Positions 1-64,000 of a DNA stretch of 64,000 nt are shown in pieces; positions within the stretch are counted from its first letter, which is position 1, and each line of letters starts with the position of its first letter. This DNA comes from Chloroflexota bacterium. GTDB taxonomy: Bacteria > Chloroflexota > Anaerolineae > Anaerolineales > Villigracilaceae. Both the position numbers and the translations under genes were made by a program. Under the pieces are notes generated by a model. It worked only from the letters and a program-made list of their open reading frames with translations. It was not told where the DNA came from and did no database searches. The stretch is from assembly GCA_019873735.1 (NCBI GenBank), contig JAIOAQ010000008.1, forward strand, positions 16,651 to 80,650. Reading direction: 5' to 3'.

Positions 1-78
1 CGGGCCAAGCAGAATGGAATCGGTGCTCATCTTTTCCTCCTGTGGGCGTGGGGCTTTATCGGCTTGTTGGGGCGGCTT

Positions 79-690
79 TTAGATTATGTCGGCCGGCTCA
101 ATTTCCAGGTCACTGGCTGAGATTGATATGCCGGCCAGGGCAGCAAAGGTAAGGACGGTTGGGTCCAGGGGATGTTTGGCGCATAGCCGCCGATGTAACC
201 CCAGGTAACTGGTGACAATGGCTTTGGCGGGATCCAGCCCAAGGTCACGCGTGAGCCGTTGGACAGAATCCGGGTCGGGGCCTTCAATTTCGATAAAGGT
301 GCCGTAAGGCAATTCGTCCAGGGTGATGTGACACCCACTCATCTCATACGCGGCGCGGTATTTTTCGTAGACGGCAACGACCATATAGCCCAGCGCTTCG
401 AGAAAGGCGCGGGCGGTTTCAAAGTTTTCAACCTCAAATTCCAGTTCGTCGCGGCTCAAAATGCCGTCTGTTTCTTGGGAGGTGCCTTTGTAGGTCAGGT
501 GGATGGCGTTGTCCTGGCGCAGGCGCAAGACCTGGCCGTTGCGCTGCAGGTGGCCCTGGGGGGTGTCAAAGCGCAGGTTGGTTTCGAGGATGCGCGGCCG
601 GACAAGGATTGCCCCTGCGCTCACGAGCCGTTTTTGTACCTGCTCTGGGCTTTGAACGTAGAATTTTGCCTCGATCTCCTGTTTTGCCAT
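79..690 (-). CDS. CYTH-domain protein (class IV adenylate cyclase / triphosphate tunnel metalloenzyme family)
   Basis: 203-aa ORF. N-terminal ExExK signature (EIEAKF) and length typical of CYTH/CyaB-like proteins. Confidence 0.65.
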   Translation of the reverse strand: MAKQEIEAKFYVQSPEQVQKRLVSAGAILVRPRILETNLRFDTPQGHLQRNGQVLRLRQDNAIHLTYKGTSQETDGILSRDELEFEVENFETARAFLEALGYMVVAVYEKYRAAYEMSGCHITLDELPYGTFIEIEGPDPDSVQRLTRDLGLDPAKAIVTSYLGLHRRLCAKHPLDPTVLTFAALAGISISASDLEIEPADII

Positions 691-717
691 TGCAGGAAAA
701 TTATATCGCAGGCTGGC

Positions 718-1221
718 TTAAATCACACTCAGGAGGGTGGTTCTTTGCTCTACGCTTTCGCCTGGTTTGACCCGGATGCGGCTGACTTTGCCGGCGCGCG
801 GGGATTTGAGTTCATTTTGCATTTTCATGGATTCGAGGATGAGCAGCACTTGCCCCTTTTCGACCATCTGACCTTCCTGGACCGGGATGTTGACCACCAA
901 TCCGGGCATGGGGGCTTTGAGGTGGTATTCGCCGCCGGCGGCTACGGTACTGCCGGCCTGGGCGCGCAATCGCCGTTCGCGCTCATCTTCGACCCGCACG
1001 TCGTACATGCGCCCTAATACAAAAACTTGCAGGTTTTCGCTGTCGCCGGGGTAGGTGTAGATTTCGTAGGATTGGTTGTCTACCAGCAGGGAGTAAACCG
1101 CCTGTTCGCTGACCGAAGCAAGGTCAATTTCGTAGAGGCGGTTGCCGATGATAACGTGGTGCTCGTCCACAATTTCAATCTCGTATTCTTTTTCGGCAAC
1201 GGTGGCAATGTACTTAATCAT
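718..1221 (-). CDS. Biotin carboxyl carrier protein (biotinyl/lipoyl domain)
   Basis: 167-aa ORF. C-terminal biotinylation motif ESMKMQNE. Lies directly downstream of the biotin carboxylase (9-nt gap). Confidence 0.85.
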   Translation of the reverse strand: MIKYIATVAEKEYEIEIVDEHHVIIGNRLYEIDLASVSEQAVYSLLVDNQSYEIYTYPGDSENLQVFVLGRMYDVRVEDERERRLRAQAGSTVAAGGEYHLKAPMPGLVVNIPVQEGQMVEKGQVLLILESMKMQNELKSPRAGKVSRIRVKPGESVEQRTTLLSVI

Positions 1222-1230
1222 AGCGCTCTC

Positions 1231-2739
1231 CTAGCGGTGCATCCGCTCCCAGCGGCCGACCCACTTCCAGTTGCTGGTATCGCGTTCGTTGCGCTGGACG
1301 ATTTGGGCAGCGCGCTCAATTTGACGATGGGTAATCAGTGTGGCGATCAAGGCGGCAATTTCTGGTCGAAAGGCTTTGTCGTTTTCGGCGTTTTGCATGG
1401 AGAAGCGCTCTTCGACAAAGCGGGTGTCGTACTGCCCGCCCATGAAACGATGGCTGTCCATCAGGGTTTGGTGGAAGGGGATGTTGGTGCGCACGCCGAT
1501 GATGCGAAATTCTTCCAGGGCGCGGCGCATGCGCAAGATGGCCTGACCACGGGTCTCGCCCCAGACGATCAATTTGGCGATGAGCGGGTCGTAATACGGC
1601 GTGACCTCAAAGCCCGGATAAACGCCCGTGTCTATGCGGACGCCGGGGCCGGTTGGGGTGGTGATGTGCACAATCTTGCCGGTGGAGGGGATAAAGTCGT
1701 TGTAAGGGTCTTCGGCGTTGATGCGGCACTCGATGGCCGCGCCGTTGAAGCGAATGTCATCTTGGGTGTAGGTTAATTGCCGGCCGCGGGCGATACGAAT
1801 TTGCTCCATGACAATATCAATACCGGTGACCATTTCGGTAATCGGGTGCTCTACTTGCAGACGGGTGTTCATTTCAAGGAAGTAGAAGTTGCGGTCCTTA
1901 TCCAACAAAAATTCAATGGTGCCGGCGTTGACATATTTGACCGCCTGCGCGGCTTTGACGGCCACATCGCCCATGCGGCGGCGCAAGTCATCGTCTACGA
2001 TGGGAGAAGGCGATTCTTCAACCAGTTTTTGGTGGCGGCGCTGGAGGGAGCATTCACGCTCGCCCAGGTGAATGACATTGCCGTATTGGTCGGCCAGGAT
2101 TTGAAATTCAATGTGGCGCGCCCCCTCGATGAGTTTTTCCAGGTACACGTTGCCATCGCCAAACGCGGCTTCGGCCTCGCGGCGGGCCGCCTGGAGCAGG
2201 GCGGGCATTTCCTCCAGGCTGGTCACCAGGCGCATGCCCTTTCCGCCGCCGCCCGCTGTTGCCTTGATCAGCAGGGGGAAGCCGATTTTAGGCGCGAGGG
2301 CAAGCAGTTCGTCATCGGTTAAACTGCCTTCGCCTTCTGTGCCTGGAACAATCGGCACTCCGGCTTTGGTGACCGTAGCGCGCGCTACGGCCTTGTCGCC
2401 CATGGCTGCAATTGCCGATGGCCGTGGGCCGATGAAGGTGATATTGGCTTCCTCGCAGGCCTGAGCGAAATCCTCGCGTTCTGCTAAAAAGCCGTAGCCG
2501 GGGTGAATGGCATCTGCGCCGCAGGCCCTGGCGATGTCAATCAGCCGGTCAATCCGCAGGTAAGAATCGCGCGCCGGCGCCGGGCCGAGCAGATAGGCCT
2601 CATCGGCATAGCGGACGTGGAGGGATTGCCGGTCGGCCTCAGAGAATACGGCTACGCTTTCTACGCCTAGTTCGCGGCAGGCGCGCAGGATGCGGACGGC
2701 AATCTCGCCCCGGTTGGCAACCAGGATTTTCTTGAACAT
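1231..2739 (-). CDS. accC: Biotin carboxylase subunit of an acyl-CoA carboxylase
   Basis: 502 aa. [21 protein letters not shown]-terminus, ATP-grasp motifs ([18 protein letters not shown]). Confidence 0.92.
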
Positions 2740-2750
2740 AGGATCTCCTG

Positions 2751-4319
2751 TTACAGCGGAATGTTCCCGTGCTTCTTGGCCGGGTTGGAGTCTCGCTTGT
2801 TGCTCAACATCTCCAGTGCGTTGATGAGCCGTTGGCGGGTCTCGCGCGGTTCAATGATGTCGTCTAAGTAGCCGCGCTCGGCGGCAATGTAGGGATTGGC
2901 GAATTTTTCGCGGTATTCTGCCACCAGTTCGGCCTTGCGTTGGGCCGGGTCTTCCGCCTTTTCCAGTTCCTTGCGGAAGATGATGTTGACGGCCCCATCC
3001 GGCCCCATGACAGCGATTTCGGCTGTTGGCCAGGCCAGGTTGATGTCGCCGCGGATGTGTTTGGAGGACATGACGCAATAGGCGCCGCCATAGGCTTTAC
3101 GCGTGACCACGGTGATTTTTGGCACGGTTGCTTCACAGTAAGCATAGAGCAACTTTGCCCCCGAACGGATAATGCCGCCGTGTTCCTGTCCGGTGCCGGG
3201 CAGGAAGCCGGGCGTATCTTCAAGGGTGAGGATGGGGATGTTGAAGGCATCGCAGAAACGCACAAAGCGGGCGCCTTTTTCAGAAGAGTCAATGTCTAAT
3301 ACGCCTGCCAGCACAGCCGGTTGGTTGGCCACAATGCCTACCGAGTGACCGCCCAGCCGGGCAAAACCAACGACAATGTTGGTGGCGAAGTTCTCGTGAA
3401 TTTCAAAGAATTGACCATCATCTACCAGCAAATGGATCACATCCTTGATGTCATAAGGTTTGCTGGGGTCGTCGGGGATAATCCGATCGAGTGCCTCTTC
3501 CATGCGCAAGGGGTCGTCACCGGTGCTAACGAAAGGCGGGTCTTCCATATTGTTTTGCGGCAGGTAGGAAAGCAGTTTGCGCACCAGGTAAAGCGTATCC
3601 GCTTCGCTATCGGCCGCGACATGACAGACGCCCGACTTTTCGGCATGGACACTGGCGCCGCCCAAATCTTCAAAGGAGACGGTCTCGTGGGTGACGGCCT
3701 TGACCACATCGGGGCCGGTGACGAACATGTAGGACGAGTTGCGCACCATGAAGATGAAGTCGGTCAGCGCGGGGGAATAGACGGCTCCGCCAGCGCAAGG
3801 CCCCATGATGACCGAGATTTGAGGGATGACGCCGCTGGCCAGGGTGTTGCGGAGAAAGATGTCGGCATAGCCGCCGAGCGAATCCACGCCTTCCTGAATG
3901 CGCGCCCCACCCGAGTCGTTCAAGCCGATAATCGGCGCGCCGTTCTTGAGCGCCATGTCCATCACCTTGCAGATTTTCTGGGCATGTGCTTCTCCCAGGC
4001 TGCCGCCGATGACGGTGAAGTCTTGTGAGAAAACGTACACCAGGCGCCCCTCGATGGTTCCCCAGCCGGTGACGACCGAGTCGCCCAGGAATCTCTGGCT
4101 ATCCAGGCCGAACTCGGTTGAGCGGTGCGTTTTGAAGGCATCAATTTCGCGAAAACTGCCTTTGTCCAACAGCAGGTCAATCCGTTCGCGGGCGGTCAAT
4201 TTGCCGCGCTGATGCTGGGCTTCGATCCGCTCTGCTCCGCCCCCCTGGCGGGACTTCATCTTTGTCTCACGCAGTTTCTGAATTTTGGGATTCTCGCTCA
4301 TTTTGCCTTTCTTTCTCAA
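2751..4319 (-). CDS. Acyl-CoA carboxylase carboxyltransferase subunit (propionyl-CoA carboxylase beta / methylmalonyl-CoA carboxyltransferase family)
   Basis: 522 aa. [18 protein letters not shown] start region and two crotonase-like carboxyltransferase halves. The start may instead be the internal Met at 4301. Confidence 0.9.
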
Positions 4320-4710
4320 AGGAGGTGTGGTTTTCGGGAAGGGAGATGATGCTTATGATGAAGATTAACCAAAACAGGCTAAAGACAGCCGCCCAGGGCC
4401 AGTTAGAACGATAAAGGCCATGCGGGGACAGCAGACGGTCCAGCCAGTAATAGACGGTATAGCCGATTCCTACCAGACCCGTCAAAGGGCGCGCCCACTT
4501 CCGGCCGAGCCACACCCCAAAGGTTAACGCCGCGCCAGCCAGGGTCCAGAAGAGACCCGTCGCGGCAATGTAGAGCGGTCCAGGAGGTGTGGCAAATTCT
4601 GCCAGGGCGGTCCACTGAGTCAACGCAGTCCCAAAGCGGATGGCGTTCCATACCGTGAGGCTTAACACGCAAAACGCCAGCAAGGTTACGGGGAATGAAC
4701 GTTTGAGCAT
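4267..4710 (-). CDS. Small integral membrane protein, unknown function
   Basis: 147-aa ORF with about 4 hydrophobic segments. Its 3' end overlaps the carboxyltransferase start by 35-53 nt. No recognisable motif. Confidence 0.4.
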
Positions 4711-4717
4711 GTGGCGT

Positions 4718-6757
4718 CTATGGCAGCGGCGGACGGATTTTCATCAATTCTTTTCCGCCGTAGGTAATGCCGAGCCGGACAAGGCGGCCTTTGAATTGCG
4801 TTTTGAACGGCGCCAGTTGCAAGAGGATATCCGGGTTGGCAAAGATGTAATCTACGCCGTTTTGATAGAGGTAATCGGCGGCCTGACCCGCCTGCATGGC
4901 CTTGAAGTATGCCGGGCTGTTGATCAGGCCGTCCATGTTGACGATGCCGCGGTCGTGAATGAAATAGCCCAAACTGCCTCCGCCGGTTACGCCGATTAAC
5001 GAGCCGGGCTCGGTGTGATTCTCCAGAATGTCGAGGGCCTCGACGTATGGGCCGGCGGGTTTTGCGCGCTGCCAGGGCATGCTGTGGTAAACGTCTTGAG
5101 CCAGGCGCCCGCACCAGATGAGGCCGATCATCAGGGCGAGTGCTATGCTCAGCCGCCTGGCCTGGGCTGTTTTTAGCCGGCGCGGCAGCAACAGGTCGAG
5201 CAGCAGGGCCGCCAGCAGCAGCGTGAAGAGCATCTCCCCGGCCCAGTACCATTCTTTGATGGCAGAATAGCCGGTGGCGTTGTAACCGAATATCTGGAAT
5301 ACGCACCCGCCGAGGAGTGGCAAGAGCCCAAGTCTCTGCACGGCTCGCAGGGAACGGCGGCGTTTGGCCAGCAAGATGACGAGGGTTGAGATGGCCAAAA
5401 CGGCCAAAACCGGCAGATAAACTTGCGGCAGGCGCAGACGGAGGTGGGACCAGGCGGTTATTTTTTGGGCCAGGTATTCCGCCAATGAAGTAACCTGTGG
5501 CCAGGCGTTGAAATCCCCGTTGCGGTCTATGCCCAGGAAGGCTTCAAACGTCCCGGCCGGACCGCCGCGCACCTGGTTGATGGGCGCGCCCCACCAGCGT
5601 TTCACCTGCCCGCTGACCGGCGTGGCGGTCCCGAAGGCGAGCAGGTTGAAGAGCATATAAGCAGCCAGCGTTCCGCCGAGGATGCCGTAGAAAATGGAGG
5701 CCTCTTTGAGCAGGCGCGGCCATGCTAATTTGCAGGCTGCAGGTTTTTTGCCTTGGCCGAACCACAAGGCTCCCAGCCGGATTGCGCCGAGTAACGCCAG
5801 AGACAAGCCGGCTTCTACCAGGACGACGCTGCGTGGGAAACCGTTTAGCCGTTCGCCCAGGATGGACAAAAAGAGGCCTGTCAGGCCCGAACTGGCAACT
5901 ACGGCCAGGGCGGTTCGGGCCAGGACCTGAAGCGGCTTCTGCAAGCCCGGAGAATTGCCCAGCCCGAGGAGATAGAGCAGGGGCAAGCGCAGCGCCAGCA
6001 GGCCGCCTGCCATCAGCAAAGCGGACTGCGCATAGGTGTAATAATGGGGAAAACCCAAACGCAAGGCGAATCCCACCAATACGCTGGTAACTGTTACGAG
6101 GGCGTCGGCAATCACAAAGTAGCGCAACGGCGTGCCGCGCAGAAGAATCCAGATGCCCATCAGGCCGGCCAGGAAGATCATGTCGAGGCGGCTGAGAAAG
6201 ACGGCTGTTGCCAGCACGGCCAGGATAAGCACGGCACTGCTCTGTTTGTTGCTTTTTGGCCAGTCGTCTTCGAAAATTTGAGCGCGGCGCAGGAGCAGGA
6301 GAACGGTAAACGTCAGCAGGCCGGTTTCCAGGCCAAATTGGGTTACGGTTTCATGGATATAAGTATTGAAAACCCAGTAAGCGGCTGCCAGCATGGCGAT
6401 GGGTTCAAAGAGCACCCTTTTTAGCAGGCGAAAGAGAACGACTCCTGAGCCGGCAGAAAGCATTCCCATCACAATCACCAGAAGCCGCAAGGGTAAAATC
6501 ACATCAAATCGTGCCAAGGCAAAAATGGGGATGCAGATCAGCAGCCACAGAGGGTGATAACCGTTTGTCGGGTTAACGCCGTCAAAAGTTGACCCAAGCC
6601 CCTCGCTGATGTTTTGTGCGGTTTTAAAGTAAAAGTAAGCGTCGTCGCGCGTAAACCACTTTGTGGGGAAGTTATGGGCTTCTGACAGTGCTGCGTAGAT
6701 ATGGATTGCCAGCACGGCCAGCACCAGCGCGGCTTCAAACCAGTGGATGCGTTTCAT
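4718..6757 (-). CDS. Polytopic membrane protein, GT-C type glycosyltransferase-like
   Basis: 679 aa with more than 12 predicted TM segments. First-loop acidic motif (TRDDAYFYFKTAQNISEGLG ... TNGYHPLW) is typical of GT-C fold lipid-linked sugar transferases. The family assignment is tentative. Confidence 0.5.
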   Translation of the reverse strand: MKRIHWFEAALVLAVLAIHIYAALSEAHNFPTKWFTRDDAYFYFKTAQNISEGLGSTFDGVNPTNGYHPLWLLICIPIFALARFDVILPLRLLVIVMGMLSAGSGVVLFRLLKRVLFEPIAMLAAAYWVFNTYIHETVTQFGLETGLLTFTVLLLLRRAQIFEDDWPKSNKQSSAVLILAVLATAVFLSRLDMIFLAGLMGIWILLRGTPLRYFVIADALVTVTSVLVGFALRLGFPHYYTYAQSALLMAGGLLALRLPLLYLLGLGNSPGLQKPLQVLARTALAVVASSGLTGLFLSILGERLNGFPRSVVLVEAGLSLALLGAIRLGALWFGQGKKPAACKLAWPRLLKEASIFYGILGGTLAAYMLFNLLAFGTATPVSGQVKRWWGAPINQVRGGPAGTFEAFLGIDRNGDFNAWPQVTSLAEYLAQKITAWSHLRLRLPQVYLPVLAVLAISTLVILLAKRRRSLRAVQRLGLLPLLGGCVFQIFGYNATGYSAIKEWYWAGEMLFTLLLAALLLDLLLPRRLKTAQARRLSIALALMIGLIWCGRLAQDVYHSMPWQRAKPAGPYVEALDILENHTEPGSLIGVTGGGSLGYFIHDRGIVNMDGLINSPAYFKAMQAGQAADYLYQNGVDYIFANPDILLQLAPFKTQFKGRLVRLGITYGGKELMKIRPPLP

Positions 6758-6781
6758 GTTGCGGTGTTGAGTCCTTATCTC

Positions 6782-7810
6782 TCAGATTTGCAGTGTAATC
6801 TTGCCCATTTGTTGGCCAGATTCCAGGCGTTCGTGAGCCTGGCGGGCTTCGGCAAGGGGATAGGAGCGGTCAAGCGCCGGGCAAAGTTTACCAGCAACAA
6901 TTAACGCCATCACGGTTGCAAAATCTCTCAAATTGCTCATGGTGGAGCCGATCAGGCTTAAATGCTTGCTGAAGACAAAGCGATTGTCAATTTCGAAACG
7001 CGGGCCGCCGGTATTGCCAACCGTCAGAATCCGGCCGCCTTTGCGCGCGGCGCGAAAACTGAGCGGGAAGGTGATGCCCACATTATCCACCACCACGTCT
7101 ACGCCGCGTCGGTCGGTGGCCAGGAAAACCGCTTTTGACCAGTCTTCCTCTTTTGAGCGGTCAATCAAAATATCTGCTCCCAGCGATTCTGCAAGAGCCA
7201 GTTTCTTGGCGTCAGAGCCAACAACGATTACTTTTGCGCCAGCGAATTTCGCAATTTGAATGCTGGCTGTGTTTACCCCGCCCGAGGCGCCGACGATCAG
7301 GACAGTCTCGCCGGGCCGCAATCCGCCGCGGGTGATGAGGGAGTGCCAGGCTGTCTGAAAGACCAGCGCGCTGGCTGCGGCGACATGGAAATCGAAATCG
7401 GGCGGCAGACGATATACCTGCCGGGCGGGCAGGGCGATGTACTCAGCATACGTCCCGGGGACGGTTTCGCCAAGCAGGTGCCAGTTGCGGCAGAGATTAT
7501 CTTGCCCGGCGAGGCAGAAGTCGCATTCGCCGCAGCCCAGATTGGCGTTGATCACCACCGCATCGCCGACTTGTAGGCCGCTTACCTCTTCGCCAAGGGC
7601 GACAATTTCTCCGGCGCCATCTGCGCCTGGGATATGGGGCAGCGTCAGTTTCAGGCCAGGCCAGCCCTGACGCACGAACAAGTCCACGCGGTTGAGCGCC
7701 GCGGCGCGCAGACGCACCAAAACCTCGCCGCGGGCCGGGGTTGGCTCTGGCATGTCAGAGAGTTGCAGAACTTCTGGACCGCCGTGGGTATGAAAAACAA
7801 TGGCTTTCAT
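6782..7810 (-). CDS. Zinc-type alcohol dehydrogenase / NADPH:quinone oxidoreductase (MDR superfamily)
   Basis: 342 aa. GroES-like N-domain (PEPTPARGEVLVRLRAAALN), CGECDFC structural-Zn loop and Rossmann motif IVGASGGVN. The start overlaps the upstream stop in an ATGA arrangement. Confidence 0.85.
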   Translation of the reverse strand: MKAIVFHTHGGPEVLQLSDMPEPTPARGEVLVRLRAAALNRVDLFVRQGWPGLKLTLPHIPGADGAGEIVALGEEVSGLQVGDAVVINANLGCGECDFCLAGQDNLCRNWHLLGETVPGTYAEYIALPARQVYRLPPDFDFHVAAASALVFQTAWHSLITRGGLRPGETVLIVGASGGVNTASIQIAKFAGAKVIVVGSDAKKLALAESLGADILIDRSKEEDWSKAVFLATDRRGVDVVVDNVGITFPLSFRAARKGGRILTVGNTGGPRFEIDNRFVFSKHLSLIGSTMSNLRDFATVMALIVAGKLCPALDRSYPLAEARQAHERLESGQQMGKITLQI

Positions 7811-10170
7811 TGTATCTGTTCCTCTGCTTTTTTTCTGTCGTTTTTGTCAGGCGTCTTTGGGAAAGCGACGCGTATCTTGAGTTCGAATTCAACACCCGCC
7901 AGGGGATGGCGTCCCAGGCTCCTCCAGCCGACGAACACCAGTCCGCCCAGCAACAGTATCAGCAGGTAAACAACCGGTGTGCGGATGAGTGTCATGATCC
8001 CCCGGGTAAATTTGTAGTCGGGCTGCAGGCTTAATCCCTCAATGTTGGTGCTGCCGTAGCCGAGAATGTTGCCTGCGGCATCTGTAAATGGAACGGGCGC
8101 ATGAAACCCGGGATTCGCCTCGAGCAGTCGGCGGGAAATCTGGCCATCTGTATCCTGCGGGTAGAAGACAATGGCCGGCTGCAGGCCGATGATTTCGGCT
8201 GCGCCGCCCAAAAAGGCTTCGGTGCTCAGGTTATGGTACGAAAGCGGGGTGAGTTTGCGGTCTGCAAGATATGCCACCTTGTGGATATCGGGTTCTTCCT
8301 CAATGTAATAGAGGGCAGCCGGAGCACGATTACGCCAGGCGTTCCATGAGACGATGTCCTCAAAGCCGGGGAGGTACTTTTCTGGCATCACCACAAAATA
8401 TTGACGTAGTCCTGCTACGGCCAGAATGATGAGGCCAATGGCGTGCCACCGGCGCAATTTGTTCTCTGCTTGTAGATGTATCTCGCCTGCCAGCGTGTTG
8501 ACCACCGAAGAGAGGCCGATTGCCGATAAGGCGGCAAGAACCGGCAAAATGGCTACCAGATGTGTGTGGCGCGGCGGGAAAGCAGCCAGTATTCCTAAAA
8601 AGAGGATTCCCGCAACCATCCAGGCGGTGAGAATCCAGAAGCGCGGCTCTTTCAGGCGTCGTAAGGCCAGGAAAAAGCCAATGACAGAAAATAGGCCCAT
8701 CCACCTGCCTGCCAGGCCGGTGGTCATGAAATGTTCGCTGATCAGGTGCGGGTCGAACAGGGCTATAAGGGTGCGGACGGTCCCCCGTAATAACAGTTCT
8801 TTCCACAATGAAGAGGAAAGCACCACCTCGTTTTTCCCGATCAGGGTGGTAATCAACTCCGGGTGAGCGTCACCGAAAATGGCGCGGGCATAGAAGCCAT
8901 TGAAGAAACTGGTCTCGAAGACCTTGAAGGTCAACGTGTGTGCTGTCGTTCCGCTGAGGGTATAGGTCACCTGTGGCAAAATGACCAGCAGCCAGGCGCT
9001 CAGGACGACCAGACCGGCGCGCGTTGCCCGATTGAAACTCCTCTGCCGAAGGACGACCATCCACAGGCCCGCCAAAACAAGAACAACACTGCCCAGCCAG
9101 GCAGCAGGATAGGTGAAGACGGCCAGGGCAGAAGCAAGGCCGCTTAGGAAGTAATAGAATAGACTTGATTTTCGAATCGCCAGAGAGGCCAGATAAAGAC
9201 CCAGCGTGATTGGAAGCAGGGCCTGGGCGTTGTTGTAGCCGAGCCTGGCGAAGGATAGGAAATAAGGGTTGGAGAACAGCAGCAAGCAGGCAGTAATGGC
9301 TGTGCGGCGGTCAAACCAATCGCGCAACAATAAGTAAAGAGGCGCTGCAGATAGCACCGCGAAGAGGACGGATGAGAAACGCCATCCCCACAGGTTGACC
9401 CCAAAGAGACGCATCAGCCATCCCTGAAAGTAAGAACTGGCAATCGGGAAAGTGTACACACCCGGCCCCCAAATGGCCGGTCTATGTTGCCGCAAAGCGA
9501 TGGCCCTGGCTGTTTCCCAAAACGAGCCTTCGTCGGGGATTAATTGATTGGGAAGGTCTTCTAAGAAAAACGCGCCAATGGCAATCCCGATGAAGAGCAA
9601 AAGTAAAATCCAGGCGGTATCCTGAACGGCGAGGTTTGGATTCAGGTCGCGGCCTGCCTGACGGTCCCGCCTCCAGGCCAGGTATGTTGCGGCGGCAAGG
9701 ATGAATAACCATCCAATGGCGAGCAGGGGGGAATAGGAATGTTTGGCCAGCAGGTAGATCAGCAATGCGTACAGGCCGGCCAGGAAAATCAATGGGAGGG
9801 CGTATCCGCCCGATTCTGCCGTTATCTTTTGATGGATAGGGGCGGGCTCTGATTGAGCACCCTCCCATTTTTTAAGTGAGCAGATACTGGCGCAAATCAG
9901 GCCGCCGGCAAGAATCAGCAGACTTCCCCAAACGGCGTTCTCCAGGTTGATGATGCCGATATAGTGGCGTCTTCCCCAGTCCCATAAACGAAGCCAGTCT
10001 TTCCCCTGGGTGGTCAGGGATTCCACCATCGTTTGGCCATAAACCAGCAGAAACAAACCGATCAGTATCCCCAACCATTTTGGGGGAAGCATGGCTTTGA
10101 TCCTGGCGTGCAGCGACCAGACGGCTTTGAGAATAGAAGAACGCGGCGTTTGGGCAGTTGGTGCAGGCAT
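7807..10170 (-). CDS. Glycosyltransferase family 39 / ArnT-PMT-like membrane glycosyltransferase
   Basis: 787 aa, many TM segments. First extracytoplasmic loop carries the DE motif (LIPDEGSFWETARAI) characteristic of ArnT/PMT GT-C enzymes. Confidence 0.65.
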   Translation of the reverse strand: MPAPTAQTPRSSILKAVWSLHARIKAMLPPKWLGILIGLFLLVYGQTMVESLTTQGKDWLRLWDWGRRHYIGIINLENAVWGSLLILAGGLICASICSLKKWEGAQSEPAPIHQKITAESGGYALPLIFLAGLYALLIYLLAKHSYSPLLAIGWLFILAAATYLAWRRDRQAGRDLNPNLAVQDTAWILLLLFIGIAIGAFFLEDLPNQLIPDEGSFWETARAIALRQHRPAIWGPGVYTFPIASSYFQGWLMRLFGVNLWGWRFSSVLFAVLSAAPLYLLLRDWFDRRTAITACLLLFSNPYFLSFARLGYNNAQALLPITLGLYLASLAIRKSSLFYYFLSGLASALAVFTYPAAWLGSVVLVLAGLWMVVLRQRSFNRATRAGLVVLSAWLLVILPQVTYTLSGTTAHTLTFKVFETSFFNGFYARAIFGDAHPELITTLIGKNEVVLSSSLWKELLLRGTVRTLIALFDPHLISEHFMTTGLAGRWMGLFSVIGFFLALRRLKEPRFWILTAWMVAGILFLGILAAFPPRHTHLVAILPVLAALSAIGLSSVVNTLAGEIHLQAENKLRRWHAIGLIILAVAGLRQYFVVMPEKYLPGFEDIVSWNAWRNRAPAALYYIEEEPDIHKVAYLADRKLTPLSYHNLSTEAFLGGAAEIIGLQPAIVFYPQDTDGQISRRLLEANPGFHAPVPFTDAAGNILGYGSTNIEGLSLQPDYKFTRGIMTLIRTPVVYLLILLLGGLVFVGWRSLGRHPLAGVEFELKIRVAFPKTPDKNDRKKAEEQIQ

Positions 10171-10218
10171 TTGGGGGCTTCAGATGGGATAGGCTTAGCA
10201 GGCTCTTTATTGCCGTTC

Positions 10219-11388
10219 TCAGTGCAATCCCAACTCGCTGCGGGCAATGACCAGGCGCTGAATCTCGCTGGTGCCTTCGTAGATTTCGGTAATTTTGGCA
10301 TCGCGAAAATAGCGTTCAATTGGCAATTCCTTGCTGTAGCCAATTCCGCCGTGGATTTGCAGGGCAGCATGGGTGACGAACATGGCCGTTTCGGAAGCAA
10401 ACAGTTTTGCCATTGCCGCTTCGGTGTTGAAACGCTCCCCCGTCTGCTTGGCGCGCTGCTTGGCCATGGCCGCATTGTAAATGAGCAGACGGCTGGCCTC
10501 AATGCGGGTCTTCATATCGGCCAGTTTAAAGGAAATCCCCTGGAATTCGCCAATTTTATGACCAAAGGCCTCGCGCTCGCGGGCGTATGCCAGCGCCGCC
10601 TCGTATGCCGCTTCTGATAGACCCAGTGCCTGGGTGGCAATGCCAATCCGTCCGGCGTCTAAAACGGTCATGGCGATTTTGAAACCCTCGCCTTCTTCGC
10701 CGAGACGACAACTGACAGGCACGCGGCAGTCTTCAAAGACCAGTTCGCTTGTGGCAGAAGCGCGAATGCCAAGTTTGGGCTCTTTTTTGCCGCGGATGAA
10801 ACCGGGCGTTTTGGCGTCGACAATAAAAGCGGTTACCCCTTTGTGTTTCTTCTCCGGATCGGTCAGCATAAAGACAACCACATAATCTGCTACCGGCCCG
10901 CTGGTGACCCATGATTTGCGCCCGTTCAGGACGTAGAAATCTCCATCCCGTACCGCGCGCGACCTCATCGTCCCCGCGTCTGAGCCGGACATCGGCTCGG
11001 TCAGGGAGTAGGCGCCAATCGCCTGACCGCTGGCAACCGCCTTGAGATAGGTATGTTTCTGATCTTCTGTACCAAAGCGCAGGATGCCATAGCAGAAGAG
11101 GGAGTTGTTGACCGACATAATGGTGCCATGAGCAGCGTCGGCTTTACAAATCTCTTCCAGTGCCAGGACATAGGACAGGGTATCCATGCCTGCGCCGCCG
11201 TATTCTTCTGGGACTTCAATGCCCATGAAGCCCATTTCCCCCATTTTCCGAATGGTCTTGCTCGGAAACTCTCCACTTTCGTCATACTCGGCAGCGATTG
11301 GGGCGATTTCTTTTTGAGCGAAATCGCGCGCCGCCTGGCGTATCATTTCGTGCTCCTCCGTAAGTGCGAACAGACCACCTTCGCTCAT
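10219..11388 (-). CDS. Acyl-CoA dehydrogenase (short/branched-chain type)
   Basis: The ORF track gives 10219..11448. I place the start at the Met at 11388 (MSEGGLFALTEEHEM), which follows a GGAGG Shine-Dalgarno. FAD/substrate motifs and the C-terminal YEGTSEIQRLVIAR are present. Confidence 0.9.
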   Translation of the reverse strand: MSEGGLFALTEEHEMIRQAARDFAQKEIAPIAAEYDESGEFPSKTIRKMGEMGFMGIEVPEEYGGAGMDTLSYVLALEEICKADAAHGTIMSVNNSLFCYGILRFGTEDQKHTYLKAVASGQAIGAYSLTEPMSGSDAGTMRSRAVRDGDFYVLNGRKSWVTSGPVADYVVVFMLTDPEKKHKGVTAFIVDAKTPGFIRGKKEPKLGIRASATSELVFEDCRVPVSCRLGEEGEGFKIAMTVLDAGRIGIATQALGLSEAAYEAALAYAREREAFGHKIGEFQGISFKLADMKTRIEASRLLIYNAAMAKQRAKQTGERFNTEAAMAKLFASETAMFVTHAALQIHGGIGYSKELPIERYFRDAKITEIYEGTSEIQRLVIARSELGLH

Positions 11389-11680
11389 TTTGATGTTCCT
11401 CCTTGAAAGTTTTTCTTTGGCTGGTATGATTATAGCATGGCTGTTCAAACAGAGAATTTAAATCTTCAGGCAATAGCATAGGAAGCATTTTTCACGCAAG
11501 TCTGCGAATAACATGCACAGATGGGCGCAGATTTGGATGCAAGCGGGTTTCTTCAACCTGCGGGAGTGCAGGCGGCGACCAGAATACAAGTTTCGTGAAA
11601 TTTGTGTCATTCGTGGCCAAGAACAACACTGCCCTTGATGGGAAACCCATTGGATTCAAAAATTGAAAACCTGGAGGCGT

Positions 11681-12502
11681 ATGAACATTTTGATAGCATC
11701 AGATATGGAGGGGGTTACCGGCGTGGTAACCTGGGAACAGGTTACGCCGGGGCAGGCTGAATATAACCGTTTTCGCCGTTTGATGACGCTGGATGTGAAT
11801 GCCGCGGTGCAGGGCGCTTTTGATGCAGGCGCAAAGACGGTGACCGTTGCCGATGGGCATGCGAGCGGAACAAATTTGCTGCTTGAAGAACTGGACGAAC
11901 GCGCCCGTCTGAATTGCGGTTCCCCCTCGCCGTTCTCGATGGTACAGGGTGTTGTTGGCATGGATGGCGTCTTGTTTGTCGGTTACCATGCGCGGGCGGG
12001 TGCAGAAAATGCTGTGCTGGCGCATACCTGGTCAAGCCGCACGGTGGCCAACGTGTGGTTAAACGACCGCCTCGTCGGTGAATATGGCCTCAACGCGGCC
12101 GTAGCCGGTCACTTTGGCGTACCCGTGTTGATGATTTCGGGGGACCAGACGGTTTGTGCAGAAGCGGTCGAATTGCTTGGGCCGCTGGAAGTAGCGGTTG
12201 TCAAACAGGCCAGCGGCTTCTCCTCAGCCGAATGCCTGGCGCCTGCTGTTACCGGCGCGCTGATTCGGCAGGCTGCCCGGCGGGCTGTGGAACGCCTGAA
12301 GTCTGGTGATGCGCCCTCGCCGTTTCAGGTTGAAAGACCGGTTCGAATTGCCGTGGACTGGCTTCAACCCGCGATGGCCGACCGCGCCGCCCTGCTCCCC
12401 GGCGTCCGCCGCCGCGGCCTGCGCGTAGAGTTTGTCGCCGAGGATATGCCGGCAGCCTATGCCTGGTTCCGCTCGGCTGTGGCTTTTGCCTCGGCCGGCT
12501 GA
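11681..12502 (+). CDS. dppA: D-aminopeptidase DppA (peptidase M55)
   Basis: MNILIASDMEGVTGV N-terminus typical of M55. GGAGG lies 6 nt upstream of the ATG at 11681 (the ORF track starts at 11663). Confidence 0.8.
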   Translation: MNILIASDMEGVTGVVTWEQVTPGQAEYNRFRRLMTLDVNAAVQGAFDAGAKTVTVADGHASGTNLLLEELDERARLNCGSPSPFSMVQGVVGMDGVLFVGYHARAGAENAVLAHTWSSRTVANVWLNDRLVGEYGLNAAVAGHFGVPVLMISGDQTVCAEAVELLGPLEVAVVKQASGFSSAECLAPAVTGALIRQAARRAVERLKSGDAPSPFQVERPVRIAVDWLQPAMADRAALLPGVRRRGLRVEFVAEDMPAAYAWFRSAVAFASAG

Positions 12503-12519
12503 GCCAGCCCGGGTGTAGG

Positions 12520-13200
12520 GTGAACCGAAATCTCAATGCCGGGGCAGAACCGGCTATCGAGGAGGCCCAAATGCTCAAGGCTTTGTTGGCAAAAGACCTG
12601 CGTTTTGATGGCAAAGTCGTTACCCTGACCGTAGTCAGCACCTTGTTGATTATGCTGGATTACTACCAGCCTTTTTCGTTCAACAAGCCTCTGGAGCGCT
12701 TTTCCCTCTACCTCGTGATCCCGTTGGGCATCATCCTCTTTGGTTTTCGGGAACATCCGAAAGCGTACGGTTTTGGATTTGGCGACTGGAAGGCGGGTCT
12801 TTTCCTGACCCTGGCAGGCGCGGCGTTAATGACGCCTGTCATCTGGCTGTTGGTTTATAGCGACGCCAGCACCCAAGGGTATTACCAGGCCTGGCTGGCG
12901 CCCAATCTGGCCGGGCGGAACTTGCTCGAATTGCTGGGCTGGGAGTTTCTCTTTCGCGGTTGGCTCTTGTTTGGCTACGCGCGTAAATACGGGCCGGATG
13001 CGCTTTGGCTGCAAGCCGTCCCTTTTGCCCTGGCGCATATCGGCAAACCGGCGGCTGAGACTTTCTCAACCATTTTTGGCGGCTTTGCCTTTGGCTGGGT
13101 GGCCTGGCGGACGCGTTCTTTTCTCTACCCGTGTCTCATTCACTGGTTTATTGCCACCCTGATTGTGCTGCTTGCTTCTGGCGCGCTTGGAGTAAAATAG
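12520..13200 (+). CDS. CPBP family intramembrane metalloprotease (CAAX protease/Abi family)
   Basis: 226 aa, multi-TM. Motif 1 is GWEFLFRGW (ExxxR), motif 2 is FALAHIG (FxxxH), and a third histidine motif is LIHWF. Confidence 0.75.
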   Translation: MNRNLNAGAEPAIEEAQMLKALLAKDLRFDGKVVTLTVVSTLLIMLDYYQPFSFNKPLERFSLYLVIPLGIILFGFREHPKAYGFGFGDWKAGLFLTLAGAALMTPVIWLLVYSDASTQGYYQAWLAPNLAGRNLLELLGWEFLFRGWLLFGYARKYGPDALWLQAVPFALAHIGKPAAETFSTIFGGFAFGWVAWRTRSFLYPCLIHWFIATLIVLLASGALGVK

Positions 13201-13223
13201 GGCACAGCGTTTGAGGCTGCCTT

Positions 13224-13811
13224 ATGCAAAAAATTCTGGAAAAAATCATGTTGGTCCTGATTGGCGCCTTGATGGGGCTGGCTGCCTCCGGTATCCTGTG
13301 GCTGGCAGCCAGTCCGCCGCGCGGTCAGGCAGTGACTTTGCGCCCGGCGCCCACGGCGGTGCCGCTGGCGGTTCAGGTCAGCGGCGCGGTAGTGCGGCCG
13401 GGGGTTTATGAATTGCCGCCGGGCAGCCGGGTTAAGGATGCCATTGATGCTGCCGGAGGCTTTTTGGCAGAGGCCGATACAGGCAAGATCAATCTGGCTG
13501 CTTTGCTTGAGGATGGGCAGGAATTGATCGTCCCAGATGTTTTTGGCAATACTGGCGGGGCGGGCGATGAGGTCATTGCCGAAGAGGACGCAACAGATAC
13601 CGAAACGCCCGATTACCTGATTGACATCAACTATGCTACGGCTGAAGAACTGGAGACGCTGCCGGGGATTGGTCCGACTCTGGCCATGCGCATTGTTCAA
13701 TATAGGGAAGAGCACGGACCTTTTCAGACCATTGAAGATATTATGAATGTCTCAGGGATTGGGCAGGCGACGTTTGAAGCAATCAAGGACTACATTTACG
13801 TCTCTGATTAA
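13224..13811 (+). CDS. comEA: ComEA-like DNA-binding competence protein (SLBB + helix-hairpin-helix)
   Basis: N-terminal TM, SLBB-like segment (VQVSGAVVRPGVYELPPGSRVKDAIDAAGG) and C-terminal HhH (INYATAEELETLPGIGPTLAMRIVQYREEHGPF). Confidence 0.8.
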   Translation: MQKILEKIMLVLIGALMGLAASGILWLAASPPRGQAVTLRPAPTAVPLAVQVSGAVVRPGVYELPPGSRVKDAIDAAGGFLAEADTGKINLAALLEDGQELIVPDVFGNTGGAGDEVIAEEDATDTETPDYLIDINYATAEELETLPGIGPTLAMRIVQYREEHGPFQTIEDIMNVSGIGQATFEAIKDYIYVSD

Positions 13812-13832
13812 ACACAATACCGAGGTGACAAC

Positions 13833-14669
13833 GTGACCATTCATATTCTTACTGACAGCACATCCGATTTAGGGGCCGAAATTCGGCAGGAGTTTGGCGT
13901 AGAGGCGATTCCCCTAACGGTTACGATTGATGGGCAGGCTTACTTAGATGAAATTGAGATTGACCAGGATAAACTTTTTGACCTGGTTGCGCAGACTGGC
14001 GTTTTGCCCAAGACGGCGGCTCCCTCGCTGGGCGAGTTTCAGAAGTTCTTTGACCGGCAGGGTGAAAGTATCTTTATCGGCATTTCTTCCCGCCTGTCTG
14101 CGACCTTGCAGAACGCGATGTTGGCTGCCGAGGGGATGACAAGCGGGCGGGTGCGGGTGATTGACTCGCTGAATCTCTCGACTGGAATCGGCCTGCTGGT
14201 CTTGCGTGCGTCCGAGTTGCGGGATGCTGGAAGATCGGCCGCTGAAATTGAGCAGGATATCGTTGCGTGTGTGCCTAAGGTGCGCACGTCCTTTGTCATT
14301 GATCGTATGGATTATCTGTATAAAGGCGGACGCTGCAACGCCCTCCAGGCGATTGCCGGCAGTGTCTTGAAAATTCACCCTATTATTGAAGTTCAGCCAG
14401 ATGGGACGCTGGGGGTCAAATCTAAGGCGCGTGGAATACGTCAAAAGGGGCTGCAGGCCATGCTGGATGATTTTGCCGCCCATCTGAACGAATTAGATGG
14501 GCATCGTGTATTTGTGACACACACGGCCTGCCCAGAGGACGCCGCATTTCTGAAAGATGAGATTATCCGCCTGGCCGCGCCAGATGATGTCCGTATTACC
14601 CGCGCCGGTAGTGTGATTTCCAGCCATTGTGGACCGGGAACGATCGGAATTCTATATATGGTGAAATGA
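13833..14669 (+). CDS. DegV family fatty-acid-binding protein
   Basis: 278 aa. IHILTDSTSDL start and a family-typical length and pattern. Confidence 0.85.
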   Translation: MTIHILTDSTSDLGAEIRQEFGVEAIPLTVTIDGQAYLDEIEIDQDKLFDLVAQTGVLPKTAAPSLGEFQKFFDRQGESIFIGISSRLSATLQNAMLAAEGMTSGRVRVIDSLNLSTGIGLLVLRASELRDAGRSAAEIEQDIVACVPKVRTSFVIDRMDYLYKGGRCNALQAIAGSVLKIHPIIEVQPDGTLGVKSKARGIRQKGLQAMLDDFAAHLNELDGHRVFVTHTACPEDAAFLKDEIIRLAAPDDVRITRAGSVISSHCGPGTIGILYMVK

Positions 14670-14720
14670 TGGCTTTGCGCCCTGGCGTTGTGCCAACACC
14701 TGCCGGAAGGTAGGCTGTTG
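14670..14720 (-). repeat. Solo half copy of the inverted-repeat element
   Basis: TGGCTTTGCGCCCTGGCGTTGTGCCAACACCTGCCGGAAGGTAGGCTGT aligns to copy A positions ~43468-43508. It begins right after the degV stop. Confidence 0.55.
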
Positions 14721-14767
14721 CGTTTTTACAGATCTTCTTCGTCATCTGGGGTGGAGAGCGCCAGGCT

Positions 14768-15718
14768 TTATTCGTTTGGGCTCCAAATGTCGGTAGGCGG
14801 CTGAGGCGGCTGAATCCAGTTGAGCCAGCCTTCTTTTTTGGCTTTGCGCTCCGGCTCGGGTTCAAAACGCACAAGCAAAAGCGTTGCGCTCAAAATGATC
14901 ACGCCTGCCCATTGGAAGAGTGAGAGATTTTCGCGTAGCCAAAAATGACTGGCGATGATGGTAACCAGCAATTCTGCCAACCCCAAAAGGGCCGTTTGCA
15001 TGCCTCCAAGCCGCTTGACGCCCAAGAAGAGCGAGAGGCGCGACAGGAAGGTGACGAGTGTGAGGCCCGCAATCGGCCACCAGGGGTAGGTCAGAGAGGG
15101 GATGCGGCGGTCAAAGAGAAGGTAGGCAGGGATAACCACCAGACTCATAGAGAGCAGGGTGTAAAAAGTAACGGTGGGTGCAGGGATTTCGTAGAGCACA
15201 CGTTGATTGATTGGCAGGTGAAGCGCGTACAGCAGGGATGCTCCCAGCATCATGGCGATGCCTGCAATGTCTGCTTTGGTATCTTGGGTTTTGGTCAGCA
15301 GCAAAACGGCGACGGTTGCCAGCCCGATTCGGATGAGCGTCAACTTGCTGACAGGCTGTCGGTCGAAGGCCATGCTGATGGCTACGAACAGTGGGTAGAG
15401 CGAGTAAAGCATTTGGCCGATGTTTGCGTTCAGCCGTTCCAGCGCAAGGTAGTATAAAATTGAGCCGGTTCCGTTGATAACACCTGCCAAAGCACAGCCC
15501 AGCAGGCCGAAGGGGAAGATATAGAATAGGCTCCGGCCGCGGAGAGAAAGGACAAACAAAAGCAGCAAACTTGCCAGGAATGTGCGCAGGGCTACTACAG
15601 CAAGGGGCGAGAACCCAAAAAGGATAGCCTGGCGTCCAAATACGGGTGCCAGGCCCAAAAAGAAAGCCGAGGCCAGCGCGGCTTGAATCCCTTGGATTTG
15701 CCCTTTCTTCATTTTCAC
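14768..15718 (-). CDS. EamA/DMT-superfamily transporter
   Basis: 316 aa, about 10 TM segments arranged as two EamA-like halves. Same strand as the ThrC-REC gene and 77 nt downstream of it. Confidence 0.8.
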   Translation of the reverse strand: MKMKKGQIQGIQAALASAFFLGLAPVFGRQAILFGFSPLAVVALRTFLASLLLLFVLSLRGRSLFYIFPFGLLGCALAGVINGTGSILYYLALERLNANIGQMLYSLYPLFVAISMAFDRQPVSKLTLIRIGLATVAVLLLTKTQDTKADIAGIAMMLGASLLYALHLPINQRVLYEIPAPTVTFYTLLSMSLVVIPAYLLFDRRIPSLTYPWWPIAGLTLVTFLSRLSLFLGVKRLGGMQTALLGLAELLVTIIASHFWLRENLSLFQWAGVIILSATLLLVRFEPEPERKAKKEGWLNWIQPPQPPTDIWSPNE

Positions 15719-15795
15719 TGGCAGAATCTCGCCATGTACAATCCGTAAATACCGTAAATATGGTTGCTCACCTGAAGGCCGCTTGTAAACCTTTG

Positions 15796-17472
15796 TTATT
15801 TGAGCAAACTGCGTACTTCTTCCAGGAATTCATCGTTCATGAAGTCGCCTTTTTGCAAAAGGGTCTGGATTTGCCCTTCCAGACGGCTTTTTTCTTCGCT
15901 GGTAAGTTCTTTTGCCGTAGAGACAATAACGGGGATGTTGGCCGTTTCCTGGTTGGTCTTCATGGCTTCAATGACTCCGAAACCGTCAATTTCGGGCATC
16001 ATTAAGTCGAGAACGACCAGATCCGGCAATTCGCGGGTGATGACGTCAATGGCTTGCTTGCCGTCTGTTGCCTCGTAGATTGTAAAATTCCCCTGTGATT
16101 GCAGGATGCGGCGAATCAGCCGCCGCGCCTCTGGACTATCATCAACAATGGCTATGCGCGGGAAGCGGTCGGGGGCGACCTGATTGAGGGCGGCCAGCAG
16201 ACCTTCTTGCGGGGTTTCTTCTTTGGCGCGTGAAGGGAGGACAACGCTTCTGGCCCAGTTCTCGCCGAGGATGAATTGCTCGGCTGGCATGGTGTGACCG
16301 GAGCAATTGACAACGACGGTATCAGTCGGTTTGATAACGCCCTGGCGAATTAACTTGAAAAGGCCCGCAAAGGCCACGCCTGCCGCCGGTTCCATGGAGA
16401 TACCTTCCATTTTCGCGATGACGTGCATGGCGCGAAAGGCTTCTTCGTCACTAACGCTCTCGAAGGTCCCTCCAAACTCGTCCACCTGTTTTTTGAGCAA
16501 TTTGTAGGCCCGCCCAGGGTCGCCGGTGGCCAGGGTTTCAATGTGCGTGCGTGGGGAAGCAATGGGGATTGCCGATTCAAGGCCGTTTTTCCATGCTTCT
16601 ACCATGGGCGCACAACCCTCGGCTTGAATGGGCGCAATGGCCGGGATGCGGTCAATCAATCCCATGAGTTTGAGTTCGCGGAAGCCTTTGGCAATGCCAA
16701 TGGGGCCCATCCCGCCACTAATGGCCTGAACATACCAGTCGGGCGCTTTCCAGGTCAGAGGCCTGCCTGATTGCGGGAGTGGGCCAAGCAGAGCCGCCAG
16801 TTGCTCGCTGATCTCGTAGGCGATGGTTTTCATGGCCTCCACCGAGGTGATTGTGCGTGCTCCCATATCCTGATAGAGACCACGTTGTGATGCAAATTCG
16901 GCTGCGACCTGTTTGGTTTGGTCGTAAGAGCCGGTCACTTTGATCACCTGACTGCCATACAATGCAATTTCACGCATTTTTACGGCTGGTACCAGGCTGG
17001 TTACAAAGGCCCATAACTTGATGCCTGCCCGGGCGGCGTAGGCAGAGTAGGCAATGGCAACATTCCCTGTGGAAGCGGCTACCATTTCGGTAATACCGGC
17101 CTCCTTGAGCGCGGCAATGGTGACAGCCGCCTGACGGTCCTTAAAAGAAGTGGTAGGTCCCTGCCTTTCGTCTTTTATGTAAATATTCGGACAGCCAAGC
17201 ATCATCCCCAGGTTAACAGCCTGGATGAGCGGCGTTCCGCCTTCACCCAGTGACAGGCTGGGTTGTGGGTTGCGCACCGGCAGTAATTCTCGATAGCGCC
17301 ATAAATCGAAGGGGCGCGAGGAGATTTGCTCTCCCCAAATCTTGAGGGCAGATTCGTAGTCGTACTCTGCTTCTCGCCACTGACTGTTGCAGCGTGGGCA
17401 ACTGGTGGAGGTGGGAAAGTACGAGGTTGTATGCCCGCAGTCCAGGCATTTGATGGCAAAGGACGGAGACAT
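15796..17472 (-). CDS. Threonine-synthase-like PLP enzyme fused to a C-terminal response-regulator receiver domain
   Basis: 558 aa. N-terminal Cys4 zinc ribbon (CLDCG...CPRC), PLP-lysine motif TTSFKDRQ (K111), ASTGN loop and GGMGP loop. Residues ~438-545 are a REC domain (IVDDSPE, phospho-acceptor context LVVLDLMMPEIDG, VSTAK). Confidence 0.85.
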   Translation of the reverse strand: MSPSFAIKCLDCGHTTSYFPTSTSCPRCNSQWREAEYDYESALKIWGEQISSRPFDLWRYRELLPVRNPQPSLSLGEGGTPLIQAVNLGMMLGCPNIYIKDERQGPTTSFKDRQAAVTIAALKEAGITEMVAASTGNVAIAYSAYAARAGIKLWAFVTSLVPAVKMREIALYGSQVIKVTGSYDQTKQVAAEFASQRGLYQDMGARTITSVEAMKTIAYEISEQLAALLGPLPQSGRPLTWKAPDWYVQAISGGMGPIGIAKGFRELKLMGLIDRIPAIAPIQAEGCAPMVEAWKNGLESAIPIASPRTHIETLATGDPGRAYKLLKKQVDEFGGTFESVSDEEAFRAMHVIAKMEGISMEPAAGVAFAGLFKLIRQGVIKPTDTVVVNCSGHTMPAEQFILGENWARSVVLPSRAKEETPQEGLLAALNQVAPDRFPRIAIVDDSPEARRLIRRILQSQGNFTIYEATDGKQAIDVITRELPDLVVLDLMMPEIDGFGVIEAMKTNQETANIPVIVSTAKELTSEEKSRLEGQIQTLLQKGDFMNDEFLEEVRSLLK

Positions 17473-17541
17473 ATTTCTCTCTCTCTTTAGCAGGGATAGT
17501 TACTTTACTTCCAAAATTTATTTCATCTCTCGCTGGCGGAT

Positions 17542-20500
17542 TTATGGGCCTTGAATCCGTCTCAATGCGTTTTCCAGGGCGGATAACAATTCGTCTTCCT
17601 TTAGAAGTCCTTTTTGCAGCAGCCGCTGTCCAAATGCATTTAGTTGTTCGCGTTGTGTGGGTGTCAGATCGCCGCCGGTGACGACCACTACCGGAATTTG
17701 ACGATATTGCTCTTCGGCGCGCAGGCGTTCCAGAATGGCAAAACCATCCAGGTCCTCCATAAACAGATCCAAGACAATGGCATGGGGTGTGGCCGTGGTA
17801 ATGGCTTCCCATCCTTGTTTGCCTCCTTCGGCCAGGATAGGCTTGTACCGTCCGTTCTCCGATAGAATCTTGGCGATCAACCGCAAGTCATCTGCGTCGT
17901 CGTCAATAACCAGGACCTCGCGAATGCTCCCGTCGCTGTTCAGACGGTTGAGAGCATTCAGCAAATCGTCTTCCAGGATAGGCTTGACCAGATAGTCGGC
18001 TGCGCCCAGGTTGAACCCTTTTTCCTCGTCTTCGATGATGCTGCAGATAACTACCGGGATGTCGCGCGTTTCCGGGTTGGCTTTGAGGTCTTGTAAAACC
18101 TGCCAGCCATCGTATCCGGGCATCATAATGTCCAGCGTGATGGCAAAGGGTTTTAACTGCCGGGCGCGTTCGGCAGCCTTGGTGGGATCGGTCAACGAAA
18201 TGACCTGATAGCCTTGGGGTTGAAGATAACGTTCGTACAGGCTGACAACCTGAGGGTCATCGTCAATGGCCAGCACGACTCGGTTTTCTTTGGACGCGCC
18301 GGCATCGTCTTTACCGCGGTAAACAGGAATTGTAAAGTAGAATGTGCTGCCTTTTCCAACCGAACTGTGCAGACCAATCCGACCACCGTGCATTTGCACC
18401 AGATGTTGAGAGATGGACAGGCCCAGACCAGAACCGCCGGTTTTGCGGGTTGGCGACGAGTCCACCTGGGAGAAGGGCTGGAACAATTTGGCCTGATCTT
18501 CGGGGGCGATGCCAGGGCCCGAATCGGTGACGCTGATCATGATTTCCGGGTGGCCAGATGGCCCGGCTTTTACACCGGCCTCCAGGGTAATCGTTCCTTG
18601 TTCGGTGAATTTTGCCGCGTTAGAGAGCAGGTTAAGCAGCACCTGGCGAATGCGCATTGCGTCTGCGCGGACGGGAGGCAACTCTTCGGGGACAATTTTC
18701 TTCAGCGTAATTGGTTTGTCTTTGATCAGCCCGGTGATGGTAGAGAGGACACTGTTGATGGTGTCGTTGAGATTCACCTCATCGAAGGTCAATTCCATCT
18801 TACCGGCCTCAATACGAGACAGGTCGAGGATATCGTTGATCAGCCCAAGCAGATGTTGGCCTGAATTGTAGATGGCGGTCAGGTCTTGTTGTTGGAGTTC
18901 CGAAATCGGACCGTCGATTCCTTTCAGGATGACGCGCGAGAAGCCAATGATCGAGTTGAGAGGTGTCCGCAGTTCGTGACTCATATTTGCCAGGAACTGG
19001 CTCTTCAGGCGGTCCACTTCCCGCATTTCCTTGACGGCCTGTTGGGCCAGTTCGTAGGAGCGCGCATTGTCAATGGCCACAGCAATCTGGTCTGCCAGGA
19101 TTTGCAAAACAGCCGCGTTGTCGGGTGTGAAGGCGTCTACCTCGGTGGACTGGATATCCAACGCGCCAATCACGCGGTTGCCAACGCGCAGGGGGATTCC
19201 GGCCTCTGCCCGCGTTTCTGGCAGAAGGGGATTGGGGCGGTGGAGAGGGTCAAGGGCAGTGTTGTTGATGATCACGGCTTCGCCGGTCGAAGTCACCATG
19301 CCGACAACGGACTTTGAACCGACGGTGATGCTGTGTTGCCGCCTTTTCATTTCTTCACCGGCGTCGCCGGTGGCCTCTTTGAGGACAGCATTGAAGCCAG
19401 TTTCCTCAACCGTGAAAATGGCGGCGTGGTAAAAGCCGAATCTTTCGCGGATGAGATTCACGGCGCGTTTGAAGAGCAGGCTCAGGTCGAGGGTGGATGT
19501 GATCAGGCGGCCAACCTCAGCGGCGGTAGCCAGATATTCGTTTTGCCGGCGTATGGCTTCCTCGGCCCGTTTACGTTCCGTGATGTCTCGCGAAACCCAG
19601 AATACCTGGTCGTCGCTTAGTTTGGTCACCGTAGCGTAAAACCAATACCCGTTTCCACCGATTTCCAGCGGATACTCGATACTGGTGGTCTCGCCGGTGG
19701 TTAAGGTTTTTCGGATGGCCTGCATGAAGGGTTCATGCGTCTCTGCCGGAAGCACCTCTTGAATGGTTTTCCCGACCATATCTTCCGGTGGTTTGTATAA
19801 CCGGTTGGGGTTGGTTGGCGCAACTCTCACATAGCGGCCGTCTTTATCGTACACAATGATGACGTCGGTCATGGCGCTGAAAAGCGCTCGCAATTCGGAC
19901 TCCGATTTACTGAGTGCCTGTACGGCTTGTTGACGGCCCAGAGCAGTTACAATTGCCTCTCCGGCGAACTTTAGCAGGTTTTGTTCCTCTTCGTTCCAGG
20001 TTCTGGGGGCCTGGACGGCGTCAAGTCCCAGGAAACCGATCAGATTGCCGCGTTCCATCAGCGGTGAGCAGATAATGGATTGAATGTTCTCGCGTTCAAA
20101 CTCTATTCGCTCTGCCCGGCCTTCTTTGGGAATATCGGCCACTTTTGGAAAGTAGAAGGTCTGTCCTTTGCGTAACTTGTCAATCAAAAAAGGAAACGTG
20201 TTGATGGGAATGTTTTGCAGATTCTCTATTTGATGGTCAGTATTTGGAGAGCACCATTCGTTGGCGCAACTCATCAATTCACCGCGCGGGTCAATCAGGA
20301 AAACGTATGCACGGTCTACGCCGGAGAAATTCCCTAATCGTTCGAGTACCTGGTCAATCGCGGCAGAGACCTGGATGGGGTCAACGCTGGCAAAGATTGT
20401 AGAGATTTCGCTGGTGAGACGCTCGCGTTCGGCCCGCTGGCGCATTTGCTCAAACAGCAAGGCATTTTGGAGCGCGATGGCGGCCTGGTTAGCAAAAGCC

Positions 20501-22368
20501 ATCAACAGATTGCTGTCATGTTCGTCGTAAACGTTTTCTTCTTTTAGGTTCTGAACGGCCATCAGGCCAAGGAACTCATCGCCGATCATTAGAGGCACCC
20601 CCAGCCAGCTTTTGGGGACCTCGCCAATGATGGTAATGTGGTTCTCCTTGAGCCACTGGGCCACATTTTTTCTCAACAGCAAGGGTTTTCGGGTTTTGAA
20701 AATGTATCCTGTCATGCCCTCGTCAGCACTCAGGGAGACAATTGTCCGGTCGACTTCGGATTCGGTGACGTTAACCGGGTAATTGACCCGATGTGTGCTT
20801 TTGTCATAGATGCCGATGAAGAAATTTGTGGCATCCATCAACCGGGCAACGCCTTGGTAGGTCTCATTCAACACGTCTTGGGCGTCTAACTGTGAACTCA
20901 ATGCCCGCCCCAGGTCGTTCAAGACGCTCATTTCCTCGGCGCGCAGCCGGGTTTGTTCAAAAAGGCGGGCGTTTTGAATGCCAATGGCTACCGTATCGGC
21001 AAAAGATTCCAGTAGTTTTAAGTCGTCCTGGCTGTAGGCGTTGGGCTGATAACTTTGGGCAGAAAGCACGCCGATGATTTCACCGCTGAAGCGGAGCGGG
21101 GTTGCAATAACAGAACGCGGCGATCTGTATTTTTTTTCTGCATCGGCAACGCGCTTGAAGGGCAAAGGCTCTTTTTCAAGATCATTTGCAATGTATGAAT
21201 GACCAAGGCTGAGGACATAGCCGGTGAAACCGGTTTTGACATCATGCTGTTGGGGTTCGACACGGACGCCATTGTCAATGTCATAGGCATTAACAAATAC
21301 ATCTGTCCCAGGGTCGTGGAGGCTGATGAGAAAGGCATCGGCAGGCAAGATGCGGCCGATGATACGATGGGCCGTGCTGTAAACGTCTTCCAGATTCAGG
21401 TTTTGGCTGATTAAGCGACTTAATTCAACCAGAGTGTTTAACTCTTGCGCGCGGCGCTGTTCGGCCTCAAACAGGCGCGCATTCTCCAGTGAGATAGCCG
21501 CCTGGCTGGCGATTGTGCGCAGCAAGTCAAATTGATGTTCGTCATAGAGCCTGGTTTTTTCTGTGCTTTGAAGCACAATTGCCCCGATGACTCTTTCGCC
21601 AATTGCCAACGGGACGCCCATCCAACACAAAGCAGGCCGGTTATTGCCGACGAGAATGATCTCCAGACCCAATTCTTTGACGGTGTCTGTAACGTTTTCG
21701 GCAATGAAGAGTGGTTTGCGCGTGCGGAGGATGTAATCGGTCAGACCTTTGCCCAGTTGCCGTGCAGGCGGGGAGTAGCGCACGCCATGTGATGTTGCAT
21801 AGGGAAATTCGACTCGATTCTCTTTTTCATTGTAGAGTGCAATGAAAAAGTCCTCTGCTTTCATCAACTGACCTGTGTATTTATGAATGGTTTGACAGGC
21901 AGCGTTGATATCCAATTCTGCAGACAATTCGCGCCCCATTTCGTTCAAGATGGCAAGTTCATTGGCCTGGCGTTGGGTTTGCTGGAAAAGGCGCGCATTT
22001 TCAAGGGCAAGTGAGAGTTGGTCGGCTACTTGCTTGACAAGCAGTTTTTCCTCTTCGTCCCATTGGCGGTCTGCATCTTTATCAATAATTTGCAGGGTGG
22101 CCCAGTTTTGAGCGTCAAAGGGGAAGGCAAGTGTCAATTGTGCTCCATCGCCGGCTTTTGTCTTTGTATCGGTGAGGACCTGGCTTGAGGGCGCCGGGAC
22201 GGGTCTGGTTTTCGACTCCTGTCCTGTTTGCTGGCGCACAGGCGCAGCCGCTTCCCCGCTGACGGGTAGACTTTTGGTGCCTTTTCGGCTCGCTTTGGGT
22301 TTGGTTTCTTCGGGTGTAAGGCCGTCAAATAGATTCTTAAGCCGGCTGTTCACTTGTTTCTTTGACAT
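17542..22368 (-). CDS. Giant cytoplasmic hybrid histidine kinase: basic disordered N-terminus, mini-GAF, 4 GAF, PAS, sensor-family GAF, HisKA, HATPase_c, REC, REC
   Basis: 1608 aa. H-box MSHELRTPLNSI (His1131), N/G boxes (LLSNAAKF, DSGPGI, GGSGLGLSIS), REC1 (TLDIMMPGYDG) and REC2 (VLDLFMEDLDG). ENARLFE-terminated GAF repeats recur. No TM segment was seen. Confidence 0.9.
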   Translation of the reverse strand: MSKKQVNSRLKNLFDGLTPEETKPKASRKGTKSLPVSGEAAAPVRQQTGQESKTRPVPAPSSQVLTDTKTKAGDGAQLTLAFPFDAQNWATLQIIDKDADRQWDEEEKLLVKQVADQLSLALENARLFQQTQRQANELAILNEMGRELSAELDINAACQTIHKYTGQLMKAEDFFIALYNEKENRVEFPYATSHGVRYSPPARQLGKGLTDYILRTRKPLFIAENVTDTVKELGLEIILVGNNRPALCWMGVPLAIGERVIGAIVLQSTEKTRLYDEHQFDLLRTIASQAAISLENARLFEAEQRRAQELNTLVELSRLISQNLNLEDVYSTAHRIIGRILPADAFLISLHDPGTDVFVNAYDIDNGVRVEPQQHDVKTGFTGYVLSLGHSYIANDLEKEPLPFKRVADAEKKYRSPRSVIATPLRFSGEIIGVLSAQSYQPNAYSQDDLKLLESFADTVAIGIQNARLFEQTRLRAEEMSVLNDLGRALSSQLDAQDVLNETYQGVARLMDATNFFIGIYDKSTHRVNYPVNVTESEVDRTIVSLSADEGMTGYIFKTRKPLLLRKNVAQWLKENHITIIGEVPKSWLGVPLMIGDEFLGLMAVQNLKEENVYDEHDSNLLMAFANQAAIALQNALLFEQMRQRAERERLTSEISTIFASVDPIQVSAAIDQVLERLGNFSGVDRAYVFLIDPRGELMSCANEWCSPNTDHQIENLQNIPINTFPFLIDKLRKGQTFYFPKVADIPKEGRAERIEFERENIQSIICSPLMERGNLIGFLGLDAVQAPRTWNEEEQNLLKFAGEAIVTALGRQQAVQALSKSESELRALFSAMTDVIIVYDKDGRYVRVAPTNPNRLYKPPEDMVGKTIQEVLPAETHEPFMQAIRKTLTTGETTSIEYPLEIGGNGYWFYATVTKLSDDQVFWVSRDITERKRAEEAIRRQNEYLATAAEVGRLITSTLDLSLLFKRAVNLIRERFGFYHAAIFTVEETGFNAVLKEATGDAGEEMKRRQHSITVGSKSVVGMVTSTGEAVIINNTALDPLHRPNPLLPETRAEAGIPLRVGNRVIGALDIQSTEVDAFTPDNAAVLQILADQIAVAIDNARSYELAQQAVKEMREVDRLKSQFLANMSHELRTPLNSIIGFSRVILKGIDGPISELQQQDLTAIYNSGQHLLGLINDILDLSRIEAGKMELTFDEVNLNDTINSVLSTITGLIKDKPITLKKIVPEELPPVRADAMRIRQVLLNLLSNAAKFTEQGTITLEAGVKAGPSGHPEIMISVTDSGPGIAPEDQAKLFQPFSQVDSSPTRKTGGSGLGLSISQHLVQMHGGRIGLHSSVGKGSTFYFTIPVYRGKDDAGASKENRVVLAIDDDPQVVSLYERYLQPQGYQVISLTDPTKAAERARQLKPFAITLDIMMPGYDGWQVLQDLKANPETRDIPVVICSIIEDEEKGFNLGAADYLVKPILEDDLLNALNRLNSDGSIREVLVIDDDADDLRLIAKILSENGRYKPILAEGGKQGWEAITTATPHAIVLDLFMEDLDGFAILERLRAEEQYRQIPVVVVTGGDLTPTQREQLNAFGQRLLQKGLLKEDELLSALENALRRIQGP

Positions 22369-23122
22369 ATTCCATTAACTCCTGGGCCAAAACACGATAT
22401 TGTTGCGAACCACGACTACCCGGTCTGTATTCAGTGATAGGCAGGCCTGAGATAGGACTTTCACGCAATTTGGTGTCGATTTCAATAACTGTGTTGAACA
22501 ATCCTTCTCCAAACGTAGCGCGCAATTGCTCATAAATGTTTCTATGGGTACGGTTGCGCCGGTCAAGCAATGTCACCAGGATGCGGTATGCAAGGCCGGG
22601 GTTGTTATCTTCGCGCACGCGCCGGACAATGGACATCATGCTGCGCAGGGCATACGCCGAGAAGTATTCAGCCTGGGTGGGGATAATGAGCAAGTCTGCG
22701 GCGCTCAAAGCATTCAGGGTAATTGTGCCCAGGGCTGGCGGGCAGTCAAACAGAATGTAATCGTAGGGTAGTTCTCCGGCAGATTCCAGGGCGTGTTTCA
22801 GGGCGGTCAGGTGATCCACCCGCATGGGCAAGTAATGTTCGGCCGTCTCTATTTTTGAACCGGATGGGAGGATCGACAGATTCTCGATGCCGGTCTTTTG
22901 ACAGGCATCTGAAACAGGAAATGCCTCAAGCAGCACATCGCCCGAGGTGTGCTGTTCCTTTTCTGGATCAATCCCTACTGCCAGGCTTAGATTAGCCTGG
23001 GGGTCAAGATCGCAGAGCAAGACTCTCTGCCCACTTTCGGCCAATGCTGCACCGAGCGAGACGGTGGTGGTCGTTTTGGCGACCCCGCCTTTTTCGTTTG
23101 AGATTGCAATTTTATATGCCAT
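22337..23122 (-). CDS. Orphan ParA/Soj/MinD-superfamily ATPase
   Basis: 261 aa. Deviant Walker A ISNEKGGVAKTTT, Walker A' LLCDLDPQ and Walker B YILFDCPP. No parB lies nearby. The stop overlaps the kinase start by 32 nt. Confidence 0.9.
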   Translation of the reverse strand: MAYKIAISNEKGGVAKTTTTVSLGAALAESGQRVLLCDLDPQANLSLAVGIDPEKEQHTSGDVLLEAFPVSDACQKTGIENLSILPSGSKIETAEHYLPMRVDHLTALKHALESAGELPYDYILFDCPPALGTITLNALSAADLLIIPTQAEYFSAYALRSMMSIVRRVREDNNPGLAYRILVTLLDRRNRTHRNIYEQLRATFGEGLFNTVIEIDTKLRESPISGLPITEYRPGSRGSQQYRVLAQELMEYVKETSEQPA

Positions 23123-23149
23123 ATCTGCCTCATCAGCAAGGATGCTTGC

Positions 23150-26035
23150 CTATTTGCCTTTTTCTCTGGTTTGCGTTTCAGGTGGAGGGGCATAGGGAAG
23201 AATCTCCACATGGCTGGCTCCCAGCACCTGACGCAGTTCCGCCAGCGCTGTCTGGATCATGCTCTCTGGGTCGGTTTTGCTGCGGATCTTGGTGGTGATT
23301 TCTGAAACGGTGCGTTCACGCAGGGCGCGTCGGGTTGTTTCCTCAAACAGTCGGGCGTTTTCAAGTGCCAGCGCTAACCGGTCGGAGATGGAAGACAAAA
23401 GGGCAATTTCATCATCATCCCAGCGGCGATTGGGATCTTGCGAACGAATGTTCAAGACGCCGATGACTTGCTCGCGCAGACGGATGGGAATTGCCAAAGC
23501 CGGCGTTTCCTCGTTTTCTTTGGCTTTTGAGCCTTTGGGATAAATGGTTACAAACTTGCCACTTGCAAGCGCTTGCATGATTTCTGCCCGCTGAACCGTC
23601 TGGTTGACAGGCCTGCCGCCGCCGATGGTTTTGTGGTAGCCCAGATATTTTCTGGTTGCAAGACTCTTCCAGGATTGAGCCAGATACTGCCTTTGCAGTG
23701 CCTGGGCTTCCAAAAGGGCGCGCTGTAAATCGGTAACCAGCCTCGAATTGTGGATGGCAATGGCAATTTGATCGGCAAGGATGCTGAGGGTTTTCAGGTT
23801 TTCTTCTGAAAAAGCATTTGCTTCTGTGCTTTGAACATCCAAAACGCCGATGATTTCATTGCCGATTTGCAAGGGCAGAGCGGCCTCTGAACGGGTTTCT
23901 GGCAAGTCGGGGTTATCAAAATAGACAGCATCTTGTCCAACGTCAAGGGCAATGCGGGCTTTTCCGGTTTCGGCAACGTTGCCAACAATGCCCACCTGTC
24001 CTATTTTCAATTTGTGCTGCCGTTCCAACATACGTTTTCCGCCGGGGCTGTTAGCGGCTTGCAACACAGCATACTCGCGGTTTTCGTCAATCAAGAAGAT
24101 GCCAACGTGATAGAAAGAGAATTTTTCGCTGACCAGTGATGTGACCAGTGGGAGCAAGGCTTCTGTTTGTTGCTGCGATGCAGCCACCTTTGCGACTTCG
24201 CTGACCAACTCTAACTCCCGCGCCCGCTCCGCGCTCCTGTGCATGGCCTGCTCCAGTTCTGCCGTGCGTTCGGCGACGCGCTGTTCCAGGCCAGACAGCA
24301 TTTGGCGGATTTGGGCTGTCAGTTCATTGAATGTGGTCGCCAGGTAGCCAACTTCATCATTGCTGGCAACTTTGGCCTGCGTTTCCAGATTCCCGACCTT
24401 GAATTGCTCAACGGTGTGCGTCAGGTCCAGGATTGGGCTGGTCAGTTGACGCGCAACATGGATTGCCATGAAAGAGACGACTGCAGTGATAAGAACGCCA
24501 AGCAGGTTAATGGTGCGAACCCGCTGCTGCACAAGCGCAATTGTCTCTGCTTTTGCCTGATAGACGATTGCTCTCCAGGGCAGGTTGTCAACTGCTTCTC
24601 TCTTGTTGGGAGAAAAGATTGGGGCTGCACTCAATATGCTATCGCCTTGCTCCAGGTTGACCTCAACATAACTTTCCTTTTCAAGATTTTCCAGCGCCTG
24701 AACGAGTTCTGGCGGTGACAGGTGAATTCCATCCAGGGCTAAATGCTTCGTTGGATTGCCCAAGAAGACGTATTCTGCCCTGCCCGTTTCACCAATCGGT
24801 TGGGAAAGCAGTTGTTGCAGTTCGGCAATAGTATAGCCAGTCTGCAATACGCCCATAATATCCCCTGTTGCCCGATCGCGGATGGGGACGGCAATGCGGA
24901 AAATGTACATTCCGATGCTTTCGTCATATTCGGGAGTACCGATAAAGATGTCTCCTGCCCCGTTATTGTAGGCCTTTTGCCACCATTCCTCGTCTGCCTG
25001 GTAATAGTCAGAAGTTCGATTTGTTGCCGCTACCAGGCCGCCGAGGACATCGGTGACGATCATTTCGACATGACCGGGGAAAGACTGTTGGAAGTTCCTC
25101 AACTGTGATGAAGCGATATTGTATAAGCGCCCGTTGACAAGAGGCTGTTCGTTATTGTTAGCCGCATCTGCCTGACGCCATATCGCATCAAAGCGATTGA
25201 TTTTCTCCATCTCCTTTTGCAAATCGGGGTCGTGCGACCGATTTGCGCGCGCAACTTGCCATTGAATATCTGCATTTGTGCTGAGCGCCTGAATGGCGTC
25301 TATTTGCTGGGCCAGGATGCTTCCCATAGCCTGTCCGCGTGACTCGGCTATAGGCTGCAAACTCTTGCCGGCGTTTTCGGTCAAGACGTTTGTCAGCGTC
25401 AGGGATGTGATCTGACCAAAGGCAATGGAAATCACGGCTGCAATGCTTACATACGCGATTAAAATTTTGTTGACGAATTGTAGTTTTCCAAACTGCGTAA
25501 TGATCAGAAAGAAAAAGACGAGAATTGTAAGCAGAATCAGGCCTGCACTGAAGCGTTCAACAATGGGGACAAGGATGCGCTCGTAAGGCACCAGGATATC
25601 TATCAGGCCAATGGCCAGGCTGGCCAATATTCCGGCAAAGATGACGCGCACCAGCGAACGTTGAGGCAGGGTTTGAATGCCAATCAGGACTGTCAGCAGT
25701 AAAGTGGTGATTCCTAATGCGCTTCCAATGTTGGCGATCAAGGCGGCTACACTTAACGCAGCGTAGAATACAATGCCAATCAGGGTCCAGGCCGCCAGGG
25801 CGTGATCGCCTTTCTGATTTCTACGAATGACCCAAAAATTTGCAGCGATGACGATGGTGAACGTTGCGATCAGCAGGAAATACCGCCAGTCTCTTTCTGA
25901 GAAGAGAAGGTATATGTAGAACGCTATTGGAATGACCGCCAGAGCCGACGTTAATAGTGCCAGGCGGTGAGTGTTTTGCTGCTGTGTGCTGGCTTGCTCA
26001 TCTTCATACGTACTTAGATTGACCGTTTGTGTCAT
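23150..26035 (-). CDS. Output-less membrane sensor paralog 1 (polytopic N-terminus + Cache-like + HAMP + signalling helix + GAF + mini-GAF + conserved tail)
   Basis: 961 aa. About 6 N-terminal TM segments, then an extracytoplasmic Cache-like segment and a further TM. HAMP is followed by LEQRVAERTAELE. The GAF carries FYHVGIFLID ... NPDLPETRSEAALPL ... GVLDVQST. I see no kinase, cyclase, MCP or phosphatase motif. Confidence 0.8.
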   Translation of the reverse strand: MTQTVNLSTYEDEQASTQQQNTHRLALLTSALAVIPIAFYIYLLFSERDWRYFLLIATFTIVIAANFWVIRRNQKGDHALAAWTLIGIVFYAALSVAALIANIGSALGITTLLLTVLIGIQTLPQRSLVRVIFAGILASLAIGLIDILVPYERILVPIVERFSAGLILLTILVFFFLIITQFGKLQFVNKILIAYVSIAAVISIAFGQITSLTLTNVLTENAGKSLQPIAESRGQAMGSILAQQIDAIQALSTNADIQWQVARANRSHDPDLQKEMEKINRFDAIWRQADAANNNEQPLVNGRLYNIASSQLRNFQQSFPGHVEMIVTDVLGGLVAATNRTSDYYQADEEWWQKAYNNGAGDIFIGTPEYDESIGMYIFRIAVPIRDRATGDIMGVLQTGYTIAELQQLLSQPIGETGRAEYVFLGNPTKHLALDGIHLSPPELVQALENLEKESYVEVNLEQGDSILSAAPIFSPNKREAVDNLPWRAIVYQAKAETIALVQQRVRTINLLGVLITAVVSFMAIHVARQLTSPILDLTHTVEQFKVGNLETQAKVASNDEVGYLATTFNELTAQIRQMLSGLEQRVAERTAELEQAMHRSAERARELELVSEVAKVAASQQQTEALLPLVTSLVSEKFSFYHVGIFLIDENREYAVLQAANSPGGKRMLERQHKLKIGQVGIVGNVAETGKARIALDVGQDAVYFDNPDLPETRSEAALPLQIGNEIIGVLDVQSTEANAFSEENLKTLSILADQIAIAIHNSRLVTDLQRALLEAQALQRQYLAQSWKSLATRKYLGYHKTIGGGRPVNQTVQRAEIMQALASGKFVTIYPKGSKAKENEETPALAIPIRLREQVIGVLNIRSQDPNRRWDDDEIALLSSISDRLALALENARLFEETTRRALRERTVSEITTKIRSKTDPESMIQTALAELRQVLGASHVEILPYAPPPETQTREKGK

Positions 26036-26071
26036 TGTTTATTACCTCGTGCCAGACTGCAAAGACAAACG

Positions 26072-28231
26072 TTACTCCGACGGGGGCGCAGGCTGTAATT
26101 GGATTAATACTTCTGAATCTTGAACGATTTTGCTGATTTCTTCGGCTGCAGTTTGCAAGATGCTGTCCATTTGCATTGAACTGCCCAGTTTGGCTGTCAG
26201 GTCGGCAATAATTCGGTCCTGCTTTGAGCGGCGGGTTGTCTCATCCAAGAGGCGTGCATTTTCAATGGCCAGAGCAACGCGGTCTGCAACGGCCTGAGCC
26301 ACATCTACTTCATCCTGATCCCAGCGGCGTCTGCCGGGGATGCGCACGTTAAGGACACCGATAGACTCGCCTCGCAGTTTCAACGGAATCGCCAGCACGG
26401 CGGACCCATCGGCTTCAATTTCTTGAACTGGTGCCCCGGCATGCAGGGCTTTTTGAATTGCCGGTAGTTTGAGCGGGGCTTCCAGCGGCGTTGCACCGGT
26501 GATGGAGTAATGATAGCCAAGTTGCTTGCTTGTCTTGAGTACCCGGCTCCATTTTTCCTGCAAGTACTGTTGTTGCAGGGCCTGTGCTTCATTCAGGGCT
26601 CGATTTGTTTCTTCAAAGAGGCGGGCGTTTTCGATTGCGATGGCCACCTGGTCGGCCAGAATCTCCAGCGTCTCGATATCGTCTTGTGAGAAGGCGTTTG
26701 GTCTTGTGCTTTGGACATCTAGGGCGCCGATGATTCGGTTGCCTATTTGAAGAGGCAAGGCAATTTCTGAACGCGTGTCAGGCAAATCGGGGTTGTTGAA
26801 GAAGACGGCATCCTCGCCAACGTCGAGAGCGATACGGCTCTTACCTGAACCGGTTACAAAACCGACAATGCCTGTCTGACCAACTTTGAGGCGGTGCCCG
26901 CGTGCCAGCATCCTTTGCCCACCGATGCTGTTGGAGGCACTGAGAATGGCATTTTCTCCGCTGGGGTCGAGGAGGAAAATACCAACATGGTAGTGCCCCA
27001 AGGCTTCACTGATTTGCCTGGTGATTTCCAGCAGCAGGGGCTTGAGTTCGCGAATCGAGGAAATTGCCCGGTTGACATCAGCAATGGCTTTGAGCCGAAT
27101 GGCTTTCTCGGCGTTATACTGATTTGCGGCTTCAAGTTCTGCTGTGCGCTCGGCAACCCGTTGTTCGAGAGAACCGACCAATTCTTGAATTTGATCGGTC
27201 ATTGTGTTGAATGTCCTGCCGAGGTTGCCTAACTCATCTTCAGATGTTATCTCGGCGCGGATGGCGAAATTCCCTGCCTGGATTGCCTGGACGGCGGCCT
27301 GTAGTTTGCCCATGGGCGTGATAATCCGCCGGAGCGTGAATGCTATGGCCGATGAGGCTTGCCAAACAACGAGGACCAATGCGACTAAAAGACCCAGCGT
27401 GAGCAGGCCAAAAGCGCGCAGGGCCTCGCTAACGGCCTGTTCCACGATGACATACCAGGACGTCCCGGGTACTGTTGCAGCAGCAGCGATGACGTAGTTT
27501 TGCTGGATGCTGCGGAAGATGTTGAGCGCCGATCTCTCCATGTCTGCAGGGGTTGAACCGGTCACCTGAGAGTACGATGTGCCACTGCGGACAACTTGCA
27601 AATCGCGATAGGCCAGGATTTGTCCGTTGTTATCCACGATGTAAGCCTGTCCCGTCTTGCCGATGCGCAAACTGGTCACCGGGTTCCATAGGGCGGTAAA
27701 GTCCGTGCGGACAAGCAAGGTGCCGGCAAAGTTTTCGGAACTATCTTTGACCGCCACTGCAAGGTCAACGAATGGTACGCCAAACAGGCTGTAGTCCACT
27801 GGCCCAAGGTACATCTGGCCCTGTTTTACGGTTTCCAGCCAGGGCTGACTAGTGACCACAGGCGCAGATTCTCCCACGCGGCGTCGCTGGGCAATCACAT
27901 TTCCTTGGGGGGTGATAAGCAGGGCCTCAAAAATGATGGGCTGACGCTCTAACAGGAAGCGTAAGACCTGCTCTTTGTCATTGGTGAATGTGAGTGCCGT
28001 GCTGGTTGCGTGCAGGTCGGCTTCGATAACACTGAGTGACTTTGTGAAAGCCAGCGCGGCAGCGACGGCTTCGCCGTTAAGTTCTCTGGTAACACCTCGA
28101 AGCGATGAATTCAGGCCAACGACGATTTCCGTCAAGAGGCCCGCAATGGCTATCAGGCTGAGCAGTGTAACGCGCAGGGACAATTGTCTCCTGAGTGTTC
28201 CACGATTTCTTTGAGAGGATGATCTATTCAT
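26072..28231 (-). CDS. Output-less membrane sensor paralog 2 (TM - double-Cache-like - TM - HAMP - signalling helix - GAF - mini-GAF - tail)
   Basis: 719 aa. Two TM segments bracket a ~250-aa periplasmic domain. Cytoplasmic motifs: HAMP, SLEQRVAERTAELE, HYHVGIFLLD, DVGEDAVFFNNPDLPDTRSEIALPL, GALDVQST, ENARLFEE. Confidence 0.8.
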   Translation of the reverse strand: MNRSSSQRNRGTLRRQLSLRVTLLSLIAIAGLLTEIVVGLNSSLRGVTRELNGEAVAAALAFTKSLSVIEADLHATSTALTFTNDKEQVLRFLLERQPIIFEALLITPQGNVIAQRRRVGESAPVVTSQPWLETVKQGQMYLGPVDYSLFGVPFVDLAVAVKDSSENFAGTLLVRTDFTALWNPVTSLRIGKTGQAYIVDNNGQILAYRDLQVVRSGTSYSQVTGSTPADMERSALNIFRSIQQNYVIAAAATVPGTSWYVIVEQAVSEALRAFGLLTLGLLVALVLVVWQASSAIAFTLRRIITPMGKLQAAVQAIQAGNFAIRAEITSEDELGNLGRTFNTMTDQIQELVGSLEQRVAERTAELEAANQYNAEKAIRLKAIADVNRAISSIRELKPLLLEITRQISEALGHYHVGIFLLDPSGENAILSASNSIGGQRMLARGHRLKVGQTGIVGFVTGSGKSRIALDVGEDAVFFNNPDLPDTRSEIALPLQIGNRIIGALDVQSTRPNAFSQDDIETLEILADQVAIAIENARLFEETNRALNEAQALQQQYLQEKWSRVLKTSKQLGYHYSITGATPLEAPLKLPAIQKALHAGAPVQEIEADGSAVLAIPLKLRGESIGVLNVRIPGRRRWDQDEVDVAQAVADRVALAIENARLLDETTRRSKQDRIIADLTAKLGSSMQMDSILQTAAEEISKIVQDSEVLIQLQPAPPSE

Positions 28232-28283
28232 TCCAGGTGCTCCAAAAGAGTTTGTACCGCGGCGGCTTAAGATACTTTGCAGG

Positions 28284-29477
28284 TTACTTGAGCGTCTCTA
28301 CGAAGGTCCAGGCGCCATCTACAACTTTCATGCCGCCAATGGCTGAGGGAGAAATATCACCCTGAGGGTCAAAATGCCAGGTCCCAAAAATGCCGCTGTA
28401 TTCACCCAAATTTTGCATCGAGGCAAAGACGGCTTCACGGGTAGGCTGCTCGGCGCGTCCAATAGCATAAAGAAGTACGTTAACAGCCTCATATATGGCA
28501 CCATCGTAAGAAGACGGGGTTTTTCCGTATTCGTTCTGATAACTTCTCACGAAGTCTCTGGCGGCAGGAGTATCCAGGTTGGCGGGAGGAATGGCCACCA
28601 CCGTGCCGTAGATATTCTCTAGTTGTTCTTTCTCTAACAGGGCAAAGATATCGTCTACCGCTATCCCATCTGGCCCCATTAATGGGATGGTGGCATTGGC
28701 CTGGCGGATGGCCCGAACAATATATTCGGCATTTGAGCCAACGCTGCCGGCCAGAAAGATGATATCAGGGCTGGCGTCCAGTGCTTTTGTAACCAGGGCC
28801 TCTGCTGTGGCAGTGGGCAGATCTCCTTCGGTCGTGAACCCTGATTTGCCAACGATCCCAAGACCAATGTCTTTGGCGGTGATTTCAAACACGCCGGCTA
28901 CGCCTTTGCCGTATACGTCCTCGCCGTAGATGATGTAAACTTTTTGGTAGCCCATTTTTTGAATCCAGCGCGCGGCAGCCGCGCCTTGTACCTCGTCGCT
29001 GGCTACCGTCCGGAAGTAAGTACGTTGGCCGGTGGGGTAGTAAATCCCCGGTTCGCCCAGTTCGTAGCCTGGCTTGGTCAGCCCCGGCCAGGTATTGCTG
29101 CCTGAAATTGTGGTCACCGAGGCGCGGTTTAAGATGGGGATGATTTCTTTGGCTGTGCGGCTGGAATCTGGACCAACCCAACCGACAACGCTTGGGTCTT
29201 GGGCTACTTTTTCTGCATTTTGGATGACAAGCGGTGTAGAAATACTCTCGCTATTGGGCTCTGTTTCGCTCAGGACCATCAACTCTACATTGTACGGACC
29301 GGCTTTTCCGTTCGCCTTCTTTATAGCCATTTCAACTGCATGCAAACTGTCTTGTCCGTAGGTGGTTCCCAGCGGCACGCTGAACGCGATTTTCACATTG
29401 CCGGAGGGCTTATTAACACAGCCTGATATCAGCAGGCCGATAATAATGGTAATGACGAGCAGTTTTTTTATGGTCAT
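28284..29477 (-). CDS. Lipoprotein, type-1 periplasmic solute-binding protein (LivJ / branched-chain amino-acid-binding-like)
   Basis: 397 aa. Signal peptide with lipobox LISGC and a Peripla_BP_6-like pattern. No ABC permease or ATPase gene occurs anywhere in the window. Confidence 0.75.
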   Translation of the reverse strand: MTIKKLLVITIIIGLLISGCVNKPSGNVKIAFSVPLGTTYGQDSLHAVEMAIKKANGKAGPYNVELMVLSETEPNSESISTPLVIQNAEKVAQDPSVVGWVGPDSSRTAKEIIPILNRASVTTISGSNTWPGLTKPGYELGEPGIYYPTGQRTYFRTVASDEVQGAAAARWIQKMGYQKVYIIYGEDVYGKGVAGVFEITAKDIGLGIVGKSGFTTEGDLPTATAEALVTKALDASPDIIFLAGSVGSNAEYIVRAIRQANATIPLMGPDGIAVDDIFALLEKEQLENIYGTVVAIPPANLDTPAARDFVRSYQNEYGKTPSSYDGAIYEAVNVLLYAIGRAEQPTREAVFASMQNLGEYSGIFGTWHFDPQGDISPSAIGGMKVVDGAWTFVETLK

Positions 29478-29508
29478 TTTTTTCTCCTAACTCAGATAAT
29501 GTAAGGTG

Positions 29509-31746
29509 CTATGATTCGTCCTGCCGTAATTGAATGACTACTTCTGAGCCTGGTATGGCATGCCCCAGTTCTTCAGCGGCGGTCTGCAGGATGTTTTGGA
29601 AATTCACAGTAGCGCCGATACGGGCAGAAATATCGCTGATGATTTTTTCTTTTTGAGCCCGTTTTTCCGATTCTTCAAACAGGCGGGCCGTCTCCAGGGC
29701 TGCGCCTACGCGTTCGGCCACGGCTTGAAGTAGAGCAATTTCGTTTTGTGACCATCTTCGTTCAGGGTTGCCCGACTGTACGTGAATGGTCGCCAGTGTT
29801 TTACCGCGAATCCTTACCGGAACGGCCACGGCCGGCTTTCGCCCGGCGTTCTCGTTTGCTGCCGCTACTGCAATGGTACCGGTCTGGATGGCGCGGCGAA
29901 TCTCCTCATGCTCGACTGGCCGGGTAATGGCTTTGGTCTCCTCGGTGAGACTATGATAAAAACCAATCACGGCGCGTCGGGCGGTGACAGATTGCCACCT
30001 TTCGGCAACGTACTGGCGGTTGAGCGTTTCAATCTCGGCCAGGGCTTGACGTGTTTCATCATACAGACGCGCGTTCTCAATCGCGATGGCGATCTGGTCG
30101 GCCAGAATCTGCAAGATACTGGCGTCTTCGCTCTTGAAGGCGTTGGGGGTGGTGCTTTGGATGTCCAGCGCGCCGATGATTCGGCCGCGCGCTACCAGCG
30201 GCAGCGCCATTTCGGAGCGGGTATCTGGGAGGTCGGGATTGTTGAAGAAAACGGCATCCTCTCCCACGTCCAGGGCGATGCGGGCCTTTCCTACGCCGGT
30301 GACGTAGCCGACGATGCCTTCCTCGCCAATCCGCAGGCGGTGACCGCGGGCCAGCATACGCTTTCCGCCTTCGCTGTTTGCGGCGCGCAACCTGGCAAAG
30401 GTGTTTGTTTCGTCGTTCAAAAAGATGCCTGCATGGTAGAAGCCAAATCGATTAGAAACAACTTCTGTGATTAGGGGCAAAAGTGTTTCAAGATTCTGCT
30501 CGCTGGCAATAATGCGGGCTACGTCACTGATGGTCTGGAGTTGATCGGCGCGCTGATTGCTCTGGATGGTCGTTTTCTCGAGTTCGGCTGTGCGTTCAGC
30601 AACGCGTTGCTCCAGAGAGCCGACCAGGCTGCGCAACTGCTGTGTCATGCTGTTGAAGGTGTTTGCCAGTGTGCCGATTTCGTCTTGGGATTGGATTGAG
30701 ACCTCTGTTTGCAGGTTTCCTTTCCCAATTTCCAGGGCAGCCTTTGTCAGGTCGCGCAAGGGGCGGCTGATTTGCCGCGCCAGGCTGAAAGAGAATGCGC
30801 CGCCCGTGATCACAGCCAGAAAGGCGGCAATAACCAGAATGGTCTGTGCCCTTTGGGTGTTTGTTGTGACACTGGCGAGTTGTTCGCTTGCATATTCGGT
30901 CCCGCTTGCAGCGATATCCAGCGCCAGGGGCTGAATGGCTTCGGCTGCAACGGTGTATTGTTGTGTATGTTGATTGATTTCAGCATCAATGCGCGCCAAC
31001 TCTTTAAGGGCTGCTTCATAACGGTCTAAAGAGGACGCGATGTTCTGAGACTCGATTTCGGGTCTGTTGGCCAGGGCAGCGCGGATTTGGTCAAGCGCAA
31101 GTTTTGTGGCCTCAAGGTCCGCCTGCCTGCCGTAGACTCTGTATTTTCTTTCACTGACCTGCAGTTGCAGCGCAAGGGATAGTAATTCGGGGTCGGCCTG
31201 GGCGCCGATTTGGCTTAGCAGCAGTTGTTCGGCGTCTTCCAGTTCTCCAACAACGCCTTTTCCCTCTGTGCCCCGTTCCTTGATCAAGTTGGTAACCGCA
31301 TTGAATTCACTGCGATACATTGCAAGCGCGGCTGAGAGGTCTATCAATTTTGGATTGATGCGGGCGAACAGAGGGCTTTCTTGTCCAGCCGTCAAATTGC
31401 CCAGTTTGTCAATGGTCTGGCGAATATCGGTGATGGCATTGCCATGCGGAATGAGATAGTTGTTGACGGCGTTTTCGTAACCCTCTTCCTGCCAGTGGAG
31501 CAGAAAAGCCTGTTCCTGACGGCGCGCGGCAATTAAGTCGTTTTGAATCCGATTGCCCAGGTCGCGGATTTGCAGGCCTTCTACCAGGGCTTCATTGACC
31601 GATTTCTGGATTGTCAGGAAACTGAAGTAGTTGACCAGGGCCAGGGCAATGACAAAGAAGATGATTAACCCAAAGCCAAGCAACAACCGTGTATTGATGG
31701 GCCGATCACGGAATTTCAACCTGGGATTTTGACGACTGGGACTCAT
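29509..31746 (-). CDS. Output-less membrane sensor paralog 3 (TM - helical 4HB/CHASE3-like - TM - HAMP - signalling helix - GAF - mini-GAF - tail)
   Basis: 745 aa. A long all-helical periplasmic region lies between two TM segments. Cytoplasmic motifs: HAMP (DEIGTLANTFNSM), SLEQRVAERTAELE, FYHAGIFLND, DVGEDAVFFNNPDLPDTRSEMALPL. Confidence 0.8.
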   Translation of the reverse strand: MSPSRQNPRLKFRDRPINTRLLLGFGLIIFFVIALALVNYFSFLTIQKSVNEALVEGLQIRDLGNRIQNDLIAARRQEQAFLLHWQEEGYENAVNNYLIPHGNAITDIRQTIDKLGNLTAGQESPLFARINPKLIDLSAALAMYRSEFNAVTNLIKERGTEGKGVVGELEDAEQLLLSQIGAQADPELLSLALQLQVSERKYRVYGRQADLEATKLALDQIRAALANRPEIESQNIASSLDRYEAALKELARIDAEINQHTQQYTVAAEAIQPLALDIAASGTEYASEQLASVTTNTQRAQTILVIAAFLAVITGGAFSFSLARQISRPLRDLTKAALEIGKGNLQTEVSIQSQDEIGTLANTFNSMTQQLRSLVGSLEQRVAERTAELEKTTIQSNQRADQLQTISDVARIIASEQNLETLLPLITEVVSNRFGFYHAGIFLNDETNTFARLRAANSEGGKRMLARGHRLRIGEEGIVGYVTGVGKARIALDVGEDAVFFNNPDLPDTRSEMALPLVARGRIIGALDIQSTTPNAFKSEDASILQILADQIAIAIENARLYDETRQALAEIETLNRQYVAERWQSVTARRAVIGFYHSLTEETKAITRPVEHEEIRRAIQTGTIAVAAANENAGRKPAVAVPVRIRGKTLATIHVQSGNPERRWSQNEIALLQAVAERVGAALETARLFEESEKRAQKEKIISDISARIGATVNFQNILQTAAEELGHAIPGSEVVIQLRQDES

Positions 31747-31766
31747 GGAGTGTCCTCTCAGACAAA

Positions 31767-32783
31767 TTAATCACTTGTTGGCGGGTTCTCGTTAATCTCA
31801 ACGCGGAACAAGCCGTTGATGATTTCGGTCTGACGCGAAGCGATCAACCCTTTCAACTCTGCCGGCAATTGGTTTTCCCAAGCATGGAATGGCGCCAGGC
31901 TTGCTCCGCCCTTGGCCATGCTGCTGAAATCTTTGAGGTCCTGGGCGGTATAGACGCCAGCAGCCACCTGATTGAGAACATAATTGACGGTGGGTTCCAT
32001 GTTCCAAACCGGTCCCGTCACAATGACATCGGGGGCAAGAGCATGTTGATCGGTCATATTGCCAAATACCAGTACGCCATCATGTTCCAGGGCGGCTTCG
32101 TGCGCTCCGAGTCTTTCGGCAAAGATGATATCGGCTCCGGCGGCAATTTGTGCCTCAGCAGCGTTTTTGGCGGCTTCTGGGTCAAACCAACTGTTAATAA
32201 AATTCACCTTTACCTTTATGCCTGGGTTTACTTCGCGCGCGCCCTGGATAAAGGCATTGACAAGACGATTGACCTCTGCGACGGGGAATCCGGCCACAAC
32301 ACCTACCACGCCGGTTTTTGTCATCTTTCCGGCCATCAAGCCGCAAAGATAGGCTGGTTCGTGAATCCAGTTGTCAAACACAGACAGATTGGGTTCGGCA
32401 GGGCCCAGCCCGGAGCCGAACACAAAGGCAATATTGGGGTACTTGGCGGCTACGGCGCGCACGCCTTCCTCGTTCCCAAAGGCATCACCAAAGACGATAT
32501 CCGGCGGGGCTTTCTCAATTTTTTTGAGCAAGACCCGTTCCATATCTCCTTGATAGCCGATGGAATCCTGCATACGATAAACGATTCGTCCCTCCGCCTC
32601 TGCTTTTAGCAGTGCTGCGTGAATAACGCCATCCCACGGTTCCTCAATGGATGTGGCATAAACAGCCAGCACAACCGGTACATCTTTTGCTTTGGAGGCA
32701 GAGTTGGTTCCATTGCCGGCACATGCCGTCAACAGGAGGCTTGTCAACACGAGGCCAATGAGAATCTTTTGTGCAATTTTCAT
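31767..32783 (-). CDS. Lipoprotein, BMP-family (PnrA/Med-like) solute-binding protein
   Basis: 338 aa. Lipobox LLTAC and a BMP-family pattern (AFVFGSG..., GVVGVVAGFPV, INSWFDP). No cognate ABC transporter genes are nearby. Confidence 0.75.
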   Translation of the reverse strand: MKIAQKILIGLVLTSLLLTACAGNGTNSASKAKDVPVVLAVYATSIEEPWDGVIHAALLKAEAEGRIVYRMQDSIGYQGDMERVLLKKIEKAPPDIVFGDAFGNEEGVRAVAAKYPNIAFVFGSGLGPAEPNLSVFDNWIHEPAYLCGLMAGKMTKTGVVGVVAGFPVAEVNRLVNAFIQGAREVNPGIKVKVNFINSWFDPEAAKNAAEAQIAAGADIIFAERLGAHEAALEHDGVLVFGNMTDQHALAPDVIVTGPVWNMEPTVNYVLNQVAAGVYTAQDLKDFSSMAKGGASLAPFHAWENQLPAELKGLIASRQTEIINGLFRVEINENPPTSD

Positions 32784-32848
32784 TATCTTTTACTCCTCTG
32801 TGATCAGGTTAAGAAAGAATGGTTATCGAGGACATTTTCTCTGCTGGA

Positions 32849-34777
32849 TCATTCTTCTTTGTTCAATTGAATCAGCACTTCAGTATCTTGCAGGATTCTG
32901 CTGAGTTCTTCGGCTGTGGCTCGCAAGACACTCTCAATTTGGATGGACGAACTGACTTTGGCCGTAATGTCGCTGACGGCTTTTTCCTGCGAGGCTCGTT
33001 GTTGCGCTTCTTCCAACAGACGTGCATTCTCCAGTGCGACGGCAGCCTGGGCGGCAATGGTCTCAACGGTTGTAATTTCTTCGTTTGTCCACTGATGGTC
33101 GGGGGCGCTGCTCTCCAGTCCAATTGCGCCCAGAATCTGACCGCGCAAGGTGAGCGGCACCAACAACAAAGCCCGGCTGGCTCCTTTGATGGCTTTGGCC
33201 TGAGAGGCACTCAGGGCAATGGTTTTACCGGCCGCCAGTTGCGCGCGAATGGCAGGGGGAATCTGGTCATCAATCGGGCGGACGTGGAAACGATCATATT
33301 CATAGGCCACTACTTCGTTGTCGGCCCATAATTGTGACGCTTGCCCCAATGGGCTCGTGTGCGCGGCCGCCATTTCCTTGTTGGCGTTTTGCAACTGCTC
33401 TACAAGCCGGGCGTTTTCGATTGCATTGGCCAACTGGTCGGCCAGCACCTGGATCACATTAATATCTTCCTCTTCAAAGGCAAATTCCTGCGTAGATTGA
33501 ATGTCAAGCGCGCCAATAATTTCGTTTCCTGCCCGCAGTGGGATGGTCATCTCTGAGCGCGTATCGGGGAGCAGGGGATTTTTGAAATAAACCTGGTCCT
33601 CGCCCACATTCTGGGCAATGCGTGCCTGTCCGGTGGCAACAACGGTGCCAACAATACCTGTCTCGCCGACTTTAAGTTGGTGTTTGTCTTCCACCAGTTT
33701 TTGACCGGCGTCGCCCGCTGCTGCTACCAGTTGAGCATATACGCCGCTTTCGTCAATCAGAAAAATTCCTACACGATAGAACCCAAAACGGTCGCGGATT
33801 AATTCAACCGCGTCTTTCATCAGCATATCCAGTTGTTTGACTCGTGCTACATCGCGGGCAATGAGGGCAACGGCCTCCAGCTGGTTGGTGCGGCGCTCCA
33901 ATGCCGTTGTGCGAGCGCGGACTTGTTCATCCAGGTTTTCAATCAGCTCGCTTAATTGACGGGCCATCCCATAAATGCTTCGGCTCAAGATACCGATTTC
34001 GTCTTTTGTTTTTTGGGGCACAATTGCATCCCATTTGCCCTGGGCTACTTCTTCGGCGGCTTTGGTCAGTTTGACAAGCGGTGTCGTAATTTGCAGCCCA
34101 AGCAGTGTTGCTGCCACAATGGCGACAAAACCGCTGATAAACGCCAGTAATCCCAGCATTGAAAGCAGATTATTGGTATTTGTTTTTAGTTTTTGGGCTG
34201 CTTCTGTGGCCGGCTGAGAGAACTCGTCAATGTAGGTGGTGGCAGCCACGCGCAGGGGGGTGTCCGGAACCGGGACAATGACCATGTATTTTGGGCGGAT
34301 GCTTTTATCTGCTTCAATCCAATCGTAGTACCCATCTGCAGGTGTGCCGTCTAGCGAGGCCTCTACAATTCTCCAGAAGTCTGGCAGTTGTGCCTGCAGG
34401 TTGGCAAGAGGGGTATTGACAATTTTGGGGTTGTTGTGAAAGATGTTGATGCCGTTTGAGTCATGCACGGCCGTATAGCCGGTCTTGCCTACTGGCTGGA
34501 CGGCAATGCTTGCCAGGGTCTTGTCGGCCTGTAGCGCGGTGATGTCAGAAGGGTCGAGATTGGGGTGGCTTTGCAGGTAAATGTGGATTTGTGCAGCCAC
34601 GTCTTCGGCTTTTTGACGAATTGTTTGTTGTCCGACTTCTTCAAGGGCAGTACGCGCGCTTTCAACGCCGATTTCGCTGTTCTGACGTAGTGCCTGGCTG
34701 CTCAGAACAAGCAGGATTGCCATTGGCACAAGCGCTACCAGGAAAATAGCAATGATAATGCGAAAGCGGATGCTCAT
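32849..34777 (-). CDS. Output-less membrane sensor paralog 4 (TM - single-Cache-like - TM - HAMP - signalling helix - GAF - mini-GAF - tail)
   Basis: 642 aa. Cache-like periplasmic motif GKTGYTAVHDSNGINIFH ... YYDW. Cytoplasmic motifs: HAMP (DEIGILSRSIYGM), FYRVGIFLID, NPLLPDTRSEMTIPL, GALDIQST. Confidence 0.8.
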   Translation of the reverse strand: MSIRFRIIIAIFLVALVPMAILLVLSSQALRQNSEIGVESARTALEEVGQQTIRQKAEDVAAQIHIYLQSHPNLDPSDITALQADKTLASIAVQPVGKTGYTAVHDSNGINIFHNNPKIVNTPLANLQAQLPDFWRIVEASLDGTPADGYYDWIEADKSIRPKYMVIVPVPDTPLRVAATTYIDEFSQPATEAAQKLKTNTNNLLSMLGLLAFISGFVAIVAATLLGLQITTPLVKLTKAAEEVAQGKWDAIVPQKTKDEIGILSRSIYGMARQLSELIENLDEQVRARTTALERRTNQLEAVALIARDVARVKQLDMLMKDAVELIRDRFGFYRVGIFLIDESGVYAQLVAAAGDAGQKLVEDKHQLKVGETGIVGTVVATGQARIAQNVGEDQVYFKNPLLPDTRSEMTIPLRAGNEIIGALDIQSTQEFAFEEEDINVIQVLADQLANAIENARLVEQLQNANKEMAAAHTSPLGQASQLWADNEVVAYEYDRFHVRPIDDQIPPAIRAQLAAGKTIALSASQAKAIKGASRALLLVPLTLRGQILGAIGLESSAPDHQWTNEEITTVETIAAQAAVALENARLLEEAQQRASQEKAVSDITAKVSSSIQIESVLRATAEELSRILQDTEVLIQLNKEE

Positions 34778-34780
34778 CTC

Positions 34781-36838
34781 TTATCCCTTTCCATTGTCGG
34801 CTTTTGAGCCTGTAGCGTTGGATTCTGGTAACGTCTTTTTGCCCGCCGATTCTGCTGCCTTGTCCTGGGGCCGCAAACCAAGTTGAACAAACGTGCGAAC
34901 CGCGCCCAGCGCCTTTCCCAACTCGCGAGCCGTTTGTTGCAAGACCTTTTCGGTGCTGGTTGATTTTCGTATCTCGCTTGCAATCAGGTTCATTTGATGT
35001 TCGCGCTCAGCCAATCGTTGTTGTTCTTCAATCAATCGGGCGTTTTCAACGGCCAAACCGACCTGGTTGGCAATTTCCTGGGCAATGCTTTGTTCGCGCT
35101 CATCCCAACCCGCATCTGCCCCGACCCTTTGAATGCTGATCTTCCCGATCTTTTGGCCGCGCAATCGGATGGGAACTTCGATTTGCGCTTGCCCATTCCC
35201 GGATATTTCTGCCGTCTCCTCGGTCAGCGCCTGGATGCCAAGGGGGGTGTACACGTAGGCATGTCTTTTACGGCTTGTGTACGCTTGCCAGGCAGAGCGG
35301 ACACTTTCCATACTGGTGCGTTGGAGTTGTTGAAGCGCTTGCTGGCTTTCGGCATACAAGCGGGCATTTTCGATGGCCAATGCGATCTGATCTGCTAACG
35401 TTTGCAATACCATGACGTCGTCCTGGCTGAATGCCCGCATTTCTGTGGACTGAATATCAAGGACGCCGATGAGTTTGCCGCGTACGGACAGCGGCAGGGC
35501 CATTTCGGAACGGGTGTTGGGGAGGTCAGGATTGTTGAAAAAGACGGCATCCTCTCCAACGTCCAGCGCGATGCGTGGACGGTTGGTGGCTGCTACCATC
35601 CCAACAATGCCCTGGGAGCCAATACGCAACTGGTGGCCGCGCTCTAACATTTTTTGTCCGCCGGTGGATGATGCTGCCTGCAAAACCACATGCTGACCGG
35701 CCTGGTCGGTAATGAAAATTCCGGCGTGATAGAAACCGAACCGCTCCGAAATCAGATTCACCGCCCGGTTAAGCAACTCGTCCACCTGCCGGATGGCAGC
35801 CGCTTCGCGCGCCACCTGAGCAGCGGCTTGCAATTGAGCAGTTTTCCGCTCCAAATCGCGCGTACGCTTTTGGACTTCCTCATCCAGGTTCTTTTGCAGG
35901 TTTTCCAGGCGTTCGAGCATGATGTTGAATTGGATGGTGGCCAGGCCGATTTCATCGGTGCCGATAATATCGGCACGCTGGTGGATTTCTCCGCTTTCAA
36001 TTCGCGTCATGACATTTACCAGGTGGGCCACCGGCCGATAGATCATGTGGGAGACGATAATTGCAAGAATGCTGCTCACAATCACTGCAATTACGGCAAC
36101 CCAAATCAGTTGAACGCGCAAAGTGTACAGGCTAATGGCTTTGCCGTTCAAGATATCCACTGCAACCTGGTAAGCGCGCGGGGCTGTGGTTAAAAGCGCT
36201 ATTCCAACAGAGGATATGACCAATAAGATCAGCCGTTCCTGGAGTCTGGTTCCGCTCAGGCCGCGTTTTTGAAGCTCTGGCGAACGGGGGAGCAAAACCT
36301 GCCGCGCATTGGTCAGTCCGTATTCAATCAGAAGCACGCAACTGATGATCAGCATGGAGGCCGAAAGAAAGCCGCCAATGATCACATGGATGGCTTGCTC
36401 TACCGTAGCCCCTCCGATGTAATACATGTAAGCAGCAGCCGGAAGAATGGTCTCCAGGGTTGCAATCACCAGGGCGGCAATGCCGAATTTCCATGGATAA
36501 CTGGTAACCTCTCTCCAGGCCTGCACTTCCAGTTCGGGATTCTCGACCCCGCTTTTTCCCTTGCTCCAGGAATACAAACGCTTTCGGGCAGCGCGGGAGG
36601 CTTCATACATGTAAAGCAGGAGAAGGATATTGGCTCCCACAACAAAGGCGAAAACCGCTCCAGTCAATTGTTGGGTTTGTTTGGGCGTGAATTCTACGTT
36701 GACAAGGATGTAGTAGATTCCCAGCCCGGCAGCCCCAAAGGAGAGCAATTGGGCCAGAAACTGAATCACAAGCAGGTATGAACCACCCAGCGAACTTAAG
36801 AGTGTATCCAAAAAAGCAGGAACATATCGTTTGTTCAT
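34781..36838 (-). CDS. Output-less membrane sensor paralog 5 (6-TM N-terminus - HAMP - signalling helix - GAF - mini-GAF - tail)
   Basis: 685 aa. Six hydrophobic segments, then HAMP (DEIGLATIQFNIM), FYHAGIFITD, DVGEDAVFFNNPDLPNTRSEMALPL, GVLDIQST. Confidence 0.8.
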   Translation of the reverse strand: MNKRYVPAFLDTLLSSLGGSYLLVIQFLAQLLSFGAAGLGIYYILVNVEFTPKQTQQLTGAVFAFVVGANILLLLYMYEASRAARKRLYSWSKGKSGVENPELEVQAWREVTSYPWKFGIAALVIATLETILPAAAYMYYIGGATVEQAIHVIIGGFLSASMLIISCVLLIEYGLTNARQVLLPRSPELQKRGLSGTRLQERLILLVISSVGIALLTTAPRAYQVAVDILNGKAISLYTLRVQLIWVAVIAVIVSSILAIIVSHMIYRPVAHLVNVMTRIESGEIHQRADIIGTDEIGLATIQFNIMLERLENLQKNLDEEVQKRTRDLERKTAQLQAAAQVAREAAAIRQVDELLNRAVNLISERFGFYHAGIFITDQAGQHVVLQAASSTGGQKMLERGHQLRIGSQGIVGMVAATNRPRIALDVGEDAVFFNNPDLPNTRSEMALPLSVRGKLIGVLDIQSTEMRAFSQDDVMVLQTLADQIALAIENARLYAESQQALQQLQRTSMESVRSAWQAYTSRKRHAYVYTPLGIQALTEETAEISGNGQAQIEVPIRLRGQKIGKISIQRVGADAGWDEREQSIAQEIANQVGLAVENARLIEEQQRLAEREHQMNLIASEIRKSTSTEKVLQQTARELGKALGAVRTFVQLGLRPQDKAAESAGKKTLPESNATGSKADNGKG

Positions 36839-36842
36839 TGCA

Positions 36843-38426
36843 TCATTCCAACTTCAGTTCGATAATACCCTTGGTCGCATTGAGCGCCTGCCCAAGTTCT
36901 TTGATAGCCGTTTGCAGGATGGCGTCAATGGTTACCGCCGACCAGACCTTACTGGTGATGTCAGCAGTGGTGTGTTCTTGTATGGCGGTCTGTTGAGTCT
37001 CTTCAAGCAGACGGGCATTCTCAAGCGCCAAGGCGGCTTGGGCAGCCACCGCCTCAATCACGCTGATTTCCTCCGGACTTAGTTCGCCTTCGCTTTCAAT
37101 GACAATGTTGCCAATGGGGGTTTCGCGCAACGCCAGCGGTATGCTTATGCTCTGGCCGCTTTGCTCTGTTTCGGCCATTCCTACGTCAACCTTTATCCCC
37201 TTGCGTTTTTCGATCTGGCTCCAACTGCTGCTTAGATACTGCCGGTATACGCTATTCAACTCGTTCAGGTTTTGCTGGGCTTCCTGGTATAAGCGCGCAT
37301 TCTCAAGACCAATTGCCACCTGGCTGGCCATACCTTGCAGGGTTTCGATTTCTTGCGGCCCAAAGGCTGCTTCTTCTGTGGACTGTACGTCCAACGCACC
37401 CAGCACGCGGTCGCCGACAATGAGTGGAAGAGCAATCTCTGACCGTGTTTCAGGAAGCAGCGGGTTGTTGAAGCGAACCGCTTCTTTGCCCACATCCAAC
37501 GCCACCCGCGCCTCGCGCGTGCTGATAGCGGCTCCGACCATGCTCTGGCCGCTCACCTCCAGACGGTGACGGTTTTGGAGCATGATTTTACCGGCCGCCC
37601 CGGTCGCGCTTCTTAACTCAGCCCACTGGCCACTTTGGTCTATTAAGAACAAGCCGGCATAATAGTAACCAAATCGCTCGGTAATCAGGTTGACAATGTG
37701 CTCTATCAGTTCTTCCTGGTTGAGGCTTGCGTTTGCAGCGCGCCCGATTTCAATTACAGCCCGCAACTGTTCCCTGCTTCGGTTGGCCTGAATTTCCAAT
37801 TCTTCTTTAAGCGCAGTCAATTCCCTGTTAGCAGCGGCTTGCGCTTGCTCGCTTTGCCGGGAACGTCGCAGGGCGCTATTCATCCGGCCGATAAGCACAT
37901 AAAGGAACAGAGCAACCGCCAGAAAGATGATCGCCTGGGTAAACGTATCCTGGAGTGTGACCGGCTCCAAATTTGAGATCAGCCGCCCGGCGCTTTCCTG
38001 GTAACCGATGTAAATGATTGCCAGCACGGTTAGCAGACCAAAGATCAGCGCGCCGCTTTGCCCCAGCAATAAGCCGGCAAGCACCAACATGGCCGCATAG
38101 GCGATGATGGCCTCGTCGCGAATCCCTCCCCGCATAGCGATTGACGTAACGGCGGCAAAGATGGTCAGCAGCATTAGAACGCGGCCGGGAAGGAGAATAT
38201 TGAAATATGCCAGCACCAGCGTAATGGCCGTCAAAATACTTGCAACGATCAGCACGCCTCGATTACGGGGGTCAACCACAAGATTGAACAGCAAAATTGC
38301 TGCCAATGCCAACAGCACAATCCCCAAAAGCACAAGGGTGAGCCGGCGCTCGGCCTCGAGATCGGCCTCTGACTTTTCTGATCGGGCAGGCGGGAAGATT
38401 CTTGCCAGAATTTGCGGGAATTTCAT
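36843..38426 (-). CDS. Output-less membrane sensor paralog 6 (polytopic N-terminus - coiled coil - GAF - mini-GAF - tail; no HAMP seen)
   Basis: 527 aa. About 5-6 TM segments are joined by a coiled-coil linker directly to the family GAF (YYYAGLFLID, NPLLPETRSEIALPL, GALDVQST). Confidence 0.75.
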   Translation of the reverse strand: MKFPQILARIFPPARSEKSEADLEAERRLTLVLLGIVLLALAAILLFNLVVDPRNRGVLIVASILTAITLVLAYFNILLPGRVLMLLTIFAAVTSIAMRGGIRDEAIIAYAAMLVLAGLLLGQSGALIFGLLTVLAIIYIGYQESAGRLISNLEPVTLQDTFTQAIIFLAVALFLYVLIGRMNSALRRSRQSEQAQAAANRELTALKEELEIQANRSREQLRAVIEIGRAANASLNQEELIEHIVNLITERFGYYYAGLFLIDQSGQWAELRSATGAAGKIMLQNRHRLEVSGQSMVGAAISTREARVALDVGKEAVRFNNPLLPETRSEIALPLIVGDRVLGALDVQSTEEAAFGPQEIETLQGMASQVAIGLENARLYQEAQQNLNELNSVYRQYLSSSWSQIEKRKGIKVDVGMAETEQSGQSISIPLALRETPIGNIVIESEGELSPEEISVIEAVAAQAALALENARLLEETQQTAIQEHTTADITSKVWSAVTIDAILQTAIKELGQALNATKGIIELKLE

Positions 38427-38432
38427 TCCGAA

Positions 38433-41400
38433 TTATCTCCTCTCGGCATCCGAATCTTTACCGTTAGACTTCTCGGACGGTTCAGGGCTAACCCCTAGCC
38501 TGACCTGCATTCTCCGGGCATTGACCACCCGAGACAGTTCGCTGGCGGTCGTCGCGAGAATCGTTTGCATATCAGTCGAGCGGCGAATCTTGCTGGTTAT
38601 TTCGTAAATCAGGCGCTCGCGTTCTGCCTGCCGACGAATCTGATCCAGCAGGCGGGCATTGGCAATAATCGCCGCCAGGCTGCCGCCCAGGGTTCCCAAC
38701 AGTTCTTCATCGTTTTCGGTGTAGGCGTTAACCTGCTCGCTCTCAACGTTCAGCACACCCAGCACCTCGTTCCGATAAAGGAGCGGGACGGCAAGTTCAG
38801 AACGCGTGTTGGGACTGACTTGAATATAGCGCGGATCGTTTTCGATATTGTCCACCCGCAAGGGTTTACGATGTGCGGCCACCCAGCCAGTAATCCCGGT
38901 GCCGATCGGCACACTTACGTTGGCAACATCCTCTTCCGAATAGCCGATGTAGGCTTTGATTTCGAGCATTTGCTTCTCTTTGTTGAGCAGCATGATGGCT
39001 ACCCGGTCGCCGCCCAGGGTGACCTGCAAACCCTGCGCCGCACTGTAAAGCGCCTCTTCCAATGTGGTTCCAGAGGCCGCCGCAGTGGTGACATGATGAA
39101 GCAGACGGTGCTGCGACAGGTGCTCCTGCGTTTCAGCAAATAATTCGGTGTTGATGACCGCCACTGCCAGCTGGTCGGCCAGAATCTGCAGCGTTTGCAG
39201 GTTGCTCTCGCTGAACGCGTAAGGCAGGTTGCTTTGCACATCCAGTGCTCCCAGAATGCGCTCACCGACCTTGAGAGGGATGGCGGCCTCCGAACGCGTA
39301 TCTGGTAGCAGGGGATTGGCAAAATAGGTGACGTCTTTGGTGGTGTCGTTGACGACCAGGGGTTCACCGCGCCCGGTCACGTAGCCGATGACCGATTTAG
39401 ACCCAACGCCCAGTTTATGACCCATGCGTTTCATCTGTGCCCCGGCATCTCCGGTAGCCTCTCGCACGGTGGCGTATTCTCCGCTTGGATCAATCAGAAA
39501 AACCGCCGCGTGATAGAAGCCAAATCGGTCGCGAATCAAGTTGATGGCGGTATGCAGCAATTCGTCCAGGTTGAGCGATCGGCTGATATCGCGGGCAATT
39601 TCGGCTGCTGTTTGCAATTGAATACTTTGCGTGCGGCTCTCTTCCAGCAGGCGAATATTATGAATGGCTCCTGCCACCTGTGCTGCCACTGCATTCAAGA
39701 AACGCAGGTCGTTTTCATCGAACTGATTTTCGCGTCGGTTATCTTGCAGGATTAACGCGCCAATCGCTTCGCCTCTTGCCAGAAGCGGCGTCCCCAGCCA
39801 GGATTTGGCAGGCTGCCCAATTGTCTTGGCTCCCAGCGCCGCGAGGCGCTTCTCAACGCTCTCCACCAGCATGAGCGGTTGTCTGGTGCGAATCAGGATG
39901 GAGGTGAGCCCCTCGCCCAGAGGGAAGGGTTCCAGCGTTGTGATTTGCCCGTCTTCGTACAGGTAAGGAACAGAGATGCTTTCTTTCTGCCTGTCGTACA
40001 GCGCGATCATGAAACTGTAATCGCCAACGGTCTGACGAATCTGCTCGTGCAGCGTGGTATAGAAAGTCTGCAAATCACTGGCCACCATCACCGACTGGCT
40101 GATGGCTGCCAGGGCCTCCATTTCTGCCAGGCGGCGTTCGATGGAACGCGAAGCATTGATCTTTTCCAGCGAAGTGGCGACAAAGCCGGCCAGGTTGGCG
40201 TAGGGTTGCACATTGGCCGCCGTGAGGCTTCCCTTTTGTGTCGAACCAAGGACAATCAGGGCGGTCAATTGTTCGTTGACGGTGATGGGCAAAAAGGCCG
40301 CCATCTGGCAACCCAACTGGCGGGCATAGCGTATCAGCGTAGTAGGAAGGTTGGACGGTTTGGTCAGGTCGGCCAGCGTCAACCCGGATGCGAGATGAGG
40401 CGCCAGGTCGACAGGAGAAAGATCCAGTTTACGAGATGAAAACTCCACCATTTGTATCCCGGCTGCATCCGTTACAGAGATTGGCTCAAAGGCTTTGCCG
40501 CTGGCGACCAGCACGGCGGAAATGTAAGGAGCGTCAGATAAGACCTGACCGACGCTCTGCAAGACACTTTCTTCGGTTTGCGCTTCGGCAATCTGACGGC
40601 TGGCTCGATACAGGCGTTCCAATTCATTCAGGTTGACCTCGGTGGAGGCGGCCAGTTCAATGTTCTGGATGGCGCTGGCAATCTGGTTTGCCAGGGTTTG
40701 CAGGGTGACAATGGTGGCATCGTCGAAGGCTTCAGGTTCTGTGCTTTGTACATCCAGTGCGCCCAGCACAAGGCTGCCGGCGGCAATCGGAATGCCCACC
40801 TCGGCGCGTGTATCGGGCAGGAGCGGGTTCTTAAAGTGCATGGGGTCTTCGCCAACATCTGAAGCCACGCGCGGTTTGTTGTTCTCGGTTACCCAACCGA
40901 TAATAGACTGCGAACCGACTGCCAGGCTGTGACCGCGCTCGCGCATGGCCTCTGCCGCCGGCCCGTAGACGGCCCGCAGCGTCGCGGTTTTGCCGGCCCG
41001 GTCGAGGAGGAAGACGCCGGCATGGTAGAAGCCAAAACGTTCAACAATCAACTTCACGGTTTTGTTCAGCAGGTCGTCCAGATTGATTGCAGAAGTGATG
41101 TCCTGGGCGACTTCTGCGGCTGTACGAATTTGGCTGGTGCGTTCTTCCACGCGCGCTTCCAGCGATTGATAAAGGGTGCTTAATTCGTCAGCCATGTGGT
41201 TGAACGACCAGGCCAACAAACCGAGTTCGTCATTGCGGCGGCTGGTCAGCCGTTCTTCAAAGTTTCCCTCCGCAAAATGGCGTGTGGTCTCCACCATGTT
41301 AAGCAGAGGCTTGACCAACTGATTCGTACCGACCCACACCACGCCTGCCATGCCTACAATCGTCAATGCAACTAGAATGGCCATGAAAGGCGCCAGGCTG

Positions 41401-42350
41401 TTCAGTTGTTGAAAGACGCGCTCTTCGGGAATCTCAACCACAAGCCCTGTATTGAGGAAGCCCGCCCAGCGGCCGACGGCAATGACCGCTTCGCCATCTG
41501 GGTTGACAAACATGATCAACTCGTCGCCTTTTCCGGCTTGCAGTTTCGAGGCAGATAGCAAGTCGCCTTGTTGAGCAGATGGCTCAAATGCGGCCAGTTC
41601 TTTGCGGTAAGGGTTGATCCCAATGAAATGATTATCAGCGGTGACAAAATACGGCTTGAAACTTCGGTTGAAGGTTGTCAGGTTGTTTAAGATGCTTTGG
41701 ACGTTCTTCTGCTCCGATATGCCTATCAAAGCCCCGTTGCGTCCCCTGACATTGCCAAATTGATTGTATTGTTCAATGGTGATGAAGACAATCTGATCAG
41801 GATAAAGCGGTTCAAAGTTATAGACGGCCAACGTCTCATCATGGGTGGCCTGAATCAGGTCGTAGAATGGCGAGCCGGATATATCTACGCCTTCCCAGGC
41901 GGGGTTGCTTGCAATATGAATGACACCGTCAGCGCGCACAAAGAGGAAGTTGTTAAAGACAGGAGTCCCTTCCTGGCGGTTGACCTTTTCAAAGATGTCA
42001 ACCACGTTGCTTCGCTCTAGTTTGAATTGCAGGGTACCACGGCTCACCGGCAGAGTCTTTTCCAGTGCGTCGGTAAATTCCTTCATGCGAACGATACGAT
42101 TCAGACGTACCGCTTTTGCACGTACCGAGCCTTGCACTTGAGTCATCTGGGATTCCATTGCAGTCTGAATCTGCGCCGAAATCTGGTTTAGCAGCAGGGC
42201 ACGTGCTCGCAGGTAGGCGCTGGCGCCCATGATTAATAGGGGAATGATCGAGACAGCCACCAGCGTGAGGGCCATGGTGCGCGCTAACCGCCCTCGGAAT
42301 TGGGGCCTCTGGTCTTTTTTCGGTTCAGGCGGGACAGGTGAGATTGTCAT
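38433..42350 (-). CDS. Output-less membrane sensor paralog 7 (TM - double-Cache-like - TM - HAMP - five GAF-like domains - tail)
   Basis: The ORF track gives 38433..42461. I place the start at Met38 (42350, MTISPVPPEPKK), 7 nt after the upstream RR stop, because the longer form would overlap that gene by 104 nt. Two family GAFs are present (FYHAGVFLLD and FYHAAVFLID; NPLLPDTRAE/SE), plus three other GAF-like repeats. Confidence 0.8.
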   Translation of the reverse strand: MTISPVPPEPKKDQRPQFRGRLARTMALTLVAVSIIPLLIMGASAYLRARALLLNQISAQIQTAMESQMTQVQGSVRAKAVRLNRIVRMKEFTDALEKTLPVSRGTLQFKLERSNVVDIFEKVNRQEGTPVFNNFLFVRADGVIHIASNPAWEGVDISGSPFYDLIQATHDETLAVYNFEPLYPDQIVFITIEQYNQFGNVRGRNGALIGISEQKNVQSILNNLTTFNRSFKPYFVTADNHFIGINPYRKELAAFEPSAQQGDLLSASKLQAGKGDELIMFVNPDGEAVIAVGRWAGFLNTGLVVEIPEERVFQQLNSLAPFMAILVALTIVGMAGVVWVGTNQLVKPLLNMVETTRHFAEGNFEERLTSRRNDELGLLAWSFNHMADELSTLYQSLEARVEERTSQIRTAAEVAQDITSAINLDDLLNKTVKLIVERFGFYHAGVFLLDRAGKTATLRAVYGPAAEAMRERGHSLAVGSQSIIGWVTENNKPRVASDVGEDPMHFKNPLLPDTRAEVGIPIAAGSLVLGALDVQSTEPEAFDDATIVTLQTLANQIASAIQNIELAASTEVNLNELERLYRASRQIAEAQTEESVLQSVGQVLSDAPYISAVLVASGKAFEPISVTDAAGIQMVEFSSRKLDLSPVDLAPHLASGLTLADLTKPSNLPTTLIRYARQLGCQMAAFLPITVNEQLTALIVLGSTQKGSLTAANVQPYANLAGFVATSLEKINASRSIERRLAEMEALAAISQSVMVASDLQTFYTTLHEQIRQTVGDYSFMIALYDRQKESISVPYLYEDGQITTLEPFPLGEGLTSILIRTRQPLMLVESVEKRLAALGAKTIGQPAKSWLGTPLLARGEAIGALILQDNRRENQFDENDLRFLNAVAAQVAGAIHNIRLLEESRTQSIQLQTAAEIARDISRSLNLDELLHTAINLIRDRFGFYHAAVFLIDPSGEYATVREATGDAGAQMKRMGHKLGVGSKSVIGYVTGRGEPLVVNDTTKDVTYFANPLLPDTRSEAAIPLKVGERILGALDVQSNLPYAFSESNLQTLQILADQLAVAVINTELFAETQEHLSQHRLLHHVTTAAASGTTLEEALYSAAQGLQVTLGGDRVAIMLLNKEKQMLEIKAYIGYSEEDVANVSVPIGTGITGWVAAHRKPLRVDNIENDPRYIQVSPNTRSELAVPLLYRNEVLGVLNVESEQVNAYTENDEELLGTLGGSLAAIIANARLLDQIRRQAERERLIYEITSKIRRSTDMQTILATTASELSRVVNARRMQVRLGVSPEPSEKSNGKDSDAERR

Positions 42351-42357
42351 GGGAAAC

Positions 42358-42834
42358 CTAATGCAGTTCCCATACCGATTCGCCGGCCAGAATACGGCGG
42401 ATTTGGTCTGGGAATCGGTCGGGGTCAAGTGGTTTGCCGAGGAATCCATCAAAGCCGGCATCGCGGGCTTTGTTCATTTGTTCTTGACTGGCCTCTGCGG
42501 TTACGGCCACAATCGGAATATTCTTGAGATGCTCGGTGGCGCGGATTTTTCGCAAAGCACCGTAGCCATCCTCGTAAGGCAGCCGGATATCCATCAGGAT
42601 CAAATCCAGACGTTGCAACGTGTCGGCATATTCGACGACTTCATAGCCGGAAGTTTTCCACTCGCAATGGATGCCCAGGTATCCCAACATGCGGGCAATC
42701 AACACGAAGTTGGAGACATTATCTTCGACCACCAGGACGGTGGCGTCTTTGGGAATCACGGCCTTGCGCGTTGCCTGGCTTTGTCCGCCTTCGGGCTGGT
42801 TTTCTTCTGGCGAGAAAGCAACAAAGGGGTTCAT
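42358..42834 (-). CDS. Single-domain response regulator (REC only)
   Basis: 158 aa. VVEDN acidic pocket, phospho-acceptor context LILMDIRLPYEDG, VAVTA, and GFDGFLGKP lysine. Confidence 0.9.
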   Translation of the reverse strand: MNPFVAFSPEENQPEGGQSQATRKAVIPKDATVLVVEDNVSNFVLIARMLGYLGIHCEWKTSGYEVVEYADTLQRLDLILMDIRLPYEDGYGALRKIRATEHLKNIPIVAVTAEASQEQMNKARDAGFDGFLGKPLDPDRFPDQIRRILAGESVWELH

Positions 42835-42839
42835 AACCT

Positions 42840-43220
42840 TTACCCGCCCTTTCTTATATAGCGTTCCACTTGCTGGGTTAAGATGTCAATATCAATCGGC
42901 TTTTGGATGTAGCCATCGCAACCGGCCTCCAGGGATTTCTCCCGGTCGCCGCGCATGACATTTGCCGTTACTGCTACAATAGGAATCTTTGACATTCCAG
43001 GGGTTGACTTGATTTTTGCCGTTAGTGTGTAGCCGTCAACCTCGGGCATGTTGATATCCATCAAAATCAAGTCGGGTTTTTCGGTTTCAATCATTTTCAT
43101 GGCGTCATTGGCATTGGTTGCTTCAACCACAGTATAGCCATCGGCCATCAACACCCGGCGGACCAACATGCGGTTGTCAAAGTTATCTTCAACGTATAGC
43201 ACTTTGCCTTTGTCTGTCAT
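42840..43220 (-). CDS. Single-domain CheY-like response regulator (REC only)
   Basis: 126 aa. YVEDN, LILMDINMPEVDG, VAVTA, GYIQKP. GGAGG lies 9 nt upstream of the ATG. It is the first gene of the minus-strand block. Confidence 0.9.
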   Translation of the reverse strand: MTDKGKVLYVEDNFDNRMLVRRVLMADGYTVVEATNANDAMKMIETEKPDLILMDINMPEVDGYTLTAKIKSTPGMSKIPIVAVTANVMRGDREKSLEAGCDGYIQKPIDIDILTQQVERYIRKGG

Positions 43221-43390
43221 GGTACACTACCTCCACCCCCTATTTTAAATTGAGCCTTGGCTGGTTATCATAACAGCAACCTTGCAATTTTTTTGAGGCA
43301 TCGATTGGGAAATGTCGCTGCCAGGCAGCCGCCTACACCCCTCTTTGAAAGTCCTGGCGGTTTGCGCCCTTGTGTTATTTGAAGTGGAAC

Positions 43391-43507
43391 GTAATTGCCT
43401 ATCCTTAATCCTCCCGCAGGTTAGAACGGCGCCAGCAAGCAATGCTGGCAATCATGGAGACGTTTTCTGGCTTGGACGTTGCGCCAAAACCTGCGGAAGG
43501 GTAGGCA
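43391..43507 (-). repeat. Intergenic inverted-repeat element, full copy A (~117 nt)
   Basis: The terminal arms GTAATTGCCTATCCTTAATCCTCCCGCAGGTT and AACCTGCGGAAGGGTAGGCAG are reverse complements of each other. The core aligns, in reverse complement, to copy D. Confidence 0.75.
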
Positions 43508-43584
43508 GTCACGGTGGAACAAGAAAAAATACAGCCACCTGGCCGCTTTGGGGGCGCAAGATGGCTATACTTCTGTAATTATTG

Positions 43585-43656
43585 AGCGGGTGATGGGACT
43601 CGAACCCACGACATTTTGCTTGGGAAGCAAACGTTCTACCGCTGAACTACACCCGC
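43585..43656 (-). tRNA. tRNA-Gly (anticodon CCC)
   Basis: The minus-strand sequence GCGGGTG TA GTTC AGCGGTA GAAC G TTTGC TTCCCAA GCAAA ATGTC GTGGG TTCGAGT CCCAT CACCCGC T folds by hand into a canonical cloverleaf. The 3' CCA is not encoded. Confidence 0.9.
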
Positions 43657-43701
43657 ATGCGGCTGGGATTATACCGCCATTTGTTGAGATTGGTCAACTT
43701 T

Positions 43702-45111
43702 TTATTCGCGCGGGTAAGCCTGTTCCAGCCAGTCCAATGGGTCAACCTGTACGCCGTTAACCCATATTTCCCAGTGCAGATGAGCGCCGGTTACCCGGCC
43801 GGTGCCGCCCACCAGGCCAATGACCTCGCCCTGTTCCACGCGTTGGCCCACCTCAACCTTGATTTCGGATTGATGCCAGAACCCGCTGTACACTCCCCAG
43901 CCGTGATCAATAATGGTCGCTTTGCCGCGTACATTCAATTCCTGTGCAAAGACAACAACTCCTGGCGCAGGGGCTGTGATTGGCAGCCCGGTTCCGCCGC
44001 CAAAATCCAGGCCGGTGTGAAAGCCTTCCACTTTGATATCTGTGCCTGTGCCAATATAGGTGCGCCGGTTTCCAAAGCGGGATGTGAAGTAGGTGCTGTC
44101 GGCATATTCCGAAGCCGGCGTGTAGAAGGTATCCCCCCATAAGCGTAGCGGGGTTGCTTCTGCAACCACCGAGTAGATCAGGTCTGTTTCGGGCTGGGTG
44201 ACGGTTGGATCAATGGTGGCCGGTTCTACATAGAGCAATGGGTCGTCTGGATAGTACCCCGATAAAACCAGTACCATTTGCTCAAAAGCCTGCTTTGTCC
44301 CATTTTCCAGTGTGGCCTCCAGGCGCAGGGGATAGATGCCCGGCTCTAGCATGGCATGGATGCCCTGCAGGGCGACGTAGCCGCCCTGTCCATCAGGGAA
44401 GAAATGCAGGGGATGATCCACCAATAATCCCCCCAGGCTGGCGGGCTGCGCCAATTGAACGTGGATTTCGGCCGTGCCGCCTTGCTTCAAAGGCAGGTTG
44501 CTGACTCGGGCCGCGGCAAAGGCTGACGGCAGGCCGTTGGCGGTTTGATCGGATGTCCCGGAGGGGGCATAAAGCACATCGCCGGGCAGGCCAGCCCAGG
44601 TTCCCGCGAGACCGTTGACCTGAACCAGGGCCCAGGGGGCGCTTCCCTGTCGGACGGCTGCTTCAAGCAGCGTCTCGCCGGTGTTCAGTTCAAGCCGTGT
44701 GCCGGAGACAGAGTTCGTTTCAGATTGGGGAATGATGAGGCTGACGCCGGCATACAACTCGCCTGGGCTGACGAGACGGTTCAGTTTTTGTAATATCAAC
44801 GGGGGTGTTTGCGTCCGCCGGCTCAGGCTGCGAAAGTTGTCTCCGTAGGCAACCGTCTCGGCAATCAGTGTGCCGCTGATGCCTTCCAGGCCTGGGATGA
44901 TTAATGACTGTCCTACTGCCAGTTGGTCGGGGTTGGAAATGTTGTTTGCTTGCATCAGTTCAGCCGTGCTGAGGTTGAAGCGCGCGGCAATGCCGGAGAG
45001 TGTGTCTCCCGCCTGGACAATGTATACCGCCCCGCCGGTTTGTGCCATTGCCGGCGCACCGGGCGAGAAGATGATGACCAATGTCAAGATGATGGGGATA
45101 AATTTACGCAT
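43702..45111 (-). CDS. Secreted LysM-domain M23 peptidoglycan metalloendopeptidase
   Basis: Start placed at the Met at 45111 (MRKFIPIILTLVIIFSPGAPAMA signal peptide). LysM motif YIVQAGDTLSGIAARFN. M23 motifs HTGLDF and GAHLHWE. Confidence 0.85.
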   Translation of the reverse strand: MRKFIPIILTLVIIFSPGAPAMAQTGGAVYIVQAGDTLSGIAARFNLSTAELMQANNISNPDQLAVGQSLIIPGLEGISGTLIAETVAYGDNFRSLSRRTQTPPLILQKLNRLVSPGELYAGVSLIIPQSETNSVSGTRLELNTGETLLEAAVRQGSAPWALVQVNGLAGTWAGLPGDVLYAPSGTSDQTANGLPSAFAAARVSNLPLKQGGTAEIHVQLAQPASLGGLLVDHPLHFFPDGQGGYVALQGIHAMLEPGIYPLRLEATLENGTKQAFEQMVLVLSGYYPDDPLLYVEPATIDPTVTQPETDLIYSVVAEATPLRLWGDTFYTPASEYADSTYFTSRFGNRRTYIGTGTDIKVEGFHTGLDFGGGTGLPITAPAPGVVVFAQELNVRGKATIIDHGWGVYSGFWHQSEIKVEVGQRVEQGEVIGLVGGTGRVTGAHLHWEIWVNGVQVDPLDWLEQAYPRE

Positions 45112-45547
45112 TCTCAAAGATGACCTTTTGACCAACCTGGAAATCTTTGAGCCGCTCAGGGCAAATCTCCAGCACATAGCGGGCAGGCGCCTTGGGGAAG
45201 TAAGCCGGCCGCCAGGCCTTGGCGATGCATGTATCCACGATGGTCATTTGATCGTTGATCCAAACAATTCCCAGATCAAACCAGACAAAGAGCATGTGAA
45301 TGGACGCATCAAGCCGGCTTTCTCTGGGCTGAACAAGCAAGAGGCCCTCCGAGGGGGTAAGTTTACGATGAAACATCAAGCCCTTGAGCCGGCAGAGAAA
45401 GGAGGCGCAATACAGGGCGCGAATGGATCGTTGCTTTGTTTGGGCTGTTGTTTTAATGCTGACAAAACGGTGCATAGACACCCCAGGGCATAACAAAATG
45501 GCTGCATGTCGTATCGTATGCAGCCGCCTGGTTTCAGGCACGGGCAA
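45104..45547 (-). CDS. DUF192-family protein
   Basis: Pattern RLKGLMFHRKL ... GLLLV ... IHMLFVWFDLGIVWIN ... ARYVLEI ... VGQKV matches the DUF192 consensus as I recall it. The start is uncertain (Met at 45547 or 45475). The stop overlaps the M23 peptidase start (ATGCGTAA). Confidence 0.6.
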   Translation of the reverse strand: MPVPETRRLHTIRHAAILLCPGVSMHRFVSIKTTAQTKQRSIRALYCASFLCRLKGLMFHRKLTPSEGLLLVQPRESRLDASIHMLFVWFDLGIVWINDQMTIVDTCIAKAWRPAYFPKAPARYVLEICPERLKDFQVGQKVIFENA

Positions 45548-45551
45548 GGTT

Positions 45552-45965
45552 TTAGGCTTCGGACTTTTTGCTCAAAACGCGGTCTACGCTGGCCAGCAGT
45601 TCTTGCGGGCTGAAAGGCTTGGAGATGTAGTCGTCCACTTTGGCAATGTGCAGGCCCAATACCCGGTCAATGCTTTGCGCCTTGGCCGTGACGACAATGA
45701 CGGGGATGTCGCGCGTTTTTTCGTCGGCTTTCATTTGCTGATATACTTCCCAGCCGTCCATGTCGGGCATCATCAGGTCAAGCAAAACCAGGTCGGGCGG
45801 ATCTTGACGTATCATCTCCAGCCCTTCGATGCCGCCGTTTGCCCCCTTGACCTCAAAACCTCGCCGGTTGAGTATCAGACGAATCAGGTCGATCATTTCT
45901 GGTTCGTCTTCGATGCATAAAATTTGTTTGATACCTTTTGGGCTCATAATGACAAAGTTTACCAT
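45552..45965 (-). CDS. Single-domain response regulator (REC only)
   Basis: 137 aa. IEDEPE, LVLLDLMMPDMDG, VVTAK, DYISKP. Confidence 0.88.
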   Translation of the reverse strand: MVNFVIMSPKGIKQILCIEDEPEMIDLIRLILNRRGFEVKGANGGIEGLEMIRQDPPDLVLLDLMMPDMDGWEVYQQMKADEKTRDIPVIVVTAKAQSIDRVLGLHIAKVDDYISKPFSPQELLASVDRVLSKKSEA

Positions 45966-46139
45966 AAACCCATACGAACATGAAGACGGTAATTCTCAAA
46001 TTCTCAACCCAACAAGAAGCATTCACGGGCTGCGCTGGTTTTGCAGCATAAAGCAAATGGTCTAACCCGACCTTGCAGGTAGGATTTATAAGAAAAGCAT
46101 ATAAAATATCTCATAGGCCTGTCTAAGCCCGAATGAAGT

Positions 46140-46148
46140 TGGTATAAT
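46140..46148 (+). promoter_or_regulatory. Extended -10 promoter element (TGgTATAAT) for ftsH
   Basis: TGGTATAAT at 46140-46148 lies about 22 nt upstream of the GTG start and 12 nt upstream of the GGAGG at 46161-46165. The -35 is weak. Confidence 0.5.
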
Positions 46149-46170
46149 CTCTCCTGATACGGAGGAGTCT

Positions 46171-48039
46171 GTGAACTCTAAAAACAATTCTTATATCGTT
46201 TATCTCCTATTTTTCGTTGCCCTGATGGCAATGATTTATATGAGTATGCGCCGGGATAGCACTTCGGCCGAGACGTTGACCATCAGCGACATTGCCGACC
46301 AAATCCAGACCGGCGGTTCAATTACCCGCATTGTGGTGGACAACAATAATCGTTTGCTGGTGATTTACGGGCGCGGTGAAGATGCGGTTCAGAAGACGGC
46401 TTACAAAGAACCTGAAACGACAGTGGTGGAACAGTTGCTGAGTTTAGGCGTCTCGCCCGAGAAATTGCTCAAGGATGTGAAAATTGAGGCCAAGCCGCCC
46501 AGCCAGTGGACGGGCATTCTGACGGTGCTCAGTTACACATTGCCTTTTGTGCTGGTGGCCATTTTGTTCCTCTTTATTTTCCGGCAGGCGCAGGGCTCAA
46601 ACAATGCTGCCCTCTCTTTTGGCAAGAGCCGGGCGCGGATGTTTACCGGTGATCACCCAACTGTCACCTTTGATGATGTGGCCGGCGTAGACGAAGCAAA
46701 GGAAGAGTTACGCGAGGTTGTAGAATTTTTGCGCGAGCCGCAAAAATTCATCCAACTGGGGGCGCGCATTCCCAAAGGCGTTTTGCTGGTTGGCCCGCCC
46801 GGTACCGGCAAGACCCTGATGGCAAAGGCAGTCTCCGGCGAAGCCGGTGTTCCCTTTTTCTCCATTTCCGGTTCGGAATTCGTCGAGATGTTTGTAGGGG
46901 TTGGCGCCAGCCGTGTGCGCGACCTGTTTGAGCAGGCCAAGCGGCACTCGCCGTGCATCGTTTTCGTGGATGAAATCGACGCGGTTGGACGTCAGCGCGG
47001 CGCGGGATTGGGTGGTTCGCACGATGAGCGTGAACAGACCTTGAATCAGATTCTGGTAGAGATGGATGGCTTTGACACCGACACGAACGTCATTGTCGTC
47101 GCCGCAACCAACCGTCCCGATATCCTGGACCCGGCGCTTTTGCGGCCCGGGCGCTTTGACCGGCGGGTGGTCCTCGACCGCCCCGATGTAAAAGGCCGGG
47201 AAGAGATTCTAAAGGTACACGTCAAGGGCAAGCCGCTTGACCCAGGGGTGGACCTTGCTTCCCTGGCACGCGGTACCCCCGGTTTTGTCGGCGCCGACCT
47301 GGAGAATCTGGTCAATGAAGCCGCGATTTTGGCAGCCCGCCGCAACAAAAAGTCTATTGGCCAGGCGGAGATGGAAGAGGCCATTGAGCGCGTGATCATG
47401 GGACCAGAGCGCAAATCCCGCCTGATTAGTGATGAAGAAAAGCGAATCATTGCCTACCACGAGGCGGGTCACGCTGTAGTTGGCAATGCCATCCCCGAAG
47501 CCGATCCTGTCCAGAAGGTGACCATCGTCGGGCGTGGTCAGGCAGGCGGCCTGACATGGTTCCGCCCCCAGGACGATCGTCTTCTCATGAGCCGCAAAAA
47601 GATGATGGCGACTCTGGCCTATGCGTTGGGCGGTCGGGCAGCCGAAGCCGAGGTGTTTGACGATATTACTTCTGGCGCCTCAAATGACATTGAACAGGTC
47701 ACGCAAATGGCGCGCGCCATGGTTACCCGTTTGGGGATGAGTGATGAGTTGGGCAACCGCGTTTATGGCCAAAAGGAAGAACTGATTTTCCTGGGCCGCG
47801 AAATTTCAGAACAGCGCGATTATTCTGAGGCGGTGGCCGAACAGATTGACCGTGAAGTGCGTAAATTGGTGGACGAAGCCTACGCGACAGCCCGCTCGCT
47901 TTTGCGCAAATATCGCAAAGAGTTGGATGCCGTGGCAACAAAATTGCTCGAAGTTGAAACCCTAACGCGCGAAGAGTTTGAGAAAATCTTCCCGCCGCCT
48001 GTACCAAAGAAGAGCGGCACCCCTCAACCCCTCGCCTGA
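46171..48039 (+). CDS. ftsH: ATP-dependent zinc metalloprotease FtsH
   Basis: 622 aa. N-terminal TM pair, Walker A GPPGTGKT, second region of homology, and Zn motif HEAGHA. Confidence 0.95.
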
Positions 48040-48094
48040 CCTGTTTGGACGATACTTCCTTGTCGAGTTAGAAAGACCACTACAGGATGAACGA

Positions 48095-48123
48095 CATGAG
48101 CCTCCAAATGCTGGAGGCTCATG
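48095..48123. terminator. Bidirectional hairpin terminator between convergent ftsH and kor genes
   Basis: Perfect 12-bp stem CATGAGCCTCCA / TGGAGGCTCATG with a 5-nt loop, followed by CTTTAT. Confidence 0.6.
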
Positions 48124-48155
48124 CTTTATGTCGCTGTTGGTTGGGGCGGTTATGC

Positions 48156-48722
48156 TTATGAACGGCTTGTTTCTTTTTCGGCCGCCTCAAAGCCCGCTTT
48201 CAGCGCTGCCCGATTCATTTCTTCGGTTCCTTTGGGGGCGCGCGCCAGCACGGCTTTTTCAATCGCATCGCGCGAAACCACGTTGGTCAGGGCAACAAGT
48301 ACTCCCAGCGCAATCGTGTTGGCGGTGATAATTTTGCCGGTTGTCTCAAATGCCATGCGGGTGATGGGGAGACGGATTGCCTGGGGTGTTGCCGAGGCAT
48401 CTACCTTGTCTGCATCTACAATCAGCAATCCTCCCGGCTTGACATCTTGGGAGAATTTTTTGTAGGCTTCCTGGCTGAGCGCAATCAGCGCGTCTGCTTT
48501 TAGAACTTCGGGGTGGTCAATTTCGCCCTGGGAAATCACAACCTCCGATTTGCTGGCGCCGCCGCGTGCTTCAGGCCCATAACTTTGGGTTTGAACAGCG
48601 TTTTTGCCATCGTAAATGGATGCCGCCTCTGCCAGAATGATTCCGGCGAGAATCATGCCCTGTCCGCCCTCGCCGGCCAGGCGAATCTCGGTGCGATCGG
48701 GGAGCCCTTGAAGTGTCGTCAT
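48156..48722 (-). CDS. korC: 2-oxoacid:ferredoxin oxidoreductase, gamma subunit
   Basis: 188 aa. IRLAGEGGQGMILAGIILAEAA start typical of the gamma subunit. Last gene of a delta-alpha-beta-gamma operon. Confidence 0.85.
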   Translation of the reverse strand: MTTLQGLPDRTEIRLAGEGGQGMILAGIILAEAASIYDGKNAVQTQSYGPEARGGASKSEVVISQGEIDHPEVLKADALIALSQEAYKKFSQDVKPGGLLIVDADKVDASATPQAIRLPITRMAFETTGKIITANTIALGVLVALTNVVSRDAIEKAVLARAPKGTEEMNRAALKAGFEAAEKETSRS

Positions 48723-48735
48723 GCTTGCCTCCTGT

Positions 48736-49638
48736 TTATACGCTCTGGACGCGGGTCAGAATTTGCTGTTCGTACATGCGGGTATATTCCATGCGCGTAT
48801 TGTTTTGATGGAGTACCCCGCGCACGATTTTGGTATTGGCGTGTTGCTCATCCGGCGAGAGTTTGTCATAGGCGCTTTTGGCAATGCTGTTGTCTTTCAG
48901 CGCCCGCATCATGTCGGCGGCCGTGCCGAGTCGGTTCAGGCGGCCATAAGTGGTATGACAGTAACTGACGGCCTCAACCACACTGAAACCATCCTGCGCA
49001 ATGGCTTCGGTCAGGAACTTATCCAGTTCGAGGGCATGATAGACGGTTGAACGGGCCACATACGTTGCGCCGGCTGCCATTGCCAGTTCGCAAATGGGGA
49101 AGGGCGGCTCAACATTGCCATAGGGAGCCGTTGTGGCCACTTTGCCGAGGGGGGTCGTGGGGCTATACTGTCCGCCGGTCATGCCGTAAATGCTGTTGTT
49201 GACGACCAGTGCCGTGATGCCTATGTTGCGCCGTGCGGCGTGAATAAAATGATTGCCGCCAATGGCCAGCGCATCGCCATCGCCCATGATGGCAATGACT
49301 TTCATCCCAGGGCGGGCAATTTTCAGGCCGGTGGCAAACGCCAGGGCGCGTCCATGGGTGGTGTGCAAGGTGTTGAAATCCATGTAAACCGGCATGCGGG
49401 CCGTGCAGCCAATGCCGGCGACCAGCGCCACGTCGTCGTTCTTAAGGCCCAGATGGTCAATGGCGCGGATAAGCGCGCCCATCACAACGCCGAGACCGCA
49501 ACCGGCGCACCAGATGGTGGGGAATTTCTTGTTCTTGCGTAACTTTTGCAGGGTCTCGCTGCGCTCAAACCAGTTCGATGGAGGGATGAGCGCCTCGTGA
49601 TTCTCTAGGTCGTGGGCTTCTAAAATATGGTCGGTCAT
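48736..49638 (-). CDS. korB: 2-oxoacid:ferredoxin oxidoreductase, beta (TPP-binding) subunit
   Basis: 300 aa. WCAGCGLG cysteine motif and GDGD TPP-binding motif (IMGDGDALAIGGNH). Confidence 0.9.
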   Translation of the reverse strand: MTDHILEAHDLENHEALIPPSNWFERSETLQKLRKNKKFPTIWCAGCGLGVVMGALIRAIDHLGLKNDDVALVAGIGCTARMPVYMDFNTLHTTHGRALAFATGLKIARPGMKVIAIMGDGDALAIGGNHFIHAARRNIGITALVVNNSIYGMTGGQYSPTTPLGKVATTAPYGNVEPPFPICELAMAAGATYVARSTVYHALELDKFLTEAIAQDGFSVVEAVSYCHTTYGRLNRLGTAADMMRALKDNSIAKSAYDKLSPDEQHANTKIVRGVLHQNNTRMEYTRMYEQQILTRVQSV

Positions 49639-49641
49639 CTC

Positions 49642-50757
49642 TTAATCCTCCATCTTCTCAAGCACCATTTGCGGTGTGACCATCTCGCCATTTGCTCGGG
49701 TCACGCGCACCACCTTCTTTCGTCCAACGACCCGTTCCACCTCATAGGCCAGTTGGCCCAGATTCATCTCTGGAACAATGATCTTATCCACTTTTTCGCC
49801 CAGGGCTTCCACCTGCTTTTCGGGGAAAGGCCAGATGGTTAGAAGTGTGAGCAGGTTAACCTTCTTCCCTTGCGCGCGGGCGACCTTGACGGCGTGGCGG
49901 GCTGTGCGAGCCGAACAACCGTAGGAAAGAACCGCTACCCGCGCTCCGTCCTGATAGTCTTCCTCAACCAGGGTGATTTCATCAATGTGTTTTTCCAATT
50001 TCCCGTTGACCCGTTCCAGCCATGGATCAATTTCATCTAGCCGCTGCGTCGGGAAGCCGACCTCGTCATGCAGCAGACCGGTGATGTGATAACGGTAGCC
50101 CTCGCCAAAGGGGACAAGCGGCGGGACGCCGTCTTCTGTGTTGCGAAAGGCTTTGTATTCCTCTGGCTTTTCTTCTACTTTGTGCTCGTAAATTTTGATC
50201 GTGCTAAAGTCGGGCAATTCCACCGGCTCGCGCATATGCCCGATAATTTCATCTGTCAGTAAAATAACCGGCGTGCGGTAACGTTCTGAGAAGTCGAAGG
50301 CCTTGACGGTCAAATCGAAGGCCTGACGCACCGAAATCGGCGCCAGGGCAATAATAGGATGATCGCCGTGCGTTCCCCAGCGTGCTTGCATCACATCGCC
50401 CTGCGAGGCGGCAGTCGGCTGTCCGGTAGATGGACCCAGCCGCTGCACATCTACGACCACACAGGGGATTTCAGTAATAGCAGCATAACCGATGTTTTCC
50501 TGCATCAGCGAAAAGCCGGGACCGCTGGTGGCAGTCATGGACTTCAAGCCCCCTACTCTTCCGCCGATGATGGCGGCCATACTGGCGATTTCATCTTCCA
50601 TCTGAATGAATTTGCCGCCGTATTTGGGCAGTTCACGCGCCATGACTTCGGCGACTTCGGTAGAAGGGGTAATGGGGTAACCGGCATAGAAACGACAACC
50701 GGCCGCGATGGCGCCCAGCGCAATTGCTTCGTTGCCTTGCATCAATCGAATAGTCAC
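49642..50757 (-). CDS. korA: 2-oxoacid:ferredoxin oxidoreductase, alpha subunit
   Basis: 371 aa. MQGNEAIALGAIAAGCRFYAGYPITPSTE N-terminus. Confidence 0.9.
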   Translation of the reverse strand: MTIRLMQGNEAIALGAIAAGCRFYAGYPITPSTEVAEVMARELPKYGGKFIQMEDEIASMAAIIGGRVGGLKSMTATSGPGFSLMQENIGYAAITEIPCVVVDVQRLGPSTGQPTAASQGDVMQARWGTHGDHPIIALAPISVRQAFDLTVKAFDFSERYRTPVILLTDEIIGHMREPVELPDFSTIKIYEHKVEEKPEEYKAFRNTEDGVPPLVPFGEGYRYHITGLLHDEVGFPTQRLDEIDPWLERVNGKLEKHIDEITLVEEDYQDGARVAVLSYGCSARTARHAVKVARAQGKKVNLLTLLTIWPFPEKQVEALGEKVDKIIVPEMNLGQLAYEVERVVGRKKVVRVTRANGEMVTPQMVLEKMED

Positions 50758-50766
50758 AGCGACCTC

Positions 50767-51024
50767 CTATTCCAGTTTTCTGACCACGATGGCCAGATCG
50801 GGGCAATGGGTGTCGCAGAAGTGACAGGCCGTGCACTTCTCTGGGTACGCCACCCTTGGATGGTTATCCAGGGGTCCCATTTCCAAAACCTTAGGCGGGC
50901 AAAACTCGACACAAATTCGACACCCCTTGCACCAGGTAGCATAAATGGTTACCTCACCGCGCGGCCCGCTGCGCGGCAACGGCTTTGAGGAAACATTGCC
51001 TTCAGTTGGTTGTGGTTGAGTCAT
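50767..51024 (-). CDS. korD: 2-oxoacid:ferredoxin oxidoreductase, delta (4Fe-4S ferredoxin) subunit
   Basis: Start placed at the Met at 51024 (MTQPQPTEG), preceded by AGAGG. Two Cys clusters: CKGCRICVEFCP and CTACHFCDTHCP. Confidence 0.8.
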   Translation of the reverse strand: MTQPQPTEGNVSSKPLPRSGPRGEVTIYATWCKGCRICVEFCPPKVLEMGPLDNHPRVAYPEKCTACHFCDTHCPDLAIVVRKLE

Positions 51025-51138
51025 GGTAACCTCTTGAATAGAATAAACCGCCAGGAGCGGCAATTTCCAGATCTCATTCTATGTGATAAATCTTATCACA
51101 GGAATAGTAAAAAGTCCTAATTCACACATTACTTATAT

Positions 51139-51302
51139 AAGGCAACTACTTACCCTCCAGCAGGCTTTGGCGCAATGTCCAACCCGCAAGGCGCTATCGT
51201 GATTACCCACATCGCTTGCCAATCTGTTCTAACCTGCGCAGTGGCACAGGATTAATCCTGTCCACTCACATTTCGCGGGAGGGTTAAGAGTAGGCAATTA
51301 CT
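51139..51302 (+). repeat. Intergenic inverted-repeat element, full copy B, carrying a ~36-nt nested insertion
   Basis: Left arm ...CTACTTACCCTCCAGCAGGCTTTGGCGCAATGTCC... Right arm GTTCTAACCTGCG[insert 51239-51274]GCGGGAGGGTTAAGAGTAGGCAATTAC. Confidence 0.7.
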
Positions 51303-51321
51303 ATAAGCAGGTTTTGTCGTT

Positions 51322-52113
51322 TTACGGCGTACAGGAAAGCGTAGCCGTATCTTTGCTGGTCCGAAAATTAGGCGCATACAGTTCAATCAGCACCCAGTGA
51401 CTGCCGGCCGTCTTAAATTTGTAAGGGTATTTGAAGACATGCTTGCCCGAAGCCCCAAGTGAAACTGTTTCTGGCGGCTCGGCATTGCCGTCATCAAAAC
51501 TGCGCTGAAAAGTCACTTTAGCGGGTCCATTCACCGTAATTTCAACCTTGACCTCAAACGTATATGGCAGACTGGCGCATGGGACGCTCACTTTTGTCGG
51601 CAGCAACTCCACGTTCAAATGGGTAACCCATGCCTCAGGCGCAGGCAGAACAGCCAGGTTCCTTAAATTGCCGCTGGTTTTTACCAGCGCTTTGGCAACG
51701 TAACAGTAACGCCCCGGAAAATTGGGCGTGGCGATTTGATACCATTCCCCGCTGGCGTCCTGCCCGTAAATACCCGTCCATGTGCCGCGCGGCAGGATGC
51801 CGTCAATGGCCCAGTCCAGCGAAGGCCCCACCCGGCAATTGAGGTTTTCGCCTGCCGACATCAGCATCGGCGTAATGGGTGTCGGCGTTCGCGTCGGCAC
51901 CCGCGTTGAAGTGGGCGGCGCCGGGCTGAAGGTAGCCGTTGGCGGAAGCGGCGTAAGGGTGGGGATGATCAGCGGCTCTTCTTCCTGCCTCGGCGCGGCG
52001 GTCTCATCCGCCGCGAGAGTGGGAGCCGCCCGCGGGGGAGGGATATATTCAAACGAACAGGCCAGCACCATCAGCAGGATTGCCGGCAGAAAAACCGTCC
52101 TTCTGATTTTCAT
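51322..52113 (-). CDS. Lipoprotein with Pro/Thr-rich linker and SH3b-like domain, unknown function
   Basis: Start placed at MKIRRTVFLPAILLMVLAC (lipobox). PT-rich spacer, then an SH3b-like segment NCRVGPSLDWAIDGILPRGTWTGIYGQDASGEWYQI. Confidence 0.55.
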   Translation of the reverse strand: MKIRRTVFLPAILLMVLACSFEYIPPPRAAPTLAADETAAPRQEEEPLIIPTLTPLPPTATFSPAPPTSTRVPTRTPTPITPMLMSAGENLNCRVGPSLDWAIDGILPRGTWTGIYGQDASGEWYQIATPNFPGRYCYVAKALVKTSGNLRNLAVLPAPEAWVTHLNVELLPTKVSVPCASLPYTFEVKVEITVNGPAKVTFQRSFDDGNAEPPETVSLGASGKHVFKYPYKFKTAGSHWVLIELYAPNFRTSKDTATLSCTP

Positions 52114-52221
52114 GACTTTTCCCGCCCGATTATAAGCCGGATGCATGCTGACCGGTAAGGTGTTATTATTATCCTGTGTGTACCTTTTTATTGACCTGCA
52201 CGCGTTCAGAAGGAGAAGCAG

Positions 52222-53493
52222 ATGGGCAAGCGCATAGGACTCTTTTCTCTCATCTTCATGGCCTTGTTATTGGCCTGCGGCGGGGTTTCGGAATTGACGC
52301 CGGCTCCGAGCGAGGACAATCTTGCCACGATGGTTGCCGCCACGTTAGAGGCGCATGTTCCTCCGGTGAACGGTTCAGAGACGGCCCCTCAGCCGGCTCC
52401 CGATTCTCCGCGCGTTGCCTATGTCCGCGAGGGGAATCTCTGGCTGTGGGCGGAGGGTATCCCTCCCCGGCAATTGACCACCTTTGGCGATGTCTCCAAT
52501 CCCCGCCTCTCAGGCGATGGGCAGATTGTTGTCTTTGAGCATGCTGGCGGCTTGTGGGCCATTCAAGCCGACGGGACCAACGCGCGCCTGCTGGTCGGCG
52601 CTGAATATTTGGCGAGTCTGGCAAACCCGACCGAAAGCGCCCAAATCTCCTGGTTCGATTTTGCCCCCGGCTCGCACTGGCTGTATTTCAACAGTTACCT
52701 GGCCTCGCTTGATAGCGGATTGGGCAGCCCTGCTTTGGACTTGCATCGTGTGGATGCGGATAGCCCTGCGCCTCAGCAACTATTTGCTCGCGGGCAGGGC
52801 GGCAGCCCTTATTTCTCCCCCGATGGCCAATGGATTGCCATTGCTCAACCCGATGGGATTGTGCTTTCACAGCCGGATGGAAGCGCGGCGCGCCGCATCT
52901 TTACCTTTCCAATGGTGTCCACCTATAGCGAGTGGTTCTATTTGCCAGAGGTGGTCTGGATGAATACCTCCAGCGGCTTTTACCTGATTACGCCCGCGCC
53001 GGCCATTTTGGAAAATCCTAACGAACCGGCGCGCTGGTGGTATGTGCCGCTGGAAGGCAAGCCGGCGCAACTGGCTGCTTTTACCACCGCGCCGGTTTGG
53101 GTTTCTTTCCCGCGCCTCGCGCCGGATGGGACGCGCCTCGTATACGTCAGCAATCCCGGCCCCAATTTGTTTGAACTCCATCTGATGGACGCCAGCACAG
53201 CAGATATACGCATTGTTTACTATACAGGCCAATCTTTGACGGCTGGCCCCTGGTCAGCCGGTGGCGAATACTTTACCTTCTGGCAAGACGACCCCGGCCA
53301 AATCTTTTATGCTGCTGCCGGTGCAACGCCTCAGCCGCTTAGCGATCTTGGCCGGACAGATTTTTTTGCCTGGGTAGATGGCAATACCGTGCTCTTGAAT
53401 TCTGGTAGCGAACTCCGCTTGCGCCGCCTGCCGGCCCCCGGCTTTTTGATTGATCGTTCGGTTGCCGCCGGGCAGTTTGATGCCATTCCCTGA
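52222..53493 (+). CDS. Lipoprotein with TolB/PD40-like beta-propeller repeats, unknown function
   Basis: 423 aa. Lipobox LLLAC and repeated PD40-like motifs (LSGDGQIVVF, FSPDGQWIAI, LAPDGTRLVYV). Confidence 0.55.
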   Translation: MGKRIGLFSLIFMALLLACGGVSELTPAPSEDNLATMVAATLEAHVPPVNGSETAPQPAPDSPRVAYVREGNLWLWAEGIPPRQLTTFGDVSNPRLSGDGQIVVFEHAGGLWAIQADGTNARLLVGAEYLASLANPTESAQISWFDFAPGSHWLYFNSYLASLDSGLGSPALDLHRVDADSPAPQQLFARGQGGSPYFSPDGQWIAIAQPDGIVLSQPDGSAARRIFTFPMVSTYSEWFYLPEVVWMNTSSGFYLITPAPAILENPNEPARWWYVPLEGKPAQLAAFTTAPVWVSFPRLAPDGTRLVYVSNPGPNLFELHLMDASTADIRIVYYTGQSLTAGPWSAGGEYFTFWQDDPGQIFYAAAGATPQPLSDLGRTDFFAWVDGNTVLLNSGSELRLRRLPAPGFLIDRSVAAGQFDAIP

Positions 53494-53494
53494 G

Positions 53495-53542
53495 CTATGG
53501 TTGCCCGTCCTGTTCTAACCTGCGGGAGGGTGTAAATTGCCG
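53495..53542 (+). repeat. Solo right-half copy of the inverted-repeat element
   Basis: ATGGTTGCCCGTCCTGTTCTAACCTGCGGGAGGGTGTAAATTGCC matches the right half of copy D. It begins 2 nt after the stop of the upstream gene. Confidence 0.6.
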
Positions 53543-53593
53543 TAAAGTCAAAAACCTGGCGTTTTGGCAATTTTGTGTTGCCTTCTTTTGCTT

Positions 53594-53736
53594 CAGATTG
53601 GGAATTGCTGATAGATGACAACAATTCTCAATATGAAGTGGGGGGAACGTCCCGAAGGTTGCCGAAAACCACCAAGTTTTCGTCTAAAAAACCTTCGGGA
53701 CGTTTTTGGGCCAGACTGAGAATTGCTGATAGATGA
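53594..53736 (+). repeat. Composite repeat upstream of glgA: 25-nt direct repeats flanking a 15-17-nt inverted repeat
   Basis: DR1 is CAGATTGGGAATTGCTGATAGATGA (53594-53618) and DR2 is CAGACTGAGAATTGCTGATAGATGA (53712-53736). IR is GGAACGTCCCGAAGGTT (53644-53660) / AACCTTCGGGACGTT (53690-53704), followed by TTTT. Confidence 0.7.
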
Positions 53737-53773
53737 TGCCCCACTTTGAGAAAATTTATTGTAAAATGTACGC

Positions 53774-55216
53774 ATGCCAAACACGCTCAAAGTCCTCTTC
53801 GTAGCGGCAGAAGCCGATCCCTTTGTAAAGGTTGGCGGATTGGGGGATGTGGCAGGTTCTTTGCCGCGTGCCCTGCGTGCGCTGACAACCAACTTTACCG
53901 GGGGAATTGATGTAGATGTTCGCCTGGTCTTGCCGCTTCATCCCACGGTCCGCACCGAATCGGCCACGCTTCGGCCCACGGTCACCTTCTATCTGGCGCG
54001 CACCGGCGGCAGGGAACTGGTACAGGTCTTCGAATCCAATCTGGAAGGGATGCCCGTCTATTTTGTGGCCGGCGACCCTGTTAACCAGACCGGGGCTGTT
54101 TACTCCTCCAACGTAGCGTTGGATGGAGAAAAGTATGCCTTTTTCTCTCTGGCCGTCTTGGAGATGCTGCAGCACATCGGCTGGCAGCCCGACATCCTGC
54201 ACGCAAATGACTGGCACACCGCCCTGGCCGTTTATGCCCTTCAAATGCGTCGTCTGAAGGGCGAATTTCCCCGCACTTTCTCGGTTCTCACCGTTCATAA
54301 CTTACCCTTCATGGGCCCAGACCTTGCGCCGCGACTGGCGGCCTACGGTTTACCGCCCGTCAATTCCGGGCTTCCCAAGTGGGCGCGCGCTATGCCCCTG
54401 CCGCTTGGGCTTTGGTCGGCAGATTGTATTGTCGGCGTCTCGCCAACATATGCCCGCGAAATGCTCACGCCAGAATACGGCGCCGGTTTGCAGGATTTCT
54501 TGCAGACGCGCGCCGATGTCATTCACGGCATTTTGAACGGCATCGACACAAAATCCTTTGACCCTGCTACAGACGAGACCCTGGCTTTCAACTTTAAACC
54601 AGAGACGGTATCCACACGGGTGCTGAATAAAAAGGCTTTGCAGGTGCGGCTGGACCTGATGAAGGAGCCCAACATTCCTCTCCTGGCAATGGTTGGCCGG
54701 ATGGATCCCCAAAAAGGGGTGGATTTGGTCCTGGAGGCATTGCGCTTGCTGATGGACCTGTCCTGGCAGGCAGTCATCCTGGGGACGGGCGACCCTGCTC
54801 TCGAATCTGCAGCCCGCCTCTTGCAGGCAGATTTTCCCGAACGCGTGCATGTTGAAACCCGTTTTGACCTCACCCTGGCGCGCCAGATTTATGGCGGAGC
54901 AGATATCCTGCTTATGCCTTCTCGCTACGAGCCGTGCGGACTGGCGCAGATGATTGCCATGCGTTACGGCTGTCTGCCGCTGGTGCGCGCGACCGGCGGC
55001 CTGAAAGATACCGTCATTCCCGATCAGACCGGCTTCGTGTTTGATGGAAATACAGCAGGCGCATTGGCCGCTGCTATTCGTAAGGCTTTGGCTCTTTATC
55101 CAGACCGCGAACGCTGGCAGACCATGCAGCAAACGGCCATGTCTCAAGACTTTTCTTGGGAACGTTCGGCGCGCCGGTATTTCAATTTGTATCAGACTCT
55201 CTTGAGTCGGCAATAA
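53774..55216 (+). CDS. glgA: Glycogen synthase (ADP-glucose type)
   Basis: 480 aa. [22 protein letters not shown]-terminus (KxGGL) and GT5 C-terminal motifs (PSRYEPCGL). Confidence 0.92.
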
Positions 55217-55246
55217 GCCGGATGATCTCCGGATAGGAAAGCGCCT

Positions 55247-56509
55247 ATGAAAACCCGTGCTGTCATCCTGGCCGGCGGAGAAGGTTCCCGTTTGAGCGTG
55301 CTGACTGCCAAGCGCACAAAGCCGGCTGTTCCCTTTGCAGGAAAATACCGCATCATTGATTTCACCCTGTCCAATTGCGTCAATTCGGGCATTTTTGACG
55401 TTATGATCCTGGCGCAATATCGCCCACAATCGTTGATTGAACACATCGGCTCAGGCAGCCCCTGGGATCTCAACCGCGATTTCACCGGCGGCGTGCGTAT
55501 TCTGACGCCTTACAAAACGCGCTTTGGCTCAGATTGGTATGCCGGTACGGCCGATGCCGTCCAGCAGAATTTCACCTTTATCAAGCAGGGCTCACCCGAT
55601 TTGATTCTCATCCTTTCGGGCGATCATATCTACTCAATGGACTACGACGCCCTGCTGACCTTCCACCTTGACCACAAGGCCGATGTGACCATTGCTACAA
55701 TCCGCGTGCCGATGGAGGAAGCCCCGCGTTTTGGCATTCTGGACATTGACGATTCTTACCGCGTCACTTCGTTCGTCGAGAAACCATCCAGGCCGCCCGG
55801 CAACCTGGCAAACATGGGCGTCTATCTCTTCAATCGCAACGTGCTTGACCGCGCCTTGTGGGAAGACCGCCGCCGCCCCGGCTCGGCGCATGATTTTGGC
55901 AAGAATATCATCCCCGCATTGGTGGCGGGGCAGGCGCGCGTCTTTGCTTTCCCCTACACCGGTTACTGGGTGGACGTCGGCACGGTCGAGTCCTATTGGC
56001 AGGCACATATGGATTTGCTGGCCGAAAAGCCCGCCCTGCAGTTGAATAACCGCGACTGGGTCATTCACACCAAGACCGAAGAACGGCCCCCCGCCTACAT
56101 CCAGGGCGGGGCCGATGTGACCGACAGCCTGCTTTCTGGCGGCTGCTTCATCGAAAGCGGTGCCATTGTCGAACGCAGCGTTCTTTCGCCGGGCGTTGTT
56201 GTGCATCGCGGCGCTGTTGTTCGCGAATCCGTCCTGCTCACCGATTGCCACGTGCAGACAGGCGCTCGTGTCGAACGCGCCATTTTGGATAAACGCGTTC
56301 AGGTGGGAGAAAACGCTCAGGTCGGCGCGCCAGGCACAGGGTCGGGCCTGACCCTGACTCTGGCGGGCAAAAACAGCGTCTTACCTGCCGGTCTCATCGT
56401 GGAGCCGGGCGCCGTCATCGGCTGCGATGTCACTGCAGATGATTTCTCTTCTCACCGCGTCAAACGCGGCACCACTATTGAAACCAAACGTCAACCCTAT
56501 GAAATTTGA
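55247..56509 (+). CDS. glgC: Glucose-1-phosphate adenylyltransferase
   Basis: 420 aa. [33 protein letters not shown], plus a left-handed beta-helix C-terminus. Confidence 0.92.
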
Positions 56510-58034
56510 ACGCGCTTCTGGCATCCTTTTACATCCCACCAGCCTGCCCGGCCCGTACGGAATCGGCGATTTGGGCCCGCAGGCCTACCGCTTTCTCGAT
56601 TTCCTGGCCGCCGCCGATTGCGGCCTGTGGCAGGTCTTGCCGTTAGGCCCTACCGGCTACGGCGATTCACCCTACCAGTGCTTTTCGGCTTTCGCGGGCA
56701 ATCCTTACATCATCAGCCCCGATTTGTTGCTGCAAGAAGGGCTGCTCAGCCATGACGACTTGGTGGATCGCCCCGCCTTTCCTGCCGAACGGGTGGATTA
56801 CGGCGCCGTCATTTGGTGGAAACTCGGCCTGCTTGACCGTGCCGCCATTCAATTTGAACACAATCCACCCGATGGCTTGCGGGCAGAATATGAAGCCTTC
56901 TGCGCGGCGCAATCCGACTGGCTGGACGACTTTGCCCTGTTCATGGTTCTCAAGGAAGAGAACGGCGGTTCTTCCTGGGACCATTGGCCGGCTCCGCTTC
57001 GAAAGCGCGATGCCGCAGCCCTGACCGAGGCTCGCCGGCGCCTGCATGCTGCCTTAACCCGCCAAAAGTTCCGCCAGTTTATCTTTTTCCGCCAGTGGCA
57101 GCGCTTACGTGAATATGCCCGTTCGCTGGGGATTCAAATCATTGGCGATATTCCTATCTTTGTCGCCTATGATAGCGCCGATGTCTGGACTCATCCCGAA
57201 CTTTTTTATCTGGATGCCGAGGGCAAACCCAGCGTGGTGGCTGGCGTGCCGCCCGACTATTTCTCTCCGACCGGCCAACTGTGGGGCAATCCGCTCTATC
57301 GTTGGGAGGCCCATCGCGCCGATGGATATGCCTGGTGGACCGCGCGTCTGCGCGCCACCCTGGAGATGGTGGACATCATCCGCCTTGATCATTTTCGCGG
57401 CTTTGCTGGCTATTGGGAAGTGCCGGCTGGTATGCCCACTGCCGAGATCGGCCGCTGGGTTCCTGGGCCGGGCGCCGACTTGTTCTTGGCTTTACGCCGC
57501 TCGCTGGGCGAGTTGCCCATCATCGCCGAAGACCTGGGAGAGATCACCCCAGATGTCATTGCCCTGCGCGATCAGTTTGACTTGCCGGGGATGAAGATTT
57601 TACAATTTGCATTTAGCGGCCCGGAAAACCCCTTCTTGCCGCATCACTATCCCCGCAATTGTGTCGCTTACACAGGCACACATGATAACGATACTGCCAT
57701 CGGCTGGTATGAGACTGCTCCCCAAGAAGAACGCGCTTTTGCCGATGCCTATCTCAACCGCCGCACTCCTGGCGACTCGTCCGGCTTTGCTGTCGATCTG
57801 GCGCGGGCGGTATGGGCCTCTACGGCCGTTTTTGCCCTGGCCCCCATGCAAGACCTGTTAGCGTTGGACACTCGAGGGCGTATGAATTACCCCGGCCGCG
57901 AGTCTGGCAATTGGGGCTGGCGCATGCCCGAAGACGCGCTCGACGACTCCCTCCAGGCAAGAATCAAGACCTGGAACTGGATGTACAGCCGACAGCGGCG
58001 TTCTCCCGTTACTGCATCTCAAGCGGACGCCTGA
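56499..58034 (+). CDS. malQ: 4-alpha-glucanotransferase (amylomaltase)
   Basis: Start placed at [18 protein letters not shown] (56499), overlapping the glgC stop by 11 nt. GH77 motifs (RLDHFRGF, IIAEDLG, YTGTHDN). Confidence 0.9.
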   Translation: MKFERASGILLHPTSLPGPYGIGDLGPQAYRFLDFLAAADCGLWQVLPLGPTGYGDSPYQCFSAFAGNPYIISPDLLLQEGLLSHDDLVDRPAFPAERVDYGAVIWWKLGLLDRAAIQFEHNPPDGLRAEYEAFCAAQSDWLDDFALFMVLKEENGGSSWDHWPAPLRKRDAAALTEARRRLHAALTRQKFRQFIFFRQWQRLREYARSLGIQIIGDIPIFVAYDSADVWTHPELFYLDAEGKPSVVAGVPPDYFSPTGQLWGNPLYRWEAHRADGYAWWTARLRATLEMVDIIRLDHFRGFAGYWEVPAGMPTAEIGRWVPGPGADLFLALRRSLGELPIIAEDLGEITPDVIALRDQFDLPGMKILQFAFSGPENPFLPHHYPRNCVAYTGTHDNDTAIGWYETAPQEERAFADAYLNRRTPGDSSGFAVDLARAVWASTAVFALAPMQDLLALDTRGRMNYPGRESGNWGWRMPEDALDDSLQARIKTWNWMYSRQRRSPVTASQADA

Positions 58035-58314
58035 TGTGCCAGATCACTTTTCCGATGACGGCCTCGGCTCGAATCGGACCGAGGATATGGCTGCTCAAAC
58101 TCTGAGCATGGCTCCCGCCGACGAGAATCCCCCCGTCTGCTTCGAAGCCCTCCACGCGTTTGATGAGTGTGCCGTAAGTGTGATCCTGAAACACGATGAC
58201 ATCCCCCGTCTTCAGACGACGTAAAAAGAAGGGGAGCGTGGTAATCACCACGAAATCCCCTTCTTTATATTCTGGACTCAGGCTTTCGCCTTGGACGCGC
58301 TGAATGCGCAACAT
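58009..58314 (-). CDS. sodX: S26-type signal-peptidase-like NiSOD maturation protease
   Basis: 101 aa. GESLSP serine motif (cf. GDSMxP) and ...GTLIKRV... (lysine region). The start codon abuts the sodN stop (TAAATG). The 3' end overlaps convergent malQ by 26 nt. Confidence 0.7.
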   Translation of the reverse strand: MLRIQRVQGESLSPEYKEGDFVVITTLPFFLRRLKTGDVIVFQDHTYGTLIKRVEGFEADGGILVGGSHAQSLSSHILGPIRAEAVIGKVIWHIRRPLEMQ

Positions 58315-58815
58315 TTACAGGTTCGGGTAGACCAGTTCCAGGTTGGGCGCGTAGGGGGCCTTTGCCCGTTTGGTGGTAATGCCCTTGGTTTCCCAGAAAA
58401 TCTCGGCAAACTGATTGATGGATTCCACAAACTCCAACGCGGTTTCGCGGTTGGCGCTCTGGCGCACCTTAGAGCCGAGTTGCATGATTTTGTGTACCAG
58501 TTCGTGCGCGTTGGGGTGTTTTTCCAGATGCTGAGCCTTCAGGTAATCGCCCCAGATAACGCGAATTTCGTGCTTGGCTTTCTCGGCGTGCTCTTCTTTG
58601 ACTGCAATATAACGGCTAATCGTGTTGTGATATTCCAGGGCGTCCTTTTTTTCGCCGCCTTCCAGGCCGGTCATCAGGTCAATCATGCGGACAACGGTCA
58701 GGGCGGCAATTTGGGCAATGATGGGGTCATAAATGCCGCAAGGGATATCACAGTGTGCTTTGACACGCCCAAAATGTAGTTTTTGGTCCAGTTTTTCCAA
58801 CAGGTGATAGATCAT
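58315..58815 (-). CDS. sodN: Nickel superoxide dismutase precursor
   Basis: 166 aa. A 20-aa leader precedes the Ni-hook HCDIPCGIYDP. The rest aligns by eye to Streptomyces SodN (four-helix bundle, ...IFWETK...). Confidence 0.88.
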   Translation of the reverse strand: MIYHLLEKLDQKLHFGRVKAHCDIPCGIYDPIIAQIAALTVVRMIDLMTGLEGGEKKDALEYHNTISRYIAVKEEHAEKAKHEIRVIWGDYLKAQHLEKHPNAHELVHKIMQLGSKVRQSANRETALEFVESINQFAEIFWETKGITTKRAKAPYAPNLELVYPNL

Positions 58816-59045
58816 AGGTCCTCCTAATATTTGAACATGAGAATTCGGTACTTCCTACCCTGCTGCCTTTGCGTATCGAGAATGTTTTGGCAAATGGCCC
58901 GCGAAGAGCGCGTCAGATCTCTCAGGCAGGTGATTACAAACGCGACTTTATCTTACTTATAAAGACTTTTCTTGTCAAGATTGACGGGTTTTGACTTGCC
59001 AGATTTGTAGCGGCCAGCACCCTTCGGGAAAACTGCCATGTAATT

Positions 59046-59077
59046 CAAGACAAGGACGCCAAAGCGTCCTTGTCTTG
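59046..59077 (-). terminator. Hairpin terminator downstream of groES
   Basis: Perfect 14-bp stem CAAGACAAGGACGC / GCGTCCTTGTCTTG with a 4-nt loop, 16 nt after the groES stop. There is no clear U-tract. Confidence 0.55.
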
Positions 59078-59092
59078 GGGAAGTGACCGTTG

Positions 59093-59368
59093 TCAATCGA
59101 GCAAGCGGGCAAGCACATCGCTGCATTCCATCAGCAGGTATTCTGTGCCGTCCCATTTGACTTCAGTGCCGCTGTATTTGGCAAACAAGACCCGGTCGTT
59201 GACTTTTAACTTGATTTCCTCGTCATCCCCAACGGCCACAACAACGCCGGTTTGGGGTTTTTCCTTGGCCGTTTCGGGCAACAACAGGCCGGAGGAAGTT
59301 TTGCTTTCCTGTTCCAGCGGTTGAATGAGGACGCGAGCGCCCATGGGTTGAATTTTGATTTTGTTCAC
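59093..59368 (-). CDS. groES: Co-chaperonin GroES (no adjacent groEL)
   Basis: KIKIQPMGARVLIQP ... GLLLPETAKEKPQTGVVVAVG ... The probable start is the GTG at 59368, 6 nt after GGAGG. The ORF-track ATG at 59380 lies inside that Shine-Dalgarno. Confidence 0.88.
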   Translation of the reverse strand: MNKIKIQPMGARVLIQPLEQESKTSSGLLLPETAKEKPQTGVVVAVGDDEEIKLKVNDRVLFAKYSGTEVKWDGTEYLLMECSDVLARLLD

Positions 59369-59394
59369 AATTACCTCCAAAGTTTGATCAGGAT

Positions 59395-59652
59395 TTAGAG
59401 TGCAAGGTATTTATCAATTTTTTGGCGGTCAAAGCCGATTACAATCTTGCCGCCAATGTCAATCACCGGCACGCCTTGTTGACCCGAACGGCGTACCATG
59501 TCGCGTGCTGCCGCCATATCGCGCGAGACATCTACATCTTTAAATTTGATTCCCCGTTCGCGAAGGTATTTTTTTGCCATATTGCAATAGGTACATGTAG
59601 GGGTGGTAAAAATAATCACACGGGGCTGGGGTTTTGTTTCTTTCACAGGCAC
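59395..59652 (-). CDS. Glutaredoxin-like small redox protein (CxxC = CTYC)
   Basis: 85 aa. IIFTTPTCTYCNMAKKYL ... GVPVIDIGGKIVIGFD, a thioredoxin-fold glutaredoxin pattern. Confidence 0.8.
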   Translation of the reverse strand: MPVKETKPQPRVIIFTTPTCTYCNMAKKYLRERGIKFKDVDVSRDMAAARDMVRRSGQQGVPVIDIGGKIVIGFDRQKIDKYLAL

Positions 59653-59770
59653 ACCTCTTTGCAGTTAGTGTTGAGAACTGATCCGAAAATTCTTGAATGC
59701 CGCGCCTCTAGGAGGCGCTTTTATGCTAAGGCCACTGTTATAGATGCCATTGGTCCAAAAAAGTTACATC

Positions 59771-59890
59771 AATTTCTACCTGCCCTCCCGCAGGTTTTAG
59801 CACAATGTCCGAACCACAAACATTGCCGTGATTGTCAGCATTGGTTGCCAGTCCCGTTTTAACCTGCGGGAGGGTTAAGGGTAGGCAATT
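59771..59890 (+). repeat. Intergenic inverted-repeat element, full copy D (~120 nt)
   Basis: AATTTCTACCTGCCCTCCCGCAGGTTTTAGCACAATGTCC ... GTTTTAACCTGCGGGAGGGTTAAGGGTAGGCAATT. The arms can pair over about 19+ bp. Confidence 0.75.
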
Positions 59891-60003
59891 CCCATTATTT
59901 GCCTTTTTTCGTTGGTAGCCCTCCCTGTTTTTTGCAGTCGGGTCGGTTATGTAGTAAAATTCAAAATCAATATTGGTTTCTGCTGTTTGCAAAAGGAGGC
60001 AAA

Positions 60004-60402
60004 ATGACGCACGTAATTACCAGTTTATGCTTACGCGACAGTGGTTGTGTGGAGGTGTGTCCGGTGGAATGTATTGTCCCCGGCAAGCCGGTCGAACAAT
60101 GGCCGCTTTATTATATTGACCCCGATACTTGTATTGACTGCGGCGCTTGCGTTCCAGAATGCCCGTTTAGCGCCATTTTCCCGGAAGATGAAGTGCCTTC
60201 GGCCTATACGGCTCGTGGCGGCGAACTGATCAACCAGGTTGGCCTGAGCGGGCATTATGAAGGCAAAAACCATCACGGCCAGCCCGTTGTCTTGAATTCG
60301 GTGCGCGCTCTGGAAGCGGGCGAGGTGGTGGACCTGACCCCTGCCATTGCCCAAAACGCTGAGTACTTCAAGAGCGGCCCGGGTTACAGCGCCAACGATT
60401 AA
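60004..60402 (+). CDS. Ferredoxin (two Fe-S cluster motifs)
   Basis: Start placed at MTHVITS (60004), after GGAGG. CLRDSGCVEVCP and CIDCGACVPECP motifs. Confidence 0.8.
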   Translation: MTHVITSLCLRDSGCVEVCPVECIVPGKPVEQWPLYYIDPDTCIDCGACVPECPFSAIFPEDEVPSAYTARGGELINQVGLSGHYEGKNHHGQPVVLNSVRALEAGEVVDLTPAIAQNAEYFKSGPGYSAND

Positions 60403-60417
60403 TTTTTCTCCAAGGGA

Positions 60418-60444
60418 AAGGGTCGCGCTTCAAGCGCGGCCCTT
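60418..60444. terminator. Hairpin between convergent ferredoxin and SEDS-PBP genes
   Basis: AAGGGTCGCGC ttcaa GCGCGGCCCTT, an 11-bp stem with one G-U pair, followed by ATTGATT. It overlaps the stop codon of the minus-strand gene. Confidence 0.5.
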
Positions 60445-63034
60445 ATTGATTAAGCGCAGCCTGCAAGACAGCCTGCCCGATGTATTCGGCCAGGTAAGGA
60501 TTGTCTTCTTCTAGCAGAACGGCAACTGCAACGGGAACCCCCTGCCAGTTGGGCAGACTGCCGCCCACATACCAGGTGTAGGCTTCTTTTGCAGGTAGGC
60601 TCCTTCCGCCGGCCTGCCAGTAGGGTTGTTCGCCGTTTATCAGGGTCTTGATGGCGTCCTGTGCGGCCCCGGCGGGATAGACCCGTACCGCCTCTTGCGA
60701 AGGCGGTAGCACCACCCACCCCTGCTCTGGGGTATTGACGGCCAGGACGAGATGGGGGGCAGGCCGTAGCCCGTCATTGCTCAAGGCGGCTGCAGCCAAA
60801 GCCATTTGTAACGGACTGATTTTCAAGCCATTCAAACCCAAGGCGGCGGTGCCTGGCGTTGTCTTGATTTGTCGCTCTGAGACGGCTGCTGCCGGCAGGC
60901 GAACTTGTGGGACGGTGTAGAATCCCAGCCGGTCGTACAGACTTAAGAGGCCGCCGGTCCCAATTTGGCTGCCAAGAGCGTGGACTGCCGCCGGACAGCC
61001 ATTTTGGGCGGCATAGTTCCAGGTGGGGGCTGCTTCAGATGGGGGGTGCAGACAGTCGGCTTGCGCTCCATTGATTCTTAGCCACAGACTGGATGGCAGG
61101 GCAGGGAGGTCGTTATAAGTGGCCGTCAGCAGGAACGGCCCCAGGGCCGTACCGGGGGGGTAGGTGCTTTGGACAGCCCGATTCAGAAAGGGGGAATCTT
61201 TGGCCGAGAGCAACTCTTGGCCGATGCTTTCGAGCACGCCCGGATTGTATGTGGGGTGAGACGCCATGGCAAGGATTTCGCCGTTGGCGGCGTTGACCAA
61301 AACCAGCGCCCCGGAATGTTTCCCCAACAACTCATCGGCGCGTTTTTGCAATTTCAAGTCGATGCTCAGCCGGACGTCCAGGCCGGGGGGCGGCTGCCCA
61401 TAGAGCAGGTGATGCCACCAGATCAATCTGGCCGGGTTGCCCTCCAGGCCGCGCAGGTACGGGTCGAGGGAGGCTTCCAGGCCGGCCTGACCGTAAGTTG
61501 GTTGCGTATAGCCAACAACGGGGGCCAGTTGTGGGTAAAGGTAAACGCGCCGGAACGAACCCGTCTGGCCGCGCGTAACGGTAATGCCGGAACCATTGCG
61601 ATCCAACAGGCTGCCGCGGCGGACGTAACGGTCTGCCAGTGCCCGGCGCGGGTTGTCGGTTCGGGTGAGCAAGTCTGGGCCGCGCACAACCGCCCACCAG
61701 CCGTTTACCAGCATACTGGCTCCTATTCCAAGCAGAAGCAGACTGTTGAGTAAAACGTACGGCTTTGGATGGTTGAGGGGGGCAGGGGTGTTTTCTTCGT
61801 TGTTGCTGATGATAAGTAAGAACAGCGCGGCCAGAAAACCGCTGAGCAGAGAAGTTCCCCCGTAAGAGACAAATGGCAGCGTGATGCCTGTCAGCGGTAA
61901 GAGGCGCAGCGTACCGCCTACAATCAGGATGGCCTGAATTGCCAGGTAGGTGCTCAATCCGCCGGCAAGCAAGCGGCGGAAATGTCCTGAGGCTCGCAGG
62001 GCAATGTGAAAACCGCGAGTGACCAGAAGTGCCATTGTGGCAAGCAGGGCACTGCTGCCGAGCAGGCCGGTTTCTTCGGCGATGGCCGCAAAGATAAAGT
62101 CGGAGTGTGCTACCGGCACCAAGCCTGGACTTCCCAGCCCTGGCCCGCGTCCCAAGATGCCGCCGTTGGCAACAGCCAAAAGAGACTGAATGATTTGATA
62201 GCCGCTGCCGGCCGGGTCTGTCCACGGGTCCAGCCAGGCGTTCAGACGCAGACGCACGATATCGACGAAGAAGTACCCCACGACGCCGGCCAGGAACAGG
62301 GTGGCAGCCGAGAAGAACAATACGCGCTTTTTGCCTGTTGCCAGGTAGAGCATGGCTGCTTGAAGACAGATAAAAATCGAAGCCGTTCCCAGGTCGCGTT
62401 GAACAAGCAACAAAATCAACGCGGTTCCGCTCAGGACGAATGTGGGGGTCAGAAAGCCGGAGCCGCGTAAACGCGCGTTCGGATGATCGGCGAGGTAGGC
62501 CGCGAGATAAATCACCAGCAGTAGTTTGAGCGGTTCGGATGGCTGAATGTAGATGCCGCAACAGCCCAGCCAGAGCCGGGGACCAATGCCGGCGGGGTTG
62601 GTGCCCAAAACCAAGGTCAAGGCAGTTAACAGCAAACCGCCGGTCAGAAGCACGTATTTGTAGCGGCGCAAGAAATCAAGGGTCGCGGGGAGTCTTAAAC
62701 CGGCGATCAACACGAGGCCGGCAAAACCTATCCAGATGGTCTGGCGCAGGCCAAAGGAGGGAGATAAGCGCCAAACGGTTAACAGCCCCCATCCGCTTAA
62801 GAGGGCTGTGGCCGGTAAGATGTAAGGATCGCGGTCGGCCAGCCATTGCTGCGTTTGCTGATTTGCCAGGGCGAAGATTAAAGCCCAACCTGCCAGCGCC
62901 AGCCAGTGGGTCCAGCGCAGAGCCGTTGGCCAGAGGCGCGTTTGAACTGCAGGGGAGAGGGTCAGCCCCAGCGCATACAGAAACAGCATGCCCCCTGCCA
63001 GAATCAGCAGGCGGTTTTGCAGCCGATCAGTCAT
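60443..63034 (-). CDS. Fusion protein: SEDS (FtsW/RodA) peptidoglycan polymerase + class-B PBP-like domain with degenerate transpeptidase motifs
   Basis: Start placed at MTDRLQNRLL (63034), 8 nt after the MTAP stop. SEDS motifs: QPSEPLKL, HSDFIFAAIAEETG, PLTGITLPFVSYGGTS. A further TM follows, then a PBP dimerisation/pedestal pattern (RRGSLLDRNG, GQAGLEASLD, GEILAMASHPTYNP). The SxxK position reads TALG. Confidence 0.8.
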   Translation of the reverse strand: MTDRLQNRLLILAGGMLFLYALGLTLSPAVQTRLWPTALRWTHWLALAGWALIFALANQQTQQWLADRDPYILPATALLSGWGLLTVWRLSPSFGLRQTIWIGFAGLVLIAGLRLPATLDFLRRYKYVLLTGGLLLTALTLVLGTNPAGIGPRLWLGCCGIYIQPSEPLKLLLVIYLAAYLADHPNARLRGSGFLTPTFVLSGTALILLLVQRDLGTASIFICLQAAMLYLATGKKRVLFFSAATLFLAGVVGYFFVDIVRLRLNAWLDPWTDPAGSGYQIIQSLLAVANGGILGRGPGLGSPGLVPVAHSDFIFAAIAEETGLLGSSALLATMALLVTRGFHIALRASGHFRRLLAGGLSTYLAIQAILIVGGTLRLLPLTGITLPFVSYGGTSLLSGFLAALFLLIISNNEENTPAPLNHPKPYVLLNSLLLLGIGASMLVNGWWAVVRGPDLLTRTDNPRRALADRYVRRGSLLDRNGSGITVTRGQTGSFRRVYLYPQLAPVVGYTQPTYGQAGLEASLDPYLRGLEGNPARLIWWHHLLYGQPPPGLDVRLSIDLKLQKRADELLGKHSGALVLVNAANGEILAMASHPTYNPGVLESIGQELLSAKDSPFLNRAVQSTYPPGTALGPFLLTATYNDLPALPSSLWLRINGAQADCLHPPSEAAPTWNYAAQNGCPAAVHALGSQIGTGGLLSLYDRLGFYTVPQVRLPAAAVSERQIKTTPGTAALGLNGLKISPLQMALAAAALSNDGLRPAPHLVLAVNTPEQGWVVLPPSQEAVRVYPAGAAQDAIKTLINGEQPYWQAGGRSLPAKEAYTWYVGGSLPNWQGVPVAVAVLLEEDNPYLAEYIGQAVLQAALNQ

Positions 63035-63042
63035 CAGGTTTG

Positions 63043-63906
63043 TTATAAGTATTTCTTGACAAGCAGGTCTAATTTTTGACGGGTAGCGGCGGGAATGGCT
63101 TCGCGCCGGGTGATGATGGCGGTTGCCAGGGCGTCTTTGCACTCACAAGCGCGTTCTGCCTCGAAATGGCTGGTCAGGGCTTGAATGGCCTTTTGCGCCA
63201 GTTGCGTATTGTGCTGCAGGGTTTCAATCACCATCTCTACGGTCACCGGCGATTCGCTCACATGCCAGACGTCGTAATCGGTGACGTGCGCCATGACGGC
63301 GTAACACATTTCGGCCTCGCGTGCCAGAAAGGCCTCAGGCGAGGTCGTCATGCCGATCAGCGACATTCCCCAGGCGCGGTAGGTATTGGATTCGGCCCTT
63401 GTCGAGAAACGGGGGCCCTCGATGGTGATAAATGCGCCGCCGGTATGAACGCTTCCGCCTGTCTGACGAACGGCCTGCTCTACCTGCCTTGAAAGGCGCG
63501 GACAGAAAGGTTCGGCAACGCTGACGTGGGCCACCAGGCCTTCGCCGAAGAACGTGCGCGCTCTTCCGCGTGTATTGTCAAAGAGTTGGTCGGGGATGAC
63601 AATTTCGCCCGGAGCGTAGTCTTCTCGCAGCGAGCCGCAGGCGCTGATGCTGACGATTTGCTCCACTCCCAGCATTTTCAGGGCATAAATGTTGGCGCGG
63701 TAATTGACTTCGGCTGGCGTGATGTGATGACCTATGCCGTGCCGCGCCAGAAAGGCAACGCCCACGCCGTTTAGCGTGCCAACGACGATGGGGGCGCTTG
63801 GGCTGCCAAAGGGGGTTGAGGGCGAGACTTCTTGGGCCTCGCCCAGGCCGGGCATATCGTACAGCCCAGAGCCGCCAATGATACCAAGTTGAACGTTGAT
63901 GCTCAT
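63043..63906 (-). CDS. mtnP: S-methyl-5'-thioadenosine phosphorylase
   Basis: 287 aa. LGIIGGSGLYDMPGL N-terminus and the PNP/MTAP family pattern throughout. Confidence 0.88.
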   Translation of the reverse strand: MSINVQLGIIGGSGLYDMPGLGEAQEVSPSTPFGSPSAPIVVGTLNGVGVAFLARHGIGHHITPAEVNYRANIYALKMLGVEQIVSISACGSLREDYAPGEIVIPDQLFDNTRGRARTFFGEGLVAHVSVAEPFCPRLSRQVEQAVRQTGGSVHTGGAFITIEGPRFSTRAESNTYRAWGMSLIGMTTSPEAFLAREAEMCYAVMAHVTDYDVWHVSESPVTVEMVIETLQHNTQLAQKAIQALTSHFEAERACECKDALATAIITRREAIPAATRQKLDLLVKKYL

Positions 63907-64000
63907 TGCGTCTCCAAAATCTCAAATTTTAGGCCGCGGTTGTACCCGTTCCAGATTCGATTCTGCAACTTGCAGGGCAATCAGACTGCTTCCGCAGCGG

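Follow-up and report, generated by a model that had tools for sequence, protein, structure and literature searches.

Fusion of a ThrC-family PLP enzyme with a C-terminal receiver domain in Anaerolineae

Two-component systems almost always act on transcription, on the turnover of second messengers or on chemotaxis. In the known response regulators that have an enzymatic output, this output is a signaling enzyme and the receiver is located N-terminally. A receiver placed C-terminally to its effector is atypical for response regulators; such an arrangement is typical of proteins in which the receiver modulates signaling, as in CheV and the hybrid kinases. Here we analyze a gene found in a 64,000-nucleotide stretch of genomic DNA from a Chloroflexota bacterium (the whole stretch is called the window below), whose product combines a PLP-dependent enzyme of the ThrC family with a receiver. 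Like CheB, PleD/WspR, RpfG and the PP2C-type regulators, this protein possesses a full D-D-D-T/S-K receiver and an attached enzyme, and it is encoded beside a kinase; unlike them, it has a PLP-dependent, amino-acid-metabolizing output, and its receiver is C-terminal. Judging from its sequence, the fusion appears to be a response regulator whose output is enzymatic.

The closest described counterparts of the enzyme part are the archaeal-type threonine synthases (NF006050/PRK08197 and TIGR00260, with representatives in Methanotorris and Bathyarchaeia), which have the same Cys4 ribbon, PLP fold, SFKDR and STGN motifs, exhibit 33-38% identity to the window protein and include its best HMM and fold matches. 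They pass both equivalog cut-offs, whereas the window protein falls below both, and the fusion differs from them by the additional receiver, by a signature of its own and by a different substrate-phosphate loop. The short bacterial threonine synthases (T. thermophilus 1UIM/1V7C and M. tuberculosis 2D1F, with A. aeolicus 2ZSJ and B. subtilis 6CGQ in the same set) share the core, with about 30-32% identity and TM scores of 0.81-0.89 normalized to the target, but possess neither the zinc ribbon nor the receiver. Other members of the family likewise comprise an enzyme with an appended regulatory module: the plant threonine synthase (2C2B) has a SAM-activated N-terminal extension, and in related zinc-ribbon threonine synthases an allosteric LeuA domain is attached at the C-terminus, which means that C-terminal regulatory add-ons recur in the family. 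The plant and LeuA-fused enzymes respond to a small-molecule effector, whereas the module appended in the fusion is a receiver, which would depend on phosphorylation by a histidine kinase. MetM of Streptomyces and cysteate synthase belong to the same superfamily as the fusion enzyme and act on O-phospho amino acids; the cysteate synthase CapA2 (9K3C) was identified by Foldseek as a structural neighbor, aligned over 435 columns. Homocysteine-synthase (MetM) and deaminase activities of ThrC homologs have been reported (PMC12172450). Our searches of the literature found no published account of the PLP-enzyme/receiver architecture or of thrC in Anaerolineae, in agreement with the initial annotation of the window, in which the architecture had been described as uncharacterized.

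The fusion protein and its distribution

The fusion gene, like every gene discussed here, lies on the minus strand (Table 1), and according to the list of open reading frames (ORFs) and the translation it forms one uninterrupted frame of 558 codons, encoding in this order a Cys4 zinc ribbon, the PALP domain, a linker and a complete receiver. The union of a PLP enzyme and a receiver in one polypeptide is genuine and intact. The idea that two separate genes have been wrongly joined, whether by assembly or a frameshift, an option raised in the initial annotation, or by gene calling, is ruled out and has virtually no chance of being correct: we found no point in its support, the frame is continuous, the same fused ORF of 536-562 aa recurs in assemblies made independently (JGI, ENA, NCBI, Logan), and the linker keeps its length among the homologs, with a conserved motif inside it.

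A database survey for PALP-receiver fusions and their neighborhoods, suggested in the same annotation, revealed that both are recurrent. In a scan of genome contigs the fusion was found to be encoded in at least 286 species genomes; among the 80 genomes listed, all but one are labeled as Anaerolineae/Chloroflexota. Grouping at 90% identity places the proteins of this architecture in more than 230 clusters. The homologs include 120 fusions at 75-93% identity and about 100 more, some with two receivers, whose identity to P0134, the closest unfused relative, is 45-52%. The two parts of the protein are conserved to the same degree (enzyme 86%, receiver 84%). Comparison of the homologs establishes that the fusion occurs widely in Anaerolineae and that strong purifying selection acts on it.

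Table 1. Features of the fusion locus (positions in the window)
Feature	Position	Strand	Details and evidence
EamA/DMT transporter	14768..15718	-	Pfam EamA PF00892, two repeats, 96.5 bits
ThrC-family PLP enzyme with C-terminal receiver	15796..17472	-	558 aa plus stop; ORF and translation, Pfam PALP and Response_reg
Receiver domain, residues 439-558	15799..16158	-	Pfam, CheY mapping
Linker, residues 405-438: disordered stretch, then EGLLAAL helix	16159..16260	-	pLDDT, homolog alignment
Fold-type II PLP domain, residues 74-392	16297..17253	-	Pfam, AlphaFold, Foldseek
Cys4 zinc ribbon (C9, C12, C25, C28)	17389..17448	-	Translation, homolog alignment
Soluble hybrid histidine kinase: five GAF, PAS, HisKA, HATPase, REC, REC	17542..22368	-	Pfam
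ParA/MinD-like ATPase	22337..23122	-	Pfam AAA_31/CbiA/ParA
Upstream sensory block: seven Cache/HAMP/GAF proteins without output domain and two solute-binding proteins	23150..42461	-	Pfam

The enzyme part had been described as intact, and each of the elements named in that description, i.e. the Cys4 ribbon, K111 in SFKDR, ASTGN and GGMGP, was verified by codon: the PLP lysine K111 is encoded at 17140-17142, ASTGN corresponds to residues 133-137 and GGMGP to residues 253-257. The match to Pfam PALP is strong (E 6.8e-64, 216 bits against a cut-off of 35), the AlphaFold model of the PLP domain has a pLDDT of about 90, and its best Foldseek matches are threonine synthases (TM 0.88 normalized to the target). 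The zinc ribbon, common to the fusion and the archaeal-type threonine synthases, has all four cysteines invariant among 109 homologs, as are K111, STGN and SGGxGP. The enzyme thus retains its PLP lysine and PLP-binding loops, and the invariant signature of the fusion clade consists of FKDRQ, SGGxGP, TGDPG, CAPM and NxSGHT. The linker that follows comprises about 30 residues, with pLDDT below 50 at positions 405-422, and contains G424, L425, A428 and L429, conserved in at least 90% of the homologs.

The receiver matches Response_reg over residues 440-541 (E 5.9e-20, 71.9 bits against a gathering threshold of 30.2). The VDD motif (residues 443-445) and T519 within VST were located by codon, the phospho-acceptor D489 (VLDLMMP) is encoded at 16006-16008, and a pairwise alignment equates D12, D13, D57, T87 and A88 of CheY with D444, D445, D489, T519 and A520. 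The alignment ends before K109 of CheY, hence the conserved β5 lysine was assigned from its position at the end of β5 in the model, as K541 (LLQKG). The domain had been called complete earlier; this holds for the acidic pair, D489 and T519, while the lysine is K541 and not K521 of the 'AK' motif proposed then. In all 109 homologs, which extend down to 47% identity, D445, D489 and K541 are unchanged, a D or E occupies position 444, and a T or S occupies position 519. A degenerate Asp pocket, considered earlier as a possible objection, is therefore not what the homologs exhibit, with all five pocket residues conserved.

Given the C-terminal position of the receiver, it could also be imagined that the PLP domain is the input, i.e. 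an amino-acid sensor or pseudo-enzyme that gates the receiver, and that the receiver serves as a phosphate sink or connector for the hybrid kinase. This position is typical of signaling modulators, no Hpt domain is present in the gene cluster, and the unusual LLQKG ending is common to the receiver of the fusion and the second receiver of the kinase. However, 109 sequences show no variation at the PLP lysine, in the PLP-phosphate loop or in the substrate-side motifs, which is what one would expect if the enzyme is active, and the conserved neighboring transporter suggests a flux of small molecules; we find such a role of the PLP domain very doubtful.

Relation to threonine synthases

In sequence, HMM and fold comparisons alike, the enzyme is matched best by threonine synthases, and the fusion is annotated as thrC/K01733 by JGI and KEGG. 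These matches and annotations speak for a genuine threonine synthase that converts O-phosphohomoserine to threonine, maybe as the main such enzyme of the cell, with flux set by phosphorylation and with threonine or homoserine exported by an RhtA-like EamA protein. Several observations are in keeping with this reading: the fusion of Thermoflexus, the one closest to threonine synthase, scores above the TIGR00260 cut-off (172 vs 167), a single 203-aa gene separates an unfused close relative from an aspartokinase, an arrangement that fits the threonine pathway, the LeuA domain is found at the C-terminus of related zinc-ribbon threonine synthases, and homoserine or threonine is excreted by Thermoflexus hugenholtzii, which has RhtA genes (PMC8129789).

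The window protein itself, however, scores below the cut-offs of all threonine-synthase models. It obtains 253.2 with NF006050 (equivalog cut-off 303) and 153 with TIGR00260 (cut-off 167.1), and it is below the cut-off with the remaining NCBIfam threonine-synthase models too, while the zinc-ribbon controls P0150, P0156, P0160, P0177 and P0200 pass both NF006050 and TIGR00260. HMM placement, one of the checks suggested earlier, thus assigned the enzyme to the ThrC family by its matches but left it under every threonine-synthase equivalog cut-off. Moreover, T88, N154, S155, R160 and N188 of the Thermus enzyme, which we take to form the substrate-phosphate site, align to V138, G204, A205, S210 and G253, with uncertain alignment of the loop. 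A basic residue (R206, or R/K at position 211) persists in the phosphate-site loop, so O-phosphohomoserine could still bind. The relative P0150, which passes the threonine-synthase cut-offs, also deviates at several motif positions, which makes a substrate prediction at the level of residues indecisive. A protein search with P0150 clarified the ancestry, in that the nearest relatives above these cut-offs are archaeal.

Neither hom, nor thrB, nor a second thrC was found in about 90 related loci, and in a tblastn search of the window and 84 loci with three bacterial threonine synthases, the fusion gene was the only match. A better-scoring thrC is present elsewhere in the genome of T. hugenholtzii, the one cultured carrier of the fusion for which a gene table is published: the table contains two K01733 genes, of which the fusion ortholog is the weaker (73 vs 190), and a thrB located elsewhere. 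The weaker K01733 gene adjoins mtnA and lies near comEA, as does the fusion in Thermoflexus-type loci. This coexistence of the fusion with a canonical thrC was seen only in Thermoflexus, whose fusion is without the kinase/EamA context. The search for a second thrC advised earlier was therefore negative in the related loci and positive in T. hugenholtzii. With the match of the EamA protein being only generic as well (see below), we regard the threonine-synthase reading as unlikely. The regulation of threonine-pathway flux, proposed in the initial annotation, is not borne out as stated, in view of the sub-cut-off scores, the apparently replaced phosphate-site positions and the lack of hom and thrB nearby. 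The fusion enzyme is probably a specialized paralog rather than a housekeeping threonine synthase, and the 'threonine synthase' annotations of the fusion clade are probably over-calls.

Another function that deserves consideration is catabolism or salvage, by a deaminase, a γ-lyase or a sulfur-replacement enzyme (MetM-like, cysteate-synthase-like or linked to methionine salvage), which would be switched on once the Cache, LivJ-like or PnrA-like sensors perceive substrate outside the cell, with the EamA protein importing the amino acid that is acted upon. In Thermoflexales, where the fusion has no adjacent kinase, it lies 4-6 nt after mtnA, a methionine-salvage gene, and a PNP_UDP_1 gene is close by; an unfused relative adjoins a gene of the PAPS-reductase family. 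The activities reported for ThrC homologs (PMC12172450) and the structural similarity to CapA2 are also consistent with such a function. On the other hand, the linkage to mtnA is absent from the subclade of the window protein, no MetO-like sulfur-carrier gene lies beside the fusion, whose neighbors are the kinase and EamA genes, and no SAM riboswitch was detected by Rfam in the window. Cysteate synthase in particular was rejected, with a TIGR03844 score of 106.4, far under the cut-off of 324.9. Overall, we consider a catabolic or salvage role quite improbable.

The gene module and a proposed pathway

In the 82 closest loci the fusion is found in a fixed order of four genes: a ParA-like ATPase, a soluble GAF/PAS hybrid kinase, the fusion and an EamA transporter; this order applies to the subclade of the window protein. 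The intergenic distances given earlier were confirmed: 69 nt separate the stop of the kinase gene from the start of the fusion on the same strand, and the EamA gene, which encodes two EamA repeats, starts 77 nt downstream of the fusion stop. The C-terminus of the kinase is encoded directly upstream of the fusion in 71 of 71 loci, EamA directly downstream in 75 of 76, and the ParA-like gene is present in all 64 loci with enough upstream flank. The stop of the ParA-like gene overlaps the kinase start by 32 nt, and loci L001, L002 and L090 exhibit the same overlap and have similar HAMP/GAF genes preceding the ParA-like gene. The two binding proteins embedded in the sensory block of the window belong to Peripla_BP_6, in agreement with the LivJ-like identity assigned to one of them before, and to Bmp/PnrA. 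A Pfam survey of the block also upheld the statement that the fusion contains its sole receiver joined to a recognizable effector, and detected no Hpt domain in the gene cluster at E of 0.01 or better.

No terminator was found between the fusion and EamA, nor a clear one inside the module; promoter-like and terminator-like sites are no more common than in shuffled sequence. Control by a riboswitch or attenuator was considered and rejected on the basis of these counts and of the Rfam search, in which the only match in the window was tRNA-Gly. The EamA protein matches TIGR00950 weakly (52.7 vs 230). The analogy with RhtA, drawn in the initial annotation, consequently stays at the level of the EamA/DMT family, because the match to DMT models is generic.

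The fusion thus joins a divergent zinc-ribbon ThrC-family enzyme, through a flexible linker, to a canonical receiver with its phospho-acceptor. We slightly favor the explanation that it is a phospho-regulated, specialized member of the ThrC family and that the adjacent transporter carries its substrate or product. According to this proposal, which is built on sequence and gene order, D489 would be phosphorylated by the adjacent kinase, and presumably directly, as the cluster has no Hpt domain. Phosphorylation would switch the PLP enzyme on or off, probably because the receiver alters dimerization or domain closure, and the enzyme may act by β/γ elimination or replacement, its substrate being an activated amino acid, probably an O-phospho one. 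The sensory block may, as suggested in the initial annotation, respond to extracellular amino acids or nucleosides. The putatively co-transcribed EamA protein would move the product or the substrate across the membrane. If the signal runs from the kinase to the receiver-enzyme and on to EamA, the output of the pathway would be chemistry and transport rather than transcription.

A more far-reaching version is that the block constitutes a new two-component pathway with a secreted metabolite as its output, in which an array of Cache/HAMP/GAF sensors would act on the kinase, the kinase on the receiver-ThrC enzyme, and a non-threonine, amino-acid-type product would be exported by the DMT protein. 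The ParA-like ATPase, possibly translationally coupled, would then be organized with the membrane sensors that lack output domains, and the exported product may be a signal or a cross-feeding compound. We offer this version tentatively and hold it to be of low probability.

The kinase core, the receiver and the enzyme make up a compact system for studying receiver control of a fold-type II PLP enzyme. If the proposed pathway is correct, a kinase cascade would act directly on metabolism and on the exchange of small molecules with the environment. Anaerolineae occur in large numbers in digesters, activated sludge and sediments, and cross-feeding is a known trait of theirs. A synthase and exporter gated by a signal would bear on the interactions of Anaerolineae with neighboring organisms.

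A ThrC-family enzyme joined to a receiver

The translated sequence of the window protein is that of an intact ThrC-family PLP enzyme joined to a receiver with a complete phospho-acceptor pocket. Pfam finds a PALP domain (residues 74-392, E 6.8e-64) and, C-terminal to it, Response_reg (residues 440-541, E 5.9e-20), and the protein qualifies as a member of the receiver-domain family. The Cys4 ribbon (C9, C12, C25, C28), K111 within SFKDR, the ASTGN and GGMGP motifs and the receiver residues D444/D445, D489 and T519 were verified codon by codon, in agreement with the initial annotation. A pairwise alignment pairs CheY D12, D13, D57, T87 and A88 with D444, D445, D489, T519 and A520. The conserved receiver lysine had been read as K521 of an 'AK' pair; because the CheY alignment ends short of K109, we assign K541 (LLQKG) as the probable β5 lysine, from its invariance and its position at the end of β5 in the AlphaFold model. 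This model has an overall pLDDT of 84 and a pTM of 0.71, with pLDDT of about 90 in the enzyme core, about 77-91 in the receiver up to strand β5, and <50 in both the linker (residues 405-422) and the C-terminal helix α5.

A search through 5.8 billion proteins gave 120 clusters that share this PALP + REC architecture (552-559 aa, 75-93% identity), and relatives are encoded in at least 286 genomes when each GTDB species is represented by one genome. The recurrence of this architecture in these genomes and in the independent JGI, ENA, NCBI and Logan assemblies that supplied the clusters establishes the fusion as genuine. Its present database names are generic or, probably, too specific: 'threonine synthase' (JGI) and 'pyridoxal-phosphate dependent enzyme [Anaerolineales]' (NCBI). 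Of the best 80 of the 286, all but one carry labels of Anaerolineales, Anaerolineae or Chloroflexota, Ca. Villigracilis and Brevefilum among them. The exception is L048, a 3315-nt contig labelled 'uncultured Thiobacillus sp.', probably through a binning error, since its protein shares 77% identity with that of the window. Remoter fusions, at 50-66% identity, were found by a representative-level search and Pfam scans, and part of them carry two receivers in about 700 aa (L089 10001-12091; P0123, P0125, P0292 and about 20 others). A search from P0134, the closest unfused relative (47% identical), retrieved almost only fusions; unfused forms are the exception inside the fusion clade.

Mean column conservation is equal in the two halves (enzyme 86%, receiver 84%). 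In an alignment of 109 fusions, reaching down to 47% identity, all 109 retain the four Cys, K111, S134-N137, S252-G254, G256, P257, T316, G317, P319, G320 and H393 as well as D445, D489 and K541, while position 444 is always D or E and position 519 T or S.

A conserved gene module and its surroundings

Kinase, fusion and the 316-aa ORF are co-directional, with intergenic gaps of 69 nt (kinase-fusion) and 77 nt (fusion-EamA), as counted originally.

Features of the window, with the basis of each assignment or its position
Feature	Coordinates	Strand	Basis or remark
679-aa ORF	4718-6757	-	no Pfam match at E 1e-4 or better
ComEA-like gene (SLBB + HHH_3)	13224-13811	+	beyond the fusion/EamA pair, opposite strand
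316-aa ORF (EamA transporter)	14768-15718	-	ORF list
Fusion ORF, 558 aa	15796-17472	-	ORF list and translation
Hybrid kinase, 1608 aa	17542-22368	-	ORF list
ParA/MinD-like ATPase	22337-23122	-	Pfam
Seven consecutive Cache/HAMP/GAF proteins and two solute-binding proteins	23150-42461	-	Pfam
tRNA-Gly(CCC)	43584-43656	-	sole Rfam or ARAGORN match in the window
274-aa ORF	51322-52146	-	no Pfam match at E 1e-4 or better
899-aa ORF, RodA/FtsW (SEDS), PBP dimerisation and transpeptidase domains in one protein	60443-63142	-	

The initial annotation had called for a survey of PALP-REC fusions and their neighbourhoods; besides the 120 clusters, it covered 82 related loci of other organisms. Immediately upstream of the fusion is the kinase C-terminus in 71/71 loci, EamA follows directly in 75/76, and the ParA-like gene is present in all 64 loci whose upstream flank extends to 7.5 kb or more. 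The fusion is fixed between kinase and DMT transporter. L029 (8233 nt) is the sole related locus with ample downstream sequence in which no EamA gene follows. The end of the ParA-like gene and the start of the kinase gene overlap by exactly 32 nt in the window and likewise in three other loci (L001, L002, L090), and this recurring overlap, together with the 64/64 presence, suggests that the two genes are translationally coupled and that the ATPase and the kinase form a functional complex. Rfam found no riboswitch in the window, and no convincing terminator lies between the module genes, which are probably co-transcribed.

No N-terminal membrane segment is predicted for the kinase. Its second receiver ends in LLQKG (residues about 1580-1590) and that of the fusion in LLQKGDF, a common ending that suggests related paralogues. 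Upstream, the seven Cache/HAMP/GAF proteins have no Pfam output domain such as a kinase or a cyclase; the interleaved solute-binding proteins are one Peripla_BP_6 and one Bmp/PnrA. The only evident transmitter of this array is the soluble GAF-rich kinase downstream, and the tRNA gene bounds the block at its upstream end. In L001, L002 and L090, too, the module is preceded by sensor genes of this kind.

The ComEA-like neighbour may be left over from an ancestral gene order; in Thermoflexus-type loci such a gene is the fusion's immediate neighbour (L091 11704-12318). Elsewhere in the window, a low-GC patch (0.495; 58009-60402) holds several small genes assigned by eye only. At 58315-58815 is a gene resembling nickel superoxide dismutase (HCDIPCGIYDP motif), beside a small ORF that looks like a peptidase; GroES and glutaredoxin-like and ferredoxin-like ORFs are also present.

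Relation to threonine synthases

In the placement within the ThrC family proposed for checking, the protein comes nearest to the zinc-ribbon threonine synthase model among the NCBIfam HMMs. The best PDB sequence matches are short bacterial threonine synthases (about 30-32% identity), and these enzymes also superpose best on the AlphaFold model (TM 0.88 normalised to target), followed by cysteate synthase CapA2, serine dehydratases and TrpB. The window protein nevertheless lies outside the threonine-synthase equivalogs: it scores 253 against a cut-off of 303 with NF006050, this nearest model, 153 against 167 with TIGR00260, and below the cut-off of every other threonine-synthase model. That it is a genuine threonine synthase under phospho-control seems unlikely. 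The cysteate-synthase score is likewise below the cut-off (106 against 325), so that membership of this equivalog is rejected. Members of the fusion clade and their closest unfused relatives miss the NF006050 cut-off, and the clade's sole TIGR00260 pass, a narrow one, is a Thermoflexus member (172). Unfused zinc-ribbon relatives at 33-38% identity, one of them with a C-terminal LeuA allosteric domain, clear both models; those that do so are housekeeping threonine synthases of archaea (Methanotorris, Bathyarchaeia, Methanomethylicia, Baldrarchaeia). Zinc-ribbon threonine synthases with other added domains also exist (P0177 and P0210, about 611-616 aa; P0214, 718 aa): some have a C-terminal LeuA allosteric/dimerisation domain and one an N-terminal inositol-monophosphatase domain. 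P0177 clears the threonine-synthase cut-offs.

Thermus thermophilus K61 aligns to K111. The residues that we take to bind the substrate phosphate in the Thermus enzyme, T88, N154, S155, R160 and N188, correspond to V138, G204, A205, S210 and G253 in an alignment that is uncertain in the loop, and the fusion clade has instead the invariant motifs FKDRQ, D202-x-G-[AI]-[RK], SGGxGP and TGDPG. Because of this uncertainty, and because a basic residue is retained in the loop, these replacements are suggestive of an altered substrate site, not decisive.

Three bacterial threonine synthases, used as tblastn queries, hit only the fusion gene and revealed no second thrC in the window or 84 related loci. 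The canonical second copy asked about initially is seen in the cultured Thermoflexus hugenholtzii JAD2. Its published KEGG table assigns K01733 (threonine synthase) to genes 2143740765 (score 190) and 2143741955 (score 73), the latter adjoining mtnA (2143741956) and four genes from comEA (2143741951), with thrB (2143740498) elsewhere in the genome (supplement of PMC8129789). Thermoflexus-type loci have the same order (IF-2B/MtnA, fusion, ComEA), so that the lower-scoring copy is the fusion orthologue, coexisting with a canonical thrC. Extracellular homoserine/threonine and three RhtA genes reported for this organism (PMC8129789) keep a threonine link possible and speak for the threonine-synthase reading.

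The Thermoflexus-type fusions (L087 8949-11623; L091 8950-11611) have no adjacent kinase. An IF-2B/MtnA gene precedes them by 4-6 nt and, in L091, a PNP_UDP_1 gene lies at a distance of 3 kb; this hints at a connection with methionine salvage. The unfused relative in L085 is flanked by a PAPS-reductase-family gene on one side and by a 203-aa gene and then aspartokinase on the other. The MtnA, PAPS-reductase and MetM leads point to a catabolic or sulfur-replacement role, which we consider improbable. L089 has a HAMP/GAF sensor, kinase, two-receiver fusion and single-domain receiver, then a GNAT acetyltransferase in place of EamA, and no ParA-like gene.

A proposed phosphorylation-controlled paralogue

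The initial proposal of control over threonine flux is only partly supported: the best hits and the fold are those of threonine synthases, but the scores lie below the cut-offs, the phosphate site seems to differ and T. hugenholtzii has a better-scoring thrC. A specialised ThrC-family paralogue is, with slightly better than even chances, the enzyme's identity, ahead of a housekeeping enzyme. Since Pfam found no Hpt domain in the adjacent kinase, this would phosphorylate D489 directly, altering the activity of the enzyme; the long flexible linker, with its conserved EGLLAAL helix, would leave room for docking or dimer rearrangement, and the transporter would carry the enzyme's product or substrate. 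That the PLP domain is instead a sensor and the receiver a phosphate sink is, like a catabolic or sulfur-replacement role, improbable.

No published account of the combined receiver and ThrC-family architecture was found in the literature. Both the architecture and the module stand on firm ground. Like CheB, PleD and RpfG, the fusion would work as a response regulator with an enzymatic output, and it resembles the regulated threonine synthases, both the plant SAM-activated enzyme and the LeuA-domain fusions; it unites these two kinds of protein.

Follow-up and report, generated by a model that had tools for sequence, protein, structure and literature searches.

How could seven membrane sensors that lack a recognisable output domain be read out, and do they form one system with the genes around them? 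This question is raised by fourteen genes (g1–g14), all on the minus strand, at positions 15796–43220 of the window, the 64,000-nt stretch of Chloroflexota DNA analysed here. Our preferred reading, to which we give a probability of roughly 0.5, is that the cluster encodes a conserved Anaerolineales receptor-array-like two-component hub, in which a ParA-coupled kinase would control a PLP enzyme, an exporter and two CheY-like proteins.

Gene content and conservation of the cluster

The genes are listed in order of transcription; TM denotes predicted transmembrane segments.

42840..43220, minus strand: g1, single-domain receiver (CheY-like), first gene of the conserved cluster (Pfam Response_reg, E = 2e-29)
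42358..42834, minus strand: g2, single-domain receiver with a 30-aa N-terminal extension (Pfam Response_reg)
38433..42350, minus strand: g3, large sensor, 2 TM, HAMP, about five GAF domains, C-terminal tail (Pfam, hydropathy scan)
36843..38426, minus strand: g4, sensor, 5 TM, GAF1, reduced GAF2, tail, without a HAMP match (Pfam, hydropathy)
34781..36838, minus strand: g5, sensor, 6 TM, HAMP, GAF1, GAF2, tail (Pfam, hydropathy)
32849..34777, minus strand: g6, sensor, Cache-like periplasmic domain, HAMP, GAF1, GAF2, tail (Pfam, hydropathy)
31767..32783, minus strand: g7, lipoprotein solute-binding protein, Bmp/PnrA family (Pfam Bmp, E = 3e-33; lipobox LTAC)
29509..31746, minus strand: g8, sensor, helical periplasmic domain (weak HBM match), HAMP, GAF1, GAF2, tail (Pfam, hydropathy)
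28284..29477, minus strand: g9, lipoprotein solute-binding protein, Peripla_BP_6, LivJ-like (Pfam Peripla_BP_6, E = 5e-35; lipobox ISGC)
26072..28231, minus strand: g10, sensor, dCache, HAMP, GAF1, GAF2, tail (Pfam; AlphaFold model m01e424c44132)
23150..26035, minus strand: g11, sensor, 7 N-terminal TM, dCache, further TM, HAMP, GAF1, GAF2, tail (Pfam, hydropathy)
22337..23122, minus strand: g12, Soj-type ParA ATPase (Pfam AAA_31, E = 4e-49)
17542..22368, minus strand: g13, soluble hybrid histidine kinase (Pfam)
15796..17472, minus strand: g14, zinc-ribbon, ThrC-family PLP enzyme with a C-terminal receiver (Pfam PALP, E = 7e-64; Response_reg)
14768..15718, minus strand: 15th gene, EamA/DMT-family transporter (two Pfam EamA matches)

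The tight packing of g1–g14 described in the initial annotation was borne out: all ORFs were reproduced at the same positions, with intergenic gaps from g1 to g14 of 5, 7, 6, 4, 3, 65, 20, 31, 52, 36 and 27 nt, a 32-nt overlap, and 69 nt. This list presupposes that g3 starts at the ATG at 42350; its longest ORF would start at 42461 and overlap g2, and 42350 is probably the start. Simple scans for promoter and terminator sites yielded counts no higher than in shuffled sequence.

Pfam confirms the five receiver domains reported previously (g1, g2, two on g13 and one on g14), with g1 and g2 consisting of REC only, and visual inspection of the translations shows the acceptor Asp, Thr/Ser and Lys in place in all five, including the D/T/K residues of g2. 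Among the fourteen proteins, Pfam gives no match to DNA-binding, GGDEF/EAL, MCP-signal, CheA/CheW or PP2C domains, and a regex scan finds only one phosphodonor H-box, in g13; both results agree with the initial annotation. Its estimate that GAF proteins take up about 70% of the coding capacity was too low, the recount giving 80%, with 62% for the sensors alone. A hydropathy scan predicts that g1, g2, g12, g13 and g14 are soluble, and finds lipoprotein-type signals in g7 and g9.

For synteny we compared two sets of 80 loci each, one from genomes with ParA as anchor and one from metagenomes with g1 as anchor. Wherever the contig permits, Anaerolineales genomes show tandem sensors followed by ParA, the multi-GAF hybrid kinase and ThrC-like-REC, in this order. 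Specifically, ParA is followed by a kinase ortholog in 68/80 loci and by a ThrC-like-REC ortholog in 64/80; the loci missing either have less than the full 10 kb of sequence downstream of ParA and thus presumably reach contig ends. In the 60 loci whose sequence covers 10 kb upstream of ParA, two to seven tandem sensors stand there, four to six of them in 57 of these loci. In relatives, the stop of the last sensor and the start of ParA lie −4 to +27 nt apart. The cluster head is likewise conserved as REC-REC-large sensor: of the 54 loci with enough sequence, 51 have g1 and g2 side by side, and a g3-like multi-GAF sensor follows g2 in all 35 relatives having at least 3.5 kb downstream (1299 aa in locus L084). 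Median ortholog identity is 68% for g1 (80 metagenome loci) and 83% for g2, the highest of the cluster proteins measured. At the other end, the conserved unit reaches one gene beyond g14, outside the initial annotation, to the EamA gene, which extends the cluster to 28 kb. Of 53 relatives, 52 have an EamA ortholog downstream of g14 in the same orientation, a median of 42 nt past the g14 stop.

The genes outside these boundaries vary. The LysM-M23 gene upstream of the cluster has no counterpart in 40 related loci, and the gene beyond EamA differs from genome to genome. Recurrence of the arrangement amid changing flanks indicates that the cluster is more than chance, and its sharp boundaries argue against passive synteny. 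The cluster is kept, in order, across the filamentous Anaerolineales, which decisively contradicts the possibility, raised in the initial annotation, that the order is conserved in no relative.

The two solute-binding proteins were previously counted as parts of the system. Both are present here, but neither belongs to the core: g7 has orthologs in 0/80 loci and g9 in 2/80, and some relatives have binding proteins of other families interspersed in the cluster. These genes are variable accessories. No transporter genes adjoin g7, which is probably a co-receptor for a neighbouring sensor.

Sensors and complementary GAF fragments

The seven sensors combine variable input domains with a conserved cytoplasmic module. 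Their N-termini match 0–7 of 80 loci, while the C-terminal module matches 79. Each has two to eight predicted TM segments by hydropathy, among which segment 536–554 of g6 lies within the cytoplasmic C-module and is probably spurious. Cache-type Pfam matches occur in g6, g10 and g11; the periplasmic region of g3 has no Pfam match, and Pfam reports four GAF stretches in this protein. The description of all seven as HAMP/GAF sensors without output stands for GAF (7/7) and for output (0/7), with g4 as the exception for HAMP by Pfam. Pfam and NCBIfam together yield only HAMP, GAF and Cache domains in these paralogs. Furthermore, a Foldseek search of the PDB with the AlphaFold model of the g10 cytoplasmic part (pLDDT 85) returns tandem-GAF structures only.

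The sensors belong to a family of at least 7717 homologous proteins (E <= 1e-10). The best 120 of these cover nearly the full query, have HAMP, GAF or sensor-type Pfam matches only, and are all named "GAF domain-containing protein". In addition, a junction profile matches 87,182 representative proteins, and in one locus (L083) three sensors adjoin PatA_N and a Ras-like GTPase, without ParA or kinase. The size of the family and its members away from any ParA or kinase imply that the sensors need not be dedicated to g13.

Sensors and kinase carry complementary parts of a GAF domain:

26075..26260, minus strand: g10 C-terminal tail, residues 658–719 (hhalign, AlphaFold)
21979..22140, minus strand: g13 island, residues 77–130, beta-hairpin and helix (conservation profile, hhalign, AlphaFold)

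All seven sensors end in a common tail that corresponds to the first third of a GAF domain (helix-helix-strand; positions 17–70 of 187, hhalign probability 85%, E = 6e-6), with the stop right after the strand. Among 293 sensor ORFs from relatives, the tail is terminal in nearly all; most stop within about 10 aa past it, and a minority extend up to about 28 aa. In the g10 monomer model the tail is predicted as helices followed by coil (pLDDT 64–74). In every kinase the folded part opens with the last third of a GAF domain, the island (positions 133–187 of 187, probability 96%, E = 3e-9), which is the best-conserved stretch within kinase residues 1–330. AlphaFold predicts strands at 77–83 and 89–95 and a helix from residue 105, and the island matches the beta-beta-alpha element of the sensors. 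The GAF domain of g13 next to HisKA is of the sensors' GAF1 type (36–43% identical).

ParA–kinase pair and ThrC-like enzyme

The ParA gene g12 lies directly downstream of g11. Its product matches AAA_31/CbiA in Pfam and, among solved structures, comes closest to a ParA family protein (8ray), Thermus Soj (1wcv) and H. pylori Soj (6iub). Its orthologs are 66–80% identical across the 80 loci, with the Walker A motif EKGGVAKTT identical in 80/80. No ParB gene lies next to it.

Two short features of the kinase g13 are listed separately:

22306..22368, minus strand: N-terminal peptide MSKKQVNSRLKNLFDGLTPEE, residues 1–21 (conservation, AlphaFold)
18952..18978, minus strand: H-box MSHELRTPL, residue 1131 (regex scan; HisKA match 1122–1189)

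The kinase comprises, in order, the N-terminal peptide, a disordered linker, the GAF fragment, GAF domains, PAS, the GAF1-type GAF, HisKA, HATPase and two REC domains; Pfam reports five GAF stretches, PAS, HisKA, HATPase_c and two REC. Inspected by eye, the translation has intact N, G1 and G2 boxes. Orthologs share 68% identity in the core and range from 759 to 1942 aa. No Hpt domain was found in the cluster, though the kinase carries two receivers, an absence we count against the hub model.

The ParA stop codon lies inside the stretch encoding the kinase N-terminal peptide (the 32-nt overlap), and start and stop overlap in nearly all loci; ParA and kinase are translationally coupled. The peptide (net charge +4) occurs in 63 of 64 kinases, with the consensus M[PS]KKKxxxKRLxKLFxx[IV]xPE; across 65 sequences, conservation reaches 90% or more at K4, R9, L10, L13 and F14. 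In the AlphaFold prediction residues 3–12 form a helix and 21–73 are disordered. The peptide is a candidate ParA-interaction peptide or membrane-binding amphipathic helix. The overlap and the conserved basic peptide make the link to ParA firmer than the initial annotation knew.

The enzyme g14 is conserved at a median of 76% identity in 64 of 80 loci. None of 58 orthologs departs from acceptor Asp489 or PLP Lys111, and the S-T-G-N motif is likewise invariant among the orthologs. The solved structures that match g14 best are threonine synthases (E = 1e-41 to 1e-35), but it scores under both NCBIfam threonine synthase cut-offs (253 vs 303; 153 vs 167). At the positions that we take to bind the substrate phosphate in Thermus ThrC (T88, N154, S155, R160 and N188), pairwise alignment places V, G, A, S/A and G in g14, so that it differs from canonical threonine synthase there; all 58 orthologs share four of these substitutions, and at the fifth position 40 have S and 18 have A. 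The EamA protein has a weak NCBIfam match to a carboxylate/amino acid/amine transporter family. Its conserved adjacency to g14 suggests that an amino-acid-like compound is made and exported (or taken up) under regulation.

Proposed mechanism and known systems

The hub model builds on the observed parts and domains, the output-less sensors, the synteny, the ParA–kinase coupling, the N-terminal peptide and the complementary GAF fragments; its interactions and phosphotransfer steps, all of which we infer, would run as follows. A variable set of sensors, seven here and, in most relatives, four to six within the 10 kb upstream of ParA, would detect periplasmic or membrane cues, each through a different input domain and in some cases probably with the help of neighbouring lipoprotein binding proteins. 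The signal would pass through HAMP and a coiled coil to the conserved tandem-GAF module, and the enzyme-less sensors may act by direct contact on the single soluble multi-GAF kinase. ParA may bind the basic N-terminal peptide and position or partition the kinase as its cargo. The kinase would then phosphorylate its own two receivers, g1, g2 and the g14 receiver, and g14 and EamA would make and export (or take up) an amino-acid-like compound in a regulated manner. A point against this model is that a nucleoid-bound ParA would have difficulty carrying sensors anchored in the membrane.

It is unlikely that the genes are co-regulated yet mechanistically independent, with sensors that act on other partners or merely bind ligands and that cluster for co-expression or by descent. 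The huge sensor family and the three-sensor group beside PatA_N and a small GTPase fit such independence; however, the sharp cluster edges with variable flanks, the sensors abutting ParA in relatives, and the GAF1 subtype and beta-beta-alpha element common to kinase and sensors argue otherwise. Moreover, sensors that lack an output must work through a partner, and no signalling enzyme other than the kinase is present in every case. Somewhat doubtful, too, is a cluster that serves mainly as a nutrient-sensing regulator of amino-acid metabolism rather than as a cell-biological array, with g14 as a receiver-regulated housekeeping threonine synthase and EamA as a threonine/homoserine exporter. The top family and structure matches, the invariant PLP Lys and S-T-G-N motif, the very high conservation of g14 and the interspersed binding proteins from nutrient-binding families all suit it, and EamA/DMT proteins include the E. 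coli threonine exporter RhtA. Against it stand the sub-cut-off scores, the replaced substrate-phosphate positions in g14 and its orthologs, and the absence of hom and thrB genes near g14.

The N-terminal peptide invites comparison with ParA/MinD systems. The E. coli MinD membrane-targeting sequence, KGFLKRLFGG, holds a KRLF similar to part of the g13 peptide, and this resemblance of an amphipathic cationic helix means that the peptide could bind membrane rather than ParA. The kinase would then be brought to the sensors by a membrane-targeting helix, and ParA would act separately, for example in chromosome partition or regulation. We consider this improbable. In its favour, one face of the predicted helix presents I/L/L/F/I with Lys/Arg flanking, and g12 is closest to chromosomal Soj proteins; the only PDB likeness of the peptide, to an amphipathic 19-mer of ribosomal protein L1, is not significant (E = 0.68). 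However, the helix contains Asp/Glu, which weaken its binding to membrane, ParB is not adjacent, and in nearly every locus the kinase gene begins before ParA has ended. The two readings are compatible and both may hold, and the MinE N-terminus both binds membrane and serves as ATPase partner. To return to the hub model, in the literature searched we found no publication describing this gene composition, in line with its listing as a candidate undescribed system in the initial annotation. Proteins that partner ParA/MinD ATPases are typically encoded next to them and act via an N-terminus that is disordered and positively charged (PMC10241942, PMC11407121). The kinase g13 is like these partner proteins in its basic N-terminal peptide and its adjacent gene, and its basic, disordered N-terminus encoded next to the ATPase fits this rule (PMC10241942).

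Gene order, domain content and limits of the cluster

ORF listing and translation reveal 14 consecutive minus-strand genes from position 43220 to 15796 of the window (g1–g14 in transcription order). With the ATG at 42350 taken as the start of g3, the spacings between genes match exactly those of the initial annotation; the longest ORF of g3 starts at 42461 and would overlap g2. The domains detected in g1–g14 by Pfam are given here, together with a fifteenth gene located just beyond the span initially annotated.

Genes of the cluster
g1 and g2, minus strand: receiver (REC) domain only
g3 and g5, minus strand: sensors, HAMP and GAF
g4, minus strand: sensor, GAF without HAMP
g6, g10 and g11, minus strand: sensors, HAMP and GAF, with Cache-type matches
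g7, minus strand: binding protein, Bmp/PnrA
g8, minus strand: sensor, HAMP and GAF, with a weak HBM match
g9, minus strand: binding protein, Peripla_BP_6
g12, minus strand: ParA/AAA_31
g13, minus strand: hybrid kinase of 1608 aa, multiple GAF, PAS, HisKA, HATPase_c and two REC
g14, minus strand: ThrC-like enzyme, PALP and REC
14768–15718, minus strand: EamA/DMT transporter gene

A hydropathy scan predicts 2–8 transmembrane segments in each of the seven sensors, none in g1, g2, g12, g13 and g14, and lipoprotein-type signals in g7 and g9. A regex scan of the 14 proteins finds the same single H-box that was reported initially, MSHELRTPL at residue 1131 of g13. On recount, the share of the coding capacity taken by GAF-containing proteins is 80%, against the earlier figure of about 70%. 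None of the ten cluster and flank proteins scanned against NCBIfam, including g6 and g10, reaches a curated family cut-off.

Promoter and terminator scans return no more sites than shuffled sequence, and are thus uninformative on operon structure. A leader RNA or riboswitch 5′ of g1 was considered and rejected, as the strong promoter-like and terminator-like sites in that region are probably those of a tRNA-Gly(CCC) gene (43584–43656, minus strand) and not those of the cluster. Specifically, the best promoter-like site of the region (43697–43668, 11/12 matches) and a terminator-like hairpin (43546–43531) flank this gene, which lies between g1 and a gene for a LysM-M23 peptidase (43702–45177, minus strand). 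Also upstream on the cluster strand is a third single-domain receiver, PhoB-like and 137 aa long (45552–45965, minus strand). Elsewhere in the window, two minus-strand ORFs, 4718–6757 (679 aa) and 51322–52146 (274 aa), have no Pfam match at E ≤ 0.001.

To compare relatives, we used a genome scan anchored on ParA, in which 80 loci of 527 relatives were taken (ParA 66–80% identical). Nearly all of the 80 are from Anaerolineales MAGs, including Ca. Villigracilis, UTCFX1, CFX2 and Brevefilum. By tblastn, the multi-GAF kinase lies directly 3′ of ParA in 68 of the 80 loci (kinase core 68% identical), and the gene for the ThrC-like enzyme with its receiver is next in 64 (76% identity); the loci without the latter have under 10 kb of sequence 3′ of ParA, and presumably stop at contig ends. 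Where the 10 kb upstream of ParA is complete (60 loci), there are two to seven tandem same-strand genes with the conserved cytoplasmic module of the sensors (four to six in 57), and the N-terminal domains of the sensors are barely kept, with matches in 0–7 of the 80 loci. The same gene order is seen in a Pfam-annotated example (locus L084), and an exact copy of g14 is present on short metagenome contigs. Two loci (L008 and L011) carry the same cluster under the labels Bacteroidota and Syntrophothermus, most likely through mis-binning of Anaerolineales contigs.

The head of the cluster was examined by a metagenome scan anchored on g1. The gene g2 adjoins g1 in 51 of 54 loci, with a median identity of 83%, and a g3-like multi-GAF sensor is the next gene in 35 of 35; the LysM-M23 peptidase gene found upstream in the window is next to g1 in 0 of 40 relatives. 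At the other end, 52 of 53 loci have a gene for an EamA-family transporter directly after the ThrC-like gene and in the same orientation, separated from it by a median of 42 nt; this gene belongs to the cluster. The genes beyond it vary between genomes. Together, the conserved order and the variable flanks define a unit with sharp limits, from g1 to EamA (43220 to 14768). The cluster is order-wide in Anaerolineales and well bounded, and the gene order, whose loss in relatives had been named as an argument against one integrated system, is conserved. Beyond EamA, 49 of 53 relatives (among L003–L082) have one or more convergent genes with HATPase and REC domains, ~1.7 kb after the stop codon of the ThrC-like gene; the window has DegV at this position (13833–14669, plus strand).

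Sensors and interspersed binding proteins

The seven sensors have a common layout, comprising a coiled coil, a first GAF domain (GAF1), a long helix, a reduced second GAF domain (GAF2) and, at the C-terminus, a conserved tail. An NPxLPxTRSE loop lies in GAF1, which is highly conserved. Pfam finds two GAF stretches in six of the seven sensors and one in g5, for GAF_2/GAF_3. The AlphaFold model of g10 residues 350–719 (71-sequence alignment, pLDDT 85) has the tandem-GAF layout, with two GAF-fold domains joined by a long helix; its last ~17 residues form a coil of lower confidence. Searched against the PDB with Foldseek, this model retrieves tandem-GAF modules only (phytochrome GAF-PHY, PDE2A/5A and CyaB2; E = 1e-9 to 2e-10). 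A hidden output domain is rejected, as Pfam, NCBIfam and AlphaFold with Foldseek give only HAMP, GAF and Cache, in agreement with the original description of these sensors as output-less; an MCPsignal match in particular is absent from all seven (Pfam), and the fold search gives GAF only.

The sensor family comprises at least 7717 proteins at E ≤ 1e-10. The best 120 of these homologs cover nearly the whole query at 48–60% identity, are mostly 570–650 aa long where the contig can hold the whole gene, and, where named, are almost always called just "GAF/HAMP domain-containing protein". Three sensors of this family also form a group of their own, without ParA or kinase, on a 4.4-Mb Anaerolineales contig (locus L083, 4938–13590). 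The group adjoins genes for a PatA_N (PATAN) protein, a Ras/Arf-like small GTPase, a hydrolase and an ABC_sub_bind binding protein, and is directly upstream of acyl-CoA carboxylase genes, the equivalents of which lie at 718–4319 of the window. This arrangement may hint at a link to polarity or motility modules, or may be a remnant.

The tail is located at or near the extreme C-terminus in 293 sensor ORFs of relatives, most of which end within ~10 aa past it, with a minority extended by up to ~28 aa. Searched as a profile, GAF2 and the tail together match 87,182 representative proteins, and the best matches are giant poly-GAF proteins with 6–21 matches each, indicating that the module is a generic GAF–GAF junction; the idea of a distinct new domain is therefore rejected. 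The peculiarity of the sensors is that the chain ends right after the first strand of the next GAF. A degenerate DHp phosphodonor is rejected as well, since the tail contains no conserved histidine and aligns to the start of GAF. Among the giant poly-GAF proteins (P0251–P0400), which reach 3952 aa, many end in the truncated-GAF tail of the sensors.

The binding proteins g7 and g9 are rejected as core parts of the cluster, with orthologs in 0 and 2 of the 80 loci, respectively. Pfam identifies no ABC permease or ATPase genes beside either; their neighbours are sensors only. Few non-GAF genes interrupt the sensor arrays of relatives (25 ORFs in 19 loci). Periplasmic lipoprotein binding proteins of NMT1 type form the largest group, in nine loci; three of four other representatives are also periplasmic by Pfam, namely Peripla_BP_6 and PBP_like_2 binding proteins and one multihaem-like protein, and among the further ORFs several look spurious or fragmentary. 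The recurrence of interspersed orphan binding proteins from different families suggests that they are interchangeable. A role as co-receptors of the adjoining sensors would fit, by analogy with LuxP-LuxQ and TorT-TorS, in which a periplasmic binding protein serves as co-receptor. Proteins of ~330–400 aa with weak Cytochrome_C7 (multihaem-like) matches lie among the sensors of some relatives (L084, 8728–9936; L070, 4449–5441), and may point to redox sensing.

The kinase, its candidate ParA contact and the predicted outputs

In g13, Pfam identifies HisKA at residues 1122–1189 (E = 3e-21), HATPase_c (E = 4e-29) and two Response_reg stretches, and the N, G1 and G2 boxes and the receiver Asp, Thr(Ser) and Lys are visible in the sequence. 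By these features g13 is a member of the HisKA-class two-component family, predicted to undergo autophosphorylation and phosphotransfer. The GAF domain proximal to HisKA is of the same subtype as the sensors' GAF1 (36–43% identical), which fits the GAF–GAF contact proposed initially without proving it. [quoted passage not shown] Its closest structures are Soj/ParA, making it a Soj-type ParA, and its deviant Walker A motif, EKGGVAKTT (KGGxxK[ST] class), is invariant in 80 of 80 orthologs.

The genes for ParA and the kinase are in close contact: in 63 kinase orthologs the start codon is within the end of the ParA gene, with a typical overlap of 10–37 nt. Kinase residues 1–330 contain two conserved elements, separated by a non-conserved linker rich in Pro, Ala, Ser and Lys. 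The N-terminal peptide, M[PS]KKKxxxKRLxKLFxx[IV]xPE, is present in 63 of 64 kinases, with K4, R9, L10, L13 and F14 conserved at ≥ 90% and a net charge of +4 across residues 1–14. The other element is an island at residues 77–130, LxLAFPF..WATLQ..RxW..LLVKQVxDQLSLALENARLFQ. The AlphaFold model of residues 1–330, made with 65 sequences, shows a short helix at 3–12, disorder at 21–73, the island as a β-hairpin and a long helix (pLDDT 62–88), and then a complete GAF (pLDDT ~96).

Partners of ParA/MinD ATPases act through a positively charged, disordered N-terminus and are usually encoded beside the ATPase (PMC10241942); they tie the ATPase to its cargo, chemoreceptor arrays included (PMC10241942, PMC11407121). 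The kinase fits the partner rule of PMC10241942, with its gene beside that of the ATPase and a basic N-terminus followed by a disordered linker. From this literature we infer that the kinase would be both partner and cargo of ParA, which is the best-supported new mechanistic point of the analysis. As an amphipathic cationic helix, the peptide could instead bind the membrane; searched against the PDB it yields nothing significant, the sole resemblance being to an amphipathic 19-mer from ribosomal protein L1.

Profile–profile alignment to the full GAF1 (187 positions) gives two placements that do not overlap. The tail of the sensors falls on two helices and the first strand (positions 17–70; probability 85%, E = 6e-6), and the island of the kinase on the final two strands plus the final helix (positions 133–187; probability 96%, E = 3e-9). 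In the AlphaFold models, both are orphan fragments in their own proteins, with confidence below that of the adjacent complete GAF. In the GAF sheet the first strand pairs with the last, which suggests a possible complementation in trans of tail and island. Each sensor ends in the orphan first third of a GAF fold (helix–helix–strand), and the kinase, after a putative ParA-binding tag and a flexible linker, begins with the orphan last third (strand–strand–helix); joined into a single mini-domain, the two could serve as a common dock through which many different sensors attach to one kinase. The product would be a ParA-partitioned signalling body, resembling a chemoreceptor array and made of GAF parts throughout, that governs how an amino-acid-derived compound is made and exported; this compound could, for instance, be a signal or a cross-fed metabolite passing between cells of the filament or the consortium. 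We give this split-GAF docking reading a probability of roughly one in eight.

Inspected by eye, the five receivers all retain the acidic pocket, the acceptor Asp, the Thr/Ser and the Lys, and the acceptor Asp of g14 is invariant in orthologs. The cluster contains no Hpt domain, so phosphate flow probably runs from one kinase to several receivers, some of which may act as phosphate sinks. The conservation of g2 (83%) suggests contact with a conserved cellular target.

Family and structure matches place g14 in the ThrC family, below both curated threonine synthase cut-offs (PRK08197, 253 bits vs 303; TIGR00260, 153 vs 167). The PLP lysine K111 and the S-T-G-N loop (S134–N137) are invariant in 58 orthologs, and pairwise alignment shows that the PLP-lysine motif SFKDR and this loop are kept relative to Thermus ThrC. 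At the positions that we take to be the substrate-phosphate contacts of Thermus ThrC (T88, N154, S155, R160 and N188), g14 has V138, G204, A205, S210 and G254. V138, G204, A205 and G254 are invariant in the 58 orthologs, and S210, at the R160 position, is S in 40 and A in 18; the conserved R206 nearby could compensate. The scores, the altered phosphate positions and the invariance together argue for a distinct, strongly constrained clade, which may or may not make threonine. The EamA transporter matches the carboxylate/amino acid/amine transporter family only weakly; RhtA, which exports threonine and homoserine in E. coli, belongs to the same EamA/DMT superfamily. The constant pairing of g14 with EamA suggests receiver-controlled synthesis and transport of an amino-acid-like compound.

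If this model holds, the cluster would represent a second, independent many-receptors-to-one-kinase design, with GAF modules and a HisKA kinase replacing MCP, CheW and CheA, and a histidine kinase would join the cargoes of ParA-type ATPases. Abundant Chloroflexota encode thousands of proteins annotated only as "GAF domain-containing protein", for which the model would then provide a testable role. Furthermore, a receiver-fused ThrC-family enzyme paired with an exporter would make for an unusual output of a two-component system, in which a PLP enzyme is controlled directly, and could bear on metabolite exchange by these bacteria. The cluster is experimentally tractable.

Comparison with known systems

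No description of this composition was found in the literature searched; individual parts resemble several known systems. ThrC, a fold-type II PLP enzyme, shares with g14 the PALP fold, SFKDR and the S-T-G-N loop, whereas g14 adds an N-terminal zinc ribbon and a C-terminal receiver, falls below the curated cut-offs and has other residues at the presumed substrate-phosphate positions. The tandem-GAF modules of PDE2A/PDE5A, CyaB2 and phytochrome GAF-PHY likewise have two GAF-type domains connected by a long helix, but are fused to a catalytic output where the sensors stop. By eye, the sensors contain no NKFDE cyclic-nucleotide motif, and GAF1 has the conserved NPxLPxTRSE loop instead.

As in the stressosome (RsbR paralogs/RsbS/RsbT), several paralogs, each with a variable N-terminal sensor domain and a conserved C-terminal module, would assemble together here to control a single kinase. 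In contrast to the stressosome, the cluster has no STAS or RsbT-type serine kinase match (Pfam), its sensors are membrane proteins, and its output would be His-Asp phosphotransfer. In accessory-sensor kinases (UhpC-UhpB, BceAB-BceS, DctA-DcuS, LuxP-LuxQ and TorT-TorS), a non-kinase sensor modulates a histidine kinase by contact. These systems share with the cluster sensing proteins without a kinase and the possible use of periplasmic binding proteins as co-receptors. They differ in that here four to seven or more paralogous sensors, none a transporter, accompany each kinase, that sensors and kinase have homologous GAF modules, and that the kinase is soluble.

The ParA-positioned chemosensory array (Vibrio ParC/ParP; Rhodobacter PpfA/TlpT) is, by analogy, the functionally closest counterpart. 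Both combine numerous receptors, variable in input but alike in a conserved cytoplasmic module, with a single kinase and CheY-like single-domain receivers. In both, the gene cluster includes a ParA-family ATPase, and a partner protein, here a candidate one, has a basic peptide at its N-terminus (PMC11407121, PMC10241942). Unlike these arrays, the cluster lacks an MCP signalling domain, CheA, CheW, CheR and CheB by Pfam, with no CheA or CheW in the 14 genes or the 20 scanned flanking ORFs; its receptors end in tandem GAF domains, and its kinase is a HisKA hybrid. In Rhodobacter, the partner of the ParA ATPase is TlpT, which has a basic N-terminal peptide, whereas here the candidate partner is the kinase itself. 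The absence of the MCP, CheA and CheW features thus places the cluster outside the chemosensory array family, and we rate it as a putative two-component system with accessory sensors and ParA cargo positioning, each interaction step of which is predicted.

What the first reader, a model, noticed from the sequence alone, without database searches (positions are those of the whole stretch)
21988..42350. Every sensor paralog ends in a conserved truncated half-GAF tail, and the kinase begins with the complementary half-GAF module
Seen in sequence. After the last ENARL(F/L)(E/D)E helix, all seven paralogs end with a ~45-60-aa tail of the same pattern:
- RRALRERTVSEITTKIRSKTDPESMIQTALAELRQVLGASHVEIL
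- RRSKQDRIIADLTAKLGSSMQMDSILQTAAEEISKIVQDSEVLIQL
- KRAQKEKIISDISARIGATVNFQNILQTAAEELGHAIPGSEVVIQL
- QRASQEKAVSDITAKVSSSIQIESVLRATAEELSRILQDTEVLIQL
- RLAEREHQMNLIASEIRKSTSTEKVLQQTARELGKALGAVRTFVQL
- QTAIQEHTTADITSKVWSAVTIDAILQTAIKELGQALNATKGIIEL
- RQAERERLIYEITSKIRRSTDMQTILATTASELSRVVNARRMQVRL

Inside the kinase the same pattern (RAERERLTSEISTIFASVDPIQVSAAIDQVLERLGNFSGVDRAYVFLID) is simply the start of a complete GAF domain: helix 1, helix 2, strand 1. The sensor tails therefore look like GAF domains cut off right after the first strand.

Conversely, after an ~77-aa disordered region the kinase starts with only the C-terminal part of such a module (LTLAFPFDAQNWATLQIIDKDADRQWDEEEKLLVKQVADQLSLALENARLF, nt 21988-22137), with no preceding N-terminal half.

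Inference (speculative): the tail may be a docking or complementation element. It could pair in trans with the kinase N-terminal half-module, or with other paralogs, and so physically wire the sensors to the kinase.
Basis: partly seen in the sequence, partly recalled or inferred. Interest (0 to 1): 0.72.

Follow-up and report, generated by a model that had tools for sequence, protein, structure and literature searches.

The report
Orphan half-GAF ends on sensors and kinase
Seven membrane sensors with no output domain each end in a conserved 50-residue front piece of a GAF domain, and the soluble kinase in the same operon begins with an orphan back piece; the two are always inherited together in Anaerolineales, which suggests but does not prove a plug-and-socket link between sensors and kinase.

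Summary
All seven paralogs end in a roughly 49-aa tail. Profile comparison places it on GAF helix 1, helix 2 and strand 1 (hhalign 95.8%). Its closest solved relatives are the N-termini of phytochrome/cyanobacteriochrome-type GAFs.

The kinase begins with a short conserved helix and about 60 disordered residues. Then comes only the last two strands and last helix of a GAF (97-99%).

AlphaFold2 does not complete either piece within its own chain:
- The tail strand stays unpaired.
- The kinase hairpin sits at the far end of a 46-residue helix from its first full GAF.

Both pieces belong to one conserved operon: sensors, ParA-like ATPase, socket protein, PLP-enzyme-REC.
- Kinase to tails: 75 of 75 informative species loci.
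- Tails to kinase: 37 of 38 informative metagenome loci.

Docking in trans fits GAF topology (strand order 3-2-1-6-5-4) but is untested:
- Covariation proved to be clade signal.
- Tails also follow complete GAFs and sit on socket-bearing, kinase-less adaptors.

Verdict: a real, conserved feature that I found described nowhere; its mechanism is open.

The parts
23192..23338 (-). S1 tail (helix 1, helix 2, strand 1 of a GAF; class I, the sensor next to ParA and the kinase)
   Evidence: Translation checked. Tail HMM 82 bits. Orthologous tails score 74-91 bits about 0.8 kb upstream of the kinase in 75 loci.
26093..26239 (-). S2 tail
   Evidence: 69 bits. In the AF2 model the tail forms helices 309-330 and 335-349, followed by an unpaired extended segment.
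29524..29670 (-). S3 tail
   Evidence: 68 bits.
32864..33007 (-). S4 tail
   Evidence: 67 bits.
34880..35023 (-). S5 tail
   Evidence: 60 bits.
36855..36998 (-). S6 tail
   Evidence: 66 bits.
38493..38639 (-). S7 tail, which follows a complete GAF domain
   Evidence: 52 bits; not used in HMM training. The preceding GAF is complete.
26240..26617 (-). S2 mini-GAF. It folds on its own and lacks only helix 2. Equivalent modules precede the tails of S1 and S3-S6; the S1 module is at 23339-23737.
   Evidence: Pfam matches only GAF profile positions about 59-129. AF2 gives strands 220-223, 226-229, 249-252, 258-266 and 269-278 and helix 237-245, at pLDDT about 90. DCA recovers the internal contacts.
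21988..22137 (-). Kinase N-terminal orphan half-module ("socket"): two strands plus the last GAF helix, of the mini-GAF type
   Evidence: hhalign results. AF2 gives strands 77-83 and 89-95 at pLDDT 61-78 and a helix from residue 105. The module is nearly invariant in 57 homologs. Socket HMM 95.8 bits, against 46 or less for the sensors' mini-GAFs.
22138..22317 (-). Kinase disordered linker (residues 18-77)
   Evidence: pLDDT below 50 for residues 20-72. Not conserved in sequence.
22318..22368 (-). Kinase N-terminal conserved motif MSKK..RLKNLF (short helix)
   Evidence: Conserved in 57 homologs. AF2 helix 3-13. The motif goes with adjacency to ParA even in the rearranged locus L056.
17542..22368 (-). 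Soluble hybrid histidine kinase K: socket, 4 GAF, 1 further GAF, PAS, GAF, HisKA, HATPase_c, 2 REC
   Evidence: Pfam.
22337..23122 (-). ParA/MinD-like ATPase between S1 and the kinase, overlapping the kinase start
   Evidence: Pfam AAA_31/CbiA. Present at this position in 75 genome loci and in all 37 metagenome loci that carry a socket.
23150..42461 (-). Array of seven output-less sensor genes (TM, Cache in some, HAMP, GAF, mini-GAF or extra GAFs, tail), with two periplasmic binding-protein genes interspersed

Best explanation
The tail is the output end of these sensors. The sensors have a membrane or Cache part, HAMP and GAF domains, but no enzymatic or DNA-binding domain.

**Shown**
- The last GAF helix of each sensor runs on as one long helix into tail helix 1.
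- Helix 2 folds back on helix 1, and the short strand lies on these two helices.
- The tail is therefore a compact helix-helix-strand unit that is not part of any sheet in its own chain.
- The soluble protein encoded after the ParA-like gene is a hybrid histidine kinase here and a kinase-less adaptor in one sub-lineage.
- That protein presents, behind a flexible linker, the matching orphan piece: strands 5 and 6 and helix 5 of a mini-GAF. Helix 5 continues as one helix into the protein's own first GAF.

**Inferred**
- The tail docks onto this orphan piece in trans.
- In a GAF the sheet order is 3-2-1-6-5-4, and helices 1, 2 and 5 lie together on the dimer-interface face.
- Tail plus socket would therefore rebuild exactly that face: strands 1-6-5 under helices 1, 2 and 5.
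- This would join the sensor rod end to end with the kinase rod.
- Conformational changes in the sensor's signalling helix could then reach the kinase without a covalent link.
- Several sensors could use or compete for one kinase.
For: **Homology of both pieces to adjacent parts of one fold**
- Tail to GAF columns 4-54.
- Socket to GAF columns 119-174, and to the mini-GAF type in particular.
- GAF strand order 3-2-1-6-5-4, with helices 1, 2 and 5 on one face (PMC6392808).

**Both pieces are orphan within their own chain in AF2**
- S2: helix 286-330 is continuous, helix 335-349 folds back, and residues 350-366 have no beta ladder, at pLDDT about 90.
- K: hairpin 77-95 at pLDDT 61-78, then a single helix 105-150, then GAF-1 above 90.

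**Coupling analysis**
- DCA on 294 modules shows strong couplings inside the tail: 22, 13 and 12 pairs in the top 200, against 5.5, 3.5 and 4.5 expected.
- It shows no enrichment between the tail and the mini-GAF sheet.

**Conservation**
- Tail helix 1 and the kinase helix 5-helix 1 stretch are the most conserved stretches of their proteins (p-distance 0.22 and 0.25, against 0.26 for ParA).

**Co-occurrence**
- 75 of the 75 kinase loci with upstream sequence carry 1-5 tail genes.
- 37 of the 38 tail loci with enough downstream sequence carry a socket about 1.15 kb after the last tail.
- The sensors have no output domain, and the kinase has no membrane or Cache sensor.
Against: - There is no direct test.
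- The raw correlation between S1 strand 1 and the kinase hairpin (r 0.73, partial 0.30) is not specific. Both sets of columns have equal or higher MI with scattered ParA columns, and other region pairs reach a partial r of 0.47.
- Five to eight tails of five sequence classes face a single socket.
- The tail follows complete GAFs in S7, P0055 and P0109.
- About 550-aa proteins carry both socket and tail with no kinase, and the next gene (PAS...kinase) has no socket. A tail therefore does not always have a socket downstream of it in the pathway.
- Tail plus socket is only about 60% of a GAF, so one face of the three-stranded sheet would be left bare.
- Co-occurrence is orthologous synteny within one order. 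It shows that the two pieces belong to one system, not that they touch.
Confidence: 0.38

Rival explanations
1. The tail is an autonomous end cap. It simply terminates a dimeric GAF rod. Two helix-1/helix-2 hairpins form a four-helix bundle, with the strands packed on it, and this stops the last coiled-coil helix from fraying. The kinase hairpin is the mirror-image N-terminal cap. Sensors and kinase communicate by some other surface, or not directly.
For: - The tail is internally self-consistent (couplings; pLDDT about 90 in a monomer model).
- It appears wherever a GAF array ends without an output domain: after a mini-GAF, after a full GAF, and on socket-bearing adaptors whose downstream kinase has no socket.
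- No specific covariation with the socket was found.
Against: - This does not explain why tail helix 1 is more conserved than the sensor's ligand-binding domains and than ParA.
- It does not explain why the tail keeps a strand with no partner.
- It does not explain why a two-strand hairpin that cannot fold alone is nearly invariant at the end of a disordered tether on the partner protein.
Confidence: 0.3
2. Tails dock on mini-GAFs of the same or of neighbouring sensors. This could be fold-back in cis, a domain swap in the homodimer, or a daisy chain between paralogs. The sensors' mini-GAF lacks helix 2, and the tail could supply it. The result would be a permuted GAF or a sensor array that the ParA-like ATPase positions.
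For: - Artificially permuted constructs (tail + mini-GAF) of S1-S4 align to the full length of Pfam GAF (positions 1-133) with slightly higher scores than the native order.
- The mini-GAF lacks only helix 2 in AF2.
- A few high-ranking couplings link mini-GAF helix 5 to the tail: 114-151 at rank 5, 110-167 at rank 13, 107-147 at rank 21.
- The kinase socket is itself of the mini-GAF type.
Against: - AF2 keeps helix 5 and tail helix 1 as one straight helix and gives the tail strand no ladder.
- At region level, tail-to-mini-GAF couplings are not enriched (9 against 7.0 expected for helix 5 to helix 2; depleted for the strands).
- The three strong pairs do not follow a consistent helix-packing register.
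- Tail and mini-GAF are separable. S7 has a tail but no mini-GAF. P0055 and P0109 have six full GAFs between the two.
Confidence: 0.14
3. The tail binds another operon component, such as the ParA-like ATPase, the stand-alone REC or the PLP-enzyme-REC protein, rather than the kinase hairpin.
For: - ParA and PALP-REC are as tightly linked to the array as the socket is.
- Tail strand-1 columns show high MI with ParA columns.
Against: - That MI is spread over the whole ParA sequence, which is the signature of shared phylogeny.
- The element that tracks adjacency to ParA is the N-terminal KKK..RLxxLF motif, not the tail.
Confidence: 0.08
4. Tail and hairpin are evolutionary leftovers with no role of their own. 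They would be relics of gene fission or unequal recombination inside a tandem GAF array.
For: - The sensor C-terminus (strand-strand-helix 5-helix 1-helix 2-strand 1) and the kinase N-terminus (strand-strand-helix 5-helix 1-helix 2-strand 1...) are homologous overlapping junction segments, as a fission with overlap would leave.
- The profile of mini-GAF + tail matches ordinary GAF-GAF junctions in thousands of multi-GAF proteins.
Against: - Relics would decay. Instead, both are the best-conserved parts of their proteins across at least 75 species and five paralog classes.
- The tail has its own signature, which separates it by 40-70 bits from internal GAF N-halves.
Confidence: 0.04

Closest known systems
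GAF-GAF junction of tandem GAF proteins (PDE2A, PDE5, PDE6, CyaB2; phytochrome GAF-PHY spine)
   Same: - The last helix of one GAF continues as one long helix into helix 1 of the next.
- The S2 model's best PDB fold matches are these rods (PDE5A 3LFV, DrBphP 8AVW, PDE6, CyaB2 1YKD).
- The mini-GAF + tail profile matches such junctions in 84,755 proteins.
   Different: Here the second domain stops after strand 1 in the sensors, or the first domain starts only at strand 5 in the kinase. Each protein therefore carries one orphan side of a junction.
N-terminal helices and first strand of phytochrome/cyanobacteriochrome-type GAF domains
   Same: The tail profile's best matches among solved structures are exactly this region: 6OAP residues 138-181 (E 1.6e-14), 8W26, 2LB5, 6BHN, 6OZA and AnPixJ 3W2Z.
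   Different: The tail ends before the bilin pocket and its cysteine, so it cannot bind a chromophore. It sits at a C-terminus rather than opening a domain.
Donor-strand / fragment complementation (for example chaperone-usher pilus subunits; my own knowledge)
   Same: One protein has an incomplete fold that lacks a strand, and another protein supplies the missing element. This is the mechanism proposed here.
   Different: - The fold is different (Ig-like rather than GAF).
- Here helices as well as a strand would be supplied.
- The complex is hypothetical.
Chemoreceptor arrays feeding one kinase, positioned by ParA-like ATPases (ParC, PpfA; my own knowledge)
   Same: - Many paralogous membrane sensors with HAMP domains and no enzymatic output.
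- One soluble kinase.
- A ParA/MinD-type ATPase in the locus.
- A basic N-terminal peptide on the partner protein.
   Different: - No MCP signalling domain, CheW or CheA was seen (Pfam).
- The kinase is a HisKA/HATPase hybrid kinase with GAF and PAS domains.
Circularly permuted domain (mini-GAF followed by its own missing N-half)
   Same: Permuted constructs of S1-S4 align end to end with the Pfam GAF model.
   Different: - AF2 and coupling analysis do not place the tail strand in the mini-GAF sheet.
- The two parts are separable in S7, P0055, P0109 and the adaptors.

Membership tests
GAF domain (Pfam PF01590/PF13185/PF13492): tail | Sequence homology to the GAF profile | tested here: met
   hhalign of tail profile A5 against full-GAF profile A6: columns 4-54, probability 95.8%, E 6.5e-9. 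PDB sequence hits to GAF N-termini.
GAF domain (Pfam PF01590/PF13185/PF13492): tail | Complete fold: six-stranded sheet 3-2-1-6-5-4 between helices 1, 2, 5 and helices 3, 4 | tested here: not met
   The protein ends 3-35 residues after strand 1. AF2 shows two helices and an unpaired segment. The tail is a fragment of a GAF, not a GAF domain.
GAF domain: kinase residues 78-127 | Complete fold | tested here: not met
   Only profile columns 119-174 are present. Everything upstream is disordered.
Phytochrome/cyanobacteriochrome-type GAF | N-terminal sequence signature | tested here: met
   6OAP E 1.6e-14, 8W26 E 7.9e-13, 2LB5, 6BHN.
Phytochrome/cyanobacteriochrome-type GAF | Bilin-binding pocket and cysteine | tested here: not met
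   The tail stops at strand 1, and the pocket-forming segments are absent.
Circularly permuted GAF (mini-GAF + tail in one chain) | The rearranged sequence matches the full-length GAF model | tested here: met
   S1-S4 constructs align to Pfam GAF positions 1-133. S5 and S6 do not.
Circularly permuted GAF (mini-GAF + tail in one chain) | The tail strand is inserted in the mini-GAF sheet | tested here: not met
   AF2 gives no ladder for residues 350-366. There is no region-level coupling enrichment. This rests on a monomer model only, so a swap in a dimer is not excluded.
Circularly permuted GAF (mini-GAF + tail in one chain) | The two parts always occur together and adjacent | tested here: not met
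   S7 has a tail after a complete GAF. P0055 and P0109 have six GAFs between mini-GAF and tail. Of the 35 tails, 14 have no detectable mini-GAF marker.
Split-domain / donor-strand complementation pair | Both partners incomplete within their own chain | tested here: met
   AF2 models.
Split-domain / donor-strand complementation pair | Partners co-occur | tested here: met
   75 of 75 and 37 of 38 informative loci. This is synteny within one order.
Split-domain / donor-strand complementation pair | Physical heterocomplex with the predicted strand pairing | not testable with these tools
Covariation was uninformative.
DHp (HisKA) helical hairpin | Phospho-accepting histidine box | tested here: not met
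   No HisKA match in any sensor. No conserved His in the 75-tail alignment.
Hybrid histidine kinase (protein K) | HisKA, HATPase_c and receiver domains | tested here: met
   Pfam E 2.7e-21, 3.5e-29 and 6.5e-35.

The most novel reading that the evidence does not exclude
A GAF domain split between proteins serves as a plug-and-socket connector.
- The helix-helix-strand tail of each of five to eight membrane sensors plugs into the orphan hairpin-helix at the tethered N-terminus of one soluble kinase.
- In some lineages the socket belongs instead to an adaptor that carries both socket and plug, and so could chain head to tail.
- The join rebuilds the dimer-interface half of a GAF and creates a non-covalent continuation of the signalling helix.
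- The whole assembly is placed in the cell by a dedicated ParA-like ATPase that recognises the kinase's N-terminal peptide.
Probability: 0.3. Interest if true: 0.85.

Novelty: new variant of a known kind. Interest (0 to 1): 0.6.

Why it matters
**The open question.** Output-less sensor proteins (HAMP-GAF with nothing behind them) are common in genome annotations. How they pass on a signal is generally unknown.

**What this locus offers.** It gives a concrete, conserved and testable candidate: a short terminal module on every sensor, and a matching orphan module on the only kinase in the operon.

**If the docking is real**
- It would be a way of wiring many sensors to one kinase by completing a fold across two chains. 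That differs from the known routes: fused domains, CheW-type adaptors, and periplasmic binding partners.
- It would give a portable connector for synthetic signalling.

**If the docking is not real**
- The tail and the socket still define an unannotated family signature. Pfam and NCBIfam list no family for them, and no paper was found.
- That signature marks a large conserved operon in Anaerolineales, an abundant and mostly uncultured group.

Tried and rejected
1. **Circular permutation in cis.** This was attractive at first because permuted constructs match full-length Pfam GAF. I rejected it as the main reading after three results:
   - the AF2 model of S2;
   - the coupling analysis;
   - the finding of tails after complete GAFs.
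2. **Pseudo-multimer AF2.** I built S1 helix 5 + tail, a GGS linker and kinase residues 61-312, with chimeric alignment rows. It was not counted against the cap.
3. **Mirror-tree test.** S1 strand 1 against the kinase hairpin gave the highest raw r of 18 region pairs (0.73) and a partial r of 0.30 given ParA. Other pairs reach 0.47, so this is not specific.
4. **MI-APC on 101 S1-tail/socket pairs.** Of the top 25 inter-protein pairs, 11 link tail positions 41-49 to socket strand 2, which looked promising. The control with K GAF-1 and ParA columns added showed that both sets pair just as strongly with scattered ParA columns (26 of 30 and 28 of 30 top partners). The signal is clade structure.
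5. **Third homolog search with the tail-only profile.** It returned only fragments shorter than 90 aa. It was useful only because two of them led to the same operon type in long-read contigs.
7. **Literature searches.** Searches for circularly permuted, split, truncated or domain-swapped GAF domains found nothing relevant.
8. **MadS hit.** The NCBIfam MadS-kinase hit over the mini-GAF + tail (30 bits against a cutoff of 500) is a generic match to a GAF plus its linker helix.

Full report
**What is in the window**

- Positions 15.8-42.8 kb hold one row of minus-strand genes. In order they are:
  - a stand-alone receiver (42358-42834);
  - seven paralogous membrane proteins, S7 to S1;
  - two periplasmic binding-protein genes, interspersed among the sensors;
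  - a ParA/MinD-like ATPase (22337-23122);
  - a 1608-aa soluble hybrid histidine kinase K (17542-22368);
  - a PLP-enzyme-receiver fusion (15796-17472);
  - an EamA transporter.
- Each sensor has transmembrane segments, HAMP (not detected by Pfam in S6; Cache in S1, S2 and S4), one full GAF and a second partial GAF hit that covers only profile positions about 59-129. S7 has three further full GAFs instead of the partial one. None has an output domain.

**Check of the observation**

- A tail HMM built from S1-S6 and 20 homologs scores the seven tails at 52-82 bits. S7, which was not in the model, scores 52 bits.
- The N-halves of the ordinary full GAFs in the same proteins score 11 bits or less. 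The tail is therefore a distinct, conserved element, not a generic helix.
- Profile-profile comparison places it on columns 4-54 of a 176-column profile of the window's full GAFs, which is helix 1, helix 2 and strand 1 (95.8%, E 6.5e-9).
- Among solved structures, the best sequence matches are the N-termini of phytochrome/cyanobacteriochrome-type GAFs (6OAP residues 138-181, E 1.6e-14; 8W26; 2LB5; 6BHN).
- The kinase segment at nt 21988-22137 aligns to the last 56 columns of the GAF profile (97.4%). It aligns even better to the C-terminal part of the sensors' mini-GAF (99.0%, E 7e-18).
The two pieces together cover only about 60% of a GAF. In S7 the tail follows a complete GAF.

**Structure predictions**

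*S2 residues 354-719, with 37 sequences (mean pLDDT 90.7)*
- GAF-1 is a normal GAF.
- The mini-GAF folds by itself: a long incoming helix, two short strands, a helix, three strands and a last helix. Only helix 2 is missing.
- The last helix runs on without a break into tail helix 1 (residues 286-330). Tail helix 2 (335-349) folds back on it.
- The "strand" (about 354-359) has no beta ladder, although its pLDDT is about 90.
- The best fold matches are tandem-GAF rods.

*K residues 1-330, with 58 sequences*
- There is a short helix at residues 3-13.
- pLDDT is below 50 for residues 20-72.
- A hairpin at 77-83/89-95 has only pLDDT 61-78.
- One uninterrupted helix spans 105-150, and GAF-1 scores above 90.
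- The hairpin joins the helix at its N-terminal end. GAF-1 packs around its C-terminal third, so the hairpin cannot be part of GAF-1's sheet.

**Independent evidence from couplings**

- Mean-field DCA on 294 mini-GAF + tail modules (Neff 247) recovers mini-GAF contacts as positive controls.
- It shows strong enrichment of couplings inside the tail in the top 200 pairs:
  - helix 1 to helix 2: 22 pairs, 5.5 expected;
  - helix 2 to strand: 13 pairs, 3.5 expected;
  - helix 1 to strand: 12 pairs, 4.5 expected.
- There is no enrichment between the tail and the mini-GAF strands.
- Three individual pairs between helix 5 and the tail rank high (ranks 5, 13 and 21), but they fit no consistent register.
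- The tail therefore behaves as a compact unit of its own.

**Distribution**

- The mini-GAF + tail profile hits 84,755 proteins, because it is in effect a GAF-GAF junction.
- The tail-only HMM hits strongly only at extreme C-termini, in 36 of the 150 best proteins. It sits either right after a mini-GAF or after a run of full GAFs.
- The kinase N-terminus is conserved as a unit in 72 of 120 listed homologs, several named Anaerolineales. It has three parts:
  - the motif M(S/P)KKK..RL(K/D)(N/K)LF;
  - about 60-90 disordered residues;
  - a nearly invariant stretch, LSLAFQxGxNSWATLQVxDE...W.QDEQLLVKQVADQLSLALENARLFQETQ.
- In the 330-residue alignment, the invariant columns cluster in residues 79-143.

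**Co-occurrence**

*Kinase to tails*
- A scan of one genome per species found 285 relatives of the kinase N-terminus. The best 80 loci are almost all Anaerolineales, Anaerolineae or Chloroflexota MAGs.
- In 75 of them, one to five genes on the same strand upstream end in a tail. The other five have less than 1.1 kb of upstream sequence.
- ParA lies between the last sensor and the kinase in 75 loci, and the PLP-enzyme-receiver gene follows in 65.

*Tails to kinase*
- 80 metagenome loci were found with class-II tails.
- 37 carry a socket (66-106 bits) about 1.15 kb after the last tail, with ParA between.
- 42 of the remaining 43 end less than 3 kb after the last tail.
- The one exception has 3.3 kb of downstream sequence, about the size of one more sensor gene.
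- Two short tail fragments on long contigs lie in the same operon type.

Tails and socket are thus parts of one conserved operon. This is synteny within one order. It proves membership of a common system, not contact.

**Attempts to test contact**

- Distance correlation between S1 strand 1 and the kinase hairpin is the highest of 18 region pairs (r 0.73). Its partial correlation given ParA is only 0.30, and other pairs reach 0.47.
- MI-APC on 101 pairs put 11 of the top 25 inter-protein pairs between tail positions 41-49 and socket strand 2.
- When ParA and K GAF-1 columns were added as controls, both sets of columns paired at least as strongly with scattered ParA columns. The signal is clade structure, and I draw nothing from it.

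**Complications**

- At least 26 protein clusters of about 550 aa have the N-terminal motif, linker, socket and two GAFs, and then end in a bona fide tail. They have no kinase.
- In locus L054 the next gene is a PAS...kinase protein without a socket. L160 shows the same arrangement.
- In L056 the gene after ParA is a membrane sensor that still begins with the N-terminal motif. The motif therefore tracks ParA, not the kinase.
- These cases show that a tail can end any GAF rod, including a socket-bearing one.

**Explanation**

- Shown:
  - the tail is a compact, conserved, unpaired helix-helix-strand end piece on output-less sensors;
  - the kinase or adaptor carries a conserved, tethered, unpaired hairpin-helix;
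  - the two are co-inherited.
- Established knowledge: in the GAF fold the sheet order is 3-2-1-6-5-4, and helices 1, 2 and 5 lie together on the dimer-interface side (PMC6392808). Tail plus socket would therefore form one contiguous block, with strands 1-6-5 under helices 1, 2 and 5.
- Inferred: the tail docks on the socket in trans, joins the sensor and kinase rods end to end, and couples their signalling helices. I give this 0.38.
- Main rival (0.30): both pieces are autonomous end caps of dimeric GAF rods.
- Lesser rivals:
  - tail-to-mini-GAF contacts within or between sensors (0.14);
  - another partner such as ParA or a receiver protein (0.08);
  - functionless relics (0.04), which the conservation argues against.

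**Comparison with known systems and novelty**

- The pieces are fragments of GAF domains, not GAF domains. The tail's closest relatives are phytochrome/cyanobacteriochrome-type N-termini, but it lacks the pocket.
- The proposed mechanism resembles donor-strand complementation.
- The locus logic (many HAMP sensors, one kinase, a ParA-type ATPase) resembles chemoreceptor arrays, but no MCP signalling domain, CheW or CheA was seen.
- Pfam and NCBIfam list no family for the tail or the socket, and the paper library holds nothing on split, permuted or truncated natural GAF domains.
- I rate it a new variant of a known kind, with interest 0.6. The conserved anatomy is solid and appears undescribed, and it makes the question of how output-less sensors signal directly testable. 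The mechanism itself remains unproven.

Noticed in passing
window 22318-22368 (-) and 22337-23122 (-); loci L001-L080, L056: The ParA/MinD-like gene overlaps the kinase start by 32 nt. The protein encoded after ParA always begins with M(S/P)KKK..RL(K/D)(N/K)LF(E)D, followed by a disordered stretch. In the rearranged locus L056 that protein is a membrane sensor, yet it keeps the motif. This makes the motif a candidate ParA-partner (ATPase-activating) peptide.
   Followed up: partly
proteins P0184-P0256; L054 9995-11650; L160: A sub-lineage has soluble proteins of about 550 aa with the N-terminal motif, linker, socket, two GAFs and a C-terminal tail, but no kinase. The kinase (which begins with a PAS domain) is a separate downstream gene without a socket. 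Carrying both a socket and a plug, such proteins could in principle chain head to tail.
   Followed up: partly
window 15796-17472 (-) and 14768-15718 (-): A PLP-dependent enzyme (Pfam PALP) fused to a receiver domain follows the kinase in 65 of 80 related loci, and an EamA transporter follows it here and in L081 and L082. A metabolic enzyme may be the regulated output of the system.
   Followed up: partly
tails, all seven (for example 23192-23338): The tail profile matches the N-termini of bilin-binding phytochrome/cyanobacteriochrome GAFs in the PDB far better (up to 57 bits) than it matches the ordinary GAFs next to it in the same proteins (11 bits or less). This hints that the tail derives from a different GAF subfamily.
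   Followed up: partly
window 28284-29477 (-) and 31767-32783 (-): Periplasmic binding-protein genes (Peripla_BP_6 and Bmp/PnrA-like) sit between the sensor genes. A homolog of the first was found in only 1 of 80 related loci, so they look like a lineage-specific addition, possibly ligand-delivery partners for the neighbouring sensors.
   Followed up: partly
window 42358-42834 (-) vs 38433-42461 (-): The longest S7 reading frame overlaps the upstream stand-alone receiver gene by about 100 nt. The true S7 start is probably a later ATG.
   Followed up: no
sensor mini-GAFs, for example 26240-26617 (-): The mini-GAF is preceded by a conserved helix carrying an RQY...W..L motif and a GY(R/H)Y strand. 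It lacks GAF helix 2 but is predicted to be well folded. It is a recognisable sub-type of GAF, and Pfam matches it only over its C-terminal half.
   Followed up: partly
L083 (metagenome contig Ga0209381_1000026, 453 kb): This contig carries seven tails, ParA and a socket. It is 92% identical to the S3 tail, so it comes from a close relative of the window's source organism.
   Followed up: no
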